Shown in pieces: positions 1 to 64,000 of a stretch of DNA of 64,000 nt; within the stretch, counting starts at the first letter, position 1; every line of letters starts with the position of its first letter. A program made the translations under genes and the position numbers. Origin of the DNA: Gammaproteobacteria bacterium (GTDB lineage Bacteria > Pseudomonadota > Gammaproteobacteria > Eutrophobiales > Eutrophobiaceae); contig CAXMWX010000009.1 of the NCBI GenBank assembly GCA_963422205.2, positions 224,001 through 288,000 on the forward strand. The letters run 5' to 3'. The notes under the pieces are model-generated. The model saw only the letters and a program-made list of their open reading frames with translations, made no database searches and had not been told where the DNA came from.

Positions 1-456
1 TGCACTTGTCATCACCGAACTGCCGGTATTGCAAGAACCTGAAAACACAGCGCGCATAGAAACGGTGCGCGCGGGTATTGCTGATAAGCGGATCGATCAA
101 CACCGCCGTCACCTCGGGTGCGGCAAAACAGCGGTGCAGGGCGTGCTGCATCATCTGCCTGCCATAGCCCTTGCCAAGATAATCAGCCTCACCAATCCCA
201 GATCAATGGCGCGCAGCCTATCTTCCACCCTGCCCCAGTAATGCGTCTCTTCCAGGGCCGGGTCAATGATCTGGATAAACCCAATCGGCTTGCCATCCAC
301 CTCGGCGATAAGTTGCTCACGCCATGCCGGGCGTTTGAGCAATTCGGTCTCCCACTCCCAGTCGGTATTGGGATCAGCGGCGATGATATGCGGCTGCTTA
401 TCCCAATAACGCAGCAGTGACAGGTCGGCGGGGGTGGCTGGTCGAAAATACATCAC
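1..456 (-). pseudogene. GNAT N-acetyltransferase (AAC(6')-like family), 1-nt frameshift near 199, runs off the left edge
   Basis: ORF 151..456 gives the N-half (WREQLIAEVDGKPIGFIQIIDPALEETHYWG...LRAID). A shifted frame continues IGEADYLGKGYGRQMM...VLIDPLISNTRAHRFY, carrying the GNAT acetyl-CoA motif. Confidence 0.75.
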
Positions 457-950
457 TACAGTGTGCGTAAATGGCTCATATTGCCTGGATTATGTCTCGG
501 GCGGATCGAAAAGCACAGCCCAAAACCTTGCGGAATTTCCCGGCCTGAGCGGTTGGCGGCTACTCTGTGGGCAGCAGGATCAACGGCGGTGTGGCTATGG
601 CGGCCGTGGCGGTGCCGGGGCTTGCCCTGGCTGTATGCGCTTGTATGGCCTCAACCTGAACCATCAGGTGATGCGGCTGTTCGGCCCAGGCCCGGCTTGT
701 TGTCTCTTTTATGGTGGATTGTAACGGCAGGCGTCTTGGTGCATGGTTTTAACATCGGCACAGCGTTTTGATCTGTTGTATGCCGGGGCGGACAACCGCC
801 GAAGAGACTGTTCTATCGTTCTGCGTTGTCACCTTATGCTGGTTTCTGGATTATGGTTTCTGGATTATATTGAACAATACGATGCAGTGTGGGTTTGCTG
901 GCATCTCGATATGTTCATCCCCGGCACAGCCGATGCGGCCTGTATCGGCC

Positions 951-2279
951 TTACACCTTCATCGTTGCCATCAGACCGGCGGCGATCAGTATCGGGCCGG
1001 CAAACAAGATAAACATCGGGTACATCGTCCAACCGGCGGCTAACAGGATGCCGGCGATGGCAGGTGAGATGATGGCGCCGGCCCGGCCGAGGCCAATCGC
1101 CCAGCCAATACCAGTCGCCCGCTCGGTGACGGCATAAACACGGGCGGCCACCGAATACATGCCGGTAAAAGCCCCATGTATGCCTAAGCCCATGATAAAA
1201 ACAAGCCAGTTCAGGCTGTCCGGTTGTGCCAGCTGTGGCATGGCAAAATACACCATGCAGGCGGTGGCGATAAAATAAAATGCTGAAATGGTTTTGCCCA
1301 GCCTCAGCTTTGTGGTGATGACTCCTAAGAGATAAATGCCGAGCACACCGCCAAGGTTAAAAAAGAACAGGGCATCAATGCCTTCAGCCCGGCTCAGGCC
1401 GCTGATGACAAACAGCGAGGGGATCCAGGACAGCAGAAAATACAAGCTCAGAAAGCCGGCAAAAAAAGCCAGCCAGAGTTTTAAGGTGTCAGCACGGTAA
1501 TCGACGGTCAGGATGGTGCTGATGCGCCCGGCCCTGGGCGCAGGCGGGCTTATCGGCACCTCATCAACCGGCGCTCGACCAATGAATGCCAATGCCTTGT
1601 TGATCTCGCCTCGCCAGTCGCCCCGGCGCCCGGTCTGGCTGGCCATAAAACTGACAGATTCCGGTAATAATAAAAATGCAGCGAAGGCGGCGATGAGTGT
1701 CATCAGGCCGCCGAACATGAACAGCGACTCCCAGCCGTAATTGGGCAGAATGTGTTGTGCGACCGGGCTGACCACGGTGGCACCGAAGGGATAGCCGGAG
1801 ATAACCAAAGGCACGATAAAATTGCGCCAACGCTCCGGTGTGAACTCGGTTGCCACGGCGGTGGTGGTGGCCAGGATGACGCCGACCCCAAGGCCGGTGA
1901 TGATCCGAAGGCCGATCATCAGCATAAGCGAGCGGGGCAGCAGGCCGGTGATGATCATGGCAACACCGGTCAAGAGTGCCGATGCGATGATCATTCGGCG
2001 GCGACCATAGCGATCACACAGCGGCGCCAGCAACATCGCCCCCAGAGTCATGCCCACCAAGGCGGCGCTGAGGATATACCCGCGCTGATCTTCGGACAGG
2101 CCCCAGGCCTCGGCCAGGTTAGGTGCAGCGACCGCCATGCAGACGATATCAAAGCCATCGAGCATATTGAGAACGAAACACAAGCCGATGATAATCAGTA
2201 TCCCCGCCGTCATATCGCCGTTATCAATGCGCTCCCGCAGGCTCTCTGGTGCGTTGCCGGTATCGGTGGGCTGGGTCAT
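951..2279 (-). CDS. MFS transporter, aromatic acid:H+ symporter-like (PcaK/BenK family)
   Basis: Multiple hydrophobic helices, LDGFD motif, DRYGRR motif A, C-terminal RATGIGWAIGLGRAGAI. Start set at the ATG of MTQPTD. Confidence 0.85.
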   Translation of the reverse strand: MTQPTDTGNAPESLRERIDNGDMTAGILIIIGLCFVLNMLDGFDIVCMAVAAPNLAEAWGLSEDQRGYILSAALVGMTLGAMLLAPLCDRYGRRRMIIASALLTGVAMIITGLLPRSLMLMIGLRIITGLGVGVILATTTAVATEFTPERWRNFIVPLVISGYPFGATVVSPVAQHILPNYGWESLFMFGGLMTLIAAFAAFLLLPESVSFMASQTGRRGDWRGEINKALAFIGRAPVDEVPISPPAPRAGRISTILTVDYRADTLKLWLAFFAGFLSLYFLLSWIPSLFVISGLSRAEGIDALFFFNLGGVLGIYLLGVITTKLRLGKTISAFYFIATACMVYFAMPQLAQPDSLNWLVFIMGLGIHGAFTGMYSVAARVYAVTERATGIGWAIGLGRAGAIISPAIAGILLAAGWTMYPMFILFAGPILIAAGLMATMKV

Positions 2280-2454
2280 GCTGCTCTTTGCTGGGTATTG
2301 TTGGCGACAGCTTAGGGTAATTTTACTTATTTTAATACCAGCAAATGTCCTGCTGGCGGCCAACCATAGAGAGGCGTTTATTGTGATGCAAAACAAGCTG
2401 TATTAGGATGATCGTCATGGTCTTGTCCACACAATACATTGCAAGGAATCCGTT

Positions 2455-4551
2455 ATGCCTGATCTGGTCAGTTATGAAGTTGTTGATGCCGTTGCCGTTA
2501 TCACCATAGACAACCCGCCCGTGAATGCCCTCTCCCATGCTGTCCGTCAGGGCTGCTGGGAGGCGCTGGAGAGACTGGCGAGTGATGACTCAGCCGAGGC
2601 GGCCCTGCTGATCTGTGCTGGCCGCACCTTCATCGCAGGTGCCGACATTACCGAGTTCGACAAGCCAGTAGCAGACCCCTGGCTGCCGGAGTTGGTGGCC
2701 CGGTTTGAGGCCGCTGAGAAGATCACCGTCGCTGCAATCCACGGCACCGCCCTGGGCGGTGGCCTGGAAACCGCTATGGGGTGTCATTACCGCCTGGCCG
2801 CCGCTGATGCCAAAGTCGGGCTGCCGGAGGTGAGTCTGGGCCTGCTGCCGGGGGCAACAGGCACACAGCGGCTGCCGAGGCTGGCCGGGGTCAAACAGGC
2901 TCTGGACATGATGACATCGGGCAAGCCCGTCACGGCAGCGGAGGCGCTGGCCGCTGGCGTACTAGACAAGCTCGCAGAGGGTGAACTGCGTACAGCTGGC
3001 CTGGCCTATGTGAAGGAATTGTTAAGCCGGGGTGCCGGGGTGCGGCGCGTGAGCGAATTGCCCGTCGATAGCGCCGGCATTGATACGGATTTTTTTGCCG
3101 AGTACGAAACTGCCCTGGCCAGGACAGCCCGCGGTTTTTTTGCCCCCTGGCAGATCGTTAAATGCGTCAGGGCCGCGGTTGAAAAACCCTACGATGAGGC
3201 GCTGGCGATTGAGCGGCGCCTGTTCGATGAATGCAAGGCATCCAGCCATTCTGCGGCACAGCGGCATTTGTTTTTTGCCGAAAGAGAGATCGCCAAAATT
3301 CCCGATGTGCCCAAGGACATTGCCCCCCGTCCACTTGAGCAGGTGGCCATCATCGGTGCCGGGACGATGGGCGGGGGCATTGCCATGAACTTTGTCAATG
3401 CGGGCATCCCGGTCGTGTTGCTCGAAGCAGACCAGGGCGGGCTTGAGCGCGGCCTTCAGATCATCCGCAAGCAGTATACCTCGGCCGTGGAGAGGGGCCG
3501 GTTGAGCACCGCGCAGTTGCAGCAGGCGATGGATCTCATCCGCCCGACAGTGGACTATGCCGCCATTGCCGAGGCTGATCTGGTGATCGAGGCGGTGTTT
3601 GAAAACATGGCGGTGAAGCAGGAAGTATTTGCCTGCCTGGATGCTGTCTGCAAGCCCGGCGCCATCCTCGCCACCAACACCTCCAGCCTGGATATTAATG
3701 CCATCGCTGCTGCGACCGGGCGCCCGCAGGATGTGATTGGCCTGCATTTTTTTGCCCCGGCCAACATCATGCCCTTGCTTGAGATCGTGCGTGCCGCCAG
3801 GACGGCCAAAGACGTGATTGCGACTGCCATGACACTGGCGAAGCGGATCCGTAAAGTGGCTGTGCTGGTTGGCGTCTGCTTCGGCTTTGTCGGCAACCGT
3901 CTGTTTTTCCCCTACGTGCGCGAAGCCATGTTGATGCTGCTTGAAGGCGTGGCGCCGGAGCGGATTGATCGGGTGGCCTGTGACTGGGGCATGGCGATGG
4001 GGCCACATGCGGTGACGGATCTGTCCGGGCTGGATGTGTTTCAGCAACTGACGGCCGAATGGGCCGACCGACCGGATGACCCGACTTACTACCGCATGTG
4101 CGAGGTGCTGGTGGGCATGGGGCGTCTTGGACAAAAGACCGGGGCGGGGGTGTATCGCTACGAAGGCCGCCAGGCCATTCCTGACCCGGAAGTGATGCAG
4201 ATAGCCCGGCGTGAGGCCGCTGCCCTGGGCGTGGCGGCACATGACAGCAGCGATGATGAGATCATGGAGCGCCTGTTGTTTGCCATGATCAACGAGGGCG
4301 CCGAGGTGCTGGAGGAGGGCATTGCCCTGCGTCCGGGCGATATCGATGTGGTGTTCGTGAATGGTTACGGGATGCCGCGTTATCGTGGTGGCCCGATGCA
4401 CTATGCTGATCATATTGGTCTGGATACGGTGTGTGCAGGCATCGACAAATATCGTCAGCGCTATGGCGAGCGGTACTGGACACCGGCGCCCCTGCTGCAA
4501 CAACTCGCCCGGCAAGGCAAGACCTTCGCTGCGTGGCAAGCTGGGCGATAA
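2455..4551 (+). CDS. Bifunctional enoyl-CoA hydratase / 3-hydroxyacyl-CoA dehydrogenase (FadB/FadJ-like)
   Basis: N-terminal crotonase (FIAGADITEF, ALGGGLE), followed by GAGTMGGG Rossmann motif, IEAVFE, NTSSL and GLHFFAPAN. Confidence 0.92.
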   Translation: MPDLVSYEVVDAVAVITIDNPPVNALSHAVRQGCWEALERLASDDSAEAALLICAGRTFIAGADITEFDKPVADPWLPELVARFEAAEKITVAAIHGTALGGGLETAMGCHYRLAAADAKVGLPEVSLGLLPGATGTQRLPRLAGVKQALDMMTSGKPVTAAEALAAGVLDKLAEGELRTAGLAYVKELLSRGAGVRRVSELPVDSAGIDTDFFAEYETALARTARGFFAPWQIVKCVRAAVEKPYDEALAIERRLFDECKASSHSAAQRHLFFAEREIAKIPDVPKDIAPRPLEQVAIIGAGTMGGGIAMNFVNAGIPVVLLEADQGGLERGLQIIRKQYTSAVERGRLSTAQLQQAMDLIRPTVDYAAIAEADLVIEAVFENMAVKQEVFACLDAVCKPGAILATNTSSLDINAIAAATGRPQDVIGLHFFAPANIMPLLEIVRAARTAKDVIATAMTLAKRIRKVAVLVGVCFGFVGNRLFFPYVREAMLMLLEGVAPERIDRVACDWGMAMGPHAVTDLSGLDVFQQLTAEWADRPDDPTYYRMCEVLVGMGRLGQKTGAGVYRYEGRQAIPDPEVMQIARREAAALGVAAHDSSDDEIMERLLFAMINEGAEVLEEGIALRPGDIDVVFVNGYGMPRYRGGPMHYADHIGLDTVCAGIDKYRQRYGERYWTPAPLLQQLARQGKTFAAWQAGR

Positions 4552-4693
4552 GGCCAAAAACCGAAAACAGGCATCATGGGTGTGCAAAACCGCCGGGGCA
4601 ATATCGGCCAGCGCTGGCTTGAATTAAAATCGGGCATCTCTGATCTCATGCTAACCTGTCAGATCATGCCCAATCCATGAAGAGGAGTGTTTT

Positions 4694-7168
4694 ATGAACA
4701 CGCTCATTGTTTTTTTGCTGCTCTGGGTGGCGGGCATCACACTGGCTTACCGGCGTGCCAGCCTGCGTACCGCCGCGCTCACCGCCGCCGGGTTGATGTT
4801 GGTCTCGCTGGTTGCCGGTGCGGCTATCGTGCTGTCCTTCCTGCTGCTGTTGGCGACCCTTGCCCTCGGTTTGCTGAGCGTGGACAACTTACGCAAGGAT
4901 TGGCTCACCAGGCCCCTGTTCCGATGGTACAAGCAGCATCTGCCGCCCATCTCGGATACGGAACAGGAGGCCATTGAGGCCGGCACTGTCTGGTGGGAAG
5001 GGCAGCTCTTTAGCGGTATACCTGACTGGCAACAGCTACATGCCTGCGGCAAACCGGAGTTAAGCCGGGAGGAGCAGGCGTTTCTGGACGGGCCGGTCAG
5101 GCAGCTTTGCGAGATGGCTGATCAGTGGCAGGTCAACCATCTGCTGGCCGATGTGCCGGAGGAGATACTCATCTACCTGAAACAGGAAAAGTTCTTCGGG
5201 CTGATCATCCCCAAGTCCTATGGCGGGCTGGAGCTCTCGGCGGTGGCGCAAACCGAGGTGTTGACCCGGATTGCCGTGGTGGGGGGTGTGATCGCCAATT
5301 GTGTGGTCGTGCCAAACTCGCTGGGGCCGGGCGAGTTGCTGCTCAAATACGGCACCGATGAGCAAAAAAATCATTACCTGCCACGGCTGGCGAGCGGCGA
5401 GGATATCCCCTGCTTCGCCCTGACCGGGCCTGCCGCCGGCTCAGATGCCACCGCCATCCCCGACCGGGGCATCGTCTGCCAAGGCAAGTGGCACGGCGAG
5501 GAGATCATCGGTATGAGGCTGAGCTTTGAGAAGCGTTATATCACGCTGGCGCCGGTGGCCACGCTGATTGGCCTGGCCTTTAAGCTGGCCGACCCGGCGC
5601 ATCTGCTTGGCGAGGTAGAGGATTACGGCATCACCTGTGCCTTGATACCCAGAGACACGCCGGGCTTAAAGATCGGTCGGCGGCATCTGCCGGTGGGTGA
5701 TCCGTTCCTCAACGGGCCGGTGTGCGGTGAGGATATCTTTGTGCCGCTGGCATACATCATCGGCGGCCCGGCGATGGCTGGCAAGGGCTGGCAGATGCTG
5801 GTGAATTGTTTATCTGCTGGCCGTTGTATCAGTCTGCCGTCCCTTGCCAACGGGATAAGCGCATACGCCCTGGCGGCAACCGGTGCTTACAGCCGCCTGC
5901 GTAAGCAATTCAAGGTACCACTCAGCCATATGGAGGGGATCCAAAAACCGCTGGCGCGCATGGCCGGGCTGGCCTATATCATCAATGCCGCCCGCTTGCA
6001 GACGGCGGTGGCCGTGGATGGCGGTGCCAAGCCGTCCGTCCCCTCCGCCATCTTGAAATACCATTGCACGGAGATGGCACGGGTGATCATCAACGATGCG
6101 TTTGATATTCATGCCGGCAAGGCCGTGATGAAGGGGCCGAGGAATTATCTGGCCGCCGCTTATGAGAGCATACCGGTGGGGATTACGGTGGAGGGGGCGA
6201 ACATCATGACGCGCAGCCTGATGATCTTCGGTCAGGGCGTGGTGCGTTGTCATCCCTGTATCCTGCAAGAGATGCAACTGGCCGCCGCCGCTGATGCTTA
6301 CCAGGCAGAGCGGCAGTTCGATGAGGTGCTGTTAAATCATCTTGGTTTTGCTGCTGCCAACGCCGCCCGCAGTTTCATCCACGCCCTGACCGCTGCCGTG
6401 TTTTGCCAGGTACCCGCCGGCTCGCCCTTGAAACGCTATTATCAACAGGCCAGCCGCCTGAGTGCTGCGCTGGTGGTAGCGGCTGATGTGTCCATGTTCA
6501 GCTTGCAGGGGGCGTTGAAGCGGCGGGAGATGCTCTCGGCCAGGCTGGGCGACTTGTTGAGCTATCTGTATTTATTGAGCATGGTGTTAAAACACTATGC
6601 CGACAGCGGCAGTCCGGGCGCCGACCGGCCGCTGGCTGAATGGGCATGTCGCTATCTGCTGTATCAGTTCCAGCAGGCCATGCTGGGGCTGATCGAGAAT
6701 TTCCCCAGCCGACTCATCGCCCTGCAACTGAAGGCCACGGTGTTCCCCCTGGGCGCCCGTTTCAAGCTGCCGACAGATCGGCTGGATACCCAGGTGGCCA
6801 ATCTCTTCAGTGCCGATACCGAGACCCGGCGGCGCTTTATGGCGGGCCTCGTGCTCACGGCGGGTGAGGCCAGCCCGATGGGCGAGTTGGAGCAGTTATT
6901 GCGCCAGGCCGATGAGATGGACGCTGTGGATCAAAAATTACAGGCGGCGGTCAAGGCCGGTCAATTATCAAATCATTCGCCAGGCCAGTCACCAGGGACG
7001 ATCAGCCCTGACCACCTTGAGGCAGCCGTAGAGATCGGCCTGCTGGGGCGTGATGAGGCCGCCCGGCGGCGGGATTTTGATGCCCGGCTGGAGCAGATTA
7101 TCCAGGTGGACGACTTTCCTTATGCCGATATCGGTCGGCAATCTGTCGGCAGGCAGGCCGCATGTTAA
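4694..7168 (+). CDS. fadE: Long-chain acyl-CoA dehydrogenase FadE
   Basis: 824 aa with an N-terminal membrane anchor. Motifs PPISDTEQEAIEAGTVWWEG, VPNSLGPGELL, PCFALTGP.AGSDA, ITVEGANIMTRS. Confidence 0.92.
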   Translation: MNTLIVFLLLWVAGITLAYRRASLRTAALTAAGLMLVSLVAGAAIVLSFLLLLATLALGLLSVDNLRKDWLTRPLFRWYKQHLPPISDTEQEAIEAGTVWWEGQLFSGIPDWQQLHACGKPELSREEQAFLDGPVRQLCEMADQWQVNHLLADVPEEILIYLKQEKFFGLIIPKSYGGLELSAVAQTEVLTRIAVVGGVIANCVVVPNSLGPGELLLKYGTDEQKNHYLPRLASGEDIPCFALTGPAAGSDATAIPDRGIVCQGKWHGEEIIGMRLSFEKRYITLAPVATLIGLAFKLADPAHLLGEVEDYGITCALIPRDTPGLKIGRRHLPVGDPFLNGPVCGEDIFVPLAYIIGGPAMAGKGWQMLVNCLSAGRCISLPSLANGISAYALAATGAYSRLRKQFKVPLSHMEGIQKPLARMAGLAYIINAARLQTAVAVDGGAKPSVPSAILKYHCTEMARVIINDAFDIHAGKAVMKGPRNYLAAAYESIPVGITVEGANIMTRSLMIFGQGVVRCHPCILQEMQLAAAADAYQAERQFDEVLLNHLGFAAANAARSFIHALTAAVFCQVPAGSPLKRYYQQASRLSAALVVAADVSMFSLQGALKRREMLSARLGDLLSYLYLLSMVLKHYADSGSPGADRPLAEWACRYLLYQFQQAMLGLIENFPSRLIALQLKATVFPLGARFKLPTDRLDTQVANLFSADTETRRRFMAGLVLTAGEASPMGELEQLLRQADEMDAVDQKLQAAVKAGQLSNHSPGQSPGTISPDHLEAAVEIGLLGRDEAARRRDFDARLEQIIQVDDFPYADIGRQSVGRQAAC

Positions 7169-7232
7169 GCACCCACGCCCGGCAACGGCGGCATGGGCGG
7201 ATGACATCAGACCACATACAAAACCGCAACCG

Positions 7233-8063
7233 ATGATGACTGAACCACAGGGGCCGGCAGCGGACTACCTGGCGTTCCTTACCGGCATGATCGAGCAGGC
7301 GGGCGCTCATGCCATGCGGTATTTTCGCCAGCCCCTGGCAGTTGCTGACAAGAACCGGGGGCAGGGGGTGTTTGATCCGGTGACCCAGGCTGACCGGGAA
7401 GTGGAGGAATTTATTCGGGCCAGCATAGCGGCGGCTTACCCTGGGCATAATATCATTGGCGAGGAGTTTGGCAGCACACAGACGGGCGGCGGCAAGACCT
7501 GGCTGATCGATCCCATAGACGGCACCCGGGGTTTTCTGGCCGGCTCCGGCATGTGGGGGGTCCTGGCGGGCCTGATGGATGGCGAGCGGTGTGTGGCCGG
7601 GGCGATGCGGCAGCCGTTTACCAGTGAGACCTGGGCGGGTGATGGCCGCGGCAGTTATCATATTTATGAAGGCAGAAAAAGTACCATTCATACCCGGCCT
7701 TGTGAGCGGCTGTCGGAGGCCGTGGTTTGCTGTACGCATCCGGCCATGTATCCATCCGCCGAATCGCTGGCCGCTTTTCATCGCGTGGTGGCACAGTGCC
7801 GATTTTCCCGTTACGGGACCGATTGTGTGGGCTATGGTTTGCTGGCCAGCGGGTTTGTCGATTTGGTGATCGAAGGCGGGCTGTCGGCCTACGACATCAT
7901 GCCGCTGATCCCCGTGGTTGAGGGGGCGGGCGGTGTGATCACAGACTGGCAGGGTGACTCTGTCATCACGGAGGCAGCCACCGGGATGACTACCGGCGGG
8001 CTGGTGGTGGCGGCCGCCAGCCGGCCGTTGCATGACCAGGCGCTGACCTTATTGAACCTGTGA
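7233..8063 (+). CDS. hisN: Histidinol-phosphatase, inositol monophosphatase family
   Basis: FDPVTQADRE, IIGEEFG, WLIDPIDGTRGF, YDIMPLIPVVEGAGGVITDW. Start trimmed to ATG 7233. Confidence 0.75.
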   Translation: MMTEPQGPAADYLAFLTGMIEQAGAHAMRYFRQPLAVADKNRGQGVFDPVTQADREVEEFIRASIAAAYPGHNIIGEEFGSTQTGGGKTWLIDPIDGTRGFLAGSGMWGVLAGLMDGERCVAGAMRQPFTSETWAGDGRGSYHIYEGRKSTIHTRPCERLSEAVVCCTHPAMYPSAESLAAFHRVVAQCRFSRYGTDCVGYGLLASGFVDLVIEGGLSAYDIMPLIPVVEGAGGVITDWQGDSVITEAATGMTTGGLVVAAASRPLHDQALTLLNL

Positions 8064-8191
8064 TGTCGTGGGAGAGAGCAGCGGTCTGGCGGTCAATGAG
8101 CTTCTGATCAGGGCTTCTGATCAGGACTCAAACAGCCATGAGGATGATTGTTGTTAGCATGAGGTCAGGGTGACGGCGAAACCATGAGACA

Positions 8192-8453
8192 GTGACTTTT
8201 GACACGTTAGAATTTGTCCGGCGTCTGGATGATGCGGGTGTACCGGAGCGCAAAGCGGAAGCTGAGGTCATCAAGCAGGCTTTTCAGCAGGCACTGGATA
8301 CCGAGGTTGCGAGAAAGTCGGATATTATCGGCCAGGTTTGATTAAGACATGCGGCTGTTGAAATGGATGACAGGCGTTATGTTTGGTTTTGTGCTTGCCA
8401 TATTCTGTACGCTGTTTGTTGTGTTACCACGGATGAGGGTTCCGGGAAGTTAA
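8192..8453 (+). pseudogene. DUF1640/CCDC90-like small coiled-coil membrane protein remnant
   Basis: Manual translation gives VTFDTLEFVRRLDDAGVPERKAEAEVIKQAFQQALDTEVARKSDI*. After a break it continues DMRLLKWMTGVMFGFVLAIF, matching the family pattern FDTL.FV..L..AG...A.K.D...LLKWM plus a TM segment. Confidence 0.6.
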
Positions 8454-8479
8454 AAACAGGCCTGGTTGTTCAGCAACGG

Positions 8480-8529
8480 TGTCGGCCTGCGACATCCTGC
8501 CGCTGATCCCGGTGGTTGAGGGGGGCGGG
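8480..8529 (+). repeat. Diverged 50-bp direct copy of the hisN 3' region (7882..7930)
   Basis: tgtcggcctgcgacatcctgccgctgatcccggtggttgaggggggcggg versus tgtcggcctacgacatcatgccgctgatccccgtggttgagggggcggg: 3 substitutions and 1 extra G. Confidence 0.85.
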
Positions 8530-8539
8530 TACAGGTGGG

Positions 8540-9151
8540 TTATCTCTGGCTTTTAGGCGTGCGGTGCGCCGATGGTTGCCCTTCCCCATCCGGCCACAGC
8601 GCACTCAGTGGGAAACTGATCGCATCAAACGGGGGAACAGAGACGGCGGCATCACCGGCTAAGGAGGCGATTAGCGACCATAGGCCACTGTTGAGTTGAA
8701 ACGCCTCCAGTGTACGCACGTCCGGGTCGACAAACCACAGGTAAGCAACCTCTTCACGGGCATAGATGTCGCGTTTGTCGGTCAAGTCCAACTGGCGGGT
8801 CGAGGGCGATAACACCTCACAGACCCAGTCCGGGGCAAGCTCAAAGAAGGCCGCATTGGGAAGACTGGGCAAGGTTTCACGCCGCCAACCGGCGAGATCG
8901 GGGACGAGAATATCCTCACCGAAGTGTAACTCCGGCTCAAAAACGATCCACCAGCCGCCCGGGCCGCCTCGGCCACGACCAAAGGGGTTGAACAGCTCGC
9001 CCCCCATAACAGAACTTGCCCAAGCATGAGGTATAGCCGGTCGTGGTTGCATTCGCAGCACGCCATAGATGACTTCTGCCACCTTGTGTGGCGGTGCATC
9101 CAGCACATCCTGATAGGTGGCTTTACGGGTTTTTGGGGCGGGGGCGGACAT
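8540..9151 (-). CDS. Uma2 (DUF820) PD-(D/E)XK family endonuclease, copy 1
   Basis: AEVIYG, EPELH, VPDLAGW, APDWVCEVLSPST, KRDIYAREEV.YLW.VDP. Confidence 0.9.
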   Translation of the reverse strand: MSAPAPKTRKATYQDVLDAPPHKVAEVIYGVLRMQPRPAIPHAWASSVMGGELFNPFGRGRGGPGGWWIVFEPELHFGEDILVPDLAGWRRETLPSLPNAAFFELAPDWVCEVLSPSTRQLDLTDKRDIYAREEVAYLWFVDPDVRTLEAFQLNSGLWSLIASLAGDAAVSVPPFDAISFPLSALWPDGEGQPSAHRTPKSQR

Positions 9152-9159
9152 CAGATGGC

Positions 9160-9471
9160 TTACACGTGATGGGCAGTGCTGTTCAATCCGCCACGGCCTG
9201 CGATGAACCCTTTGTGCTCAGCCGCTTGCGGTTTCTCATCCAGGATGACAGGCCCTATGCCCTTCACCTCGGCCAATTCGTCCACAGAGCCAAAGTCCCC
9301 ATGCGCCTGGCGGTGGTCAATGATAGCTTGGGCGAGCGGATCGCCAACACCATCGATCGTCATCAGGGCTTCCTTGACTGCCGTGTTGATGTTGATCGGC
9401 TGGACAGCGAGCAACAGGCCGGGCATGGCCGATAGCAACGCAAGCAGGATAATATGCCGCAGGGTCTTCAT
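9160..9471 (-). CDS. comEA: ComEA family helix-hairpin-helix DNA-binding competence protein (possible C-terminal frameshift)
   Basis: Signal peptide, then ININTA, IDGVG..LAQAIIDHRQAHGDFGSVDELAEVKGIG. Confidence 0.85.
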   Translation of the reverse strand: MKTLRHIILLALLSAMPGLLLAVQPININTAVKEALMTIDGVGDPLAQAIIDHRQAHGDFGSVDELAEVKGIGPVILDEKPQAAEHKGFIAGRGGLNSTAHHV

Positions 9472-9588
9472 GCTGCTCTCCTTACATTGACGTAACTTTC
9501 ATGGCTTGTAGCGTGACCGCGTAGACATGACAGCCGCCCTGGTTTTGGACTGGCGGGAATAATGCGCTGTCCTGATGGTCAATCCTCG

Positions 9589-10173
9589 TCAGCCCTCGGC
9601 CTTGCTCTCATCCGGCCACAGCCCACCTAACGGGAAAGTAATTGCATCGAATGGCGGGACTGAGACGGCGGCATCACCGGCTAATGAGGCAATCAGCGAC
9701 CATGCGCCACTGTTGAGTTGGAACGCCTCCAGCGTACGCACGTCCGGGTCAACAAACCACAGGTAAGCAACCTCTTCACGGGCATAGATGTCGCGCTTGT
9801 CGGTCAAGTCCAGCTGCCGGGTTGAAGGCGATAACACCTCACAGACCCAGTCCGGGGCAATATCGAAGAAGGCGGCATCCGGGTACACCGGCAAGGTCTC
9901 CCGTCGCCAGCCGGCCAGGTCGGGCACCAGAATATCCTCACCCAGATGCAGTTCTGGCTCAAAGACAATCCACCACCCGCCCGGGCCGCCCCGACCTCGG
10001 TCAAAGGGATTAACCAACTCACCCCCGATAATCGAACTCGCCCGTGCATGACGGGCGGCTGGTCGTGGTTGCATCCTAAGCACGCCATGGATGACTTCTG
10101 CCACCTTGTGCGGTGGTGCATCCAGCACGTCCTGGTAGGTGGCTTGATGGGCTTTTGGGGCGGGGGTGGGCAT
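9589..10173 (-). CDS. Uma2 (DUF820) family endonuclease, copy 2
   Basis: Same motifs as copy 1. 23 amino-acid differences over the first 188 aligned residues (manual count). Confidence 0.9.
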   Translation of the reverse strand: MPTPAPKAHQATYQDVLDAPPHKVAEVIHGVLRMQPRPAARHARASSIIGGELVNPFDRGRGGPGGWWIVFEPELHLGEDILVPDLAGWRRETLPVYPDAAFFDIAPDWVCEVLSPSTRQLDLTDKRDIYAREEVAYLWFVDPDVRTLEAFQLNSGAWSLIASLAGDAAVSVPPFDAITFPLGGLWPDESKAEG

Positions 10174-10260
10174 CGGTTTATGCTGTTTTCAATATCGATC
10201 AGGACGCAGGATGATGATAATACCTTGAAAATTAATGCAGGTGCAATGTACGTTGGTAAG

Positions 10261-10668
10261 CGCCCTTCCCGCACATCCCTGTGCTTTACCGGCATTGCCT
10301 GCATGGATGCAGGTACTTGGGGTTTGCCGAGAGCAAAAATCCCAGGCGTACATCTCTGCAAACGCCGCTCGGCTCTGGTTTCCCTGGAGATAAATGTCAT
10401 GAATGCAGGAGTAAATTCACGACCGTGCATTCCGTAAACGCCCTTCCCCCACACCCCTGCGCTTTAAGGTATTGCCTGCATGGACGCAGGTACTTGGGAT
10501 TTGTCGGGAGCAAAAATCCCAAGAGTACATCCTGTACTCGCCGCTCCTGTGCGTGACCGCCATGGATGGTGGAAATGCAGCAGGATTGCCGGGAGCAATC
10601 CCTGCCCCTGCACTTGCGGCGTACAGTACATCCTGTACACGCCCTTCCCGCACATCCCTGTGCTTCAG
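10261..10668. repeat. Composite palindromic (REP/MITE-like) repeat with two long units and a third head
   Basis: CGCCCTTCCC(G/C)CACA(T/C)CCCTG(T/C)GCT at 10261, 10439 and 10640. The first two units continue with about 70 further similar nt. Many internal hairpins. Confidence 0.8.
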
Positions 10669-10689
10669 GGCATAAGTACTTCCTTATAC

Positions 10690-10714
10690 AAAAAAAAACG
10701 CCTGGTGACAGGCG
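10690..10714 (-). terminator. Rho-independent terminator of the pilin operon
   Basis: Minus strand reads CGCCTG-TCAC-CAGGCG followed by T9, just downstream of the 10752..11156 stop codon. Confidence 0.8.
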
Positions 10715-10751
10715 CTTATTACTGTGGTTTTTCGGGGCGCTGGATTATTCG

Positions 10752-11156
10752 TTAGGGAGAAGAAGCAGTATCAGGACAGCCACCGGTTAAAATAGTAACC
10801 GCAGTCGGGGTGTACACAGTCCACTCGGTTGGAGGAACTCGTTTTTGGGTGTCACATTTTCCTACAGATCCGCCCTCAGAACTGCCGCCGAATCTATACA
10901 GCCCATCATCATGACGTGCATTCACGACGATGGCAGAATCGTTCTCAAACGTCTGCAACTCAACACCTGAGGAGAGATTGAAGCTAAAGTTTTCTTTAAC
11001 AAATTTTGGTGTCCCAGTAAGGACTGGACATGCGCCAGAGGCTGGGTCTCCAGCGAAGCAATTTTGGCCTTCTTCGTCATACTTCTCAGCAAGCGCACTC
11101 TGGCCGGTGGCAACCAGCAGCAGGATGGCTGCCAGGCTAATTGTCTTGTTTATCAT
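10752..11156 (-). CDS. Secreted Cys-containing protein, putative PilA-C-like partner of the short pilin
   Basis: Sec signal ending in ALA, four Cys, GGSSEGGSV motif. Has its own GAGG RBS in the 20-nt gap after the pilin stop. Confidence 0.65.
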   Translation of the reverse strand: MINKTISLAAILLLVATGQSALAEKYDEEGQNCFAGDPASGACPVLTGTPKFVKENFSFNLSSGVELQTFENDSAIVVNARHDDGLYRFGGSSEGGSVGKCDTQKRVPPTEWTVYTPTAVTILTGGCPDTASSP

Positions 11157-11176
11157 GGTTAATTTCCTCTTTCAGA

Positions 11177-11359
11177 TTATTCGGATGCGGCGATGGCGGC
11201 AGTCAGGAAGTTACGGGCATCGGATTGAGCGCCCTTGTCGTTCGCCTTGCGTTTGTAGTTGGCAAATTGCGGGATGGCAATCGCCGCCAGAATGCCGATG
11301 ATCGCAATCACGATCATCAACTCAATCAGGGTGAAACCCTGCTGTTTCTTTCTCATCAT
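11177..11359 (-). CDS. pilA: Short type IVa pilin (PilA-N type, 52-aa mature chain)
   Basis: KKQQG^[24 protein letters not shown] prepilin cleavage/methylation motif. Strong AGGAG RBS. Ends after helix alpha-1. Confidence 0.85.
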
Positions 11360-11469
11360 GGTTATGTTTTCTCCTGTTAAATAACGATTTAGCCAATGCG
11401 GCCTGCCAGTTTTTACGTCTTTTTCATGCCTTCTCGTATCGCTGCCATGTTCGCCTGGCGATCATAATG

Positions 11470-11516
11470 GGACATATAAGCCGTTTTCGGTTGGCACTGT
11501 AGGATATATAAGCCGT
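11470..11516. promoter_or_regulatory. Pair of 15-bp direct repeats (C-box-like operators) between pilA and the XRE gene
   Basis: GGACATATAAGCCGT (11470) and GGATATATAAGCCGT (11502), 32-bp period. Confidence 0.55.
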
Positions 11517-11551
11517 GGACGCAAGCATTTTACGCAATTAGTTTTGTAAAA

Positions 11552-11866
11552 ATGCGTAAATACCCGCAATTAGTCGCCCTGGGCCTGCAAATTCGCAAAG
11601 TCAGGGAGGAGAAGGGGTACACTCAGGAGGGGTTTGCCGCCGAATCCGGCATAGATCGTGCGTATTATGGCCGCATTGAGCGGGGCGAGAATAACGTGGC
11701 GAGCCTGAATGTGATCAAGATCGCCATGACGCTGGGGGTGGAGGTGGGCGAGCTATACCCGCCGGTCCGGGTGCTGGGGCAGGCCGCTGTGATCCAGCAG
11801 GCACACCGGCCGGGCAGTCCACCGCCGGGCGCCTGCTGTGCGGACGGGCGGCATGTTGAAGAGTGA
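11552..11866 (+). CDS. XRE-family HTH regulator (R-M controller protein-like)
   Basis: LGLQIRKVREEKGYTQEGFAAESGIDRAYYGRIERGENNV. Confidence 0.85.
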   Translation: MRKYPQLVALGLQIRKVREEKGYTQEGFAAESGIDRAYYGRIERGENNVASLNVIKIAMTLGVEVGELYPPVRVLGQAAVIQQAHRPGSPPPGACCADGRHVEE

Positions 11867-11994
11867 CGGCGATTGACTCCTCTCGATTATTTCTACATCG
11901 CTGCCACTTTTGGTCATTTTATCTTCGCAGCTAACAATTTGGTACTCAATCGATGGGCATTGCCGTCAGCGAGGCATCTGGTCAGGCATAGCAG

Positions 11995-12195
11995 ATGCAG
12001 CTGGCTACCAGAGCGGATGCCCATCAATTACGCCAGGAGATGACCGGGCTGGATACCGGGATTAATTCAGCCCACTGGATGGGTGGGGGTAATCTTGTCT
12101 TGCGCCTGGGTATTTTGTCTTTTCTGTACCGGTTGTTAGCTGATGTCGGCTGGCTGTTGGCGGCGGCTGCCTGCCCCGGAAGGCGGGGTTTCTGA
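11995..12195 (+). pseudogene. Possible second DUF1640-like remnant
   Basis: QLATRAD...INSAHWMGGGNLVLRLGILSFLYRL resembles the LATKAD...KWM+TM C-terminal half. The N-terminus is missing. Confidence 0.4.
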
Positions 12196-13080
12196 AGGCA
12201 GATTTTCAAGCACGGTTCGGGCCAGTCGCTCGGCGATGCTGATCTCCTGTACCGATTGCAAACCCCGCCAGGCCGGGACGCTGTTCACCTCCAGCACCAG
12301 ATAGTTTCCCCGCATATCACGAATAATGTCCACGCCGCCGTAGTGCAGCCCGGTGGCGCGGGAGGCCTGCTCGGCCAGTTGCCGTAATTCGGGGGTCAAG
12401 ACGGCAGATAGGCAGTCACCGCCCCGCGCCCGGTTGGTGATCCAGCCGGCGGATACTCTCTCCATCGCCGCCACTGCCCGGTGGCCGATGACAAACACCC
12501 GCCAGTCGCGGCCGGCATGATCGGGCTGATCGATATAGTGTTGCAGGTAATACACGCCGTTGATCATGTCGGTATCCAGTTCACAGTCGGCCATATCAAT
12601 CAGTTTCAGGCCACGGCCACAGTTGCCAAACAAGGGCTTTTGCACCAGCCTTATGCCGTTATCAAGCTGTGCCTGAATGACAGCGCGCGCACATTGCTTC
12701 GATTCGCACACCCAGACATCCGGCGTCCTGATCTGGTGTTGCAGCAACAGGAAGCTGGTCATGGCCTTGTCTATGGTGCGCTCAATGATGCTGGCCGGGT
12801 TACAGACATAGACCCCGGCAGCATGCAGGGCGTGCAGGATGCCTAACCGGAATGTCACCTCTTCGAAGCTGCCAGCAGGCACGCTCCGCACCAGCACCGC
12901 ATCAGGCAGGGCATCATCAAAACCGGGGAGGGCGATACCGGCGGGGTGACCACTGCCAAGCCGACAGTCACGCAATGAACAGGTCGTATTGGCGGCCCCG
13001 TGCTGCATGAGGGCATGGTGCAACTCGGCTTCGTGCCAGCCGTGGTGTTCAGCAAATGTCACGGTGCGTTGCATTGTCAA
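12136..13080 (-). CDS. RimK-family alpha-L-glutamate ligase (H4MPT/methylofuran pathway Orf5/MptN-like)
   Basis: GSFEEVTFRLGILHAL, DKAMTSFLL, KPLFGNCGRG, VYYLQ, RDWRVFV, WITNRARG, EVNSVPAWRGLQ. Confidence 0.8.
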   Translation of the reverse strand: MTMQRTVTFAEHHGWHEAELHHALMQHGAANTTCSLRDCRLGSGHPAGIALPGFDDALPDAVLVRSVPAGSFEEVTFRLGILHALHAAGVYVCNPASIIERTIDKAMTSFLLLQHQIRTPDVWVCESKQCARAVIQAQLDNGIRLVQKPLFGNCGRGLKLIDMADCELDTDMINGVYYLQHYIDQPDHAGRDWRVFVIGHRAVAAMERVSAGWITNRARGGDCLSAVLTPELRQLAEQASRATGLHYGGVDIIRDMRGNYLVLEVNSVPAWRGLQSVQEISIAERLARTVLENLPSETPPSGAGSRRQQPADIS

Positions 13081-13147
13081 GTCAGGCGTGTGATACCTTT
13101 AGCGGCAGGGCCGGGCAGTATACCGCCGGGCAGCATGTAAAGATAAC

Positions 13148-14296
13148 ATGAAAGACAAGCGGCTCATTATTATCGGTGCCAGTGCCAGGGCGGCGGCGGA
13201 ATCAGCCCGGCGTGCCGGTTATGCGATCTACTGGCTGGATCAATTCGGCGATGTGGATGTCAAGGCCACCGGCCCCGGCCAGCGGATCCCGGCCGGTACC
13301 TATCCCGATGCGATCCCGATGCGGCTGGCCGCCGCCCCGGCGGTACCTTTTTTATATACCGGGGCGATGGAGAATCACACCGAGGTGCTGGCAGCGCTGG
13401 AGCAGCTAAGGCCGTTGCTGGGTAACGGCAGCCAGGTGTGCCAGAAATTGCACGATCACCAGGACATTGCCGAGCTGATTGCACGGCATAAGCTGCCGGT
13501 TGCCAGGGTTGTTGCGCCATCATCGGCACAGACACACACCGGCAAATGGTTGGAGAAACCGGTGTGCGGGGCCGGGGGTGCCGGGATCAGGGACTACCGG
13601 TATGGCGGCCCTCATCGTCCTGGCGAGGCGGCCTGTTACCTGCAACAGTTTATCGCTGGCGAAAGCCGCTCGGCGGTGTTTATCAGCAATGGCAGCGAGT
13701 GCGAGTTGCTGGGTGTGAGCGCGCAGCTTGTCGGTTTGCCAGCATGTAATGCCACCCCCTACAGCTACTGTGGCAGTGTCGGCCCCCTGACCATCTCCGC
13801 CCGGGAGTATGAGAACTGGCAGCAGTTGGGCCGGCTGCTGGTGCGTGCGTTCTGCCTGCTGGGTCTCTTTGGCATCGATGCGATCGTGACCGGCGATGCG
13901 GTGTATCTGGTGGAGATCAATCCGCGCTATACCGCTTCAGTTGAGGTGTATGAACTGGCGTATGGCATCAACACGATTGAACGGCATGAGCGCGCCTGTC
14001 ATGGACAGCCCCTGCCTGCATGGGACAGGCCACCGGCCACGGCAGTCGCCCCAGCCATAATAGGCAAGGGCTATCTGTTTGCTGCCAGCGATCTGAACAT
14101 GCCGGATCCCAGGCTCATGCAGGCGAGGCTGGGGCTTGATGGCCGGGTGCGGTTTGCTGATCTGCCCCACCCGGGGCAGCCAATCATGGCCGGCCAACCC
14201 ATGATGAGCCTGCTCATCCGCCGGGCGGATGCAGCCGAGGCGTATGCCGACCTGTTGCATGCGGCTGATCGTATCTCTGATTATTGCCTGCCTTGA
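13148..14296 (+). CDS. ATP-grasp protein (H4MPT-cluster Orf9-like carboligase)
   Basis: IIGASARAAAESA.RAGY....DQFGD.D, KP..GAGG.GI, GLFGIDAI, VEINPRYTAS. Confidence 0.75.
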   Translation: MKDKRLIIIGASARAAAESARRAGYAIYWLDQFGDVDVKATGPGQRIPAGTYPDAIPMRLAAAPAVPFLYTGAMENHTEVLAALEQLRPLLGNGSQVCQKLHDHQDIAELIARHKLPVARVVAPSSAQTHTGKWLEKPVCGAGGAGIRDYRYGGPHRPGEAACYLQQFIAGESRSAVFISNGSECELLGVSAQLVGLPACNATPYSYCGSVGPLTISAREYENWQQLGRLLVRAFCLLGLFGIDAIVTGDAVYLVEINPRYTASVEVYELAYGINTIERHERACHGQPLPAWDRPPATAVAPAIIGKGYLFAASDLNMPDPRLMQARLGLDGRVRFADLPHPGQPIMAGQPMMSLLIRRADAAEAYADLLHAADRISDYCLP

Positions 14297-14422
14297 CCCT
14301 GGCGGTATGGCGCCACACGGGTGGCTATTGGCAAGACCTGGCGGCCGTTATGGCGCTGCGGTCGCTGGCAAGGCGATTGTTCGGTTTTTCCTGTGGTCGA
14401 ATGTGGCGTACAATGGCTCATT

Positions 14423-15226
14423 ATGTCCGTTGCAATAGATGATTTGTCCAGCACGCCCGTGCTGTTGACCGAGATCGATTCACACATTGCCTGGCTGACG
14501 CTGAATCGTCCGGCCGAGTTCAATGCCTTGTCGGCGGAATTACTGGCCGCCCTGCAAGCCGCCCTGGATGAGATCGCAGAGTATGCCGAGGTGCATGTTG
14601 TGATTATCAAGGCCAATGGCAAGGCGTTTTGCGCCGGGCATGATTTGAAGGAAATGCGCTCAACCCGGCAGCGGGCGTTCCATCAGCAACTGTTCGAGCA
14701 ATGCAGCCGAGTGATGCAAACCATCAACACGCTGCCGCAGCCGGTGATTGCCATGATCCATGGGGTTGCCACGGCGGCGGGTTGTCAGCTGGTCGCTGCC
14801 TGTGATTTGGCCGTGGCGAGCGCCACTGCCCGCTTTGCTGTCTCCGGTATTAATCTCGGCCTGTTTTGCGCCACCCCGGCCGTGCCGCTCAGTCGCAACA
14901 TTCATCGCAAACAGGCGCTGAAGATGTTATTGACCGGCGAGTTTATTGATGCGGGGACGGCCCGGGAGTTTGGGCTGATTAACGAGGTGGTGGCGGCTGA
15001 CTCACTGCCGGGGGCTGTGCAACAACTGGCGGATCGCATCCTGGCCAAATCCCCGTTATCGCTACGCATGGGCAAGGCGCTGTTTTACCGGCAGTTGGAC
15101 ATGGATTTAGCTGCCGCTTATGCTGATGCCAGCACCACCATGAGTTGTAATATGGACAGCGAGGATGCACGTGAGGGCATTGATGCGTTTCTTGAGAAGC
15201 GCCAGCCTGACTGGTGCGGGCGGTAA
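14423..15226 (+). CDS. Enoyl-CoA hydratase/isomerase (crotonase)
   Basis: TLNRP, AFCAGHDLKEM, ATAAGCQLVAACDLA, EGIDAFLEKRQP. Confidence 0.9.
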   Translation: MSVAIDDLSSTPVLLTEIDSHIAWLTLNRPAEFNALSAELLAALQAALDEIAEYAEVHVVIIKANGKAFCAGHDLKEMRSTRQRAFHQQLFEQCSRVMQTINTLPQPVIAMIHGVATAAGCQLVAACDLAVASATARFAVSGINLGLFCATPAVPLSRNIHRKQALKMLLTGEFIDAGTAREFGLINEVVAADSLPGAVQQLADRILAKSPLSLRMGKALFYRQLDMDLAAAYADASTTMSCNMDSEDAREGIDAFLEKRQPDWCGR

Positions 15227-15246
15227 TTGATCACAGAGATAACAGT

Positions 15247-16881
15247 ATGCACGCCGATCACATCTACGAACACGGATTGACTAAAAATCCGGCCAACTAC
15301 ACGCCGCTCTCGCCGCTGACCTTCATAGTCCGTGCTGCTGCCGTGTTTCCTGACCGGCCGGCGGTCATCCACGGTACACAATGCTACACTTGGTCAGAAA
15401 CCTATGCCCGTTGCTGTCGGCTGGCGGCGGCCTTGCGGCGGGCCGGCATCGGGCCTGGCGATACCGTGGCCGTGATGTTGCCGAACATTCCAGCCATGTA
15501 TGAGCTGCATTACGGGGCCGGTATGGCTGGTGCGGTGCTGAATGCGCTGAACATTCGCCTGGATGCCAGCACCATCGCCTTCATGCTGGAACACGGCGAG
15601 GCCAGGGTATTGTTCACCGACAAAGAGTTCTCATCGGTGATCAAGCAGGCCCTGGCACAGGTGAAGCAGGAGTTGCTGGTGATCGATGTGGATGATCCTC
15701 TCTATGAGGGGGGCGAGTTTATCGGCGAGATGAGTTATGAGGACTTTTTAGCCACAGGCCAGGCGGACCTTGACTGGGCATTGCCGGAAGATGAATGGCA
15801 GGCCATCGCCCTGTCTTACACCTCCGGGACGACCGGCAACCCGAAGGGCGTTGTGACTCACCATCGCGGGGCCTATCTGAACGCTGTCTCCAATCTGATG
15901 GTGTGGAATATGCCCCGGCATCCGGTGTATCTGTGGACTTTGCCCATGTTTCACTGCAATGGCTGGTGTTTTCCCTGGAGTATTGCGGCGGCAAGTGGCA
16001 CCAATATCTGTCTTCGCAGCGTGCGTGCGGAGGCCATTTTTGCATTGATCAAACAACACCGGGTGAGTCATCTGTGTGGCGCCCCGATCGTCTTGAACCT
16101 GCTGGCCAGTGCAGATGCAACATTGAAGCAGGTCATTGAACACCAGGTGAATGTCATGACGGCGGCCTCAGCACCGCCGCCGGCGGTGCTGGAGGCGATG
16201 CAGCGAATGCACTTTCCCGTGACGCATGTCTATGGGCTGACAGAAATCTACGGGCCGGCGGTGGTGTGTGAATGGCATGATGAGTGGGATACCCGGCCAG
16301 TGGAGGAACAAGCCAGGCTCAAGTCCCGCCAGGGCGTGCGCTATCCCTTGCAGGAGGCCGTGATGGTCGCTGATCCTGATACCATGCAGCCCGTACCCAG
16401 GGATGGCAAGACGCTGGGGGAGGTGTTTCACCGAGGCAATATTGTCATGAAGGGCTACCTTAAAAACCCAGAAGCCACCCGGCAGGCATTTGCCGGCGGC
16501 TGGTTTCACAGCGGTGATCTGGCGGTGTGGCATGCGGATGGGTATATCGAGATCAAGGATCGATCCAAGGACATTATCATCTCCGGCGGGGAGAATATCT
16601 CCAGCATTGAGGTGGAGAATGTATTGTATCAACATCCGGCGGTGCTGGAGGCGGCGGTCGTCGCGAGGCCAGATGAGCAATGGGGCGAGAGCCCCTGTGC
16701 CTTTATCTCCCTAAAAGAAGATGCGGCGGTCAGCAGCGATGAGATGATTGATTTTTGTCGGGCTAATATGGCGGCATTTAAGATCCCTAAGCGGATCGTG
16801 TTTACTTCCCTGCCCAAGACCTCAACCGGTAAAGTGCAAAAATTTCTGTTGCGGGAGCAGGCCAGCAAGCTGGATGACTGA
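15247..16881 (+). CDS. Acyl-CoA synthetase (DmdB-like subfamily)
   Basis: ANYTPLSPL.F, YTSGTTGNPKG, WTLPMFHCNGW, YGLTE, SGDLA, DRSKDIIISGGENISS, LPKTSTGK. Confidence 0.9.
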   Translation: MHADHIYEHGLTKNPANYTPLSPLTFIVRAAAVFPDRPAVIHGTQCYTWSETYARCCRLAAALRRAGIGPGDTVAVMLPNIPAMYELHYGAGMAGAVLNALNIRLDASTIAFMLEHGEARVLFTDKEFSSVIKQALAQVKQELLVIDVDDPLYEGGEFIGEMSYEDFLATGQADLDWALPEDEWQAIALSYTSGTTGNPKGVVTHHRGAYLNAVSNLMVWNMPRHPVYLWTLPMFHCNGWCFPWSIAAASGTNICLRSVRAEAIFALIKQHRVSHLCGAPIVLNLLASADATLKQVIEHQVNVMTAASAPPPAVLEAMQRMHFPVTHVYGLTEIYGPAVVCEWHDEWDTRPVEEQARLKSRQGVRYPLQEAVMVADPDTMQPVPRDGKTLGEVFHRGNIVMKGYLKNPEATRQAFAGGWFHSGDLAVWHADGYIEIKDRSKDIIISGGENISSIEVENVLYQHPAVLEAAVVARPDEQWGESPCAFISLKEDAAVSSDEMIDFCRANMAAFKIPKRIVFTSLPKTSTGKVQKFLLREQASKLDD

Positions 16882-16957
16882 TGCCTGTTGATAGCGGTAA
16901 GCTGTACCATAGTTTAACAGACAACCAGAGCCTTGCCGCCCCCATCCTGTCGTTCTG

Positions 16958-18391
16958 ATGACGAACACCTTATACAGCAACGACAATTTATTCGTTCTCA
17001 AGGGAATGAACAGCGAGAGCGTCAATCTTGTTTATCTTGATCCGCCGTTTAATTCCAAGCGGATGTACTCGGCCCCCATAGGCAGCCGTGCGGCAGGCAC
17101 ATCTTTCAAGGACATGTGGAGTTGGCAGGATGTGAATGAAGCCTATCTTGATAAACTGATTGATGATTATCCTTTGCTGACTGACTTTATCAAATCCATT
17201 CAGGCCGCCCACAGCAAGGCGATGATGGCCTATGTGACTTACATGACACAACGGCTGATTGAACTGCACCGCGTATTAAAAAACACCGGTGCTATTTATC
17301 TACACTGCGATTCTACCGCTTCCCATTATTTGAAAATTGTTTTGGATCAGATATTCGGCAAAGAGAATTTTAGAAATGAAATTGTATGGAGAAGAACGTT
17401 TGCCCACAACGATCCTAAACAATTTGGCAGAAACAAAGACAATATTTTTTTCTATGTTAAAAGCAAGGCGCACAGGTTTAACAGAATTTACACGGAGTAC
17501 AGCGATGACTACAAGAAAGCATATTTTAATAAAAGTGATGACCGGGGCGCCTACCAATTAGTCACCCTGACTGGCCCTGGGACGAACTTTCAAGATGGGC
17601 AATGGCGAGGTTATCATCCGGCAGATGGTGGCAGGAGTTGGTCTATACCCAAAAGAATCGTGCGTGAGTTGACGGGAGGGCAACATGAAGGCCGTATGAC
17701 AAAAAAGGAAAAACTGGATTTGCTCTATGAGCATGGTTACATTGTGTTCTCCAAAAAAGGCGTGCCACGATTTAAGAGTTATTTATGCGAATTGCCGGGG
17801 GTTCCCGGCCAGGAGATATGGGTTGACATTAACCCCGTCAGCGCGCACAGCAAGGAAAGAACTGGCTACCCGACGCAAAAGCCGCTGAAGCTGTTACACC
17901 GGATCATCAAGGCCAGCAGCAATGAGGGCGATATCGTCCTGGATCCGTTTTGCGGTTGTGCCACTACCTGTGTGGCCGCCCAGCAGTTGAACAGACAATG
18001 GATCGGTATTGATATTGAAACCCGGGCGGCGGAGATTCTGATTCAAAGGTTAAGCGATGATGCCGGGATATTTAAAGATTTTATTCATCGGGCGGATATC
18101 CCGAACAGGACGGACATCAAAACAGAGTCCATTGATCAGGCCGTTAAACAGCGACTCTACCATGAGCAGGACGGCAAATGCCATGCCTGTGCCACGGTGT
18201 TTGAAATACAGCATCTGGAAGTGGATCACATTGTACCCAAATCAAAAGGCGGCGGAGATTATTATGAAAACTATCAGCTTTTATGCAGCCATTGCAACAG
18301 AGTCAAAGGCGATCGACCGATGGAGTATCTGCGTACCAAAATAAAATCCCGACAGGCGGCCTTAAGCCAGCACATCACCTTTGGCGAATAA
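16958..18391 (+). CDS. Beta-class N6A/N4C DNA methyltransferase fused to a C-terminal HNH endonuclease
   Basis: YLDPPF, GYPTQKP and DPFCGCATT, followed by KCHAC...VDHIVPKSKGG....NYQLLCSHCNRVKG. Confidence 0.88.
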   Translation: MTNTLYSNDNLFVLKGMNSESVNLVYLDPPFNSKRMYSAPIGSRAAGTSFKDMWSWQDVNEAYLDKLIDDYPLLTDFIKSIQAAHSKAMMAYVTYMTQRLIELHRVLKNTGAIYLHCDSTASHYLKIVLDQIFGKENFRNEIVWRRTFAHNDPKQFGRNKDNIFFYVKSKAHRFNRIYTEYSDDYKKAYFNKSDDRGAYQLVTLTGPGTNFQDGQWRGYHPADGGRSWSIPKRIVRELTGGQHEGRMTKKEKLDLLYEHGYIVFSKKGVPRFKSYLCELPGVPGQEIWVDINPVSAHSKERTGYPTQKPLKLLHRIIKASSNEGDIVLDPFCGCATTCVAAQQLNRQWIGIDIETRAAEILIQRLSDDAGIFKDFIHRADIPNRTDIKTESIDQAVKQRLYHEQDGKCHACATVFEIQHLEVDHIVPKSKGGGDYYENYQLLCSHCNRVKGDRPMEYLRTKIKSRQAALSQHITFGE

Positions 18392-18525
18392 CGCTCGCTA
18401 TGCAATCGACATGCTCTCTCAAGAAGGGATTGTGTACTGGAGACTGGCGCACCGCCGTTGCCATCCGTTCCGGTATAGTAGCGCCGATGGTTGCTTGACT
18501 GTCGGCCAGTCTGCCATGCCGTGGG

Positions 18526-20520
18526 CTATGCTATGGTGAGCAACTCAACCCCGGCATCAACCCGATCATTCTCGGCAAAAAATATATCCACCACCGTCCC
18601 GGCCTGATTTGCGGTGATGGTGTGTTCCATCTTCATCGCTTCTAATATCAGCAGGGGATCACCTTTGCTCACCGCCTGATCCTTGGCTGTGAGTATGGCG
18701 ATGATCTTCCCCGGCATGGGTGAGAGAAGTCTGCCGCCGTCCTCCTCTGCCGGTGTTTCGTACGCATCGGTAAGCCGTTCCAATTCGTAGCGCTGGCCGG
18801 CATGAAAGATGACAAGCCGCTGCTTATCCCTGATGACATCGGCTTGCAGCCGTCTGTTGCCCAGTCTGGCGGTGAGCCGGGTCTGCTCTTCAAGCTGCCC
18901 TGCTGCCTCCGTATCGGTATTATCCAGGCGAATGATAAAACCGCTGTCCGCTGGCTGTAGCTGGATTGTTTTCTCTGTTGAGCCGGCGCGCAATGTGATC
19001 GCCTCCCTGCTGGTCAGATTTAGCAGCCAGCCATCCGCCAGGTGCCAGGGGGAGTCCGGCTCGGCACTGGCCGCCGCCCGTGCCATGCTGTGCTGTTGAT
19101 GAACTAACATAAGATACAGTGCGGCAAGTTGATAAACAGCAGCCGTTGCCTTTTGTGCATACATTGCCTTGAGCAACTCCCCGGCATGTTCAGCAACGAA
19201 GCCGGTAGTCACTTCCCCTGCCTGCAACACCGGGTGTGCGAGCGCCGCCTGTAGAAAATCCAAGTTTGTCTTGAGGCCGACAATCTGTGTTGCCGCTAGG
19301 GCGGTTTGCATCCGGGCAAGACAATCCGGCCGATCCTCCGCCCAGACGATCAGCTTGGCAAGCATGGGATCGTAGAACACAGAAACCGCATCGCCCTGCT
19401 GCACGCCGGTATCAATACGGACGCAGGCCGACTCCGAAGGAAATCGCAGGTGCGTGATCTGTCCTGTGCAGGGGAGAAAATCATTGGCCGCATCTTCGGC
19501 ATAAATGCGGGCTTCCATGGCATGACCACGGATGGCCAGCGCATCCTGTCGCAGGGGTAATGGCCGCCCGGCGGCAACGCCCAGCTGCCACTCCACCAGG
19601 TCCTGACCGCTGATCATCTCCGTCACCGGATGTTCCACCTGCAAGCGGGTATTCATTTCCATGAAATAGAAATTCTCATCGGTATCGACAATAAATTCCA
19701 CCGTGCCAGCCCCGGTGTAGCCAATCGCCTCGGCGGCCTTGAGTGCGGCCTGGCCCATCATCTGGCGCCGCTCTGCCTGCATCCCGGGCGCGGGCGCCTC
19801 TTCCAGGATTTTTTGATATCGGCGCTGCATCGAGCAGTCCCGCTCAAACAGGTAAACCCCGTTGCCGTGCGTATCACGAAATATTTGAATTTCGATATGG
19901 CGCGGTTGCCGCAGGTATTTTTCGATTAATACCGTCTCATCATTAAAGGCATTCATGGCCTCACGTTTGGCCGCCGCCAAGGCAGCGGCGAATGCGCTCC
20001 TCTGCATGACCACACGCATGCCTTTGCCGCCCCCACCGGCCGCCGCCTTAATCAAAACAGGATAGGTCATATTATCGGCCTGTTTTTGCAGCCAGGCGGG
20101 ATCCTGATTGTCGCCGTGATAACCGGGCAGCAGCGGCACCCCGGCCTCGGTCATAATCGTCTTGGCGGTGCTCTTTGAACCCATGGCCGAAATGGCGGCG
20201 GCCGTCGGGCCGATAAAGATCATGTCATTGTCAGCGCAGCTTCTGGCAAGTTCAGGATTTTCTGATAAAAACCCGTAGCCAGGATGAATCGCCTCAGCTG
20301 CACTCGCATTCGCCGCCGCAATAATTCTCTCGATCAACAGATAGCTTTCATTCGCCGGGGCCGGGCCGATGGCGATGGCCTCATCGGCCATGCTCACATG
20401 CAGGGCCTCTGAATCGATCGTTGAATACACGGCAACGGTTTTTACTTTTAAGCGCCGTGCTGTCCTGATGATGCGGCAGGCGATCTCGCCGCGGTTGGCG
20501 ATCAGCATTTTATCAAACAT
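18526..20520 (-). CDS. liuD: 3-methylcrotonyl-CoA carboxylase alpha (biotin) subunit
   Basis: IANRGEIA, HPGYGFLSEN, EMNTRLQVEHPVTE, EAMKME biotin site. Lies in the liu operon. Confidence 0.9.
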   Translation of the reverse strand: MFDKMLIANRGEIACRIIRTARRLKVKTVAVYSTIDSEALHVSMADEAIAIGPAPANESYLLIERIIAAANASAAEAIHPGYGFLSENPELARSCADNDMIFIGPTAAAISAMGSKSTAKTIMTEAGVPLLPGYHGDNQDPAWLQKQADNMTYPVLIKAAAGGGGKGMRVVMQRSAFAAALAAAKREAMNAFNDETVLIEKYLRQPRHIEIQIFRDTHGNGVYLFERDCSMQRRYQKILEEAPAPGMQAERRQMMGQAALKAAEAIGYTGAGTVEFIVDTDENFYFMEMNTRLQVEHPVTEMISGQDLVEWQLGVAAGRPLPLRQDALAIRGHAMEARIYAEDAANDFLPCTGQITHLRFPSESACVRIDTGVQQGDAVSVFYDPMLAKLIVWAEDRPDCLARMQTALAATQIVGLKTNLDFLQAALAHPVLQAGEVTTGFVAEHAGELLKAMYAQKATAAVYQLAALYLMLVHQQHSMARAAASAEPDSPWHLADGWLLNLTSREAITLRAGSTEKTIQLQPADSGFIIRLDNTDTEAAGQLEEQTRLTARLGNRRLQADVIRDKQRLVIFHAGQRYELERLTDAYETPAEEDGGRLLSPMPGKIIAILTAKDQAVSKGDPLLILEAMKMEHTITANQAGTVVDIFFAENDRVDAGVELLTIA

Positions 20521-20522
20521 GA

Positions 20523-21314
20523 TTAGCCTGACCAGTCCGGCGTTCTTTTTTCCAGAAAGGCCGCCAGCCCCTCCCGGCCATCCCTTGAGGTGCGGATGTC
20601 AGCGATCAACTCGCTGGTATAGTGCATTAACTCGGCGGTAACCGGTTTACCGGCGATGTCACACACCAGCTGTTTGGCCGCTTTAACGGCATGAGGGCTG
20701 TTGCCCAGCAGGGTATTGATGAGCTCGCTGACATAGGTGTCAAGCTCCTCGGCATTGACACGCTCGGCGATGAGACCAATATCCCGGGCCCTGGCCGCAT
20801 CAAACGACTCCGCCGTTAAAAAATACCGCCGGGCATGGCCGGCGCCGATGCGGCTGATCACATAGGGGCTGATGGTTGCCGGCACCAGGCCGATTCGTGC
20901 CTCGCTGAAGGCAAAGCGGGCATCATCGCTGGCAATCGCCATGTCACAGCAACTGACTAGGCCACAGCCACCGCCCATGGTCACCCCCTGTACTTTTGCA
21001 ATCGTCGGTATTGCCAGGGAATGGAGTTTATATAACAGGCTCGCCAGTGCATCAGCGTCCCGGCGGTTCTCCGCTTCAGAGTTATTCGCCATGCGCCGCA
21101 TCCAGTTGATGTCAGCACCCGCCGAGAAATTCTTACCGGCCGCGCTGAGGAGCATGACCCTGGCCTTGTCATTGGCGGCGATCTGATCCAGCGCCCGGGT
21201 CATGTCGGCGATAATATACTCATCAAAGGCATTGTGTTTGTCAGGGCGATCAAGGGTTAATTCAACCACCCCGCGTACATCCGTCTGGATTGTGAGATAA
21301 TTGCTTTGCATCAC
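20523..21314 (-). CDS. liuC: Methylglutaconyl-CoA hydratase
   Basis: Crotonase with [10 protein letters not shown] and PATISPYV, located between liuB and liuD. Confidence 0.88.
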
Positions 21315-22927
21315 ATTCTGAACAGGCCAAACCGACCCTCGGCAATCGGCGCATTCAGACTTGCCGAGATACCGAGGCCCAACACCCGGCGTGTCTCTTT
21401 GGGATCAATAATCCCGTCATCCCACAGCCGGGCGCTGGCATAATACGGGTGTCCCTGGGTTTCGTATTGCGCCCGGATCGGCGCCATGAATCGTTCCTGC
21501 TCCTCTGCCGTCCAGTCCTTGCCCCTGGCTTGCAGGTTGTCGTGTTTCACCTCGGCCAGAACCTGGGCGGCCTGCTCACCGCCCATGACGGAGATCCGTG
21601 CATTCGGCCACAGCCATAAAAAACGGGGATTGTAAGCCCGGCCACACATGCCGTAATTCCCGGCACCGAAGCTGCCGCCAATGATCACGGTAAATTTAGG
21701 CACGTTGGTGGTGGCGACTGCGGTGACCATCTTGGCACCATCCCTGGCGATACCCCCGGCCTCATAGTTTTTCCCGACCATGAAGCCGGTGATGTTTTGC
21801 AGGAATACCAGCGGTATCCGGCGCTGCGTGCAGAGTTCGATAAAGTGTGTGCCTTTCAGGGCAGACTCGGAGAACAGAATGCCGTTGTTGGCGATGATGC
21901 CCACCGGGTAGCCGAATATATGGGCAAAGCCACAGATGAGAGTCGTACCATAGCGCTGTTTGAACTCATCAAATTCACTGCCATCGACAATGCGGGTGAT
22001 GATCTCCCGGATGTCGAATGGCTTTTTTGCCTCGGTGGGGATAACACCATACAGTTCATCGCTGCCATACAGCGGCGCATCGGCTGGCCGGGTGTTCACC
22101 GTGTACGGCCTTGTCCGGTTAAAATGGCTGACCAGGCGGCGTGCCAGTTGCAGCGCATGCTGATCATTGTGTGCGTAATGATCGGCAACGCCAGAGGTGC
22201 GTGTATGCACATCCGCCCCGCCAAGCTGCTCGGCGCTCACCACCTCGCCAGTGGCGGCCTTGACCAGGGGCGGGCCGCCGAGGAAGATCGTCCCCTGGTT
22301 CTTCACGATGATGCTCTCATCCGCCATGGCCGGCACATAGGCACCACCGGCGGTACAGGAACCCATCACCACGGCCAGTTGCGGGATCCCCCTGGCCGAC
22401 ATGCTCGCCTGATTGTAAAAAATGCGTCCGAAGTGATCGCGATCAGGGAAGACTTCATCCTGCATGGGCAGGAAGGCGCCGCCGGAATCGGCCAGATAGA
22501 TACAGGGCAGATGATTGATCTCGGCGATCTCCTGGGCGCGCAGGTGTTTTTTCACCGTCAGGGGATAATAGGTCCCGCCCTTCACGGTGGCATCGTTGGC
22601 GATAATCATGCACTGTGTGCCGTTGATCTGGCCGATGCCGGTAATGATGCCCGCCGCAGGCGTCTCATCGTCATAGACCTGATATGCCGCCAGTTGCGAT
22701 AATTCCAGAAACGGCGCCCCGGGATCGGCCAGGTGTTTAATGCGATCACGAGGCAGCAGTTTGCCACGCGCCAGGTGTTTTTCTCTGGCTTTTTCCTGCG
22801 CCTTTCCGCCGCCCCTGGCGATGTGTTCGACCTTGCTTTTCAGATCATGCACCAGAACCTGCATGGCGGCACGGTTACGCTGAAAGTCTTCTGCGTTGGG
22901 GTCAAGTTGCGATTTCAGTAATGTCAT
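21311..22927 (-). CDS. liuB: 3-methylcrotonyl-CoA carboxylase beta subunit
   Basis: [43 protein letters not shown]-terminal FGLFRM. Confidence 0.93.
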
Positions 22928-22979
22928 GTCCCTGGATGTCAGGCCCTTGGCTCATGTTGGCAGCAGATGATCGGTATCG

Positions 22980-24152
22980 TTACATGGATTCGGCAAACAG
23001 CTCCCGGCCGATCAACATGCGTCTTATCTCACTGGTGCCGGCGCCGATTTCATACAGCTTGGCATCACGCAGGAGGCGTCCGGCGGGATAGTCGTTGATG
23101 TAGCCATTACCGCCCAGCACCTGAATGGCCTCCAGCGCCATCTGTGTGGCCTTTTCCGCCGCATACAGGATCGCTCCGGCGGCATCTTTACGCGTGGTCT
23201 CGCCCCGGTCACAGGCACGGGCAACGGCATAGACATAGGCACGGCAGGCGGTTAAGGTCGTGTACATATCGGCCAGCTTGCCCTGCATGAGTTGAAATTC
23301 GCCGATGGCCCGGCCGAACTGTTTGCGTTCGTGCACATACGGCACAACCATATCCATACAGGCCTGCATGATGCCCAGCGGCCCGCCGGCCAGCACGGCC
23401 CGTTCATAGTCCAGCCCGCTCATAAGGATACGCACGCCGGCGTTCTCCTCGCCCAGGACATTCTCCACCGGCACCTCACAATCCTGAAACACCAGCTCGG
23501 AGGTGTTGGAACCACGCATCCCCAGCTTGTCCAGTTTTTGTGCGGTGGAAAATCCACGGAAGCCTTTTTCAATAATGAACGCAGTAATGCCCCGCTGGTC
23601 AATGGCCGGATTGGTTTTGGCATACACGATCAGGACATGGGCATCGGGGCCGTTGGTGATCCACATTTTGCTGCCGTTTAACAGGTAATGATCGCCTTTT
23701 TTATCCGCCCGCAGCCGCATGCCCATGACATCCGAGCCAGCGCCCGGCTCACTCATGGCCAGCGCACCCACATGTTCACCCCGGATAAGCGCCGGCAGGT
23801 AGGTTTGTTTTTGTGCTGCCGAGCCGTTACGCCGTAGCTGGTTGACACACAGATTGGAGTGGGCGCCATAAGATAAACCGACAGCGGCCGAGGCACGGCT
23901 GATCTCCTCCATGGCAATCACGTGTTCCAGATAGCCCATGCCCGCCCCGCCATATTCCTGCTCAACGGTGATGCCCAGCAGCCCCATCGCCCCCAGCTTC
24001 TGCCACAGTCCTTCGGGGAAGGTGTTGCTCTCATCCATCCCGGCGGCGATGGGTTGTAGCTCAGACCGGGCAAAATCATACACGCTTTCGCGCAGCATGG
24101 TGGCGGTCTCGCCCAGGTCGAAATTCAGGCTGGAGTAGGCTGTCTGGTGCAT
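22980..24152 (-). CDS. liuA: Isovaleryl-CoA dehydrogenase
   Basis: [47 protein letters not shown]. Confidence 0.93.
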
Positions 24153-24169
24153 CAGTTATCTGCCAGGAG

Positions 24170-24185
24170 TTTACCTTAACGTAAA
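24170..24185. promoter_or_regulatory. LiuR operator upstream of liuA
   Basis: TTTACCTTAACGTAAA, a near match to the LiuR palindrome TTTACGTTAACGTAAA. Confidence 0.8.
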
Positions 24186-24209
24186 ATTCGATTGTTCAGG
24201 TGGCATTTT

Positions 24210-24605
24210 TCAGGCCGCCTGCCTGACGAGTTTGTCCAGGCACTGCTGCTCTACTTTTGCCATGGTCTTGAGTGTGGCCTCAATGTCGTTCATCTTGCCC
24301 AGCAGCGCTGCCCGGTGCTGGCCTATTTTCTGGCACAAACGCAGCAGTTGCAAGGTGTCATCGGCCTTGCCATCCGCTTGAGCCGGGTTATACATATCAA
24401 TAATTTCAAGGCATTCTTCCAAGGAAAAACCGATACGCTTGCCCCTCAAGGTGAGTTTCAGCCGGGTGCGATCACGCTCGCTGTAAACCCGCCTCGCCCC
24501 GTCACGCTGCGGGCTTAGGATCTGCTTGTCCTCATAAAAACGCAAGGCCCTGGGGGTGATCTGAAATTCCCTGGCGAGCTCTCGGATAGAGTAGGTTTGG
24601 GGCAT
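24210..24605 (-). CDS. liuR: MerR-family regulator LiuR
   Basis: YSIRELAREFQITPRALRFYED, RDRTRLKLTLRGKRIGFSL. Heads the liu operon. Confidence 0.88.
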   Translation of the reverse strand: MPQTYSIRELAREFQITPRALRFYEDKQILSPQRDGARRVYSERDRTRLKLTLRGKRIGFSLEECLEIIDMYNPAQADGKADDTLQLLRLCQKIGQHRAALLGKMNDIEATLKTMAKVEQQCLDKLVRQAA

Positions 24606-24620
24606 GAATGTTTGGCAATA

Positions 24621-24640
24621 AGTTTACGTTAAGGTAAACT
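24621..24640. promoter_or_regulatory. LiuR operator between liuR and the divergent acyl-CoA ligase
   Basis: AGTTTACGTTAAGGTAAACT, a near-perfect 20-bp palindrome. Confidence 0.82.
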
Positions 24641-24706
24641 ATAGAAAAAAAACCGGTTTCCTGCAACGATATTCACCATGATCTCATACAGTTGAGGTAA
24701 AGAGAC

Positions 24707-26383
24707 ATGAACAGTCAACCCAGTTTTGTCAGTGGCACCAGTGACAAGCCATTGATCTATCAGACCATCGGCAACGCCCTGCAAGCGGCGGCGAGCAACT
24801 GGCCGGGGCGGGAGGCGCTCATCGTCTGCCAGCAGCAGGTGCGCTGGAGTTATGCCGAGTTGGACCAAAAAGTGGACGCCTTCGCTGCCGGGCTGCTGGC
24901 CCTGGGTCTGGAGCCGGGCGACCGGCTGGGGGTGTGGGCGCCGAATGTGGCCGAGTGGGTGGTGGCGCAATTCGCCAGTGCCCGGGCGGGGCTGATTCAG
25001 GTCAATATCAATCCGGCTTATCGGGCGCATGAGCTGGACTATGTGCTGAACAAGGTGGGCTGCAAGGCGCTGATTCTGGCGGCCGAGTTCAAGGGCAGCG
25101 ATTATATTGCCCTGTTGCAATCACTTGCCCCAGAGTTGGACGCTTGCCCGGCGGGGGCATTGCAAGCCGCCCGGCTGCCACAGCTACGCACCGTGATTCG
25201 CCTGGGCGATGAGCAAAGCAGGGGTTGTCTGAACTATGATACTGTTTTTCAACTGGGGACGGATGCACACCGGCAGCATCTACGGCAACTGGCCGCTACC
25301 CTGCAACCGGATGATGCCATCAATATCCAGTTCACCAGCGGCACCACCGGCTCGCCCAAAGGCGCCACGCTGACGCATTTTAACATCCTGAACAATGGCT
25401 ATTTTGTTGGCCGGGCAATGGGCTTCACCGAGGCGGATCGGCTGTGTATTCCGGTGCCGTTTTATCATTGCTTCGGCATGGTCATGGGCAACCTGAACTG
25501 CATTACCCACGGCGCTGCCATGGTCATACCCGGTGCGGGTTTTGATCCGGACCTGACCTTGCAGGCGGTGGCGGATGAGAAATGCACCGCCTTGTATGGC
25601 GTACCGACCATGTTTATCGCTGAACTGGAACTGCCGGATTTCAAGCAATATGATCTTGGCAGCTTGCGTACCGGCATTATGGCCGGTGCATCGTGTCCGA
25701 TTGAGGTGATGAGGCGGGTTATCAACGAGATGCACATGGCCGATATCACGATCGCCTATGGCATGACCGAGACCAGCCCGGTCAGTTTTCAGAGCAGCGT
25801 TGATGATCCGATTGAGCGGCGGGTCGCCACCGTTGGGCGCATTCATCCGCATGTGCAGGTCAAGATCATTGATGAGCAGGGGCGGACAGTCAGCATCGGT
25901 CAACAGGGCGAGCTATGTACCCGTGGTTATAACGTCATGCGTGGCTATTGGGATGATGCTGAGAAGACCGCCGAGTCGATTGATGGTGCTGGCTGGATGC
26001 ACACGGGTGATTTGGCCGTGATTGATGCCGCCGGCTATTGCAATATCGTGGGTCGGGTCAAAGACATGGTGATACGTGGCGGGGAGAATATTTATCCGCG
26101 TGAAGTGGAGGAATTTTTATACAGTCATGACAAGATACAGGATGTTTCAGTCTTTGGTGTGCCGGATGATAAATACGGCGAGCAGGTGTGCGCCTGGGTT
26201 AAATTAACGACCGGGGCTGAAATGGATGCCGCCGAGCTTACATCTTATTGTCAGGAGGCGATTGCACACTACAAAATTCCGCATTACATCCGCTTTGTGG
26301 ATGCATTCCCCATGACAGTGACCGGCAAGATTCAGAAGTTCATCATGCGCCAGGCGATGATCGATGAGCTGGGTCTTGCTTAA
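24707..26383 (+). CDS. AMP-binding acyl-CoA synthetase
   Basis: [51 protein letters not shown]. Confidence 0.9.
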
Positions 26384-26592
26384 AGCAAAAGATAACGATG
26401 GCCGCATGGGCGCAAGATATCTTAAGCACGTCTGCATTTATCTCTCCTGATAGATGAGTCATCAGCCTGTTTTCAATGATAGAAAAGTTTTACCAAATAC
26501 ACAAAGTTTTATCAGCCGCCAGACGATGAGATAATGCCTTGTTGCCAGCATTACCTTAAAATCAGCTCAAATAACGTTATGAGGACAGCGAG

Positions 26593-28227
26593 ATGACACA
26601 ACACGCCATGCAGGACTATGAACAAGCCTGTGCCGCTTTTCAGTGGCCGCAGCCTCGGCAGTTTAACTTTGTCCGTGAGGTGCTGGACAAGTGGGCGGCC
26701 GATGAGAATAAACTTGCCCTTCGCTGGGTGGATGATGCGGGGATGCAGATCGACACCACCTTTGCCGCGCTGTGTGAGCGTTCCAGGAAATTATGCAACG
26801 TGCTGACGGCCGCTGGCATAAAACGTGGCGATGTCGTCATTGTCATCTTGAGCCGACAGGTGGCGTGGTGGGAGGCATTCACCGCCTGCATCGGCATGGG
26901 CGCTGTTATCTCTCCGGGTACAACCCAGCTATCGACTCAAGATATCGCTTATCGTATCGAGGCGGCCAATGCCCGTTGTCTCATCACCGATGCGGCCAAC
27001 GCCGCCAAGGTGGATGCGATTGAACCGGCCAGCGCCGCTCTGCCGGCCCGCCTGCTGGTTGATGCCCAAAGAGATGGCTGGATTGATTATCAGGCCGCCA
27101 TGCAAGCGGCCAGCGACGAGTTTGCTACGGCCGACACGGGCGCTGATGAGGCGCTCATGTGTTATTTTACCTCTGGCACAACGGGCTACCCGAAGCTGTG
27201 TATCCATACCCACAGCTATCCCCTCGGCCATCGAACCACGGGTGAATACTGGCTGGACCTGGGGCCGGATGATCTGCACTGGAACATCAGTGATACCGGC
27301 TGGGCGAAGGCGGCCTGGAGCAGCTACTTCGGCCCCTGGCAGTGCGGGGCGGCCTTGTTTGTCCACCATACCTTTGGTTTTGATGCACTGCGCACGCTGG
27401 CATTGTTACAACACTATCCGATCACCACGATATGTGCTGCACCAACCATCTATCGTATGCTGGTGCTGGAGGATTTATCGGCGTTCAAGCCGGCTTGCCT
27501 GCGGCATTGTGTGGGTGCTGGCGAGCCACTCAATCCTGAGGTCATCGAAACCTGGAGAAAATCCACCGGCATCACCATTCGTGATGGTTACGGTCAAACA
27601 GAGACGGCCCTGCTCTGTGGCAGCTTCCCCTGCATCGCACCACGCCTTGGTTCTATGGGCAAGCCTGTCCCGGGCATTGAGTTGCATGTGGTGGACAATG
27701 AGGGGGCGATCGTGCCGGCCAATACGGAGGGCGATATAGCGGTTAAGGTGAAACCCATCAGGCCACCGGGCTTGTTTAAGGAATACAAGGACAATCCAGA
27801 GAAGACCGCCGAGACCTTCAGGGGCGACTGGTACTTGACCGGTGACCGGGCGTACCGGGATGAGGATGGTTATTTCTGGTTTGTCGGCCGGGCCGATGAT
27901 GTGATCTTGTCAGCAGGGTATCGTATCGGCCCGTTTGAAGTGGAGAGCGCCCTGCTTGAGCATGCGGCCGTGGCCGAATCGGCAGTCATCGCCAGTCCGG
28001 ATCCCATCCGCGGCGAGGTGGTCAAGGCCTTTGTGGTGCTGGCGCCCGGCCATGCCGCCAGCGATGCGCTGAAAGCCGAACTACAGGAACATGTAAAAAC
28101 CGTCACGGCACCTTATAAATACCCGCGCAAGATTGAGTTTATTGAAGCGCTGCCGAAGACAGTGAGCGGCAAGATAAGGCGGGTTGAGTTACGAGGGCGG
28201 GAATGGGACGGCCATACTGGTGGCTAG
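26593..28227 (+). CDS. Medium-chain acyl-CoA synthetase (ACSM-like)
   Basis: YFTSGTTGYPK, SDTGWAK, GYGQTET, GRADDVILSAGYRIGPFEVES, LPKTVSGKIRR. Confidence 0.9.
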   Translation: MTQHAMQDYEQACAAFQWPQPRQFNFVREVLDKWAADENKLALRWVDDAGMQIDTTFAALCERSRKLCNVLTAAGIKRGDVVIVILSRQVAWWEAFTACIGMGAVISPGTTQLSTQDIAYRIEAANARCLITDAANAAKVDAIEPASAALPARLLVDAQRDGWIDYQAAMQAASDEFATADTGADEALMCYFTSGTTGYPKLCIHTHSYPLGHRTTGEYWLDLGPDDLHWNISDTGWAKAAWSSYFGPWQCGAALFVHHTFGFDALRTLALLQHYPITTICAAPTIYRMLVLEDLSAFKPACLRHCVGAGEPLNPEVIETWRKSTGITIRDGYGQTETALLCGSFPCIAPRLGSMGKPVPGIELHVVDNEGAIVPANTEGDIAVKVKPIRPPGLFKEYKDNPEKTAETFRGDWYLTGDRAYRDEDGYFWFVGRADDVILSAGYRIGPFEVESALLEHAAVAESAVIASPDPIRGEVVKAFVVLAPGHAASDALKAELQEHVKTVTAPYKYPRKIEFIEALPKTVSGKIRRVELRGREWDGHTGG

Positions 28228-28331
28228 AGAGCCTTTATTGGGGTTTAATTCCAAGGGCTGCCCCAGATGAATGATGTTATCCGGGATGGTTGGATAGCCA
28301 GGTTATCAGGAAGTCGTGCATTAACATCGAA

Positions 28332-29015
28332 TTAAAAGGGCTTGGCTGAACCCAGGAAGGCAACTGCTGCAATGCCAATCCAGTAGACGTAAGCCATATT
28401 GCGCCCGAACCGTATTGACTTGTCCAGGGTCAACTCGATGCTTGCGGTCTCACTCTCGGTGGCAAGCCGCCGGAACAGCACAGTCCACTCCCGCATAATA
28501 AAACGCAGTTTCAAACCGATGATGAGTAACAATGAATAAATCAATATCTTGCTGGAAAACCACATCGCGCCCTCTCCGGCCCGGAATGGCCCATAGCCCA
28601 TCAGGGAGCTGATGCTGGCCAGAAGCAACAAGGGAATAACCACAAAGCGAATGGCCTCATCAAACTTCGTCAGGCGGATACCGGTATCGGTTTCACGCTT
28701 AAAGAAGGCCATCCATGTCAAGCTCAGCCAGGCGGCAAAGGCCAGCCACATGATGACCAACCAGGCACCACCGTAAGGGTGCATGCCCCATAGAAATCCC
28801 ATGTGCAGACCCAACGGCAATAGTAAAACAATGCCTGTGCGGGCAAGAATATCGATACGATAAGCCGTTTCCATGTGCCGTCGGCGCTCATCCATGGATA
28901 ATTTGGGGTTGATGACATGATAGGACGTTTGAAAAACACCCCATTCACCACCCAGCCAGTAGACCATCGCCAGAATATGCAGCCAGCGTAAAACAGCGAG
29001 TTCAGTAATACCCAT
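28332..29015 (-). CDS. Uncharacterised integral membrane protein (paralog of 49446..50114)
   Basis: About 6 hydrophobic segments, with LHILAMVYWLGGEWGVF and LPLGLH. Confidence 0.75.
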   Translation of the reverse strand: MGITELAVLRWLHILAMVYWLGGEWGVFQTSYHVINPKLSMDERRRHMETAYRIDILARTGIVLLLPLGLHMGFLWGMHPYGGAWLVIMWLAFAAWLSLTWMAFFKRETDTGIRLTKFDEAIRFVVIPLLLLASISSLMGYGPFRAGEGAMWFSSKILIYSLLLIIGLKLRFIMREWTVLFRRLATESETASIELTLDKSIRFGRNMAYVYWIGIAAVAFLGSAKPF

Positions 29016-29055
29016 AAATGCCCACTCTCAGCAGCAAACGGTTTTGTTAGGTTAG

Positions 29056-29074
29056 TATAATATTATAACATTAT
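29056..29074. promoter_or_regulatory. AT-rich operator candidate (shared motif, site 1)
   Basis: Reverse complement ATAATGTTATAATATTATA. Similar sites at 31672 and 42676. Confidence 0.5.
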
Positions 29075-29314
29075 AAATAATTCAACCTCACTCTTCCGAT
29101 GAGGGGCTTGATAAAGATGATCAGCCCTTGTCCTGCCATAGAAGCGTGAACAGTCACCCCTGATAGAATCATCGCCGCTATCCATGGATGGAGTTGCCCC
29201 AGGTTATGTCTATTGAATTGGTTATTTAAAGCGGCGCGCAAGTGATGTAAACTGCCTGCACCGACTGACAGTTTCTTGTCGTGACCTATGCACAGCGCCG
29301 ACTACTCCTGACGG

Positions 29315-30145
29315 ATGTCATTATTTACCCTGTATCCAGCCATGCGTGATAGACCACAAAAACTCCTAAGGGCTTACAGTAAAAACGTGCTGGACCCGAA
29401 TTCACCGACGCCGCTGTATCATCAACTGTATTCCATGCTGAGAGGCTGCATCGTCGGTGGCATATTGGCCGATGGAGATAAAATGCCATCGGAAAAGGAA
29501 TTGGCGACTGTCTTTAAGGTCTCTCGCATCACGGCCCGGCGCGCATTACACGATCTTGCCACAGATAATTTCATTGCAAGGCACCGGGGGCGCGGCAGCT
29601 TTGTCCATTATAAGTATCAGCCAGAAACGGTGACTGCACCACTGACAGGGATGCTGGAGAGACTGGAACACATGGGGCGTGAAACCAAAATAAAGGTGAT
29701 TTCTCTTCGGTTCAGCAAACCACCGGCCAGCATGAATGAAGAATTTGAGCTGGAAGATGAACACCTGAATTTATGTCATATTACCCGAATCCGCAGTCAT
29801 AACAGCATGCCTTTTGCGTTTTATGAAAGCTGGTCTCTTGGCCTGGACAAGTCAGTCATTAATAAGCAAATGCTTGAGCAGCATCCCAGACTGGAACTGC
29901 TGCGAAAAGCCGGGATAAAAATTGCCAACATTGAGCAGACCTTGAGTGCTGAAGCGGCTTCGCCCGGTGTGGCGGATGCCCTGGGACTTATGCCTGGAAA
30001 GCCTTTGTTGAAACTCATCCGCCGGGCATTTGACCGAAAAGGAAAACAAATCGATCACCTTAACGGCGTCTATGATCCTGATCGCTTTCAATATCAAATG
30101 ACCATGTCACTGGAGACGAACACAGGCAAGCGGGCTAAAACATAA
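29315..30145 (+). CDS. GntR family regulator, HutC/UTRA subfamily
   Basis: PLYHQL, MPSEKELA..FKVSRITARRAL..L, RGRGSFV, and a C-terminal UTRA-like domain. Confidence 0.9.
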   Translation: MSLFTLYPAMRDRPQKLLRAYSKNVLDPNSPTPLYHQLYSMLRGCIVGGILADGDKMPSEKELATVFKVSRITARRALHDLATDNFIARHRGRGSFVHYKYQPETVTAPLTGMLERLEHMGRETKIKVISLRFSKPPASMNEEFELEDEHLNLCHITRIRSHNSMPFAFYESWSLGLDKSVINKQMLEQHPRLELLRKAGIKIANIEQTLSAEAASPGVADALGLMPGKPLLKLIRRAFDRKGKQIDHLNGVYDPDRFQYQMTMSLETNTGKRAKT

Positions 30146-30171
30146 TACACTCATCAATCAAGCCGCCATTG

Positions 30172-31644
30172 CTAATAAGGACGGTGCAGATACTGTCCTT
30201 TGGCCTCGCCAACAACCGCCCCGTTGTCATAAACAAGCTGCCCGCGCAGGTAGGTCTGCTTTACCCTGGCACTTAACTCTATCCCCTCAAATGGCGTATA
30301 GCCCTGTTGTGATTCGGACTCCGCTGCCCTTATCACCCAGCTTTCTTTGGGATCAACCAGCACCAGATCAGCATCCAGCCCAACCTCAATATCGCCCTTG
30401 CTGTTTAAGCCATAACGTCTGGCCGGATTGTAACTGAGCAACTCGGCGATATGGTTATAACTCATGCCGCGTTTTGTACCTTCGCTGATCAAGGCCGGCA
30501 GCAGGTACTCGGTGCCACCGAAGCCGGACTTGGCAAGAAATATATTCTCAGGATTTTCCTGATTGATTTTCATTTCCTGTTTGCAGCACGCATGATCACT
30601 CACCACCCAGTCCAGTTGCTTCTCCAGTAATCTCTCCCAGAGATACTCCACATCCTCACGAGGACGGATGGGCGGGTTGACCTTGGCATGATTGGCACAG
30701 GATGATTCTGTATCAAGCACCAAATGACCGATAGTCACTTCCCGCTTGAAATTAATATGCGGGAATACCTCCGCCATCTGCAATGCCGCTACCACGGCTT
30801 TGCGCGAAGTCAAATGCAGCAGATTGATGTTTGCACAATCAGTCTCGTTCGCAAGATAAGAAGCAATGAAGATCGCCAGACCCTCTGAATGGGGTGGCCT
30901 GGATGCGCTGTAGGCTGGCAGGCCGGTCAGCTTGTTCTCTGATTCTACGATCTTTGTATAAGCACGCATGATCTCGGCGGTTTCACAATGCAGGCTTAAG
31001 CTAATCTGTGCTGCCTTATCGGGAAAGCGATCCATCGCCTTGCGAATTCCTCGCATGATGAATTCAAAATGAGCAAAATCATATTTCTCATCTTTTCCTA
31101 TCATCAGGAAATCACTTTGATCATCCGATTTCCCATGCAGCCCATGCGAGCCATAGAACATGAAAATCTTGAACGAAGTAACGCCGTGCTCATTGATAAG
31201 GGCCTCTATCTCATCAATATGCTGGCCATTCATGGGCGCCAGATGATACGCATAATCGACATGAAAACGCCCTTCCGAGATACGCAAAACCTCAGGATAA
31301 AATTCCGCATAAGGCCCGCCTTTATTCAGATAATACTGGCCGGTACGCATGTAATTTAAGCTGCTGGTGACCCCGCCCATCGCCGCCGCCCGGCTTTCTG
31401 TAATCGCATCCTCGCTCAAATGAGAATAGATACCGGTATGCATGTGGGCATCGATGGCACCGGGAAAGGCAAGATACGCCTGCCCATCCACCGTGCGCCT
31501 TGCCTGCCCGGCCGGGATGTTGCGGGTGATTTTGGCAAACTTCCCATCCTTGATCGCAATGTCACATTCATCTACACAGGACTGGTTCGGCCGCACCACC
31601 TGCACCTGCTTGATTAACAGATCGTAATTTTCAGACACATGCAA
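30172..31644 (-). CDS. Cyclic amidohydrolase (dihydroorotase/allantoinase/imidase family)
   Basis: Complete binuclear metal ligand set: DAHMH, SFKIFMFY, LHCE, LLHL, KVNPPIR, SDHA. Confidence 0.88.
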   Translation of the reverse strand: MHVSENYDLLIKQVQVVRPNQSCVDECDIAIKDGKFAKITRNIPAGQARRTVDGQAYLAFPGAIDAHMHTGIYSHLSEDAITESRAAAMGGVTSSLNYMRTGQYYLNKGGPYAEFYPEVLRISEGRFHVDYAYHLAPMNGQHIDEIEALINEHGVTSFKIFMFYGSHGLHGKSDDQSDFLMIGKDEKYDFAHFEFIMRGIRKAMDRFPDKAAQISLSLHCETAEIMRAYTKIVESENKLTGLPAYSASRPPHSEGLAIFIASYLANETDCANINLLHLTSRKAVVAALQMAEVFPHINFKREVTIGHLVLDTESSCANHAKVNPPIRPREDVEYLWERLLEKQLDWVVSDHACCKQEMKINQENPENIFLAKSGFGGTEYLLPALISEGTKRGMSYNHIAELLSYNPARRYGLNSKGDIEVGLDADLVLVDPKESWVIRAAESESQQGYTPFEGIELSARVKQTYLRGQLVYDNGAVVGEAKGQYLHRPY

Positions 31645-31671
31645 CTCCTAAAAAGAGAATATTAAAAAGTC

Positions 31672-31690
31672 ATAATGTTATATTTATATA
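31672..31690. promoter_or_regulatory. AT-rich operator candidate (site 2) in a divergent promoter
   Basis: ATAATGTTATATTTATATA between the amidohydrolase and the leuC-like gene. Confidence 0.5.
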
Positions 31691-31798
31691 TTATTCTGAC
31701 ATAGCTTCAAGTAGAATGACAGGCAATTAAACCAGGCCGGGCCAGAACAGCTATCGTGCTGAAAAACAGCAAGTTTATCCTCATTTACAGGCGTGTAC

Positions 31799-33196
31799 AT
31801 GTCAGCCAGTTTATTTGACAAAATCTGGGATGCACACCTTATCCGCCAATTCGATGATGGTTCCAGCCTGTTATACCTTGACCGGGTGTTCTTCCACGAA
31901 CGCACGGGTAGCATCGCTCTCGCCAGCATCCACGAGGATGGGCATCAAGTCGCCAATCCAGCGCACGTATTCGCCACCATGGATCATATCCTCGATACCT
32001 TTCCCGGCAGAGATGATCACACGCAGATCCCCAATGGTCAGCAATTTATCCTGACAACCCGCAAGCAGGCACATCTTGCCGGCGTGACCCTGTTTGATAT
32101 TAACGATCCCCGCCAGGGCATCTCCCACGTGGTCTCGCCCGAACAGGGCATTGCGCTGCCAGGCTGCACACTGGTCTGTCCCGACAGCCATACCTGTACC
32201 CTGGGGGGGCTGGGCACATTGGCCTGGGGCATCGGCTCCAGCGACTGTGAACACGCCTTGGCGACCGAGACCTTGAGGGTAAAAAAACCCCGTCAGATGC
32301 GCGTTGTTTTTGATGGCACACCCGCTGCCGGGGTCAGTGCCAAGGACATGATCCTGCATCTTATCAGTCGCTACGGTACCTCAGGCGGCAGCGGTTACAT
32401 GATCGAGTTTACCGGATCAGCGATTGCCGCCCTGCCGGTAGAGGCACGCCTTACCTTATGCAATATGGCGGTCGAATTTTCTGCCTTCTCTGGCATCATC
32501 GCACCCGATGATGCAACGATCAGCTACTTGAAAGACAAGCTCTACAGCCCAAAAGAGGCGCGCTGGGAAGAGGCCATGGCTTATTGGAAAACGCTGTACA
32601 CCGAGCCAGCGGCCAGATTCGACAAAGAAATCACCATCAATTGCCGCAAGATACATCCAACCGTCACCTGGGGTACCAGTCCGCAACACGCCATCACGCT
32701 GCATGAGCGCATTCCCGACCCGGCACACTGCACGGAGGCCGAAGGCCGGGCGATAAAAAGAGCGCTGGATTACATGGGCCTTAAAGCCGGTGCAAGCATT
32801 CGCGGAACCCCCATTGATGCTGCCTTTATCGGCTCTTGCACCAACAGCCGCTTGAGCGACCTGCGGGTGGCCGCCAGCATACTCAAGGGGCGCAAGGTAG
32901 CCGCCGGCGTAAAGGCGATTTGCGTTCCAGGCTCTTCACAAGTCAAGCAACTGGCCGAAGCAGAGGGTTTGGACAGCATCTTCCTGGATGCTGGTTTTGA
33001 GTGGCGTGAGTCCGGGTGTTCCATGTGTTTTTATGCCGGTGGTGAGAGTTTCGGCGAAGGCCAGCGGGTCATCACCAGCACCAACCGAAACTTTGAAAAT
33101 CGCCAGGGAAAAGGGACTCGCTCTCACCTGGCCAGCCCGGCAATCGTCGCCGCTTCTGCACTCAGTGGTTATATCACGGACATCGCTGAACCTTAG
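31799..33196 (+). CDS. leuC: LeuC-like [4Fe-4S] hydratase large subunit (isopropylmalate/dimethylmaleate hydratase family)
   Basis: LFDKIWDAH, CPDSHT, IGSCTNSR, GCSMC, STNRNFENRQG. No leuA or leuB nearby. Confidence 0.8.
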   Translation: MSASLFDKIWDAHLIRQFDDGSSLLYLDRVFFHERTGSIALASIHEDGHQVANPAHVFATMDHILDTFPGRDDHTQIPNGQQFILTTRKQAHLAGVTLFDINDPRQGISHVVSPEQGIALPGCTLVCPDSHTCTLGGLGTLAWGIGSSDCEHALATETLRVKKPRQMRVVFDGTPAAGVSAKDMILHLISRYGTSGGSGYMIEFTGSAIAALPVEARLTLCNMAVEFSAFSGIIAPDDATISYLKDKLYSPKEARWEEAMAYWKTLYTEPAARFDKEITINCRKIHPTVTWGTSPQHAITLHERIPDPAHCTEAEGRAIKRALDYMGLKAGASIRGTPIDAAFIGSCTNSRLSDLRVAASILKGRKVAAGVKAICVPGSSQVKQLAEAEGLDSIFLDAGFEWRESGCSMCFYAGGESFGEGQRVITSTNRNFENRQGKGTRSHLASPAIVAASALSGYITDIAEP

Positions 33197-33205
33197 ACGG
33201 TCATC

Positions 33206-33832
33206 ATGAAGCCCTTTCGCCAATACAGCGGCATTGCCGCCCCGCTGATGCGTGATAATGTCGATACCGATGCCATCATCCCATCGCGAGAGATGAAGCA
33301 GGTCGCCAAAACCGGGCTGGCTGATGGCATGTTTGCCGATTGGCGTTATCTGTATAAGGGGACGAGGCGATGCGGCCCCAATCCGGCATTCATCCTCAAC
33401 CAGCCGGGCTTTGAAGACAGCAGCATCCTGCTGGCAGGAAATAATTTTGGTTGTGGCTCTTCCAGGGAACATGCCGTCTGGGCCCTGGCCGAATATGGTA
33501 TGCGTGCCATTATCGCCCCGGGTTTCGGCAGTATCTTTTTCAATAACTGCATTCATAACGGTATCCTGCCCATCGTGCTGGAACGCGCTGTGGTTGACAG
33601 GCTGGCAGAGCAGGTGAGGTCCGCACCAACAAAAAACCGCATCCAGATTGACTTGGAGACTCAACAGGTGCTTACGCCCGATGGGACGTGCCATGACTTC
33701 ACGATCGCCCCGCTTGCCAGGGCCATGCTGCTACAAGGCATCAGTGCGATTGATATGACACTGCAACACAGGGAGGCGATCGCACAGTTCAAGGCGGCAG
33801 ATAGCAAGAGACGCTCCTGGGCCTATTTATGA
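33206..33832 (+). CDS. leuD: LeuD-like small subunit
   Basis: NVDTDAIIP, NFGCGSSREHAVWAL, FGSIFFNN. Confidence 0.8.
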   Translation: MKPFRQYSGIAAPLMRDNVDTDAIIPSREMKQVAKTGLADGMFADWRYLYKGTRRCGPNPAFILNQPGFEDSSILLAGNNFGCGSSREHAVWALAEYGMRAIIAPGFGSIFFNNCIHNGILPIVLERAVVDRLAEQVRSAPTKNRIQIDLETQQVLTPDGTCHDFTIAPLARAMLLQGISAIDMTLQHREAIAQFKAADSKRRSWAYL

Positions 33833-33926
33833 TTTCGGGGCTGTCCCAGATAACCAGCCCATTTGTTGTCTACCCCATTGATTCAGTTGCTTTCATTGGA
33901 TCCCTGGGGCGCTGTGATTATATCTT

Positions 33927-33947
33927 AAAGCGACCGAATGTCGCTTT
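33927..33947. terminator. Hairpin between convergent genes, possible bidirectional terminator
   Basis: AAAGCGAC-CGAAT-GTCGCTTT. Confidence 0.45.
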
Positions 33948-33994
33948 CATGATCGCCGTGATAACCGCTGTTCTGTTATCTCAAAACTGCTTCG

Positions 33995-34024
33995 CCTGCC
34001 TGTGCGTGTTCGCACGCAGACAGG
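33995..34024. repeat. REP-like hairpin
   Basis: CCTGCCTGTGCGTGTTCGCACGCAGACAGG, with a TGCGTG-TTCG-CACGCA core and CCTG/CAGG outer stem. Confidence 0.45.
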
Positions 34025-34136
34025 TGAGAGGCCAGTCTGCACTTCCTGCTTCTCATGACCCTCTGTAAGTATTAATAGACAGGCACTTCCTGGTTCATAG
34101 TCTGATAGCCAGACTAGTAGCTGGCACAGTTTAAGT

Positions 34137-35207
34137 CTACTCCAGCCCATCCACAGGTTTGGCTATTGTCATAATACTCTCTCCAGTGCGAACTGGGGGG
34201 CCTGCCAAGCCGTAAAGCGCATAGCCATCAATGGGGGATACAACAGTCTCCAAAACCGCCCCCGTATAACCATGAATGAGGCCCAGCATTTCACCTTGCC
34301 TAAGATAGCGGCCTGCTGCTGCAACCGGAGTCCAAATACCAGAATGCCTGACCTTGACTGACTGGGTACCATCAAAATAGCGTGGTTTTATTTTGCGCTG
34401 CTCATCGTGTGATTGCATCATCTCCATCCTGGATAACACGCGTTTGAATCCTTGCACTATCAATTCAATATGCTTTGGATCCCGTTTGCCATTTTCGCCG
34501 ATTTCTACCAGTAGCGATGGCAACCCCTGGGCCACCGCTTGTCGATTCAGGGATCGACCCCGGTCGATTTGCTCCTGCGTGTTCATTTTATACCTGACAA
34601 TGTTTCGAAACCCAAAGGATTCTGCCAGTGACAGTGCCAGAGGATAATTCGCTGCCAGTGGACCACCATAAACGCCAATAAAGGCTTCAAGCCACTCTGC
34701 CCCATCACCGCTGTGAACATCAAAAACAACGTCTGCCCTGGGAATGATTTGATTCGACAGTGTATAGGCGATGCGTTCAGTCTGGGACCCATCGGCCTTG
34801 CCTGGAAATGAGCGATTGAGATTCTTGCGGTCATAGGGATTAACATAGGGCGAGCGGGCTTCAAACGCAGACACATGCGCCACTCGCACGATAATAAATG
34901 TGCCGCCAAGTGTTTTCGGATCAATCTCTTCAGCCAGTCTTTTTGCGGCAAGGATAGAGGCAAATTCAAAACCATGCACCCCGGCAACCATCAATATAAC
35001 AGGCCCTGGGCGACTGCCCTGTAATACAGTAAGCGGGATGAATGTTTCCGGATCGCTCTCGCCAGCGGCCACGCCAATGCTCAGATCATGTCGTGTTCCA
35101 CTTTTGATTTGAATTCCACCGATACTAAACTCTGCCTGGGCGTTCAGGCAAACGTGCAGAAGAAGCAGAAACAGCAGAGCAGGTTTATTGCTATTGAATC
35201 CAGGCAT
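34137..35207 (-). CDS. Secreted M14-family Zn hydrolase (AstE/AspA-like)
   Basis: Signal peptide ending AQA, then AGVHGFE, NLNRSFPG, DVHSG, LVEIG. Confidence 0.85.
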   Translation of the reverse strand: MPGFNSNKPALLFLLLLHVCLNAQAEFSIGGIQIKSGTRHDLSIGVAAGESDPETFIPLTVLQGSRPGPVILMVAGVHGFEFASILAAKRLAEEIDPKTLGGTFIIVRVAHVSAFEARSPYVNPYDRKNLNRSFPGKADGSQTERIAYTLSNQIIPRADVVFDVHSGDGAEWLEAFIGVYGGPLAANYPLALSLAESFGFRNIVRYKMNTQEQIDRGRSLNRQAVAQGLPSLLVEIGENGKRDPKHIELIVQGFKRVLSRMEMMQSHDEQRKIKPRYFDGTQSVKVRHSGIWTPVAAAGRYLRQGEMLGLIHGYTGAVLETVVSPIDGYALYGLAGPPVRTGESIMTIAKPVDGLE

Positions 35208-35227
35208 TGGCTTTTCTTCTCTACCGG

Positions 35228-36484
35228 CTATTGCCCAGGTTCGAACTTCGGCAAGTTTTTAAGTAAGGATTTATCGAAGGGCGCATTGCGAAAAAATTTG
35301 GGGTAGTAATAAGCACGCAGCGCGGCATGATATGTACGAACGCCTGCTTCGTATCTTATGCTCGAATGCAAGTCAGTATTTGCCAGAGATTGCAGCGATC
35401 TTTCCAGAAGCGATGGGGGCGCCAATAGTGAAAGCAAGGCCGCAATGCGAGCACGTTGTAACCTGCCATCTCGATAAGCGGTAGATAAATGCTCGGCCTG
35501 CTGGTCGCCAACGTGCTGAAAAGCGTAATACCATGGCCATTCGAACGCACTTTTTACGGGTTCATAATCAGACCACTCAGGATGACGGCTGAAAAAGGCA
35601 TCCATTGTCGCCTGTCTCGGCAAATCCCAGGCATCGTTCACGGTCTCTCGCTGCAACATCAAAATGTCAGCACCGGAGGGCACCGGCACTAATTTATCTA
35701 TCGCAAGTCGCCCCGCCGCTGGCAATATGACAGCAGCCGATATCCAAATAGTGATGAGTGTCATCAAAATCACAGCACCCGGCTTACGCCATGCCGAAAT
35801 AGAAAAACAGAGCAGGGTCCAGAGGGCGGTATAAGCAAAAATCCACAGACTGGCCAGGGCCAGTTTACTGGCTGTTGTACCTGCGATAATCCCGGCAATG
35901 ATTAATGGTGCAATGAGACACAAAAATAACCCGCCCGCCCGCAGGCATGCACGCAGCAGCCAGAAACAGAATGGCTGCCCGGTCGCTGCCTCCAATAAAT
36001 CATGACGCCCTGCGCCAAGCTCGCTGGTTCTAAGATCATACAGCAGCATGATTAACACAAGTGGAATGATAAAAGCGGCAAAAAACGCAAAATCAAAACG
36101 ACCAATTTGTGCCATGCTGGGATTACCTGCATCGCGTTCATAGATTTGGCCTTCCAGGGCGAGCATTCTAATGCGGTGTTTCCAGGGCTGTGCATCCCGC
36201 TGTCCCATAGCGGCATAAGCGAAATCTGAAGGCGGGTCATAAGTTAAGTGAAAACTATAGTAGGCTGCGCTGCCCCAGTCCTCGAATTTTTCAAATCCGC
36301 CCGACCGGTCTTGCTGGTCTGCATGGATAAGATTCTGGATTGTCGTATTCTGGCGTTCCACTTCTATCAGTCCGAAGCCGACTGACATAGAGGACAAGCC
36401 AAGCACAACAGCCATCCAAAACCCTACGGTGCGATCCCGTGCCGTGAATTTTGCTTCGCGTATCAGCGCATTGAAGGCGCTCAT
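35228..36484 (-). CDS. ABC-2-type permease (DUF3526-like)
   Basis: TM segments plus WGSAAYY, LALEGQIYE, GRFDFAF. ATGA overlap with the upstream permease. Confidence 0.8.
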   Translation of the reverse strand: MSAFNALIREAKFTARDRTVGFWMAVVLGLSSMSVGFGLIEVERQNTTIQNLIHADQQDRSGGFEKFEDWGSAAYYSFHLTYDPPSDFAYAAMGQRDAQPWKHRIRMLALEGQIYERDAGNPSMAQIGRFDFAFFAAFIIPLVLIMLLYDLRTSELGAGRHDLLEAATGQPFCFWLLRACLRAGGLFLCLIAPLIIAGIIAGTTASKLALASLWIFAYTALWTLLCFSISAWRKPGAVILMTLITIWISAAVILPAAGRLAIDKLVPVPSGADILMLQRETVNDAWDLPRQATMDAFFSRHPEWSDYEPVKSAFEWPWYYAFQHVGDQQAEHLSTAYRDGRLQRARIAALLSLLAPPSLLERSLQSLANTDLHSSIRYEAGVRTYHAALRAYYYPKFFRNAPFDKSLLKNLPKFEPGQ

Positions 36485-37917
36485 GGTTTTATCTTGCCGC
36501 CACACCAAAACAATATTCCAAACATCACTGTCAGCCACGCCAACAAGATCCGAATTGAAGAGGAAGCATGCTGAATACGCTGAGATATGCCGGCGGTTCG
36601 AAATTGAAATGTATCAAGCACCTGCCAGTTAGAGGCATCCACACGTGCGCGCTGCCAAGCTGCTTCATTTTTATTGCGATTGATATCATCTTGATAGGAA
36701 AGTTTCTCGACATGCACGCGGTTGAGTCCCTGAACAAACGCAAAGCGCACGGCTTCCGCTGCTCTTTGAAAACGGTGATAATGCGCCAGGTCTGTCCCGG
36801 CGATTGATCGGGAGAGAAAAGCAACGGCGAGCACAGGTGTCAGCCAACCGTAGTCTATAAGACGTTTCTCCTGCCGCCGTTCCGCGGCCATGCGCGAGGC
36901 GGCGTAATCATTCAAAACCTTCGTCAGTTTTTGCTCAGCTTCCATCGCCACGATACCGCGAAAATTCACGGGCAGGTCTTCAATGCGCTCCACGCTGTGT
37001 TTTTCCAGCAGATCAGCGCGCAGCTGTTGAAGGGCAGGATCATTGGCGTTATGACCGTCACCGACCTTGCGAGAGTCTGCCAGCATTGCAAGGTCAGTTT
37101 CGATCTTGCCGGCAACGGGCTCGCTGTTGCTGGCAAGATCGACAGCAACAGCGGGCAGCACCAGGGAAAAACCGAACCAAAGTGCGGTCGTTACGGCTAA
37201 TACTGTCGAGTGTTTTTTAAAGGTGGTGGAGGCAAGTAGCGTAAGGGCGACCCAGAGCGCCAGGTAAACGCAATACGCCCCGAACAGTGACAACAGCGCA
37301 ATAAGGGTTTCACCGCCCGCAAGTGCCATCGCGCCGCCTGCAACAAGCGGGAGGAGCAGACATACCGCAAATGACAGCAGTGCCAGCGCCTTGCCGGCTA
37401 TCAGTGTGCGACCGCTTATTCCCATTGCCAACAACGGCGCGAGCATGGCCGTTTCGCGTTCACGTACCACTGAGCCATGCCCGAGCAAAATAATGACAAG
37501 GGGTGCAAAAAGCTGATAAATCAGGGCCGGGCTTAACCAGGATAAACCGCCAAAATCGGCACTGGCTGCCGATTCTGCGAACATCACGGTGTTCTGACGA
37601 TGACCCTCAAGAAAGATAGCTTGACCGGTGACTGCATCGATGCCGGGGTCGAGCAGGGCCAAAGGCGCTGGCGCTCGAAAAAGGTAGTGACCATAATGCA
37701 CCATCCTGTGCGGATGACGGTCTGGCTGGCTTAAAAATGTCTCTTCGGCTTCAGTTTGCTGGCGCGTTCGGGTTTGCTTTTCAGCCTCCATACGCAAGTT
37801 GTTCAAAAGGCTGGTGGCAACAATCAGTACAAGAAAGATAAGCGCTCCACCGAGTGCGAGCTGCGACCGCAACCAGTATCGCCACTCACCGGCTGCAATA
37901 AGTAATACCTGCTTCAT
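36481..37917 (-). CDS. ABC-2-type permease (DUF3526-like)
   Basis: QPDRHPHRMVHYGHY, FLEGHRQN, GDGHNANDP and TM segments. Confidence 0.8.
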   Translation of the reverse strand: MKQVLLIAAGEWRYWLRSQLALGGALIFLVLIVATSLLNNLRMEAEKQTRTRQQTEAEETFLSQPDRHPHRMVHYGHYLFRAPAPLALLDPGIDAVTGQAIFLEGHRQNTVMFAESAASADFGGLSWLSPALIYQLFAPLVIILLGHGSVVRERETAMLAPLLAMGISGRTLIAGKALALLSFAVCLLLPLVAGGAMALAGGETLIALLSLFGAYCVYLALWVALTLLASTTFKKHSTVLAVTTALWFGFSLVLPAVAVDLASNSEPVAGKIETDLAMLADSRKVGDGHNANDPALQQLRADLLEKHSVERIEDLPVNFRGIVAMEAEQKLTKVLNDYAASRMAAERRQEKRLIDYGWLTPVLAVAFLSRSIAGTDLAHYHRFQRAAEAVRFAFVQGLNRVHVEKLSYQDDINRNKNEAAWQRARVDASNWQVLDTFQFRTAGISQRIQHASSSIRILLAWLTVMFGILFWCGGKIKP

Positions 37918-37922
37918 GGGTT

Positions 37923-38657
37923 TTATGCTGACAATGCGTGTGCCGGTGAGTCTGCTGTTGAAGAGAAGGCTTTATGCACGGTTTCTGTATCAATGTGTGC
38001 CTGTTCTGTCGCCGCGTACTCTCCGACCAATTTGCCATTGTGAAGCAGACCTATTTTATCGGCCACCTGACAAGCACCGTACACATCATGAGTCACCATA
38101 AGAATGGCCTTCCCATTATCGGCAAGGTTGCGAACGATCTGATGAAATTCGTCAATGGCGCCAGGATCCAGGCCGGAAGAGGGCTCATCCAGGAGCAGGA
38201 TGTCTGTATCACGCAATATCGCCAGTGCAATCGCAACCCTCTGACGCATTCCTTTCGAGTAATCACGCAGTTTACGTTGCCTCGCCGCTGGCATTAACGA
38301 GACTTGATCAAGTGCGGTGTTAATTTTTTCCCCGCTTGCAGAGACTCCTGATAATTGCAAGAGATAGTCTATGTTTTCATACGCATTAAGGTGTCCGTAC
38401 AATGATACAGATTCGGGCAGATAGGCAATGACTTTGCGGGCAAGTGCTATGTCAGACTCTACGTCATTGCCATTGACACAAACCCGGCCACTGGACGGCG
38501 GCAGAAACCCTAGGAAACTGAGCAAAGTCGTTGATTTCCCTGCCCCATTGCCACCTAACAGTGCGTATATCTCGCCACTGTCTACTGAAAATGAAATTCC
38601 GCTCAGGACTTCCTGTCCCGAACGCATAATGTGCAGTGAATCTGCCTGTAATTTCAT
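37923..38657 (-). CDS. ABC transporter ATP-binding protein
   Basis: GGNGAGKST, YSKGMRQ, LLLDEP, VTHD. Confidence 0.92.
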   Translation of the reverse strand: MKLQADSLHIMRSGQEVLSGISFSVDSGEIYALLGGNGAGKSTTLLSFLGFLPPSSGRVCVNGNDVESDIALARKVIAYLPESVSLYGHLNAYENIDYLLQLSGVSASGEKINTALDQVSLMPAARQRKLRDYSKGMRQRVAIALAILRDTDILLLDEPSSGLDPGAIDEFHQIVRNLADNGKAILMVTHDVYGACQVADKIGLLHNGKLVGEYAATEQAHIDTETVHKAFSSTADSPAHALSA

Positions 38658-38661
38658 TATA

Positions 38662-40737
38662 TTAAAACGTGAATGTTACGGACAGATTCGCATTGATGGG
38701 TGTGCCTGGTTGCACCCAAACGTCAGCAAAGGAGTTGGTGTAGTATTCCTCGTCAAACACATTATTTATTTCAGCACGCAATGCCATATCATCTGTTACT
38801 TCGTAACTCGCCGCGATTTTAACGGTGGTATACTCCGGCAATCTGAAAGCCTGATCACTAAAGAAGCCGTTTCTATCATCCACATGAAGTAAACCGCCAA
38901 TGAAACTGAGTCCCCTGCCCGCCAGTTGCGTTCGATGGACGACTTGAAGGCTTAATTGATTCGCAGGAATATTCAGCAGATCTGAACCGGCAGGCACGAC
39001 AGTGCCAAAATTCGGATCATTGAAGTCGTTTTTGGTCTGGGCATCGACAAAGGCGTAGGACAGCCAGATGCTCGTGTTATCGGTGATGTTACCGTGGAGA
39101 TCCAGCTCAATACCCCGGCTGTCAGCCCTGCCTATCGCTGTGGCATTGAAAGCATCGTCGACCGTTGAAATGTTTGACTGTTCAATATCAAAGAACGCCA
39201 GGGTTCCCGCCAGCATGCCTTCGTTCAAGGTAACGTTGACTCCCACTTCGGTTGATGTTGATCGGTTGGGTTTCAGGCCATTCGTCTGTGTTGCGCCAGA
39301 TAGTGGGCGAAAGTTCTCGCCGTACACGGCATACAGGGAAATAGAATCCGTTGCTTTGTAAACCACCCCAACCTGCGGACTGACACGGGTATCGGAGAAT
39401 GCTGAAATACTGTTTGAACGGCGATTAACCAACTCCTGCTCATAATCGTCAATGCGAACACCCAATCGGATATCCAGTGAATCCATTATGCTGATGTGAT
39501 CCTGAATATAAAAACCCACCGTCTCCTGAGTTTCAACTCTGTCGATTTGGGTCGCCAGATTAACAAGGGCTGATATGGGTATGTTTCCATATACTGGATT
39601 AAATACGTTGATGTCCTGATCAGTTGTTCTGTCTCGCAGAGCAAACTGGTCATTTTCAAATTCATCCGTATCTACACCCACGATAATGCGATGCCCTAAC
39701 CCGCCGGTATTGAAACTTCCACTCAACTCCGCTCGAAACACACGATAAATCGCATTGTAGTCACGGAAACGGCTGAAACGACCAAAATCCCCATTTGCAT
39801 CTACAGCGCCAAAACCGTTTTCGGACGCATAACCTTCGAGTGAGGTCTCACGATAGTTAAAACCAAGCAGTGCGCTCCAATCATCATTAACATCATATTG
39901 GAATTCAACCTGATGGCCGAGCACCTCGGTTTCTATCGGGCCATAACCCGGTTCACCGAGGAAACGATCCTCAGGAATGAGACCCAGTTCGTTATCAATG
40001 GCGATCACGCCACGGTCAAAAGGAATTTCCTGACTGCTGTATTCCAACTCATAAGTCAGTTGGCTCTCATCGTTAAATCGATATGCAAAAGAAGGATTAA
40101 CACCCAGTTTTTCAGTTTCAACCGTATCCCGAAAACTTCTCGCATCTTCATAGAAACCCACCAAGCGAACGGCAAGGGAATCAGAGAGCGGCGATGTCCA
40201 GTCGATATCAGCCCGGTAGGTATCAAAACTCCCGCCTGATAATCTGAGGGTACCCTGCTTTTCAAACGTTGGGCGTTTTGTCACAAGATTAATGGTGCCG
40301 CCGGGTTCACCACGCCCGAACAATGCGGCACGAGGACCTTTTAGCACTTCGACGGACTCAATACCGGAGAGATCACGTGGGCCACCAAATCCTCGTCCGG
40401 CGTTGAACCCGTTCACAAGGTAATTGCTGGGCAGGTTCTCATCACCAACAAATCCACGCAAGGCAAAGCTATTCCATAAGCCGCCAAAGTTGTTCTGACG
40501 CGCCACCGAGCCAGAGAGATCCAATGCCTGATTGAGATCAATCGCCCCTGCATCTTGCAAAATTTCAGCGTCTATTGTCAGTTCAGACTGGGGGGTTTCC
40601 AGTGCCGTGAATTCTCCCTGATAGGCGTTTCGTATTCCTTTAATGATAATTTCTTCGAGTTCAGACTGCGCCCGGACACAATTTATTGTAAGCACCAGGC
40701 ATAGACTTGACCAGACAAGCATGGTTTTAATATTCAT
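38662..40737 (-). CDS. TonB-dependent receptor (siderophore/metal type)
   Basis: Signal peptide, IESVEVLKGP.AALFG.GEPGG.IN.VTK plug motif, C-terminal Phe, RBS before ATG 40737. Confidence 0.92.
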   Translation of the reverse strand: MNIKTMLVWSSLCLVLTINCVRAQSELEEIIIKGIRNAYQGEFTALETPQSELTIDAEILQDAGAIDLNQALDLSGSVARQNNFGGLWNSFALRGFVGDENLPSNYLVNGFNAGRGFGGPRDLSGIESVEVLKGPRAALFGRGEPGGTINLVTKRPTFEKQGTLRLSGGSFDTYRADIDWTSPLSDSLAVRLVGFYEDARSFRDTVETEKLGVNPSFAYRFNDESQLTYELEYSSQEIPFDRGVIAIDNELGLIPEDRFLGEPGYGPIETEVLGHQVEFQYDVNDDWSALLGFNYRETSLEGYASENGFGAVDANGDFGRFSRFRDYNAIYRVFRAELSGSFNTGGLGHRIIVGVDTDEFENDQFALRDRTTDQDINVFNPVYGNIPISALVNLATQIDRVETQETVGFYIQDHISIMDSLDIRLGVRIDDYEQELVNRRSNSISAFSDTRVSPQVGVVYKATDSISLYAVYGENFRPLSGATQTNGLKPNRSTSTEVGVNVTLNEGMLAGTLAFFDIEQSNISTVDDAFNATAIGRADSRGIELDLHGNITDNTSIWLSYAFVDAQTKNDFNDPNFGTVVPAGSDLLNIPANQLSLQVVHRTQLAGRGLSFIGGLLHVDDRNGFFSDQAFRLPEYTTVKIAASYEVTDDMALRAEINNVFDEEYYTNSFADVWVQPGTPINANLSVTFTF

Positions 40738-40824
40738 GGTTTCCTCTATGATTATGACTAAAACGAAAAATAACCGCATCGACAGACGATGCCGTTAAAA
40801 GGTACACCTCATTTAAGGGCGCAC

Positions 40825-41181
40825 TTAAGATACTTGGAAGCGCTTACCTGGATTAGGAGGATCGCGAGGAGTACAGGATTTCCAGCTTTGCTCACCTGAG
40901 CTCGGCCGGGGGATGTCAAAAGAGATGCGTTTGTTGCGTTGGGCTTGGGAGTCGAATGGATGAAATAAGGCGACAGGATCATCGGAATCAATGGCGCCAT
41001 TGTCAACATCATGTTCCTCAAGTTTGGGTGACGGTAACAGGCAAAATACGCAGGAGTGCTGCTGATGATCCTGGTCTTTATCATCATGGGCATGTACTGC
41101 AGATGTCGTTTGCAGAGGCACAAAAGCCTGAAGCAAAAACAGGCAAATGCTGGTCAAGCATAGTTTTCTTTTGTCATTCAT
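40825..41181 (-). CDS. DUF2946-like leader protein (signal, His-rich, CxxC, RDPP)
   Basis: Hydrophobic N-terminus, HAHDDKDQDHQQHSCVFC and near-terminal PRDPP. Lies directly upstream of the TonB receptor. Confidence 0.6.
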   Translation of the reverse strand: MNDKRKLCLTSICLFLLQAFVPLQTTSAVHAHDDKDQDHQQHSCVFCLLPSPKLEEHDVDNGAIDSDDPVALFHPFDSQAQRNKRISFDIPRPSSGEQSWKSCTPRDPPNPGKRFQVS

Positions 41182-41326
41182 TAGAGTATGACAGCGACTT
41201 TTATTTCTTCGCTGTTATTCAGGACGTGGTTTAAACCTGTCGTTTTTCCCGCACCAGGAAAACCGGATATGACGGTTGCAGGCAGCGTGTTTTCAATCAT
41301 CGTTTTCCATTGAATCTGAAATAGGA

Positions 41327-41342
41327 TTGTTATATTATAACG
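41327..41342. promoter_or_regulatory. Zur-box-like palindrome
   Basis: TTGTTATATTATAACG versus the proteobacterial Zur core TGTTATAnTATAACA. Upstream of the leader-TonB-ABC operon. Confidence 0.7.
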
Positions 41343-41434
41343 TAAATTCAACGCAGATTCAATACCGCATACACCTTACCACTACGCTAAACCCGCCTGG
41401 ATACATTCACGTAAATCCAGGACAGCCCCAGAAT

Positions 41435-42631
41435 TTACGTATGAGCCGTAGCTGCCACGCCATCTTCAACCAACCGTGTGATATCCGCCTCCGTGTAGCC
41501 AGCCTGCTTGAGAATATCGACCGTATCTTCGCCGGCATGCGGGATATCATGATGCAGACCCGGGCGGCCTGCATTCATCTCCAGCGGGAGTGCGGGCAGC
41601 CTGGTATCCTTGCCACCGGGAATGGTGACAGCCAACAGACCGCCGGAGTGATTTAAGTGGGGATCATCAAACAAGTCTTCCGGCCTGCCAATGCCCGCAA
41701 ACGGCAAGCCGCTGGACTCCAGCTTCTCCATCAATTCCGCCCTGGTAAATTGTCGAAACACATCCCGTACCACCGGGATAATCTCATCACGGCGCTTAAC
41801 GCGATGGCTATTCGTTGCCAGACTGTCATCTTCGGCAAAGGCCGACAAGGCAAAATCGGCACAGAATTTTTGCCACTGGGTATCGCTGACGACCGCAACA
41901 AACACCTGCTCTTCGTCCCTGGTCGCAAAAATATCGTAGATCGCCCATGCGGAAATCCGCACAGGCATCGGTTTGGCCGGCTCACCTGTGACGGCATATT
42001 GCGCCATGTGCTGGCCTACCAGAAAGGCGGTGCTTTCAAACAGCGAACTGGTCAGCCTCTGACCCTTGCCGCTGCGATGGCGTTGTTCCAGCGCAGACAA
42101 AACACCAATCACGCCAAACATGCCGCCAACGACATCAATCACAGAAGCACCAGCACGCAGGGGCCTGCCCGGCGGGCCGGTCATGTAGGCTAACCCCCCC
42201 ATCATCTGGGTGACTTCGTCCAGGGCGGTGCGCTGCTCATAGGGGCCGGCCAAAAAGCCCTTGGCTGAACAGTAGATCAACCCGGGGTTATCAATCGCCA
42301 ACTGCTCATAGGCAAAACCCAGCTTGTCCATGCTGCCGGGGCGGAAGTTTTCAATCAGCACATCAGCATTTGCAATCAGGCGTTTGGCGACTTCCCTGCC
42401 TTCACATGATTTCAGATCGAGGCAGATGCTTTTTTTATTGCGGTTATACATGGGGAAATAGCCCGCCCCGGAACCGCGCAGGTTACGGGTTTTATCACCG
42501 CCAATAGGCTCTACCTTGATCACCTCAGCACCCAGATCGCCCAGTATGACACCCGCAGTCGGGCCCATCACCATGTGGGTAAACTCGATAACTTTGATGC
42601 CGGACAAGGGCAGGTTGTTCTCTTCACTCAT
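41435..42631 (-). CDS. CaiB/BaiF family III CoA-transferase
   Basis: DLGAEVIKVEP, NRNKKS, ADVLIENFRPG. Confidence 0.9.
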   Translation of the reverse strand: MSEENNLPLSGIKVIEFTHMVMGPTAGVILGDLGAEVIKVEPIGGDKTRNLRGSGAGYFPMYNRNKKSICLDLKSCEGREVAKRLIANADVLIENFRPGSMDKLGFAYEQLAIDNPGLIYCSAKGFLAGPYEQRTALDEVTQMMGGLAYMTGPPGRPLRAGASVIDVVGGMFGVIGVLSALEQRHRSGKGQRLTSSLFESTAFLVGQHMAQYAVTGEPAKPMPVRISAWAIYDIFATRDEEQVFVAVVSDTQWQKFCADFALSAFAEDDSLATNSHRVKRRDEIIPVVRDVFRQFTRAELMEKLESSGLPFAGIGRPEDLFDDPHLNHSGGLLAVTIPGGKDTRLPALPLEMNAGRPGLHHDIPHAGEDTVDILKQAGYTEADITRLVEDGVAATAHT

Positions 42632-42675
42632 CGCCACGACTCTGTCCTGAAAAAATCTTAAATTACTATTATCAT

Positions 42676-42694
42676 TATATTATTATATCATTAT
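42676..42694. promoter_or_regulatory. AT-rich operator candidate (site 3) in a divergent promoter
   Basis: Reverse complement ATAATGATATAATAATATA. Confidence 0.45.
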
Positions 42695-42752
42695 GGTTTG
42701 CATTGATGCGAATTTAACTCCTTGAAACAACAGACGTGCTTTTGCCGACATA

Positions 42753-43682
42753 ATGAATGAAATTGATATATTGATCAGCGAGGTAGGCCCAAGAGATGGC
42801 TTGCAAAACGTGAAATCCCTCATGCCTACCGAGGCGAAAAAACGCTGGATCAGCGCCGCTGCCGAGGCAGGCATCAGAGAGATCGAGGTCGGCTCTTTTG
42901 TCCCGCCCAGACTGCTGCCGCAGCTTGCCGATACGCCGGCAGTCATCGCCCATGCCGTGACCCTGCCAACGCTGACGGTGGCTGCCCTCATACCCAACCT
43001 CAAGGGGGCAGAGAACGCCGTGCAAACCGGCGTGCATAAATTGTCCATACCCCTGTCTGTGAGCGAGACGCACAGCCTGAAAAATGTGAAAAAAGACCAT
43101 GCGGGCATGCTGGATGAGATCAAAAAAATTACCGGCTTGCTCGCTTCCCTGCCAGCAGAGCAGCGTCCGCATCTGGAGGGCAGCCTGTCAACGGCCTTCG
43201 GCTGTACGCTGGAAGGGCCTGTGCCCGAAGATAAAGTCGTAGCCATGGCGGAGAGACTGATGCAGACAGGGTGTGATGAGGTGGGATTATCAGATACCAC
43301 GGGCTATGCCAATCCGGTGCAGATAAAGCGCCTGATCAGGCAGGTCAGGGCGGCGGTTGGTGATGACAAGCTGACGGGGGTACATCTGCATAACACCCGA
43401 GGTCTGGGGCTGGCCAATGTCCTTGCTGCCCTGGAAGAAGGCATTACCACCGTTGACAGCTCTCTGGGCGGGCTTGGAGGCTGCCCCTTTGCGCCCGGTG
43501 CCAGCGGGAATATTGTGACTGAAGATCTCGCCTTTATGCTGGAAGCGATGGGATACAGAACGGGTATTGATTTAGAAAAACTGTTGCAGCTAAGGCAGAT
43601 CGTCCAGGATGCCCTGCCCGAAGAAGAACTGTACGGCTTCACGGCGGATGCCGGACTTCCCAAAGGATTTGTGCAACAGTAG
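42753..43682 (+). CDS. HMG-CoA lyase family protein
   Basis: EVGPRDGLQ, DTTG.ANP, HLHNTRG, GGLGGCPFAPGASGN..TED. Confidence 0.9.
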   Translation: MNEIDILISEVGPRDGLQNVKSLMPTEAKKRWISAAAEAGIREIEVGSFVPPRLLPQLADTPAVIAHAVTLPTLTVAALIPNLKGAENAVQTGVHKLSIPLSVSETHSLKNVKKDHAGMLDEIKKITGLLASLPAEQRPHLEGSLSTAFGCTLEGPVPEDKVVAMAERLMQTGCDEVGLSDTTGYANPVQIKRLIRQVRAAVGDDKLTGVHLHNTRGLGLANVLAALEEGITTVDSSLGGLGGCPFAPGASGNIVTEDLAFMLEAMGYRTGIDLEKLLQLRQIVQDALPEEELYGFTADAGLPKGFVQQ

Positions 43683-43726
43683 CCGGTGAATGTACAACGT
43701 ATAATTCGCGGTTATTTTTCCGCTTA

Positions 43727-44974
43727 TCAATCTTTAACAGGCCCGATACGGGGAATAAAAAGATTGATACTCCACGCCGCCAGGATCTGCAAAAGCGGCA
43801 CAAGGATAAAAACCGGGGTATAAGACCAGTTATCGACCATCCAGCCCACCATCGGCGAGAATAACATGGCCCCGAGGCTGCCCGCCGCCCCGAACAGGCC
43901 CCAGGCCGTTGCCACCTGGCCGGGCGGATAAATGTCAGCAGGCAGGGCAAACAGGACAGCCGCTTTCACTTGAATGGCAAACATCGCCAGTGCTATCAGG
44001 CCGATGGCAGTATAAGCGGAATCGGCCATGACCACCGGCATACTGGCCGATACCAGTAAAGCGCCCGCCCAAATTACTGTTTTTCTGGCCAGGTTCAATG
44101 AGATTCCCGCCCTCATCAGGCGCGCACTGAGCCAGCCGCCAGCCAGACTGCCCAGGTCGGCGGCCAAAAAAGGAAACCATGCCGTCATGGCGATCTGGGT
44201 GATATCAAAGCCGCGGGTGCTGGCAAGATAGGCGGGCAGCCAGAAAACAAAAAAGTAAAACGGCCCATCACCCAGAAAGCGTGACAACAACAAGCCCTGC
44301 ATGTGCCGTTGCCTTATCAAGGCCGCCCAGTTGACTGTGGCAGGGCCTGACTCCTGGATGCGATTCTTGAGTATCAGTTGCCGTTCTTCCGCTTGAATCC
44401 ACCGGTGTTGCTCTGGCAGATCGTAATACCACAGCCATAAAGCCAGCCAGATGAAACCAAAGGCCCCCGGAATAATAAAAGCCCATTGCCATCCCAGCGT
44501 AACGATGATTAATCCTATCAACGGCGGGGCGATGATGGCGCCAAGACCGGGGCCTACCATTAATATGCCAACAGCAATAGAACGGTCCTGTTCTGGAAAC
44601 CACTCGGCAATCGCCTTCAGGGCCGCAGGAAAATTGGCCGCTTCCGTGAAGCCTAAAAAAATCCGGCACACAAAAAACCCGCCCACTCCTCTCGCCGCGG
44701 CATGCAGCATCCCGGCCAGGCTCCACAATACCACCGCCAGAGAAAATGCCCGCTTACTGCCAAATCGATCAATCAGCGGCCCGGACAAAAACTGACCTAA
44801 AGCATAGGCAAACAAAAAGCCGGAGGTGATCCAGCCATATTCGGTGTTGGAGATACTGAAATTCTCCATTAACAGGGGGGCTGTGACCGACAACGCCTGA
44901 CGATCCACATAGTTAATCGTGGTTACCAGACAGAGGATAATGGCGATATGCCAGCGCAGATGCGGCAGTTGCAT
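43727..44974 (-). CDS. MFS transporter (ACS/ExuT-like anion symporter)
   Basis: INYVDRQALS, DRFGSK, EAANFPAALKAIAEWFP. Confidence 0.88.
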   Translation of the reverse strand: MQLPHLRWHIAIILCLVTTINYVDRQALSVTAPLLMENFSISNTEYGWITSGFLFAYALGQFLSGPLIDRFGSKRAFSLAVVLWSLAGMLHAAARGVGGFFVCRIFLGFTEAANFPAALKAIAEWFPEQDRSIAVGILMVGPGLGAIIAPPLIGLIIVTLGWQWAFIIPGAFGFIWLALWLWYYDLPEQHRWIQAEERQLILKNRIQESGPATVNWAALIRQRHMQGLLLSRFLGDGPFYFFVFWLPAYLASTRGFDITQIAMTAWFPFLAADLGSLAGGWLSARLMRAGISLNLARKTVIWAGALLVSASMPVVMADSAYTAIGLIALAMFAIQVKAAVLFALPADIYPPGQVATAWGLFGAAGSLGAMLFSPMVGWMVDNWSYTPVFILVPLLQILAAWSINLFIPRIGPVKD

Positions 44975-45084
44975 GAGAGATATTAAGAGCAATAAATGAA
45001 GACAGCTTACGTTAAAAGCCGCTACTTAAAAACCCGTTGATATAAAAGCCGCGCTGAATCCTTACGGCTGCTTCAACTTCAACC

Positions 45085-45978
45085 TCACTCGACTGGACTC
45101 ACCAATAGCTCGATCAGCTCATTCGCCGGGCCGATGAGTGTTGCAGATTGTCGTCCGGCATAAGGCATATCCCTGCAACAGATCAGCTTCTCCGCAATGG
45201 CCTGATTGATTTTTTCGATGTTCTTAATCTCAAAAGAAACCATGGCAATACCCGGCGGCAGATGGCCAGGTAAACAATGACGCCCCATCGCTTCGGGCGG
45301 CATCTGATCAACCTCGATATAACATTGCCCGCCAAGCGGGATGACCGAGAGCGGATACAGCGTATCCTCTGGCTTGTTAAAGGCATCGGATAACACGGTA
45401 ATCCTGACATCGGCGTCCGGCAAAGCGGTCACGGTAAACTGCTGCTGATAAAAAGACTTGATTGCCGTCAAAGATCGCCCCCCCAGAATCATGATAAAAG
45501 GATGACCGACAAAGGCCGTGGCCATCGGCAAATCGAAACCCGGCACCGCCGCCTTCACCTGCGTGAGATACAGCACTTCATGGCTGGGGCCAATCACCTG
45601 CATGGCACGTATATCATCTGAAAACGACAGGTTGGCCGGCTGGCCAATAATGCGAAACGGCGAATCAGATAATCGCTTCGCCAGGGCATCCACATCGGTC
45701 ACGATGATCTCAATGGCATTCCAGCCATAACACTTCAACGGCCTGTATTCAGGCTGTTCCGATGCACCAACAAAACGGAGACAGGATTCATGACCACTGG
45801 CAGGTGCAAGCAACACGTAATCATTACCGGCAACTGCTGGCGCGCGCCAGGAATCTGCCAATGCCACAGATACCTCACCCCTGCCAACCAACTGGTAGTC
45901 GAGATAGTCACAATAAGCACGTTCACAAGCGGTTATCGATGGTGTTGTTATCGTGATTGTATTAATTCGTCCCGGCAT
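45085..45978 (-). CDS. Uncharacterised protein with VOC/glyoxalase-like repeats
   Basis: GWNAIEIIVTDVDAL, IRAMQVIGPSHEVLYLTQ, IGPANELIEL suggest VOC modules. Start trimmed to MPGRIN. Confidence 0.6.
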   Translation of the reverse strand: MPGRINTITITTPSITACERAYCDYLDYQLVGRGEVSVALADSWRAPAVAGNDYVLLAPASGHESCLRFVGASEQPEYRPLKCYGWNAIEIIVTDVDALAKRLSDSPFRIIGQPANLSFSDDIRAMQVIGPSHEVLYLTQVKAAVPGFDLPMATAFVGHPFIMILGGRSLTAIKSFYQQQFTVTALPDADVRITVLSDAFNKPEDTLYPLSVIPLGGQCYIEVDQMPPEAMGRHCLPGHLPPGIAMVSFEIKNIEKINQAIAEKLICCRDMPYAGRQSATLIGPANELIELLVSPVE

Positions 45979-46179
45979 GTTGACTGGTTTTTCTATCGGG
46001 TAAGCGCCGTATGATATAGCCAAAAAATCTGCAGAGAAAATGAATTCTCTGGCAGACTCACACAATATTTTCTTACGATTTGTGAGGCGTCGGTAACGAG
46101 ACCGCCGCAAACTAAAAATGCAATTTTGATTTCAGTAGTACATACTGCACCATCGGTGACTGACATATAAGAGAAAAAA

Positions 46180-47049
46180 ATGAACGCAGGCAAACCACTC
46201 AAGGCCATTGATGCGGTTGTCAATATCTGGACTGAGGAAGCACTTGCCCAGCGCCCCGGCTGGGGGGATGAATTTTTCGTTGGCAAAATGAAGGCCAAAG
46301 GCGGACTCATGGCTGGCCTCACCCTGGAGCAGATGATCGAGCGCATGGAATCTGCCAACATCGAACATGCCTTTTTGATTGCAGCGAAATCAGGCCGACC
46401 CGGCCTGCCCGGCTGTTATCACATGCCCGCTCAAGTGATCGCCAATGCGGTAGCACAACACCCGGATAAATTTTCCGGCCTGATTGGAATCGATCCCTTC
46501 ATGGGGATGGAGGGTGTAAGGCAGCTTGAGGCAGCCGTAGGGGATCTGGGGTTTATCGGCGCACACGTGTATCCTCACTGGTTTGAGCTGGCGCCGGATC
46601 ACGCCAGGTACTATCCCTTCTATGCAAAATGTTGTGAGCTGGATATCCCAATCCAGATGCAGGTGGGGCAATCCATGATCTACGCAAGGGATTTTCCCTG
46701 CCGCAGCGTTGGTCGGCCCATCAGCCTGGACGCCGTTGCCTGTGACTTTCCCGAGTTAAAACTCATTGGCATTCATGTGGGGATCCCCTGGGCCGAGGAG
46801 ATGATTGCCATGGCCTGGAAACATGAACAGGTTTACATTGGTGCCGATGCCCATAGCCCAAAATACTGGCCGGAGAGTTTCGTCAAATACATCAACAGCT
46901 ACGGCCAGGACAAGGTGATCTTCGGCACCGATTTCCCCGTGCTGGATTTCAAGCGTACCATGGATGAGATTATGTCGCTTAACCTTAAATCCGAGGTGTT
47001 GCCAAAATTCTTACGAGAAAATGTGCGCCGCATCTATAACCTGAAATAG
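46180..47049 (+). CDS. Amidohydrolase-2 family protein
   Basis: YYPFYAKCCELDIP, DFPELKLIGIHVGIPW, KVIFGTDFP. Confidence 0.88.
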   Translation: MNAGKPLKAIDAVVNIWTEEALAQRPGWGDEFFVGKMKAKGGLMAGLTLEQMIERMESANIEHAFLIAAKSGRPGLPGCYHMPAQVIANAVAQHPDKFSGLIGIDPFMGMEGVRQLEAAVGDLGFIGAHVYPHWFELAPDHARYYPFYAKCCELDIPIQMQVGQSMIYARDFPCRSVGRPISLDAVACDFPELKLIGIHVGIPWAEEMIAMAWKHEQVYIGADAHSPKYWPESFVKYINSYGQDKVIFGTDFPVLDFKRTMDEIMSLNLKSEVLPKFLRENVRRIYNLK

Positions 47050-47057
47050 TTTTTTTT

Positions 47058-48518
47058 ATGAATCTGTGCTCCATACTTGCCTGCCATGCCGTTGGCCGGG
47101 CTGACAAAACCGCGATTGAGTTTAACCAGCAGCGTATTTCCTACGCTGATCTGTGGCAACAGGTAGAAGCCTGTGCAGGTTATCTGTACACACAGGGCGT
47201 GCGGGCAGGCGATCGAATCGGGCTGGCCTTAAAGGAACACCCGGCCCACTTAATACTGCACTATGCCCTGCCTCGCCTTGGTGCTGTCATCCTGCCCATC
47301 GATCACCGCTGGACTGCCAGTGAAAAACAGGCCGCCGCAAAGGCATTCGATGCCAGGCTGCTCATCACAGAAGCCGATGCAGAGCCCCTGGATGCCGTGA
47401 AAACAATCATATTGCATGATGACTGGCGAGACACACAGCCCCGTGAACTGCCCGACATGCCCGACATGCCGGATAAATGCAATATGCCCTTGCTGATTTC
47501 ACTATCATCGGGAACCACCGGCCGACCCAAAGGTGCATTGGTCACTCACGAGCAAATGTATGCCCGTTTTATCAGCCAGTGGGTCACCATGGGTTTTCAT
47601 GCCGGCGATCGATTCCTCGCAGTCACGCCTTTGTTTTTCGGTGCGGGGCGCTCTTTTGGCATGTGTTTTCTGGCGGCGGGAGCGACGGTTATTCTTGATC
47701 CTCCACCCCATAAACCGGAACAGCTGGCAGCGGCTATCAACAACAGCCAGGCATCGGTTACGTTCCTGGTCCCCACCCTGCTGCTGCGCCTGCTGCCTCT
47801 GGCCGATAAACATACCCCCCTACTGCCGGGACTTCAGTGTCTACTGGTCAGTGGTGCCATCCTCTATCCAGCAGAAGCTAAGGAAATCCGGCAGCGGATA
47901 AGCCCGAATCTTACCGGCTATTATGCATCGAGTGAAGGTGGCGGCATTGCCGTACTCAGCGCCGATGAGTTCAGTGACTACGCCGATACCGTCGGCCGCC
48001 CTGCATTCAGAACGGAAGTGCAGATTGTTGATGGCGATGGCAATCACGTTAAAGCAGGTGACACCGGCCGCTTGCGCTACCGCGGCCCGGCCATCGCCAG
48101 GCAGTTTCTTGACAGCGATGGTCATGAACAGGCAGCTGAAGTGGGAGGCTGGTTTTATCCAGGCGATCTTGCCTCGCTGACCTCAACTGGCCATATCATG
48201 CTGCGTGGCCGAGATAAAGATGTGATTAATCGCGGTGGCGTTAATATTTATCCTGCGGAAATTGAAGCGGTACTTATGAGATATGATGCGGTTTCAGAGG
48301 TGGCTGTAGTAGGCAGAAAATCCGCCGAGTTGGGAGAGGATGTGATTGCCTATGTGGCTTCAGCCGATCCTGCCATCGGCGATCTGCTAAAAGCCTATTG
48401 CCGCACCCATCTTGCACCTTACAAGGTACCAAGCCAGTTTATATTACTTGATCAGTTGCCCAAAAAGGCATCAGGAAAGATCAACAAGCAGGCGCTTTTA
48501 GAGCAGTCACGGCCTTAA
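47058..48518 (+). CDS. Class I adenylate-forming enzyme (acyl-CoA ligase)
   Basis: LSSGTTGRPKG, YASSEGG, PGDLA, GRDKDVINRGGVNIYPAEIE, LPKKASGK. Confidence 0.88.
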   Translation: MNLCSILACHAVGRADKTAIEFNQQRISYADLWQQVEACAGYLYTQGVRAGDRIGLALKEHPAHLILHYALPRLGAVILPIDHRWTASEKQAAAKAFDARLLITEADAEPLDAVKTIILHDDWRDTQPRELPDMPDMPDKCNMPLLISLSSGTTGRPKGALVTHEQMYARFISQWVTMGFHAGDRFLAVTPLFFGAGRSFGMCFLAAGATVILDPPPHKPEQLAAAINNSQASVTFLVPTLLLRLLPLADKHTPLLPGLQCLLVSGAILYPAEAKEIRQRISPNLTGYYASSEGGGIAVLSADEFSDYADTVGRPAFRTEVQIVDGDGNHVKAGDTGRLRYRGPAIARQFLDSDGHEQAAEVGGWFYPGDLASLTSTGHIMLRGRDKDVINRGGVNIYPAEIEAVLMRYDAVSEVAVVGRKSAELGEDVIAYVASADPAIGDLLKAYCRTHLAPYKVPSQFILLDQLPKKASGKINKQALLEQSRP

Positions 48519-48626
48519 CAAGCCGATTTTTCTGACCAGCCCATAAGGCTCAACCGGTGTTCTCAGCACCGACCTGTCTGATTGCATTCGAACATGGCAA
48601 AGCCGTTACTGGCCTGGCAGAACATG

Positions 48627-49347
48627 CTAGAAGCCGGCGATGACCGTCACGCCACACAGCAGGATAAGCCCGCCCGCCAGGGCATGTGAATACTGATACA
48701 GACAGGGCGCCTTGATCCTGTGCGCCCCATAAAAACATACGCAGACGGCGGCTGCCATCGTGATTAAGGTGGCGAGCACAAACACCGATGTGACAAACGC
48801 CAGGGCGATGTAATTCTGCTGCCCTGCCGGATACATAAGCACTGGAATCAGCGCTTCGCAAGGACCGAAAATAAAAATAATAAACAACCACCAGATGCTC
48901 ACAGGGGCCTTGTCCTCTTTGAGGTGCACGTGAGCATGTGCATGATGATGCCTGTGCGGATGGCTGATGCACTGTACCATCGGCATGGGCATGGACGTGG
49001 GTATGGGCCCGGTTTTTATAGGCGATACGCAGGCCATAGACAAAATATGCCATACCGAAAGCCAGCAGCAGGTATGAGGCGATATCGCCATGCCGGGCCT
49101 CGATCGTCTCCATTAACGCAAGGGCATGACCCAGGGCAATGCCTGTCGTGCCCAGCAACACAGAACCCACCGTGTGTCCGAGTCCGCATACCATGGTCAC
49201 CGCCAGGGTGCGTCGCAGCGTCCAGCCTCTCGCCCTGGCCAGGGCAACAAAGGGAATATAGTGATCAGGGCCAATCAGGGTATGCAGCACACCGATACCC
49301 AGCGCGGTGATGGCCAGCACCTGGATTTCAGGGGTCAACCAGTACAT
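48627..49347 (-). pseudogene. His-rich Ni/Co permease (UreH/NiCoT-like), 1-nt frameshift near 48966
   Basis: The first frame has LHTLIGPDHYIPF, GLGHTVGS and HTHVHAHADG. The second frame continues HPHRHHHAHAHVH...IFGPCEALIP. Confidence 0.75.
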
Positions 49348-49445
49348 GGATAAAACAAACGCGATCCGAAGGCGATTTGAAAGTTATCATGTTAGTATAT
49401 CATCTGTCTTTTTGAGCACGTCTTGATACCTGTCCGGCCATATCC

Positions 49446-50114
49446 ATGATCGATATTCTGCTGCTGAAATTCTTCCACCTGCTGTGTTTTGTCTACTGGC
49501 TGGGTGCTGATTTGGGCGTGTTCTATTCCAGCAACTATCTGATCAAAAAAGATATTTCCGTGGAGTCCCGGCGAATTGCCGCCAGGATCATGTCCTGGCT
49601 TGATCAGGTTCCCCGTATCAGCATGGCCCTGATGCTGCCCACGGGAATCCACTTATCTGCCGCCATGGGCTACATCACGCTATCTACCACCGGCCGCATT
49701 CTGCTCTGGCTGATCTGCCTGGCCTGGCTGGCAAACATTATCATCTTATATGTACTTAACAAGCAATCGCTTAAGCACCGCATGGAGGCCATCGACTTCT
49801 GCTTCCGTATATTTTTGGTACTCGGTCTGGGGGGGATTTCGATTTATGCTTTGCTGACAGATCGATTGATCCCGCCAGACTGGCTGGCCGTCAAGCTGCT
49901 GATATTTGCCTTGCTGGTGGCCTGTGGCCTGGCCATTCGAATCTTTATACGGCCTTTTACTGTTGCATTTGCGAACATGGTCAGGGAAGGCCGGACCGAT
50001 GCGGGTGATGTTATCATGGCCAACAGCATAAGACGCTGCCGTTATGTGGTCATCGGGCTATGGCTTGGTCTGCTTGTGAATGCGGCCATCGGGATACATC
50101 TGATTAATGTTTAA
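49446..50114 (+). CDS. Uncharacterised integral membrane protein (paralog of 28332..29015)
   Basis: FHLLCFVYWLGADLGVF, LPTGIH and about 6 TM segments. Confidence 0.75.
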   Translation: MIDILLLKFFHLLCFVYWLGADLGVFYSSNYLIKKDISVESRRIAARIMSWLDQVPRISMALMLPTGIHLSAAMGYITLSTTGRILLWLICLAWLANIIILYVLNKQSLKHRMEAIDFCFRIFLVLGLGGISIYALLTDRLIPPDWLAVKLLIFALLVACGLAIRIFIRPFTVAFANMVREGRTDAGDVIMANSIRRCRYVVIGLWLGLLVNAAIGIHLINV

Positions 50115-50147
50115 GGCCGCCATTTGAACAATATCAGGAAGCACGAT

Positions 50148-50861
50148 ATGAAACATCAGACCATACGCGGGAGAATACGCTATACCAGCAAGAAGCCGGA
50201 ACGCATGGACGAGGAGCGCGGAAGAGAGTCTTTTATTATTACAAAACATGCCGATGGCAAGCGCACATTGCGCGCACATTGTGAAATTGATGACGCCCCT
50301 TGTGTGCTGCGAGATGTTACCCTCAGCCTGGATCAGGACTGGTACCCGCTGGATTGCTTTGTGCGCCTGACCATTGATGATCAATTCGAAGGCAGTGGCT
50401 GGATGTATTTCAATGAAAATTACGCAGAATGTGAAATGTTCAACGCACGGGATGGGCGCATTTCACAGCGTATTGATCTGCAAGCGCGAGTGCGCTGGCT
50501 GGGGGCGCATCCGATTGTCGCTGATGCCATGTGTTTTGCCGTCTTTGATCGCAGCCAGGGGCCGGGCAAGGTCTTTTATCCGAATATGGCGCTGACATCC
50601 CCTGATCATCGTGGTGCCACCGGGCCGCTGCTGTTTAAGATGGGTTTTGGTCTTCGCTATCTTGGCGAAGAGCAGGTCTCGGTGCCTGCGGGGACTTTTG
50701 ATGCGTATCATTTTCAGTATGTGGATACCGCCGGTGAAATGCCCGAAGAACACCCCCCTTACGATGTCTGGTGTGGTGCTGATGATGATTTTTTGTTTAT
50801 AAAAGGTCAGGTCGCCGGGTATATGCAAACCTATTACGAACTCATTGAACTTGAAAGATAG
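50148..50861 (+). CDS. Uncharacterised beta-rich soluble protein
   Basis: Clean ORF with RBS in the operon. Contains LGAHPI.ADA, SPDHRGATGP, VSVPAGTFDAYHF. Confidence 0.7.
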   Translation: MKHQTIRGRIRYTSKKPERMDEERGRESFIITKHADGKRTLRAHCEIDDAPCVLRDVTLSLDQDWYPLDCFVRLTIDDQFEGSGWMYFNENYAECEMFNARDGRISQRIDLQARVRWLGAHPIVADAMCFAVFDRSQGPGKVFYPNMALTSPDHRGATGPLLFKMGFGLRYLGEEQVSVPAGTFDAYHFQYVDTAGEMPEEHPPYDVWCGADDDFLFIKGQVAGYMQTYYELIELER

Positions 50862-50884
50862 CACCAATTTTAAGGAGATAATAC

Positions 50885-51181
50885 ATGTCAGCCCTGATGC
50901 TTATTCAATGCCGGATCACCAACGTGGAAAAATTTATGGCATACGGCAAGGCAACACCTGCTGTTGTCGAGCAATATGGTGGCCGCTATATCGCCATGCG
51001 CGGGGCAACTGAGTTGCTTGAAGGTGATTGGGATGAGCAGACCAAGGTCGTCATATCTGAATGGCCATCCATGGAAGCTGCCCGCACCTTCTGGCATTCC
51101 AGCGAGTATAGGGAAGCAAAAAAACTGCGTGAAGGGGCGGCTGAAGTCCAGGTGTTGTTGGTAGAGAAGACGGCCGAGTAA
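50885..51181 (+). CDS. DUF1330 domain protein
   Basis: YGGRYIAMRG...LEGDW...VISEWPSMEAARTFWHSSEYREAKKLR, with AAGGAG RBS. Confidence 0.85.
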   Translation: MSALMLIQCRITNVEKFMAYGKATPAVVEQYGGRYIAMRGATELLEGDWDEQTKVVISEWPSMEAARTFWHSSEYREAKKLREGAAEVQVLLVEKTAE

Positions 51182-51217
51182 TACCATCAGATTTTATCGA
51201 TTTGAGAGACTGCCAAT

Positions 51218-52258
51218 ATGCCGGATAATTACCTTGCACTCGCCCTGCAAACCCGTTGCGATGCCATCAATTCGCTTGATAATACCAGCGCACGCCAGGC
51301 GATGCTGGCCACGATTAACAGAATCCATCAGCAGATAGCGGCTTGCAGGGCATTCATCGGTACGGATGCTCAATTATTTGTGCTGCCAGAGTATTTTTTA
51401 ACGGGTTTTCCCATGGGCGATACCATCGAAGGCTGGGCGGAGAAGGCCGGCATCTCAGCCGCTGGCCCTGAATACGATGCCCTGGGCAAAGTCAGCCAGG
51501 ACAATGCGGTTTTTCTGGCCGGTAATGCGTATGAACTGGACAGCCATTTCCCCGGCTTGTATTTCCAAACCAGCTTTATCATCGATCCTTCGGGCAATGT
51601 CATCTTGCGTTACCGGCGCCTTATCTCCATGTTTGCACCCACACCCCACGATGTCTGGGATCAATACCTCGACATCTATGGCATTGACAGCGTGTTCCCG
51701 GTAGCCGATACAGCAATCGGGAAACTGGCAGCCTGTGCCTCGGAAGAAATCCTCTATCCTGAAATTACCCGTGCCCATGCCTTGCGCGGTGCCGAAGTGA
51801 TTCTGCATTCCACCAGCGAAATCGGCAGCACTGAACTGACCCCCAAAGACATAGCGAAACGCGCCCGCGCCATTGAAAACCTGGTCTATGTGGTCTCGGC
51901 AAACAGCGCAGGCATAGCTGGCACGGCCATACCCTCAGCCTCTACCGATGGTATGTCAAAGGTGCTGGACTACAAAGGGCGTATACTGGCGAGTGCGGGT
52001 TTCGGCGAGACCATGGTGGCCAACGCAGAAATCGACCTGAATGCCTTGAGAGGTTATCGCCGTCGTCCCGGCATGGCGAATATGTTAGCACGGCAACGGC
52101 TGGAACTCTTCAGCCAAAGTTACAGTGGGCATTCAATCTATCCGGCTAATTCTCTGCTGGATGAGACGGGAGCAAAACATATTATTCCACAGCGGGGGCA
52201 TTTTGTTGACACCCAGCGCAAGGTCATTGAAACATTGCACAAAAAGCACGTGATCTAG
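51218..52258 (+). CDS. Nitrilase-superfamily C-N hydrolase with a non-canonical triad
   Basis: LFVLPEY, YRRL, CASEEILYPE, RARAIEN..YVVSAN. Confidence 0.85.
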   Translation: MPDNYLALALQTRCDAINSLDNTSARQAMLATINRIHQQIAACRAFIGTDAQLFVLPEYFLTGFPMGDTIEGWAEKAGISAAGPEYDALGKVSQDNAVFLAGNAYELDSHFPGLYFQTSFIIDPSGNVILRYRRLISMFAPTPHDVWDQYLDIYGIDSVFPVADTAIGKLAACASEEILYPEITRAHALRGAEVILHSTSEIGSTELTPKDIAKRARAIENLVYVVSANSAGIAGTAIPSASTDGMSKVLDYKGRILASAGFGETMVANAEIDLNALRGYRRRPGMANMLARQRLELFSQSYSGHSIYPANSLLDETGAKHIIPQRGHFVDTQRKVIETLHKKHVI

Positions 52259-52260
52259 AG

Positions 52261-53694
52261 ATGGGCGATAAAAAAATTCATGTCCGAAACCCGCGTACCG
52301 GGCTAAGTGATTACACATTCATCCAGCCAGATGCCAGGCAGGTAGCACAAAAAATCGCACAGATCAGAGACGCACAGACACAGTGGCTGAGGCTGGGAGT
52401 AGCAGGCCGTTGCACCGCATTGCAAGCACTGAAATGTGCTATCGAAAAACATCAGCAGGCCCTGATAGATGCCTTGACCCTGGATACCGGCAGGTGCCAG
52501 GAATCCGACTTGGAGACCCACCTGGTCATGGGCATTATCAAGCGCTGGTGTCAACAGGCCCCGGCCCTGCTGGCGGAAGGGGAAGCACATGAAACCAGTA
52601 TTCCTTTTATCAAGGTAGGCAGGCAATATGTCCCTTATGCCGTTGTCGGTGCTATCACACCGTGGAATTTCCCCCTGACCCTGTCTTGCATTGATGCCAT
52701 GCCAGCCCTGTTGGTAGGCTGTGCGGTTGTCGTCAAGCCCAGTGAGATCACGCCACGCTTTGCTGTACCTTTGCAAACGTGCATAGATGAGGTTGATGTG
52801 CTGAAAGATGTGTTTCACTTTGTCCCAGGGGATGGCGAGGTGGGTGCTGCCTTGATTGATGAGGTCGATACCATCTGCTTCACCGGCAGTGTTGCAACTG
52901 GCCGGAAGGTGGCTGAAGCCGCCGCCAGAAACTTCATCCCGGCACAACTGGAACTGGGCGGTAAGGATCCGGCCATTATCACTGCCAGTGCTGATCTGGA
53001 TCGTGCGGCGGCGGCTATCAGTTGGGGAGGGCTGACCAATGCAGGGCAGGCCTGTCTTTCTATTGAACGGGTATACGTGGAGAGTCCTGTACACGATGAA
53101 TTCGTACAATTACTTACTGAAAAAGTCGCCAGACTTCGCTGTAACATTAAAGAGATTAACGAAGGCGAAATCGGCCCGATCATCTCCGCCGCCCAGATCG
53201 ATCTTATTCAATCACATCTGGACGATGCGCTGGACAATGGTGCTGTAGCTGCTTGTGGCGGCAAAATTGAACAGCATAACGGCGGCAGCTGGTGCCAGCC
53301 CACCGTATTAACCGATGTCAAGTCAGCAATGAAAGTCATACAGGAAGAGACCTTTGGCCCCATACTGCCGATCATGGGATTTGCTACCGAAGAAGAGGCG
53401 ATAGCACTCGCCAATGATACCCGATACGGTTTATCTGCTGCGGTATTCTCCAACGATAAAGCACAGGCCGATAGGATTGCAAAGGCCATACAGGCCGGTG
53501 CCATCAGTATTAATGATGCGGCTTTAACCGCCATAATGTACGAAGGCGAAAAACAGGCTTTTAAATTATCCGGGCTGGGAGGCTCTCGCATGGGCACAGA
53601 ATCGATCCGCAGATTCCAGCGCACCAAGTCCCTGATTAATAATGTAGAGCAAGCCTGGGATCCATGGTGGTTTGAGAAAAAGCCGACAAATTAG
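52261..53694 (+). CDS. Aldehyde dehydrogenase
   Basis: ITPWNFP, KPSE, FTGS, LELGGKDP, NAGQAC, EETFGP. Confidence 0.92.
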   Translation: MGDKKIHVRNPRTGLSDYTFIQPDARQVAQKIAQIRDAQTQWLRLGVAGRCTALQALKCAIEKHQQALIDALTLDTGRCQESDLETHLVMGIIKRWCQQAPALLAEGEAHETSIPFIKVGRQYVPYAVVGAITPWNFPLTLSCIDAMPALLVGCAVVVKPSEITPRFAVPLQTCIDEVDVLKDVFHFVPGDGEVGAALIDEVDTICFTGSVATGRKVAEAAARNFIPAQLELGGKDPAIITASADLDRAAAAISWGGLTNAGQACLSIERVYVESPVHDEFVQLLTEKVARLRCNIKEINEGEIGPIISAAQIDLIQSHLDDALDNGAVAACGGKIEQHNGGSWCQPTVLTDVKSAMKVIQEETFGPILPIMGFATEEEAIALANDTRYGLSAAVFSNDKAQADRIAKAIQAGAISINDAALTAIMYEGEKQAFKLSGLGGSRMGTESIRRFQRTKSLINNVEQAWDPWWFEKKPTN

Positions 53695-54023
53695 AAAAAT
53701 CGAAAAACTTCAAGGCCGTTGGTGAATCTCGCTACCTCCGTATAGGAATGCCGTCAAGATCATATCGTATGCCAGAAGATACCAAACGCCCCCTTGCTAC
53801 TGATGCCATATCAAGCCACTTTCTACTGGGACTTGATCACTATCTGAAACAAGTAGAAAAAAGGACAAAAACGGCAGGCAAAATTAAAGGCATGCAAAAG
53901 ACGGCTATGCAGCGGTGTTGATTATGTCAACAGGTTTTTTATCGTCCTGACATCAATATGTTTGTTCGCCGTGCCGGGTTTATGATTGCTGGTCGGGCAT
54001 CAGCATGAATCACCAGTGCATGA

Positions 54024-54788
54024 TCAGATCAGATAACCGCCATCGACGGTGAGGCAACTGCCGGTGACAAAGCTGGAGGCAGAAGATGCCAGATATAAAA
54101 TCGCCGCTGCCATTTCACTGGGCTGGGCGGTGCGCTGTAATGGTATCTGTTGTAACCAACCATGCAGCACGTCTTCATTGGCTGTTAGCGCACGGGCAAA
54201 TTTTGTATCCGTCAAGCCGGGCAGCAGCGCATTCACCCGGATGTTATCAGCCCCGCATTCAAGCGCAAACGCCCTGGTCATGTTAATAACAGCCCCTTTG
54301 GTAATGGAATAAATTCCCTGCTTGTTGCCCGGCCTGACGCCATTGACAGAGGCCACGTTGATGATCGCACCACCCCCTTGTTCACGCATCAGCTTGCAGG
54401 CATTCACCGACATATAGAAATACCCCCGCACATTGACATCAATGGTCTTGTTGAATGCCGCCAGATCCGTCTCGACAATGTCGCCATAGTAAGGATTGGT
54501 GGCGGCATTATTCACCAGTATGTCGAGCCTGCCATAGGTAAGGCGTATACGGTCATAGACAGCTTCAATCTGTGCCAACTCGCCAATATGACAGGCAAAT
54601 GCGGACGCCTGCCCGCCCGCCGCACGGATAGCCTCGGCCACTTGTTCACAAGCCGCCTGTTTGCGGCTGGAGATAATCACATGAGCGCCCTGCTGTGCCA
54701 ACAGCTTTGCCGCTTCCTGTCCTATGCCCCGGCTGGCACCCGTCACCAACGCGATTTTATTGTCCAGATCAAATAATGCTGTCGTCAT
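54024..54788 (-). CDS. Short-chain dehydrogenase/reductase
   Basis: TGASRGIG, NNAATNP, YSITK. Confidence 0.92.
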   Translation of the reverse strand: MTTALFDLDNKIALVTGASRGIGQEAAKLLAQQGAHVIISSRKQAACEQVAEAIRAAGGQASAFACHIGELAQIEAVYDRIRLTYGRLDILVNNAATNPYYGDIVETDLAAFNKTIDVNVRGYFYMSVNACKLMREQGGGAIINVASVNGVRPGNKQGIYSITKGAVINMTRAFALECGADNIRVNALLPGLTDTKFARALTANEDVLHGWLQQIPLQRTAQPSEMAAAILYLASSASSFVTGSCLTVDGGYLI

Positions 54789-54794
54789 CTTGCT

Positions 54795-55110
54795 AACAAA
54801 AACACGATGCTGGATGTGGTACGGTTGGCAAAACGCCTGTCGCTGACAATACTGTGGTCGGCGGCACCAGCCTGTTTGCTATTCTGTGGGCGAATATGTA
54901 CGCAATATGGCGCATACCAACGGCATAGAAAGTTCCTGGTCTATTCTGAAACGGGGGCATGATGGGATTTATCATAAAATGAGTAACAGGAGATGAGCAA
55001 CAGGCACCTTGACCGCACGTGAGCGAGAGCTCCAGTCAACACACTATACACAATCTTGATACGATTGAACAGATGCTTCATATTGTGGTAACGAGCAGAC
55101 AGGCGGCGAT
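54795..55110 (+). mobile_element. Degenerate IS1595-family (ISXO2-like) transposase fragment
   Basis: Broken frames give GTVGKTPVA, SVGEYVRNMAHTNGIESSWSILKRGHDGIYHKMS and HLDR..VSE...HTIHNLDTIEQM. Confidence 0.8.
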
Positions 55111-55189
55111 GGATTGCTATTGTATGGCCTTCGGTGGTCATCGCCTTACCAATGGCAATGGCTGGGCAGTCTGGTTTATCCTGTACGGG

Positions 55190-55924
55190 TTAGAACTTTC
55201 CGAGGCTTCTCAAAAACTTGAGTTTTAGTCTTTTTAATTGCTTTTTGGGAAATCTCAGGTGTTTGGTGTGCAGATACTCCATCCCTTTACCCTCCTTCCA
55301 ACTCTTGGCCCACCAGTGAATTGCATAGGTGTTCTCGCCGATACAGTCCGGCGTATAACGCTCATCGCTGTAATAGGGATAAAAGTACTCCTTTGGGTAG
55401 ACGGATATGCCATCTGCGATTTGTTGTTTTTGCCCGTTCAGTTGCAGGGAGAATTCGTTCTGCAGTACGCTTGTGATGATCTGGGGAATGGTATAAATGT
55501 CCGTGTTCAACATCTGTTCACGATAAAAACGCAATAACTTTTTAAACAGCAGACTCTCTGGAACCGCTGCCAATACGCTGGCGTTTACCCATGATTCATG
55601 TTCAAACCCAAGAAAGACCGGGCTTGTGCATAACCGGGATAAGTCTTTTAGGAGATACACATCGGTATCCAGATAAATCCCTCCAGATTGCTCCAGCACA
55701 TACACCCGCATGTAATCGGCAACAAAGGCCCATAATTGCCGCTCATAACAGGCTTTCAGGAAGGGGCTTTTTGCAAATTCCTGCTGCAAAGGGAAGTTGG
55801 TTTCATTCCATTTGATGATTTCAAATGCAGGCATTTTTTCCCTCCAGGAAAGAATGCACACCTCTGCAAGGCTGGGTTTTGCCCCGCCACCAACCCAAAC
55901 ATAATGAATTTTCTTTGGTATCAT
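55190..55924 (-). CDS. Glycosyltransferase family 32 (DXD)
   Basis: MIPKKIHYVWVGG, WAFVADYMR, GGIYLDTDV, YAIHWWAKSW. Lower GC. Confidence 0.9.
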   Translation of the reverse strand: MIPKKIHYVWVGGGAKPSLAEVCILSWREKMPAFEIIKWNETNFPLQQEFAKSPFLKACYERQLWAFVADYMRVYVLEQSGGIYLDTDVYLLKDLSRLCTSPVFLGFEHESWVNASVLAAVPESLLFKKLLRFYREQMLNTDIYTIPQIITSVLQNEFSLQLNGQKQQIADGISVYPKEYFYPYYSDERYTPDCIGENTYAIHWWAKSWKEGKGMEYLHTKHLRFPKKQLKRLKLKFLRSLGKF

Positions 55925-56021
55925 GGGCGTTCGGTATTTTCAGTGGCCGGGAGCATTGGGATGCAAGGCAGGCCATGCCTGTTGCGCTGGCGCACAGTAA
56001 CACAATGTATTGGGTATTTAC

Positions 56022-56474
56022 ATGCGATTTAACTGGACTCCGGCCAGCCTGCGGTTAGCGCTGAATCTGTATGGCCCTTATCCTGGGGCGGGTGTTAAGG
56101 TGCGTCATATCAGCCGTGACTGGCGCATAACAGAGGTGGCGATGCGGCTTCGCTGGTATAACCGTAATGCGGTTGGTACGCATTTTGGCGGCAGCCTGTA
56201 TGCCATGGTTGACCCGCATCTCATGCTGATGCTGATGCAGTTAATGGGTAAGGGCTATACAATATGGGACAAGGCGGCCGAGATTGAATTTGTGGCGCCC
56301 GGTACGGGCGAGGTGCGCGCAACGCTTGCGATCACAGATGCACAACTGGCCAGGATAGTCGCTGATACCGAAGCGGGTGCTGCCTGTTTTCCGGCCTTTG
56401 ATGTGGCTGTCGTTGATAACGATGACAACCTGATTGCCAGGATCAGAAAGACCTTGTACGTTCGGAAGAAATAA
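56022..56474 (+). CDS. Hotdog-fold thioesterase-like protein (DUF4442/YiiD-C)
   Basis: NLYGPY.GAGV, NRNAVGTHFGGSLYAMVDP, IWDKAAEIEF. Confidence 0.85.
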   Translation: MRFNWTPASLRLALNLYGPYPGAGVKVRHISRDWRITEVAMRLRWYNRNAVGTHFGGSLYAMVDPHLMLMLMQLMGKGYTIWDKAAEIEFVAPGTGEVRATLAITDAQLARIVADTEAGAACFPAFDVAVVDNDDNLIARIRKTLYVRKK

Positions 56475-56534
56475 ACCACCGTTGTTGGCGGCAGCTGGCC
56501 GTTCACCGCCCGCTGGGATCAGCACACCATTAAT

Positions 56535-58067
56535 TTAATGATGGCTGGGGAAGGCAAACTGTGCCTGTTCCAGAGAGTCTGACGGCCAGCGTTGCGAGAT
56601 GGTTTTGCGGCGGGTATAGAACCTGACAGCATCCGGCCCGTAAGCACTCAAATCGCCAAACAGCGAACGCTTCCAACCACCGAAGCTGTGACAGGCCACC
56701 GGCACCGGCAGGGCGACATTCACCCCTACCATGCCGATCTTGATGTTGTCGGTAAAATAACGGGCAAGCCCACCATCACGGGTAAAAATACAGCTGCCAT
56801 TACCGTACTCATGCTCATCAATGAGTTGCATCGCCTGTTGCAGGCTGTCGACCCGCACGATGCACAACACCGGCCCGAAGATCTCTTCCTGACAGATACG
56901 CATCGTTGGGCTGACCCGATCGAACAGACAGCCGCCGAGGAAAAATCCCTGCCCATGTCCCTTAACATGCAGACGGCGACCATCAACGATCAGCTCTGCG
57001 CCCTCCTCAACGCCGAGATCCACATACGCGGCGACCTTCTCCTGATGTGCTTTGGTGACGAGCGGCCCCATGTTGTTTTGCCTGTCCCTGCCGGGGCCGA
57101 TCTTCAATGCCCGTATCTCATCGGCCAGTTTGCCAACCAGCGCATCTGCTGTCTCATCGCCCACGCACACCGCCACCGAGATCGCCATACAGCGTTGACC
57201 ACTGGAGCCATAAGCCGCCCCCATCAAGCTGTTTACCACGTTATCAATATCGGCATCCGGCATGATCACGGCATGATTCTTTGCACCGCCCAGGGCCTGT
57301 ACCCGTTTGCCGTGTGCCGTGCCAGTCTGATAAATATACTCTGCCACCGGCGTTGAACCAACGAAGCTGACGGCCTGTATGCGCTTGTCCGCCAGCAGGA
57401 TATCCACGGCCTCTTTATCGCCATTGATCACATTGAACACCCCATCTGGCAAGCCCGCCTCGGCCAGCAGCCCGGCAACGTATAAAGACGTGCTGGGGTC
57501 TCTTTCCGAGGGCTTGAGGATGAAGGTGTTACCACAGGCCAGCGCCATCGGATACATCCACATCGGCACCATGGCGGGGAAGTTAAACGGCGTGATCCCG
57601 GCCACAACGCCCAGGGGTTGAAATTCTGACCAGCTGTCAATGTCCGGCCCGACATATTTGCTGTGCTCGCCCTTGAGCAATTCCGGCGCCCCGCAGGCAT
57701 ATTCAACCACCTCAACCCCCCGCATAAACTCGCCAGCGGCATCATCCAGTCCTTTGCCATGTTCCTCGGTCAACAAGGCGGTGATGGCCTCGGCATGGTG
57801 TTCCAGTAATGCCTTGAAGCGGAACATGATGCGGGCGCGCTTCATCGGCGTTGTGGCACGCCAGGCCGGAAAGGCCGCCGCGGCCGCGGCGATGGCTTGT
57901 TCTACCGTGGCGGCACTGGCCATCGCCACCTGCCGCACAAGCTGGCCGGTGGCAGGGTTGGTCACCGCCTGGGTACGGGCAGTCTCCTTGATCTGCTTGC
58001 CGTTAATGTAATGGCCGACTGTCTCGGTTGTTGTGGTGTCTGTCTTAACAGCGTGAACTGAACTCAT
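56535..58067 (-). CDS. mmsA: CoA-acylating (methyl)malonate-semialdehyde dehydrogenase
   Basis: ITPFNFPAMVP, KPSERDP, GGAKNH, GQRCMA, SFGGWKRSLFGD. Confidence 0.92.
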   Translation of the reverse strand: MSSVHAVKTDTTTTETVGHYINGKQIKETARTQAVTNPATGQLVRQVAMASAATVEQAIAAAAAAFPAWRATTPMKRARIMFRFKALLEHHAEAITALLTEEHGKGLDDAAGEFMRGVEVVEYACGAPELLKGEHSKYVGPDIDSWSEFQPLGVVAGITPFNFPAMVPMWMYPMALACGNTFILKPSERDPSTSLYVAGLLAEAGLPDGVFNVINGDKEAVDILLADKRIQAVSFVGSTPVAEYIYQTGTAHGKRVQALGGAKNHAVIMPDADIDNVVNSLMGAAYGSSGQRCMAISVAVCVGDETADALVGKLADEIRALKIGPGRDRQNNMGPLVTKAHQEKVAAYVDLGVEEGAELIVDGRRLHVKGHGQGFFLGGCLFDRVSPTMRICQEEIFGPVLCIVRVDSLQQAMQLIDEHEYGNGSCIFTRDGGLARYFTDNIKIGMVGVNVALPVPVACHSFGGWKRSLFGDLSAYGPDAVRFYTRRKTISQRWPSDSLEQAQFAFPSHH

Positions 58068-58078
58068 CGTGCTTACTC

Positions 58079-59422
58079 CTAATCAATCCTCTCCAGTACG
58101 GAACGGACGATGCTGAATGTCTCTGCCAGGATATCCGGGGTAGAGGTGAAAAATGGGGCAAATTGCAACACATCCATGCCGTTGCGTACCATCAGGCCCT
58201 GCTCAAAACACTTGATATGCGCTTCCATACCGCGTGCGCCCGGCTTGTCCGGCCGGGGCGCCAGTTCAATCGCGCCCATCAAACCAAAGTTGCGTATATC
58301 AATCACGTGCCTGGCATCGTGGAGGGCGTGAATGGCCTGTTCAAACTCCGGCTCAATCGCCCGCACCCTGGCGGGGATGTCATCACGCCGGTAAATCTCC
58401 AGGCAGGCAAGCGCCGCGGCGCTCGGCATGGGATGGCCGGAATAGGTATAGCCGTGAAAGAATTCGATCGCATATTCCGGGCCCTGCATGAATACCTCAT
58501 AAATCTGCCGACCGACCAGCACCGCCCCCATGGGCAACACGCCGTTGGTGATGCCCTTGGCGGTGTTGATAATGTCCGGCATCACGCCCAGGCGCTCACA
58601 CCCGAAGGCGGCACCAATACGGCAGTAAGCGGTGATCACCTCATCGAAGATCAGCAGGATGCCGTGTTGTGTGCAGATTTCCCGCAGGCGCTCCAGGTAG
58701 CCGACAGGCGGCACCAGCACGCCGGTGGAGCCGGCCACCGGCTCGATGATAACCGCAGCGATATTCTCCGCATCGTGCAGGGCAACAAGACCTTCCAACT
58801 CATCGGCCAGGTGCGCCCCCCACGCTGGCTGGCCCTTGCTGAAGGCATTGTGTTTGAGGTTATGGGTATGTGGCAGGTGATCCACATGTGGCAACAGGGC
58901 GTTGCCAAACATCTTGCGGTTTGCCGGAATTCCGCCGACCGACATGCCGCCAAAATTGGTGCCGTGATAGCCACGTTCTCGGCCAATGAACCGGGTGCGT
59001 GTGCCCTCACCCCGAAGACGATGATAGGCCAGGGCGATCTTCAGTGACGTATCGGCGGATTCGGAGCCGGAATTGGTGAAGAAGACATGCTCAAAGCCGG
59101 CCGGGGCGAAATCCACCAGCCGGTTGGCCAGTTCAATGACCCCGGTATGGGCAACCTGGAAGGCCGCAGCATAATCCAGTTTTGCCGCCTGGTGTTGCAC
59201 GGCCTCAACAATCTCCGGGTGGCAATGCCCAAGCCCGCTGGTCCACAGGCCGGAGAAGGCATCCATCACCTGCCTGCCATCGTCGGTGGTGTAGTAAAAA
59301 CCCTCGGCTGAATCAATAATGCGTGGTGCTTGCTTGAACGCCCGGTTGGCCGTGTATGGCATCCAGTAGGAATCAAGCGCCAGGTTAATGGCAGCGTGGC
59401 TGGCTGTGTTCATGTGCTTCAC
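58079..59422 (-). CDS. bauA: Omega-amino acid (beta-alanine):pyruvate aminotransferase
   Basis: YWMPYTANR.FK, NSGSES, EPVAGSTG, FDEVIT, AKGITNG, HGYTYSGHP. Operonic with mmsA. Confidence 0.85.
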   Translation of the reverse strand: MKHMNTASHAAINLALDSYWMPYTANRAFKQAPRIIDSAEGFYYTTDDGRQVMDAFSGLWTSGLGHCHPEIVEAVQHQAAKLDYAAAFQVAHTGVIELANRLVDFAPAGFEHVFFTNSGSESADTSLKIALAYHRLRGEGTRTRFIGRERGYHGTNFGGMSVGGIPANRKMFGNALLPHVDHLPHTHNLKHNAFSKGQPAWGAHLADELEGLVALHDAENIAAVIIEPVAGSTGVLVPPVGYLERLREICTQHGILLIFDEVITAYCRIGAAFGCERLGVMPDIINTAKGITNGVLPMGAVLVGRQIYEVFMQGPEYAIEFFHGYTYSGHPMPSAAALACLEIYRRDDIPARVRAIEPEFEQAIHALHDARHVIDIRNFGLMGAIELAPRPDKPGARGMEAHIKCFEQGLMVRNGMDVLQFAPFFTSTPDILAETFSIVRSVLERID

Positions 59423-59586
59423 CTGATAGACGTTTACGCCAAACTCGGCGGACGTATGATCAATGGGCTATTGTATTGAGTGGGCATGGCGTTAAACAAG
59501 GCGTTATTTTGTATTCACTAACTGATTGATAGTCAGCGTAAAAAATAGCATAATGTTTATTATAATTAACATTATTGGGCAGGTGC

Positions 59587-60138
59587 ATGATGACTGTTGA
59601 AACAGGCGAGCGGTTAAAGCAGATCCGAACGGCATTGGGGATGTCACAACGGCAACTGGCCAGGTGCAGCGGGGTGGCGAATGCGACCATATCACAGCTT
59701 GAAGCCGGTAATCTCAACCCGACAGTGGGTATGCTGAAAAAAATTCTCGATGGTGTGCCGATCAGCATGAGTGAATTTTTTGCTGATGAGTTGGTGCTGG
59801 AAGAGAAGGTATTTTTTGCCGCCGATGAGTTGATCGATATTGGCCGGGGCGGGGTTTCCTATCGTCAGGTCGGTGCGAACTTAAATCAAAAGGCGATTCA
59901 ATTACTGCATGAGAACTACAGGCCGGGTGCTTCTACCGGCAAGCACCGCCTTACCCATGAGGGAGAGGAGTGTGGCATTATCTTAAAAGGTTGCCTGGAG
60001 GTGACAGTTGGTGAGCAAAAAAAACGGCTAACGGCGGGCGATGCCTATTATTTCAAAAGCACGCAGCCGCATCACTTCAAGAACCCGGGCCGAGTGCCCT
60101 GTGAGTTGATCACGGCTTGTACACCGCCGAGTTTTTAG
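59587..60138 (+). CDS. XRE-HTH plus cupin regulator (PuuR-like)
   Basis: SQRQLARCSGVANATISQLE, HEGEECG, GDAYYF.S.QPH.F.N. Confidence 0.88.
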   Translation: MMTVETGERLKQIRTALGMSQRQLARCSGVANATISQLEAGNLNPTVGMLKKILDGVPISMSEFFADELVLEEKVFFAADELIDIGRGGVSYRQVGANLNQKAIQLLHENYRPGASTGKHRLTHEGEECGIILKGCLEVTVGEQKKRLTAGDAYYFKSTQPHHFKNPGRVPCELITACTPPSF

Positions 60139-60525
60139 TCGGCTTGTGGTTATCATGCGACAGGCAATGGCTTTTGATCAGATCACTATCTCTTCTACGA
60201 TGCGGGGTAAGCTATGCCAACTCTCCCATGTAACATGGGCTGGATGAGGTTCTACAATGGGGAACGCCCTGATGATCCGATGACAGGCTGGTAATCGTTA
60301 CCTGTTCTTTAAGCGATGATCCAATCGTGTCCCGGTGCCTGTTTTCAAAAGAGCAGAATGCCTGGATTGTTGAAGAGACAAATGGTATTCGCGTTGCTAT
60401 TGAAAAGAAGACGGCAGCGGCAGTCAGGCCGGAGGTAGTTAGACTGAAAACTTGAATTCATGCTGGCAATTAAGAGGTATCATTTGCTGTGGGCTATCGC
60501 AGCCAGCAGACGTTTTTATCGTACT

Positions 60526-60879
60526 TCACGGGGCCTTATCCAGCCCCTGTTCCCGAACATCAGAGCAATATACACTTGCCCTGGAGAAGATACCGCCATC
60601 AATGCACATCTGTCGGAACTGATCCTTGCAGCGTTGATAGGCCAGGTTCCAGCCAAGCCGATAGTCCTCATCTTGCTGCATGCGTGCTGCATCGTGTCTA
60701 AAGCGGTTAAACAGCGAACCACCAGAGACATAACCACTGTGGCAACCATCAGAATAGCCGTCTTTATAGGCCGGGCTTTCGCCAATCGTCGGGCGCATAT
60801 CAGGTTGCAATGCCGGGCTGATACAGCCAGCAATGGCTGTGGTCAGGGCGAGGGTTATCAATCTTACTATCGTATTCAC
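60526..60879 (-). CDS. Small lipoprotein, unknown function
   Basis: Lipobox IAGC, YKDGYSDGC.SG. Overlaps the cysQ stop. Confidence 0.7.
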   Translation of the reverse strand: MNTIVRLITLALTTAIAGCISPALQPDMRPTIGESPAYKDGYSDGCHSGYVSGGSLFNRFRHDAARMQQDEDYRLGWNLAYQRCKDQFRQMCIDGGIFSRASVYCSDVREQGLDKAP

Positions 60880-61676
60880 AGGCTGTTAAGATAGGGTTGC
60901 CAGTCGAAGTGCTTATCACCGATCACCATGAATTCCGGGTTCAACAAAGAGGCCGTGTCGTTATAACAAAGCGGTTGGTCGTGCATGTCAAGCACCGCCC
61001 CGCCGGCTTCATTGACGATACAATGGGCCGCGGCGGTATCCCACTCGGACGTTAAGCCAAAACGGAGATAGACATCCGCACTGCCCTCGGCTACCAGGCA
61101 GAATTTCAATGAACTGCCGATGGCGATCATCGTGCTTTGCTGGCCTAAAGATTTGATGAATGCCTGCTGTTTTTTATTCCCATGGGAGCGGCTGCCACAC
61201 ACAGCAATATGGTTCATATCGGTTTTCCGGGTTTGAATTGCTGAAGTGCTCGTCCCGGTTATTTTATAAGCCCCATGATCCCGGCTGGCGTAATAACACA
61301 CATTGCCCACCGGTACATACACCACGCCTATGACCGGCAGATGATCTTCTATCAGGGCGATATTGACCGTAAACTCTCCATTGCGCTTGATGAACTCTCT
61401 GGTACCATCGAGCGGGTCGATTAACCAGTATTGCCGCCAATGCTTTCTCTTATCCCACGGCGGAATGGTGGACTCTTCGGATAAAATCGGCAGGTTCGGT
61501 GTCAGTGCGGTTAAGCCTTTTGTTATGGTTTGATGGGCGATAAGATCGGCCTGTGTGAGCGGCGAGTTATCCTTTTTGTTATTTACAGTAAAATCAGACT
61601 CATAGATAGTCAGGATCGCCCTGGCCGCCGCTCTGGCGATCTCAATGACCTGGCGGGTAGTCTCCTCTGGTATCAT
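60876..61676 (-). CDS. cysQ: 3'(2'),5'-bisphosphate nucleotidase CysQ
   Basis: SPLTQAD, WLIDPLDGTREF, GSSLKFCLVAEG, EWDTAA. Confidence 0.93.
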   Translation of the reverse strand: MIPEETTRQVIEIARAAARAILTIYESDFTVNNKKDNSPLTQADLIAHQTITKGLTALTPNLPILSEESTIPPWDKRKHWRQYWLIDPLDGTREFIKRNGEFTVNIALIEDHLPVIGVVYVPVGNVCYYASRDHGAYKITGTSTSAIQTRKTDMNHIAVCGSRSHGNKKQQAFIKSLGQQSTMIAIGSSLKFCLVAEGSADVYLRFGLTSEWDTAAAHCIVNEAGGAVLDMHDQPLCYNDTASLLNPEFMVIGDKHFDWQPYLNSL

Positions 61677-61717
61677 TGTTCTGAACAGGTTATACGTATT
61701 AACAAAGCGAGCATACC

Positions 61718-62365
61718 ATGATTGACTGGGATAACATCAACACCGTCTTGCTGGACATGGATGGTACCTTGTTGGATCTGCATTATGATAATTATTTCTG
61801 GCTGGAATATCTACCTGAAAAATGGGCTGAACAACAGGGCCTGCCTGTGATGCAGGCGAGGGCTGCTCTGCTGGCAAAGGTGAGAAGCAAGCAGGGCAGT
61901 CTGCTGTGGTATTGTGTTGATTACTGGTCGGATGAATTGCAGCTTGACATCATGCAACTGAAGGCGGACATAGAGCACAAGATCAACCCGCGCCCACATG
62001 CTATCGGCTTCCTGCAAAAACTATCCGCACAGGGCAAGGCTCTGGTGATGGTGACCAATGCACATCGCAAATTGATCGCTGTCAAGTTTGCGAAGGTCGG
62101 TATCGGTCGGTATTTTGACCGGGTGATCAGCGCCCATGATCTGGGCTATCCCAAAGAGGAGCAGCGCTTCTGGGAATTATTCAGCGAGCATCACCAATTC
62201 CATACAGAACATACCGTTTTCATTGATGATAATTTTGCCGTGTTGCGTTCAGCCCGGCAATTTGGCCTGAAACATCTGCTGGCGATTGCCCGGCCGGACA
62301 GCCAGGGGCCGTTATTGCAACATGATGAGTTTCATTGTATCGATTCGTTTGATGAATTGATCTAG
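61718..62365 (+). CDS. yrfG: GMP/IMP nucleotidase (HAD)
   Basis: MIDW..INTVLLDMDGTLLDLHYDNYFW, VTNAH, FIDD. Confidence 0.9.
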   Translation: MIDWDNINTVLLDMDGTLLDLHYDNYFWLEYLPEKWAEQQGLPVMQARAALLAKVRSKQGSLLWYCVDYWSDELQLDIMQLKADIEHKINPRPHAIGFLQKLSAQGKALVMVTNAHRKLIAVKFAKVGIGRYFDRVISAHDLGYPKEEQRFWELFSEHHQFHTEHTVFIDDNFAVLRSARQFGLKHLLAIARPDSQGPLLQHDEFHCIDSFDELI

Positions 62366-63051
62366 GTGGTTTTGCAATAGATTAACTCTCTGATGGTATG
62401 GTGCAGCCGAAGCCCGCGGCGCTCAAACCTGGTCGCCGGCCGCCAGTGTGGTCGTGGCGCATAATTCCCCTGCCCGGCCAGATTAATCAGGCCGGGTTCA
62501 CGGTCACACAGCGCCTTTGTATGCTCGGCCAGCCCGGCATCATCTGTGGCGATATAGAGCTGGCCGTGAGCGCAGAGCGTTGGCAGCAGCAGGCGCAAAA
62601 AGCCGGCGTTGAACAGGCGGCGCTTGTGATGTCTTTTTTTCGGCCAGGGATCGGGGAAGTAAACAGTCACTGCTGTGAATGTCCCCGGTGTGATCTGGTG
62701 TTGTAATACCTCAACCACATCGTGCTGGATAATACGCAGGTTGGTTATTTTTCTTGCCTGGATTTGGTTTAGCATATTCCCGACACCGGGGGCATACACT
62801 TCAACGGCCAGAAAATCGTAATGGGGGAAGGTCTCAGCCAGCCGGCAGGTTGCATCGCCCATCCCGGAGCCGATGTCCAGCACTTTGTCGGCAGGGCGCT
62901 TGAATGCGGCATCTAAATCAACCGGCACGGGCGTATAGGGCAGCAGATAGCCCTCGGCATAGTTGGCGAGAGCATGGCCCTGCGCCCGTGTCAGCCGCCC
63001 GGAGCGCAAGACATAACTGCGGATGCGGCATTGCTTGTTTGTATCATTCAC
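62362..63051 (-). CDS. trmB: tRNA (guanine-N7)-methyltransferase
   Basis: IRSYVLRSGRLT, DIGSGMG, YFPDPWPKKRHHKRRL, TRFERRG. GTG start at 63051 chosen. Confidence 0.92.
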   Translation of the reverse strand: MNDTNKQCRIRSYVLRSGRLTRAQGHALANYAEGYLLPYTPVPVDLDAAFKRPADKVLDIGSGMGDATCRLAETFPHYDFLAVEVYAPGVGNMLNQIQARKITNLRIIQHDVVEVLQHQITPGTFTAVTVYFPDPWPKKRHHKRRLFNAGFLRLLLPTLCAHGQLYIATDDAGLAEHTKALCDREPGLINLAGQGNYAPRPHWRPATRFERRGLRLHHTIRELIYCKTT

Positions 63052-63097
63052 GGCGGCGCCAGCGGCAGGCCGGGCATCAGGGAAGTAGCGCAAGCAG

Positions 63098-64000
63098 TCA
63101 GAGCTCGACTGTCAGCCCCTCTCTGGCGATATGGCACTTCATGGAGGAGCGACGATGCTGGATGATTTGTATGGCATGTTCATGGATCTGTTCAATCGCA
63201 TCATCATCATAATGGGGATCATGATGGTATAAATACAATTCCTTCACGCCCGCATCGATAGAGGTATTGACAGTATCCACATAGCAGGAATGCCCCCAGC
63301 CTTTTTTCTTTTCATAATCCTCGCTGGTGTACTGGGCATCGTGGATCAGGATGTCTGCATCTTCCAGCAGTTTTAATTCCATGCCATGTTCTTCTTTTTG
63401 CATCTCGTTATACAGCGTTCTCTCTTCGTCATTTAAGTGTGCAAATTCCTGTTGTACTGATTTTTTCAGATACAGGCATTCGTTGTCAGAGACATACAAT
63501 ACATCCTTGCCAGCCACCGTGATTCTGTAGCCGTAAGTCAGTCCGGGATGGTGAACATTTTTATAGCTGAGAGAGATGGGGCCATGCGTAATGCCGGTGT
63601 TTGTTGGCTCAAGGCAGTTAATGTTGGCCAGCCATGTTTCTGTGCCAACCGGAAAATACGGCGCTCGCATTTGTGCGGATATATGCGTTTCAATGTCTTT
63701 GGCAGAATACCCCGGGCCGAAGAAACGGATATTCCAGTCAGCTGAGAATGCCGGCAAGAAAAAAGGCAGGCCGCAAATATGATCCCAGTGATAGTGCGTT
63801 AGAATGATAAGCAACTCATTGATATCCTGCTCATCCATGATAGACTCACCAAAGGGGATGATACCCGTGCCAGCATCGCATATCAGCACATGCTGCCTGT
63901 CCCTGATCTCCACACAGGAGGTATTGCCGCCCACTTTCAGGTGGGTATCAAACGGGGCGGAATGCGAACCACGCACTCCCCAGAAGCGAAGATAAGATTG
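63098..64000 (-). CDS. MBL-fold metallo-hydrolase (5' end outside the window)
   Basis: FWGVRGS, GGNTSCVE, DAGTG, THYHWDHI.G, HDAQY, WGHS, HHDP. Confidence 0.88.
   Translation of the reverse strand, partial: QSYLRFWGVRGSHSAPFDTHLKVGGNTSCVEIRDRQHVLICDAGTGIIPFGESIMDEQDINELLIILTHYHWDHICGLPFFLPAFSADWNIRFFGPGYSAKDIETHISAQMRAPYFPVGTETWLANINCLEPTNTGITHGPISLSYKNVHHPGLTYGYRITVAGKDVLYVSDNECLYLKKSVQQEFAHLNDEERTLYNEMQKEEHGMELKLLEDADILIHDAQYTSEDYEKKKGWGHSCYVDTVNTSIDAGVKELYLYHHDPHYDDDAIEQIHEHAIQIIQHRRSSMKCHIAREGLTVEL

Follow-up and report, generated by a model that had tools for sequence, protein, structure and literature searches.

The genes lying between positions 28332 and 53694 of the window, the 64,000-nucleotide stretch of DNA analysed here, form a genuine cluster that is common to many bacteria and patchily distributed, and their predicted products most likely degrade a small nitrogen-containing ring compound to central metabolites. 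Every gene listed for this interval in the initial annotation was found where it had been placed (Table 1). Its interpretation was partly borne out: the co-occurrence of the genes, the shared operator and the second-copy status of LeuCD stand, while the nitrilase role and the uniformity of the 25-kb unit found no support and the evidence for a tetrapyrrole origin is weak.

Table 1. Genes and putative operators of the cluster, with window positions
Feature	Position	Strand	Basis
g01, membrane protein (about 5-6 TM), unnamed family, paralogue of g19	28332..29015	-	Sequence comparison
Operator, paired overlapping sites 8 bp apart, in the divergent g01-GntR spacer	29055..29076	.	0-2 mismatches to TTATAACATTATAA
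g02, GntR/HutC-type regulator with UTRA effector domain	29315..30145	+	Pfam GntR 2.2e-16, UTRA 1.1e-19
g03, cyclic amidohydrolase (allantoinase/hydantoinase-like)	30172..31644	-	Best family allantoinase TIGR03178, 236 bits (below cut-off 357.85)
Operator, paired sites 8 bp apart, in the divergent g03-leuC2 spacer	31662..31683	.	Motif scan
g04/g05, LeuC2-LeuD2, aconitase-family hydratase	31793..33832	+	TIGR00170 548 bits (below cut-off 560.25); PRK12466 subfamily 680 bits
g06-g11, AstE-like deacylase, two DUF3526 ABC-2 permeases, ABC ATPase, TonB-dependent receptor, His-rich 118-aa protein	34137..41181	-	Family profiles
Operator, 146 bp upstream of g11	41327..41340	.	Motif scan
g12, family III (CaiB) CoA-transferase	41435..42637	-	Pfam CoA_transf_3 8e-109
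Operator, paired sites 8 bp apart, in the divergent spacer of CaiB and the HMGL-like gene	42675..42696	.	Motif scan
g13, HMG-CoA-lyase-family C-C lyase, divergent from CaiB	42753..43682	+	NF004283 295 bits (above cut-off 246)
g14, anion-type MFS transporter	43727..44992	-	MFS_1 1e-60; TIGR00893 293 bits (below cut-off 395)
g15, two-domain VOC-fold protein, unnamed family; ORF readable up to 46110	45085..45981	-	AlphaFold model
g16, Amidohydro_2	46180..47049	+	Pfam
g17, AMP-binding, adenylate-forming CoA ligase	47058..48518	+	Pfam
g18, His-rich membrane protein, frameshifted	48550..49347	-	Homologue matches in two frames
Operator, between g18 and g19-g23 operon	49384..49397	.	3 mismatches
g19, membrane protein, paralogue of g01	49446..50114	+	Sequence comparison
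g20, 237-aa soluble closed beta-barrel, unnamed family	50148..50861	+	All-beta barrel model, pLDDT 85.7
g21, DUF1330	50885..51181	+	Pfam 5e-26
g22, CN_hydrolase-superfamily protein	51218..52258	+	Pfam 7e-29
g23, aldehyde dehydrogenase	52261..53694	+	Aldedh 1.3e-117; NF006916 394 bits (below cut-off 521)

The centre of the conserved cluster is g20. It has 2085 homologues, the 120 listed being 61-80% identical to it, and in 80 other genomes the genes of the cluster travel together around such homologues. The commonest neighbour is g15 (45 of 80 loci), followed by CaiB (42), the g01-type membrane protein (40, many of which have a homologue of 54-70% identity less than 10 kb from g20), the nitrilase-like g22 (33), the HMGL-like lyase (25), ALDH (23), DUF1330 (21), LeuD (20), LeuC and CoA ligase (19 each), and Amidohydro_2 and the GntR regulator (17 each); these counts are floors because only 47 of the loci reach 18 kb, and many of those for CaiB, CoA ligase and ALDH rest on matches of only about 30% identity, which may represent paralogues. 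In one metagenome-assembled genome (L008, g20 78% identical) the order is, apart from the missing 7-kb block g06-g11, that of the window, g03-LeuCD-CaiB-HMGL-g15-Amh2-AMP-g18-Mem-g20-DUF1330-Nit-ALDH, and the g16-g17 pair lies ahead of g20 both there and in L011, L012, L013, L015 and L016. When only the 47 loci spanning 18 kb or more are counted, 45 carry one or more C-N hydrolase families, 35 one or more hydratase, CoA-transferase or lyase families, and 34 both; the 2.99-Mb genome that contains the window has 15 and 13 places of these two kinds, respectively (roughly 10% and 9% per 20 kb).

In the sister clusters, equivalent enzymes are swapped in by non-orthologous replacement. The C-N hydrolases recurring beside g20 include PuuE-like, isochorismatase-like, caprolactamase-like (ATP-dependent lactamases) and amidase-signature proteins. 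The CoA-transferase and HMGL-like lyase are replaced in some clusters by a methylisocitrate-lyase-like enzyme (296-306 bits), which adjoins a small subunit of the LeuD/DmdB type (176 bits against a cut-off of 109) and an archaeal-type LeuC, and further sets combine a RipC/Ccl-like (citramalyl-CoA-lyase-like) lyase with MaoC, ACAD and CaiB. The position of a lyase beside a LeuD/DmdB-type subunit fits an order in which an alkylmaleate is hydrated and the resulting alkylmalate is then cleaved.

The cyclic amidohydrolase g03 has its closest solved relative in allantoinase 3e74 (151 bits), and its metal ligands are intact and conserved (H67/H69 of the HxH motif, K159, H219, H277 and D350). At least 367 metagenome relatives were found, of which the 80 kept are 65-76% identical, and in 38 of these independent loci the amidohydrolase is accompanied by an aconitase-family hydratase (LeuC-like genes at 38 loci and small subunits of the DmdB type at 37); an isocitrate-lyase-family lyase is present at 27 loci and a soluble fumarate-reductase-like flavoprotein at 21. 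Only three of the 80 g20 loci have g03 at a distance of 10 kb or less, and none of the 80 g03 loci contains g20, so the two modules, amidohydrolase-hydratase and g20, can be separated.

LeuC2 retains the Fe-S ligands, with Cys349, Cys409 and Cys412 invariant. This pair is a second copy: a higher-scoring leuCD pair is present on contig C13 and leuB on C5. The C13 pair is only 47% and 43% identical to g04/g05, compared with 58-67% for the g20-linked copies in other genomes. Among solved structures, the CoA-transferase has its second-best match in succinate-hydroxymethylglutarate CoA-transferase (9br6, 190 bits), and g13 scores 170-228 bits against HMG-CoA lyases of the PDB. The lyase g13 may serve leucine catabolism, as it is the only intact gene of its family in the genome, the C13 copy being split into two frames, and a liuRABCD cluster without liuE lies 18 kb upstream.

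The role given earlier to g22, a nitrilase releasing NH3, was not borne out. Where the CN_hydrolase family has its Glu-Lys-Cys triad, alignment to formamidase 5g3o and Nit2 2w1v places Glu58, Arg134 and Ser175, and of the 27 orthologues compared at least 95% keep the Ser175/Arg134 variant. The catalytic Cys and Lys are both missing from g22, and no obvious half-amidase is seen in the cluster of the window.

The membrane protein, g20 and g15 belong to unnamed families. The best structural matches of g20 are DUF1849 (6ntr, Z 16.4) and DUF1089 (2h1t, Z 15.6), and its alignment A1 contains 85 invariant columns. The membrane proteins g01 and g19 share 27% identity (E 2e-26); g01 has no Pfam match at E<=0.001, and in the g19 family H11 and H69 are kept in at least 90% of 29 members. 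The model of g15 (pLDDT 93.5), a protein with no Pfam match, resembles the two-domain glyoxalase I 6bnz (TM 0.65-0.70), and no His is invariant in its alignment A2. Among solved structures, g16 comes closest to BB4693 (3irs), which is itself uncharacterised. The frameshifted g18 had been overlooked in the initial annotation; its homologues align to it in two different frames, over residues 1-130 and 139-242 respectively, and the frameshifted sequence is identical in contigs from two runs. In L008 and L049 the homologue is intact and diverges from Mem-g20; L014 and L023 also have an intact one, placed just upstream.

Five promoter regions share a putative operator, the palindrome GTTATA-N-TATAAC, in many cases as a pair of sites 8 bp apart. 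The promoter motif proposed earlier is real: at up to three mismatches TTATAACATTATAA has 14 matches in the window against 2.30 +/- 1.62 expected, a number that none of 100 shuffles reached, and five intergenic regions contain 12 of these matches. In 20 related loci there are 36 matches with 10 pairs 8 bp apart, where 30 simulations gave means of 6.6 matches and 0.03 pairs and never more than 14 and 1, respectively. AT-rich intergenic DNA is modelled by neither the shuffles nor the Markov chains used as controls. In the related loci the sites fall at g03|LeuC, beside CaiB, upstream of Mem and at LeuC|g15; the g03|leuC2 site has equivalents in L008 and L019, and the CaiB-side site in L011, L018, L019, L023 and L060. 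The window scan found no operator in the g15-g16 interval. When the whole genome was scanned with a weight matrix, matches to AT-rich sequence were too numerous to delimit the regulon.

The region recurs as a unit but is not uniform, as the 7-kb TonB/ABC block is found at none of the 80 related loci. Its non-ATPase genes are absent from all 80 g20 loci and all 80 g03 loci, and in L008 LeuD directly adjoins CaiB; g06-g11 are a lineage-specific insertion between LeuCD and CaiB. This block, passed over in the initial annotation, has an operator upstream in spite of its absence elsewhere, with a perfect palindrome, GTTATA-T-TATAAC, at 41329-41341 (0 mismatches). The MFS transporter g14 is likewise at none of the 80 g20 loci, and a TRAP DctPQM system occupies its relative place in L011, L012, L015 and L060. 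A D-galactonate-type MFS here and a TRAP system at the same place elsewhere point to an anion as substrate.

The pathway ordered earlier, from ring amide through alkylmaleate and alkylmalate to C-C cleavage, keeps its logic, which the sister clusters and the g03-hydratase linkage support, with the case for its nitrilase step weakened. The substrate would be imported by g14, to which the TonB/ABC block may add in this genome. An early step might then fall to three conserved proteins, the membrane protein, g20 and g15, a guess, as these families have no known function, with Amidohydro_2, CoA ligase, ALDH, DUF1330 and the Ser-variant CN-hydrolase as possible accessory enzymes. Hydrolytic opening of the ring by g03 would lead to an alkyl-substituted maleate, which LeuC2D2 would hydrate to a tertiary alkylmalate; CaiB would transfer CoA, and retro-Claisen cleavage by the HMG-CoA-lyase-like enzyme would yield a 2-oxo acid and an acyl-CoA.

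The substrate could possibly come from pigment breakdown. A tetrapyrrole origin, as put forward in the initial annotation, is speculative: a CpeT/CpcT-family gene is present in only five of the 80 g20 loci (beside g20 in four) and in none of the contigs of the genome studied here, and in a class-wide sample the single genome with both this gene and g20 has them on different contigs. We lean, by a narrow margin, towards the region being one GntR/UTRA-controlled regulon that serves to take up and degrade a small nitrogen heterocycle, probably a carboxylated one, such as a cyclic imide, lactam or ureide.

Comparison with related genomes gives good support to the proposal that the predicted catabolic genes of the window form a functional unit, and to the general logic of the pathway that they would encode. 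The initial annotation had read this region as a cluster for the degradation of substituted cyclic imides or pyrroles, possibly derived from tetrapyrroles. Its genes and its shared promoter motif are confirmed, and the functional unit and the general order of reactions are upheld by comparative genomics, while the tetrapyrrole substrate stays speculative. We lean towards a regulon under GntR control whose N-heterocyclic substrate would be broken down via an alkylmaleate. Ring opening would yield the alkylmaleate, which could be converted to an alkylmalate and then to the CoA ester of the alkylmalate, and the ester would finally be cleaved.

Positions of the features discussed, in window coordinates unless a contig is named
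Feature	Position	Strand	Remarks
Two adjacent Uma2-family genes	8540-10173		putative restriction-endonuclease-like
DNA methylase-HNH gene	16958-18391		adjoins the liu cluster
liuRABCD	18526-24605		MerR-type regulator, isovaleryl-CoA dehydrogenase, carboxylase beta, enoyl-CoA hydratase, biotin carboxylase alpha
Catabolic cluster	28332-53694		
7-kb block (g06-g11)	34137-41181	-	AstE-like deacylase, two DUF3526 ABC-2 permeases, ABC ATPase, TonB-dependent receptor, His-rich 118-aa protein
His-rich membrane protein g18	48550-49347		halves in different frames
Start of beta-barrel protein g20	50148		judged from 237-aa homologues
Nitrilase-like protein g22	51218-52258		
SDR	54024-54788		excluded as a cluster member
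ALDH (510 aa) and class-III aminotransferase	56535-60138		divergent from an HTH-cupin regulator
Second leuC-leuD pair	C13:113745-115760		higher-scoring pair of the genome
Second related module (L174)	G000:C13:108000-127999		about 5692-19999 of this stretch
g20 pseudogene (L091-L093)	G007:C1:1783622-1784130		three fragments in different frames

All of the genes named earlier were recovered in ORF listings and in Pfam and NCBIfam scans, and to these are added the 7-kb block and g18, both of which had been passed over. The regulator g02 carries an N-terminal GntR helix-turn-helix and a C-terminal UTRA domain, both exceeding their cut-offs, and is predicted to be of the GntR/HutC type. The membrane proteins g01, at 28332-29015, and g19, at 49446-50114, are paralogues (27% identity, E 2e-26), and in at least 90% of 29 members of their family H11 and H69 (g19 numbering) are conserved together with several Trp, Arg and Asp residues, which hints at a cofactor or metal site and not at a plain transporter. 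A search of the ESM Atlas gave no usable match for g19, and Pfam searches to E 5 returned sub-threshold hints alone (CopD, SirB, VIT1, DUF3108) for the membrane proteins, g18-like proteins, family f11 and g11. The g18 gene, which encodes an HxH-rich loop, is frameshifted in the window, and contigs of two sequencing runs from one study, which may be the source data, show no difference across 48400-49500; intact homologues of about 240 aa occur in four related loci (L008, L014, L023 and L049). The G+C content between 28000 and 56000 is 0.48-0.56, compared with 0.55-0.61 over the greater part of the sequence before it (2-16 kb and 20-24 kb), and this fits a horizontally acquired island. The SDR gene was excluded from the cluster, since its identity to the SDR proteins encoded in related loci is only 27-33%. 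The ALDH and aminotransferase pair beyond it looks like a system for omega-amino-acid or beta-alanine catabolism with no link to the cluster.

The motif that several promoters had appeared to share withstands a count against shuffled sequence. Scanned as TTATAACATTATAA with up to three mismatches, it occurs at 14 sites in the window, where 2.30 +/- 1.62 would be expected and where 14 was reached in none of 100 shuffles, a control that does not model AT-rich intergenic DNA. Twelve of the 14 sites are intergenic and fall in five regions, namely between g01 and the GntR gene, between g03 and leuC, ahead of g11 (the gene with which the TonB block starts), between CaiB and the HMG-CoA-lyase-like gene (HMGL) and between g18 and g19. 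Paired sites with 8-bp spacing are found in three of these regions, and a perfect palindrome, GTTATA-T-TATAAC, precedes g11; the g15-g16 interval of the window has no match. Across 20 related loci there are 36 matches and 10 pairs with the same spacing, compared with a mean of 6.6 matches (maximum 14) and 0.03 pairs (maximum 1) in 30 first-order Markov simulations, which likewise do not model AT-rich intergenic DNA. Many of these matches lie at equivalent places: between g03 and LeuC in L008 and L019, on the CaiB side in L011, L018, L019, L023 and L060, upstream of the membrane protein gene in L013, and between LeuC and g15 in L056 and L084. A genome-wide scan with a weight matrix was uninformative and was dropped as evidence, because AT-rich sequence dominated it and the matrix had been built from the same five sites.

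The cluster genes had been expected to keep company in other genomes, and they do so around g20. A scan of one genome per species confirmed at least 541 g20 loci among 586 candidate stretches, and the best 80 of these were searched by tblastn for window genes within 10 kb of g20 at 50% query coverage or more. The genes found most often were g15 (45/80), CaiB (42/80), the g01-type (40/80) and g19-type (36/80) membrane proteins and nitrilase-like g22 (33/80), followed by HMGL (25), ALDH (23), DUF1330 (21), LeuD (20), LeuC (19), CoA ligase (19), Amidohydro_2 (17) and GntR (17); these counts are floors, as just 47 of the 80 loci reach 18 kb, and several of the CaiB, ligase and ALDH matches are at only about 30% identity. 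At the low end are g18 (3/80), g03 (two loci, and a third, incomplete copy at the L008 edge) and the ABC ATPase (2/80, both weak), and neither the AstE-like deacylase, the two permeases, the TonB receptor and g11 nor the MFS transporter was found near g20 in any of the 80. In L008 the gene order of the window from g03 to ALDH is repeated with LeuD directly adjoining CaiB, which marks the 7-kb block as an insertion in this lineage; in the window a copy of the operator precedes it. The trait is patchy: g20 occurs in three of 30 relatives, in one of them as a pseudogene, and in five of 400 genomes sampled across the class, the window's own included. The pseudogene belongs to a relative of the same family and its fragmentation is consistent with decay of the trait. 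Among the culturable carriers of g20 are Massilia hydrophila, Colwellia chukchiensis, Paraglaciecola chathamensis, Microbulbifer agarilyticus and NOR5-3.

De novo clustering of ORFs over the same 80 loci, with annotation of the recurrent families (those in at least three loci), revealed a set of enzymes that have no counterpart in the window cluster. An isochorismatase-like hydrolase is present in 30/80 and has N-carbamoylsarcosine amidohydrolase as its closest solved relative (100 bits), while a polysaccharide-deacetylase/PuuE-like protein, closest to PuuE allantoinase, is present in 26/80 and usually in two copies. Hydantoinases A and B, which are caprolactamase-like (543 bits), occur in 12 and 8 loci and an amidase-signature enzyme in 7. 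A DUF4437/ChrR cupin (20/80), a double alpha/beta-hydrolase (18/80) and, directly after g20, a methyltransferase (16/80) and a 122-aa protein (19/80) also recur, as do TRAP transporters, CMD, DUF1838, an FAD oxidase, HapK-like proteins, ECH, ACAD and MmgE/PrpD. Six loci have a methylisocitrate-lyase-like protein, which in L032, L033, L036 and L046 adjoins a small subunit of LeuD/DmdB type and an archaeal-type LeuC, and about five have a RipC/Ccl-like lyase accompanied by a MaoC hydratase, ACAD and two CaiB genes. Among the 47 loci that reach 18 kb, 45 have one or more C-N hydrolase families, 35 have one or more hydratase, CoA-transferase or lyase families, and 34 have both. In the window's own genome these two classes occupy 15 and 13 places in 2.99 Mb, which by arithmetic amounts to about 10% and 9% per 20 kb.

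A second related module is present in this genome on contig C13. It comprises leuD, leuC, a TonB-dependent receptor (857 aa), a GntR/FCD regulator, an isochorismatase-like gene, hydantoinases B and A, an HMGL-like gene split in two frames, CaiB, two SnoaL-like genes and a gene of the Asp/Glu/hydantoin-racemase family. The CaiB, HMGL, hydantoinase and isochorismatase genes correspond to a set that adjoins g20 in other genomes, and on C13 they are found without g20 and without the operator, for which a scan of the module gave one weak match, at chance level.

The cyclic amidohydrolase g03 falls under the cut-off of every named equivalog to which it was compared: allantoinase (236 against 357.85), dihydropyrimidinase (185 against 393) and dihydroorotase (189 against 452). 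Its putative binuclear-metal site (H67/H69, K159, H219, H277 and D350) is invariant in the g03 alignment; from the family pattern we take these residues to be the metal ligands and the lysine to be the carbamylated residue described in the literature. A metagenome scan found at least 367 relatives of g03, and around the 80 retained (65-76% identity) an archaeal-type LeuC with a median identity of 33% to g04 occurs in 38, a DmdB-type small subunit in 37, an ABC ATPase of Liv-type importers in 31, an isocitrate-lyase-family lyase in 27, a soluble fumarate-reductase-like flavoprotein in 21 and GntR in 9. This LeuC exceeds the homoaconitate-hydratase family cut-off (402 against 386 bits). None of the 80 metagenome loci has g20, which shows that the two modules, of g03 and of g20, can be separated. 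In its gene context g03 is thus linked with an aconitase-family hydratase, which may belong to either type, and with one or the other of two unrelated cleavage systems, and this linkage provides the strongest support for the sequence of ring opening, alkylmaleate, alkylmalate and cleavage. Among these loci (L094-L173) there recurs a compact operon of GntR, Liv-type ABC importer, archaeal-type LeuC, DmdB-type LeuD, isocitrate-lyase-family lyase, g03-type amidohydrolase and flavoprotein, which is frequent in metagenomes from soil, freshwater and the sea and is apparently uncharacterised. In a marine variant g03 is paired with an FAD_binding_4 oxidase, a TonB receptor and DUF4396.

The view that the LeuCD pair of the window is a second copy is borne out by the higher-scoring pair on C13 and by leuB on C5; neither leuA nor leuB turned up next to the window pair in the Pfam and NCBIfam scans. 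The window LeuC scores 548.4 bits, under the TIGR00170 equivalog cut-off of 560.25 (755.9 for the C13 LeuC), and passes the PRK12466 subfamily model (680 against 531), and its LeuD passes TIGR00171 (206.6 against 116.25; 246 for the C13 LeuD). The two subunits are 47% and 43% identical to the C13 pair, compared with 58-67% and 50-59% to the g20-linked copies of other genomes. Cys349, Cys409 and Cys412 of LeuC, presumably the 4Fe-4S ligands as the family pattern suggests, are conserved in all 20 aligned LeuC sequences, the C13 copy included. CaiB (g12) has the CoA_transf_3 domain and, at 235 bits, lies under the cut-off of 750 for the succinate-glutarate/succinate-HMG CoA-transferase model NF052585. 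The HMGL-like g13 exceeds the cut-off of NF004283 (295.1 against 246 bits), a subfamily-level model that does not fix the identity of its substrate. Since the C13 copy is split, g13 is the sole intact gene of its family in the genome. About 18 kb upstream of it, liuRABCD is a leucine/isovalerate catabolic cluster in which liuE, the HMG-CoA lyase gene, was not found, and g13 may therefore also, or instead, serve in leucine catabolism.

One enzymatic assignment is weakened. The initial annotation gave g22 the role of an NH3-releasing nitrilase, and although g22 has the CN_hydrolase domain (101 bits against 23.2) and Glu58 of the triad, alignment to formamidase (5g3o) and Nit2 (2w1v) shows Arg134 and Ser175 in place of the catalytic Lys and Cys. 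At least 95% of 27 orthologues share both replacements. The protein is predicted to be either a natural Ser-variant or a non-catalytic member of the nitrilase superfamily; it is maybe not an amidase of the usual type, and the window cluster would then be left without an obvious half-amidase. The structural model of g20 (pLDDT 85.7) is a closed beta-barrel whose best structural matches, DUF1849 (6ntr, Z 16.4) and DUF1089 (2h1t, Z 15.6), are domains without known function; with Foldseek and VIA the matches listed were DUFs and LolA/VioE/porin-like barrels only, with no enzyme and no CpcT among them, and the ESM Atlas returned unnamed clusters only. The protein collection holds 2085 homologues of g20, and the best 120 of these, from distant bacterial lineages, are 61-80% identical. 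For g15, which has no Pfam match, the AlphaFold model (pLDDT 93.5) matches the two-domain glyoxalase I 6bnz with a TM of 0.65-0.70, which gives it the fold of the VOC superfamily; no His is invariant in its alignment, and the acidic and amide residues conserved there are E91, Q128, E135, E223 and D225.

Parts of the proposed route have precedents; no published description of this gene cluster was found in the literature searched. The late steps of nicotinate fermentation in Eubacterium barkeri are catalysed by dimethylmaleate hydratase DmdAB and 2,3-dimethylmalate lyase Dml. By analogy, a LeuCD-family Fe-S hydratase could here act on a dialkylmaleate before C-C cleavage, and in sister clusters a DmdB-type small subunit, assigned by the NCBIfam model 'LeuD/DmdB family', adjoins an isocitrate-lyase-family lyase. 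The window differs from E. barkeri in its bacterial-type LeuCD paralogue and in a CoA-transferase and HMG-CoA-lyase-like pair that stands in for the lyase; its carriers are aerobic, all of the upstream nicotinate genes are absent, and the unnamed families g20, g15 and the g01/g19 membrane proteins are added. For the cleavage itself, Chloroflexus uses succinyl-CoA:D-citramalate CoA-transferase and R-citramalyl-CoA lyase, of the HMG-CoA-lyase family. As in this pair, and in human SUGCT and HMG-CoA lyase, a family III CoA-transferase might activate a tertiary hydroxy-dicarboxylate which an HMGL-family enzyme would then cleave to acetyl-CoA and an oxo compound; the window scores differ in reaching subfamily level only, and the genes lie in an N-heterocycle context.

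Blastobacter and Alcaligenes metabolise cyclic imides by means of an imidase, a half-amidase and a maleate hydratase. The isochorismatase family includes the maleamate and N-carbamoylsarcosine amidohydrolases that function in nicotinate, nicotine and creatinine catabolism (we take structures 3uao and 4l07 to be maleamate amidase). Similar cysteine-hydrolase-type enzymes for amic or carbamoyl acids are those adjoining g20 in the 30 loci with an isochorismatase-like gene; unlike those loci, the window cluster has none and its genome has one in the C13 module only. The available part of PMC9304392 describes fungal HxnM as a cyclic imidase and HxnN as an amidase, and relates the cyclic imidases (HxnM and a P. 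putida enzyme) structurally to the PgdA/PuuE deacetylase fold. The window pathway would resemble these systems in hydrolytic opening of an imide followed by deamidation of the amic acid, and the deacetylase/PuuE fold of HxnM recurs beside g20 in sister clusters. It differs in having a dihydropyrimidinase-type amidohydrolase and a downstream route via an alkylmalate CoA ester, and no gene cluster of its composition has been described in those systems.

It is tentatively possible that the substrate belongs to another class of N-heterocycle, either a cyclic ureide (a 5-substituted hydantoin, or a dihydropyrimidine or dihydroorotate analogue) or a hydroxypyridine or pyridone, opened to a carbamoyl or amic acid and then to a branched C4-C6 dicarboxylate. 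Allantoinase, hydantoinase and dihydropyrimidinase are the closest relatives of g03. The N-carbamoylsarcosine amidohydrolase type and the hydantoinase A/B type act jointly in N-methylhydantoin degradation, and both have relatives among the g20 neighbours, as does PuuE allantoinase; a hydantoin-racemase-family gene lies on C13, and the Liv-type importers that accompany g03 are amino-acid/urea-like. Against this, no ureide pathway is known to finish with an aconitase-family hydratase and an alkylmalate lyase, the matches to named enzymes all lie far under equivalog cut-offs, and the loci showed no genes for purine or pyrimidine catabolism.

The tetrapyrrole proposal, that monopyrrolic oxidation products of heme, bilins or chlorophyll are opened to dialkylmaleates and cleaved, appears unlikely. 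Maleimides are products of tetrapyrrole oxidation, and the compounds would be alkyl-maleimides (methylethylmaleimide, hematinic acid), formyl-pyrroles or pyrrolinone amides. Besides the general pathway logic, several points favour it. Ring-opened hematinic acid is a methyl-substituted cis-homoaconitate, and the LeuC beside g03 passes the homoaconitate-hydratase cut-off. TonB-dependent receptors typically import large ligands; one is under the operator here and others recur in some g20 and g03 loci. CoA ligase, ACAD and ECH could handle a propionate side chain, and no bacterial pathway for alkylmaleimides or related compounds was found in the literature searched. A tetrapyrrole partner had been looked for among the neighbours, and a CpeT/CpcT-family gene (PF06206 E 5.3e-35; phmmer to CpcT 4o4o E 2.2e-4) is indeed present in 5/80 g20 loci, directly adjoining g20 in L056, L062, L084 and L085 and several genes off in L059. 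These bilin-lyase-like proteins of about 349 aa are thus encoded in non-cyanobacterial Gammaproteobacteria, where they are rare (4/401 class genomes match, three over the cut-off). However, the five loci are apparently of related lineages and so represent few independent events, and a search of the window's own genome found no such gene. A link at the genome level was not supported, as only one of the four CpcT-bearing class genomes has g20, on a different contig. Neither heme oxygenase nor bilin reductase is among the annotated recurrent families, defined by occurrence in at least three loci, the g20 fold search did not return CpcT, and no enzyme trait is specific for pyrrole-derived substituents. 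DUF1001 proteins also have non-bilin roles, for example as a plant starch-grain protein, and the accessible part of PMC10151467 does not mention CpcT. In its fullest form the proposal describes a modular pathway, widespread in bacteria, by which the monopyrrole fragments left from oxidised tetrapyrroles (alkyl-maleimides, hematinic acid and pyrrolinone amides) are mineralised. Three enzyme families never characterised, namely g20, the two-His membrane protein and the His-less VOC protein, would stand at its centre, the Ser-variant nitrilase-fold protein would belong to it, and the carbon would pass through a LeuCD paralogue dedicated to the route and an alkylmalate lyase, either direct or CoA-dependent; this version too we consider doubtful.

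That the region is a composite of separate pathways merely co-located, with LeuC2D2, CaiB and HMGL degrading an organic acid (citraconate/citramalate, or else HMG, thereby supplying the LiuE step that the neighbouring liu cluster lacks) and with a g19-g23 operon unrelated to them, would suit the liu cluster without liuE and g13 as the sole intact lyase gene, the resemblance of CaiB to succinate-hydroxymethylglutarate CoA-transferase, the separation of the g03 and g20 modules in most genomes and a mosaic that varies between genomes, but it is very improbable given that one operator precedes g03/LeuCD, CaiB/HMGL and g19-g23, at equivalent places elsewhere too, and that in other orders CaiB/HMGL and LeuCD adjoin g20 where no liu genes are to be seen.

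If the preferred reading of an N-heterocycle degraded through an alkylmaleate holds, the cluster would represent a catabolic route absent from the literature searched, and would for the first time place several highly conserved proteins that have no known function in a functional context. The separate operon of g03, DmdAB-like hydratase, lyase and flavoprotein, common in soil and water metagenomes, would be an equally uncharacterised module. The enzymes, the operator and the culturable carriers are testable candidates for the bacterial fate of small cyclic imides and lactams, such as the products of pigment oxidation.
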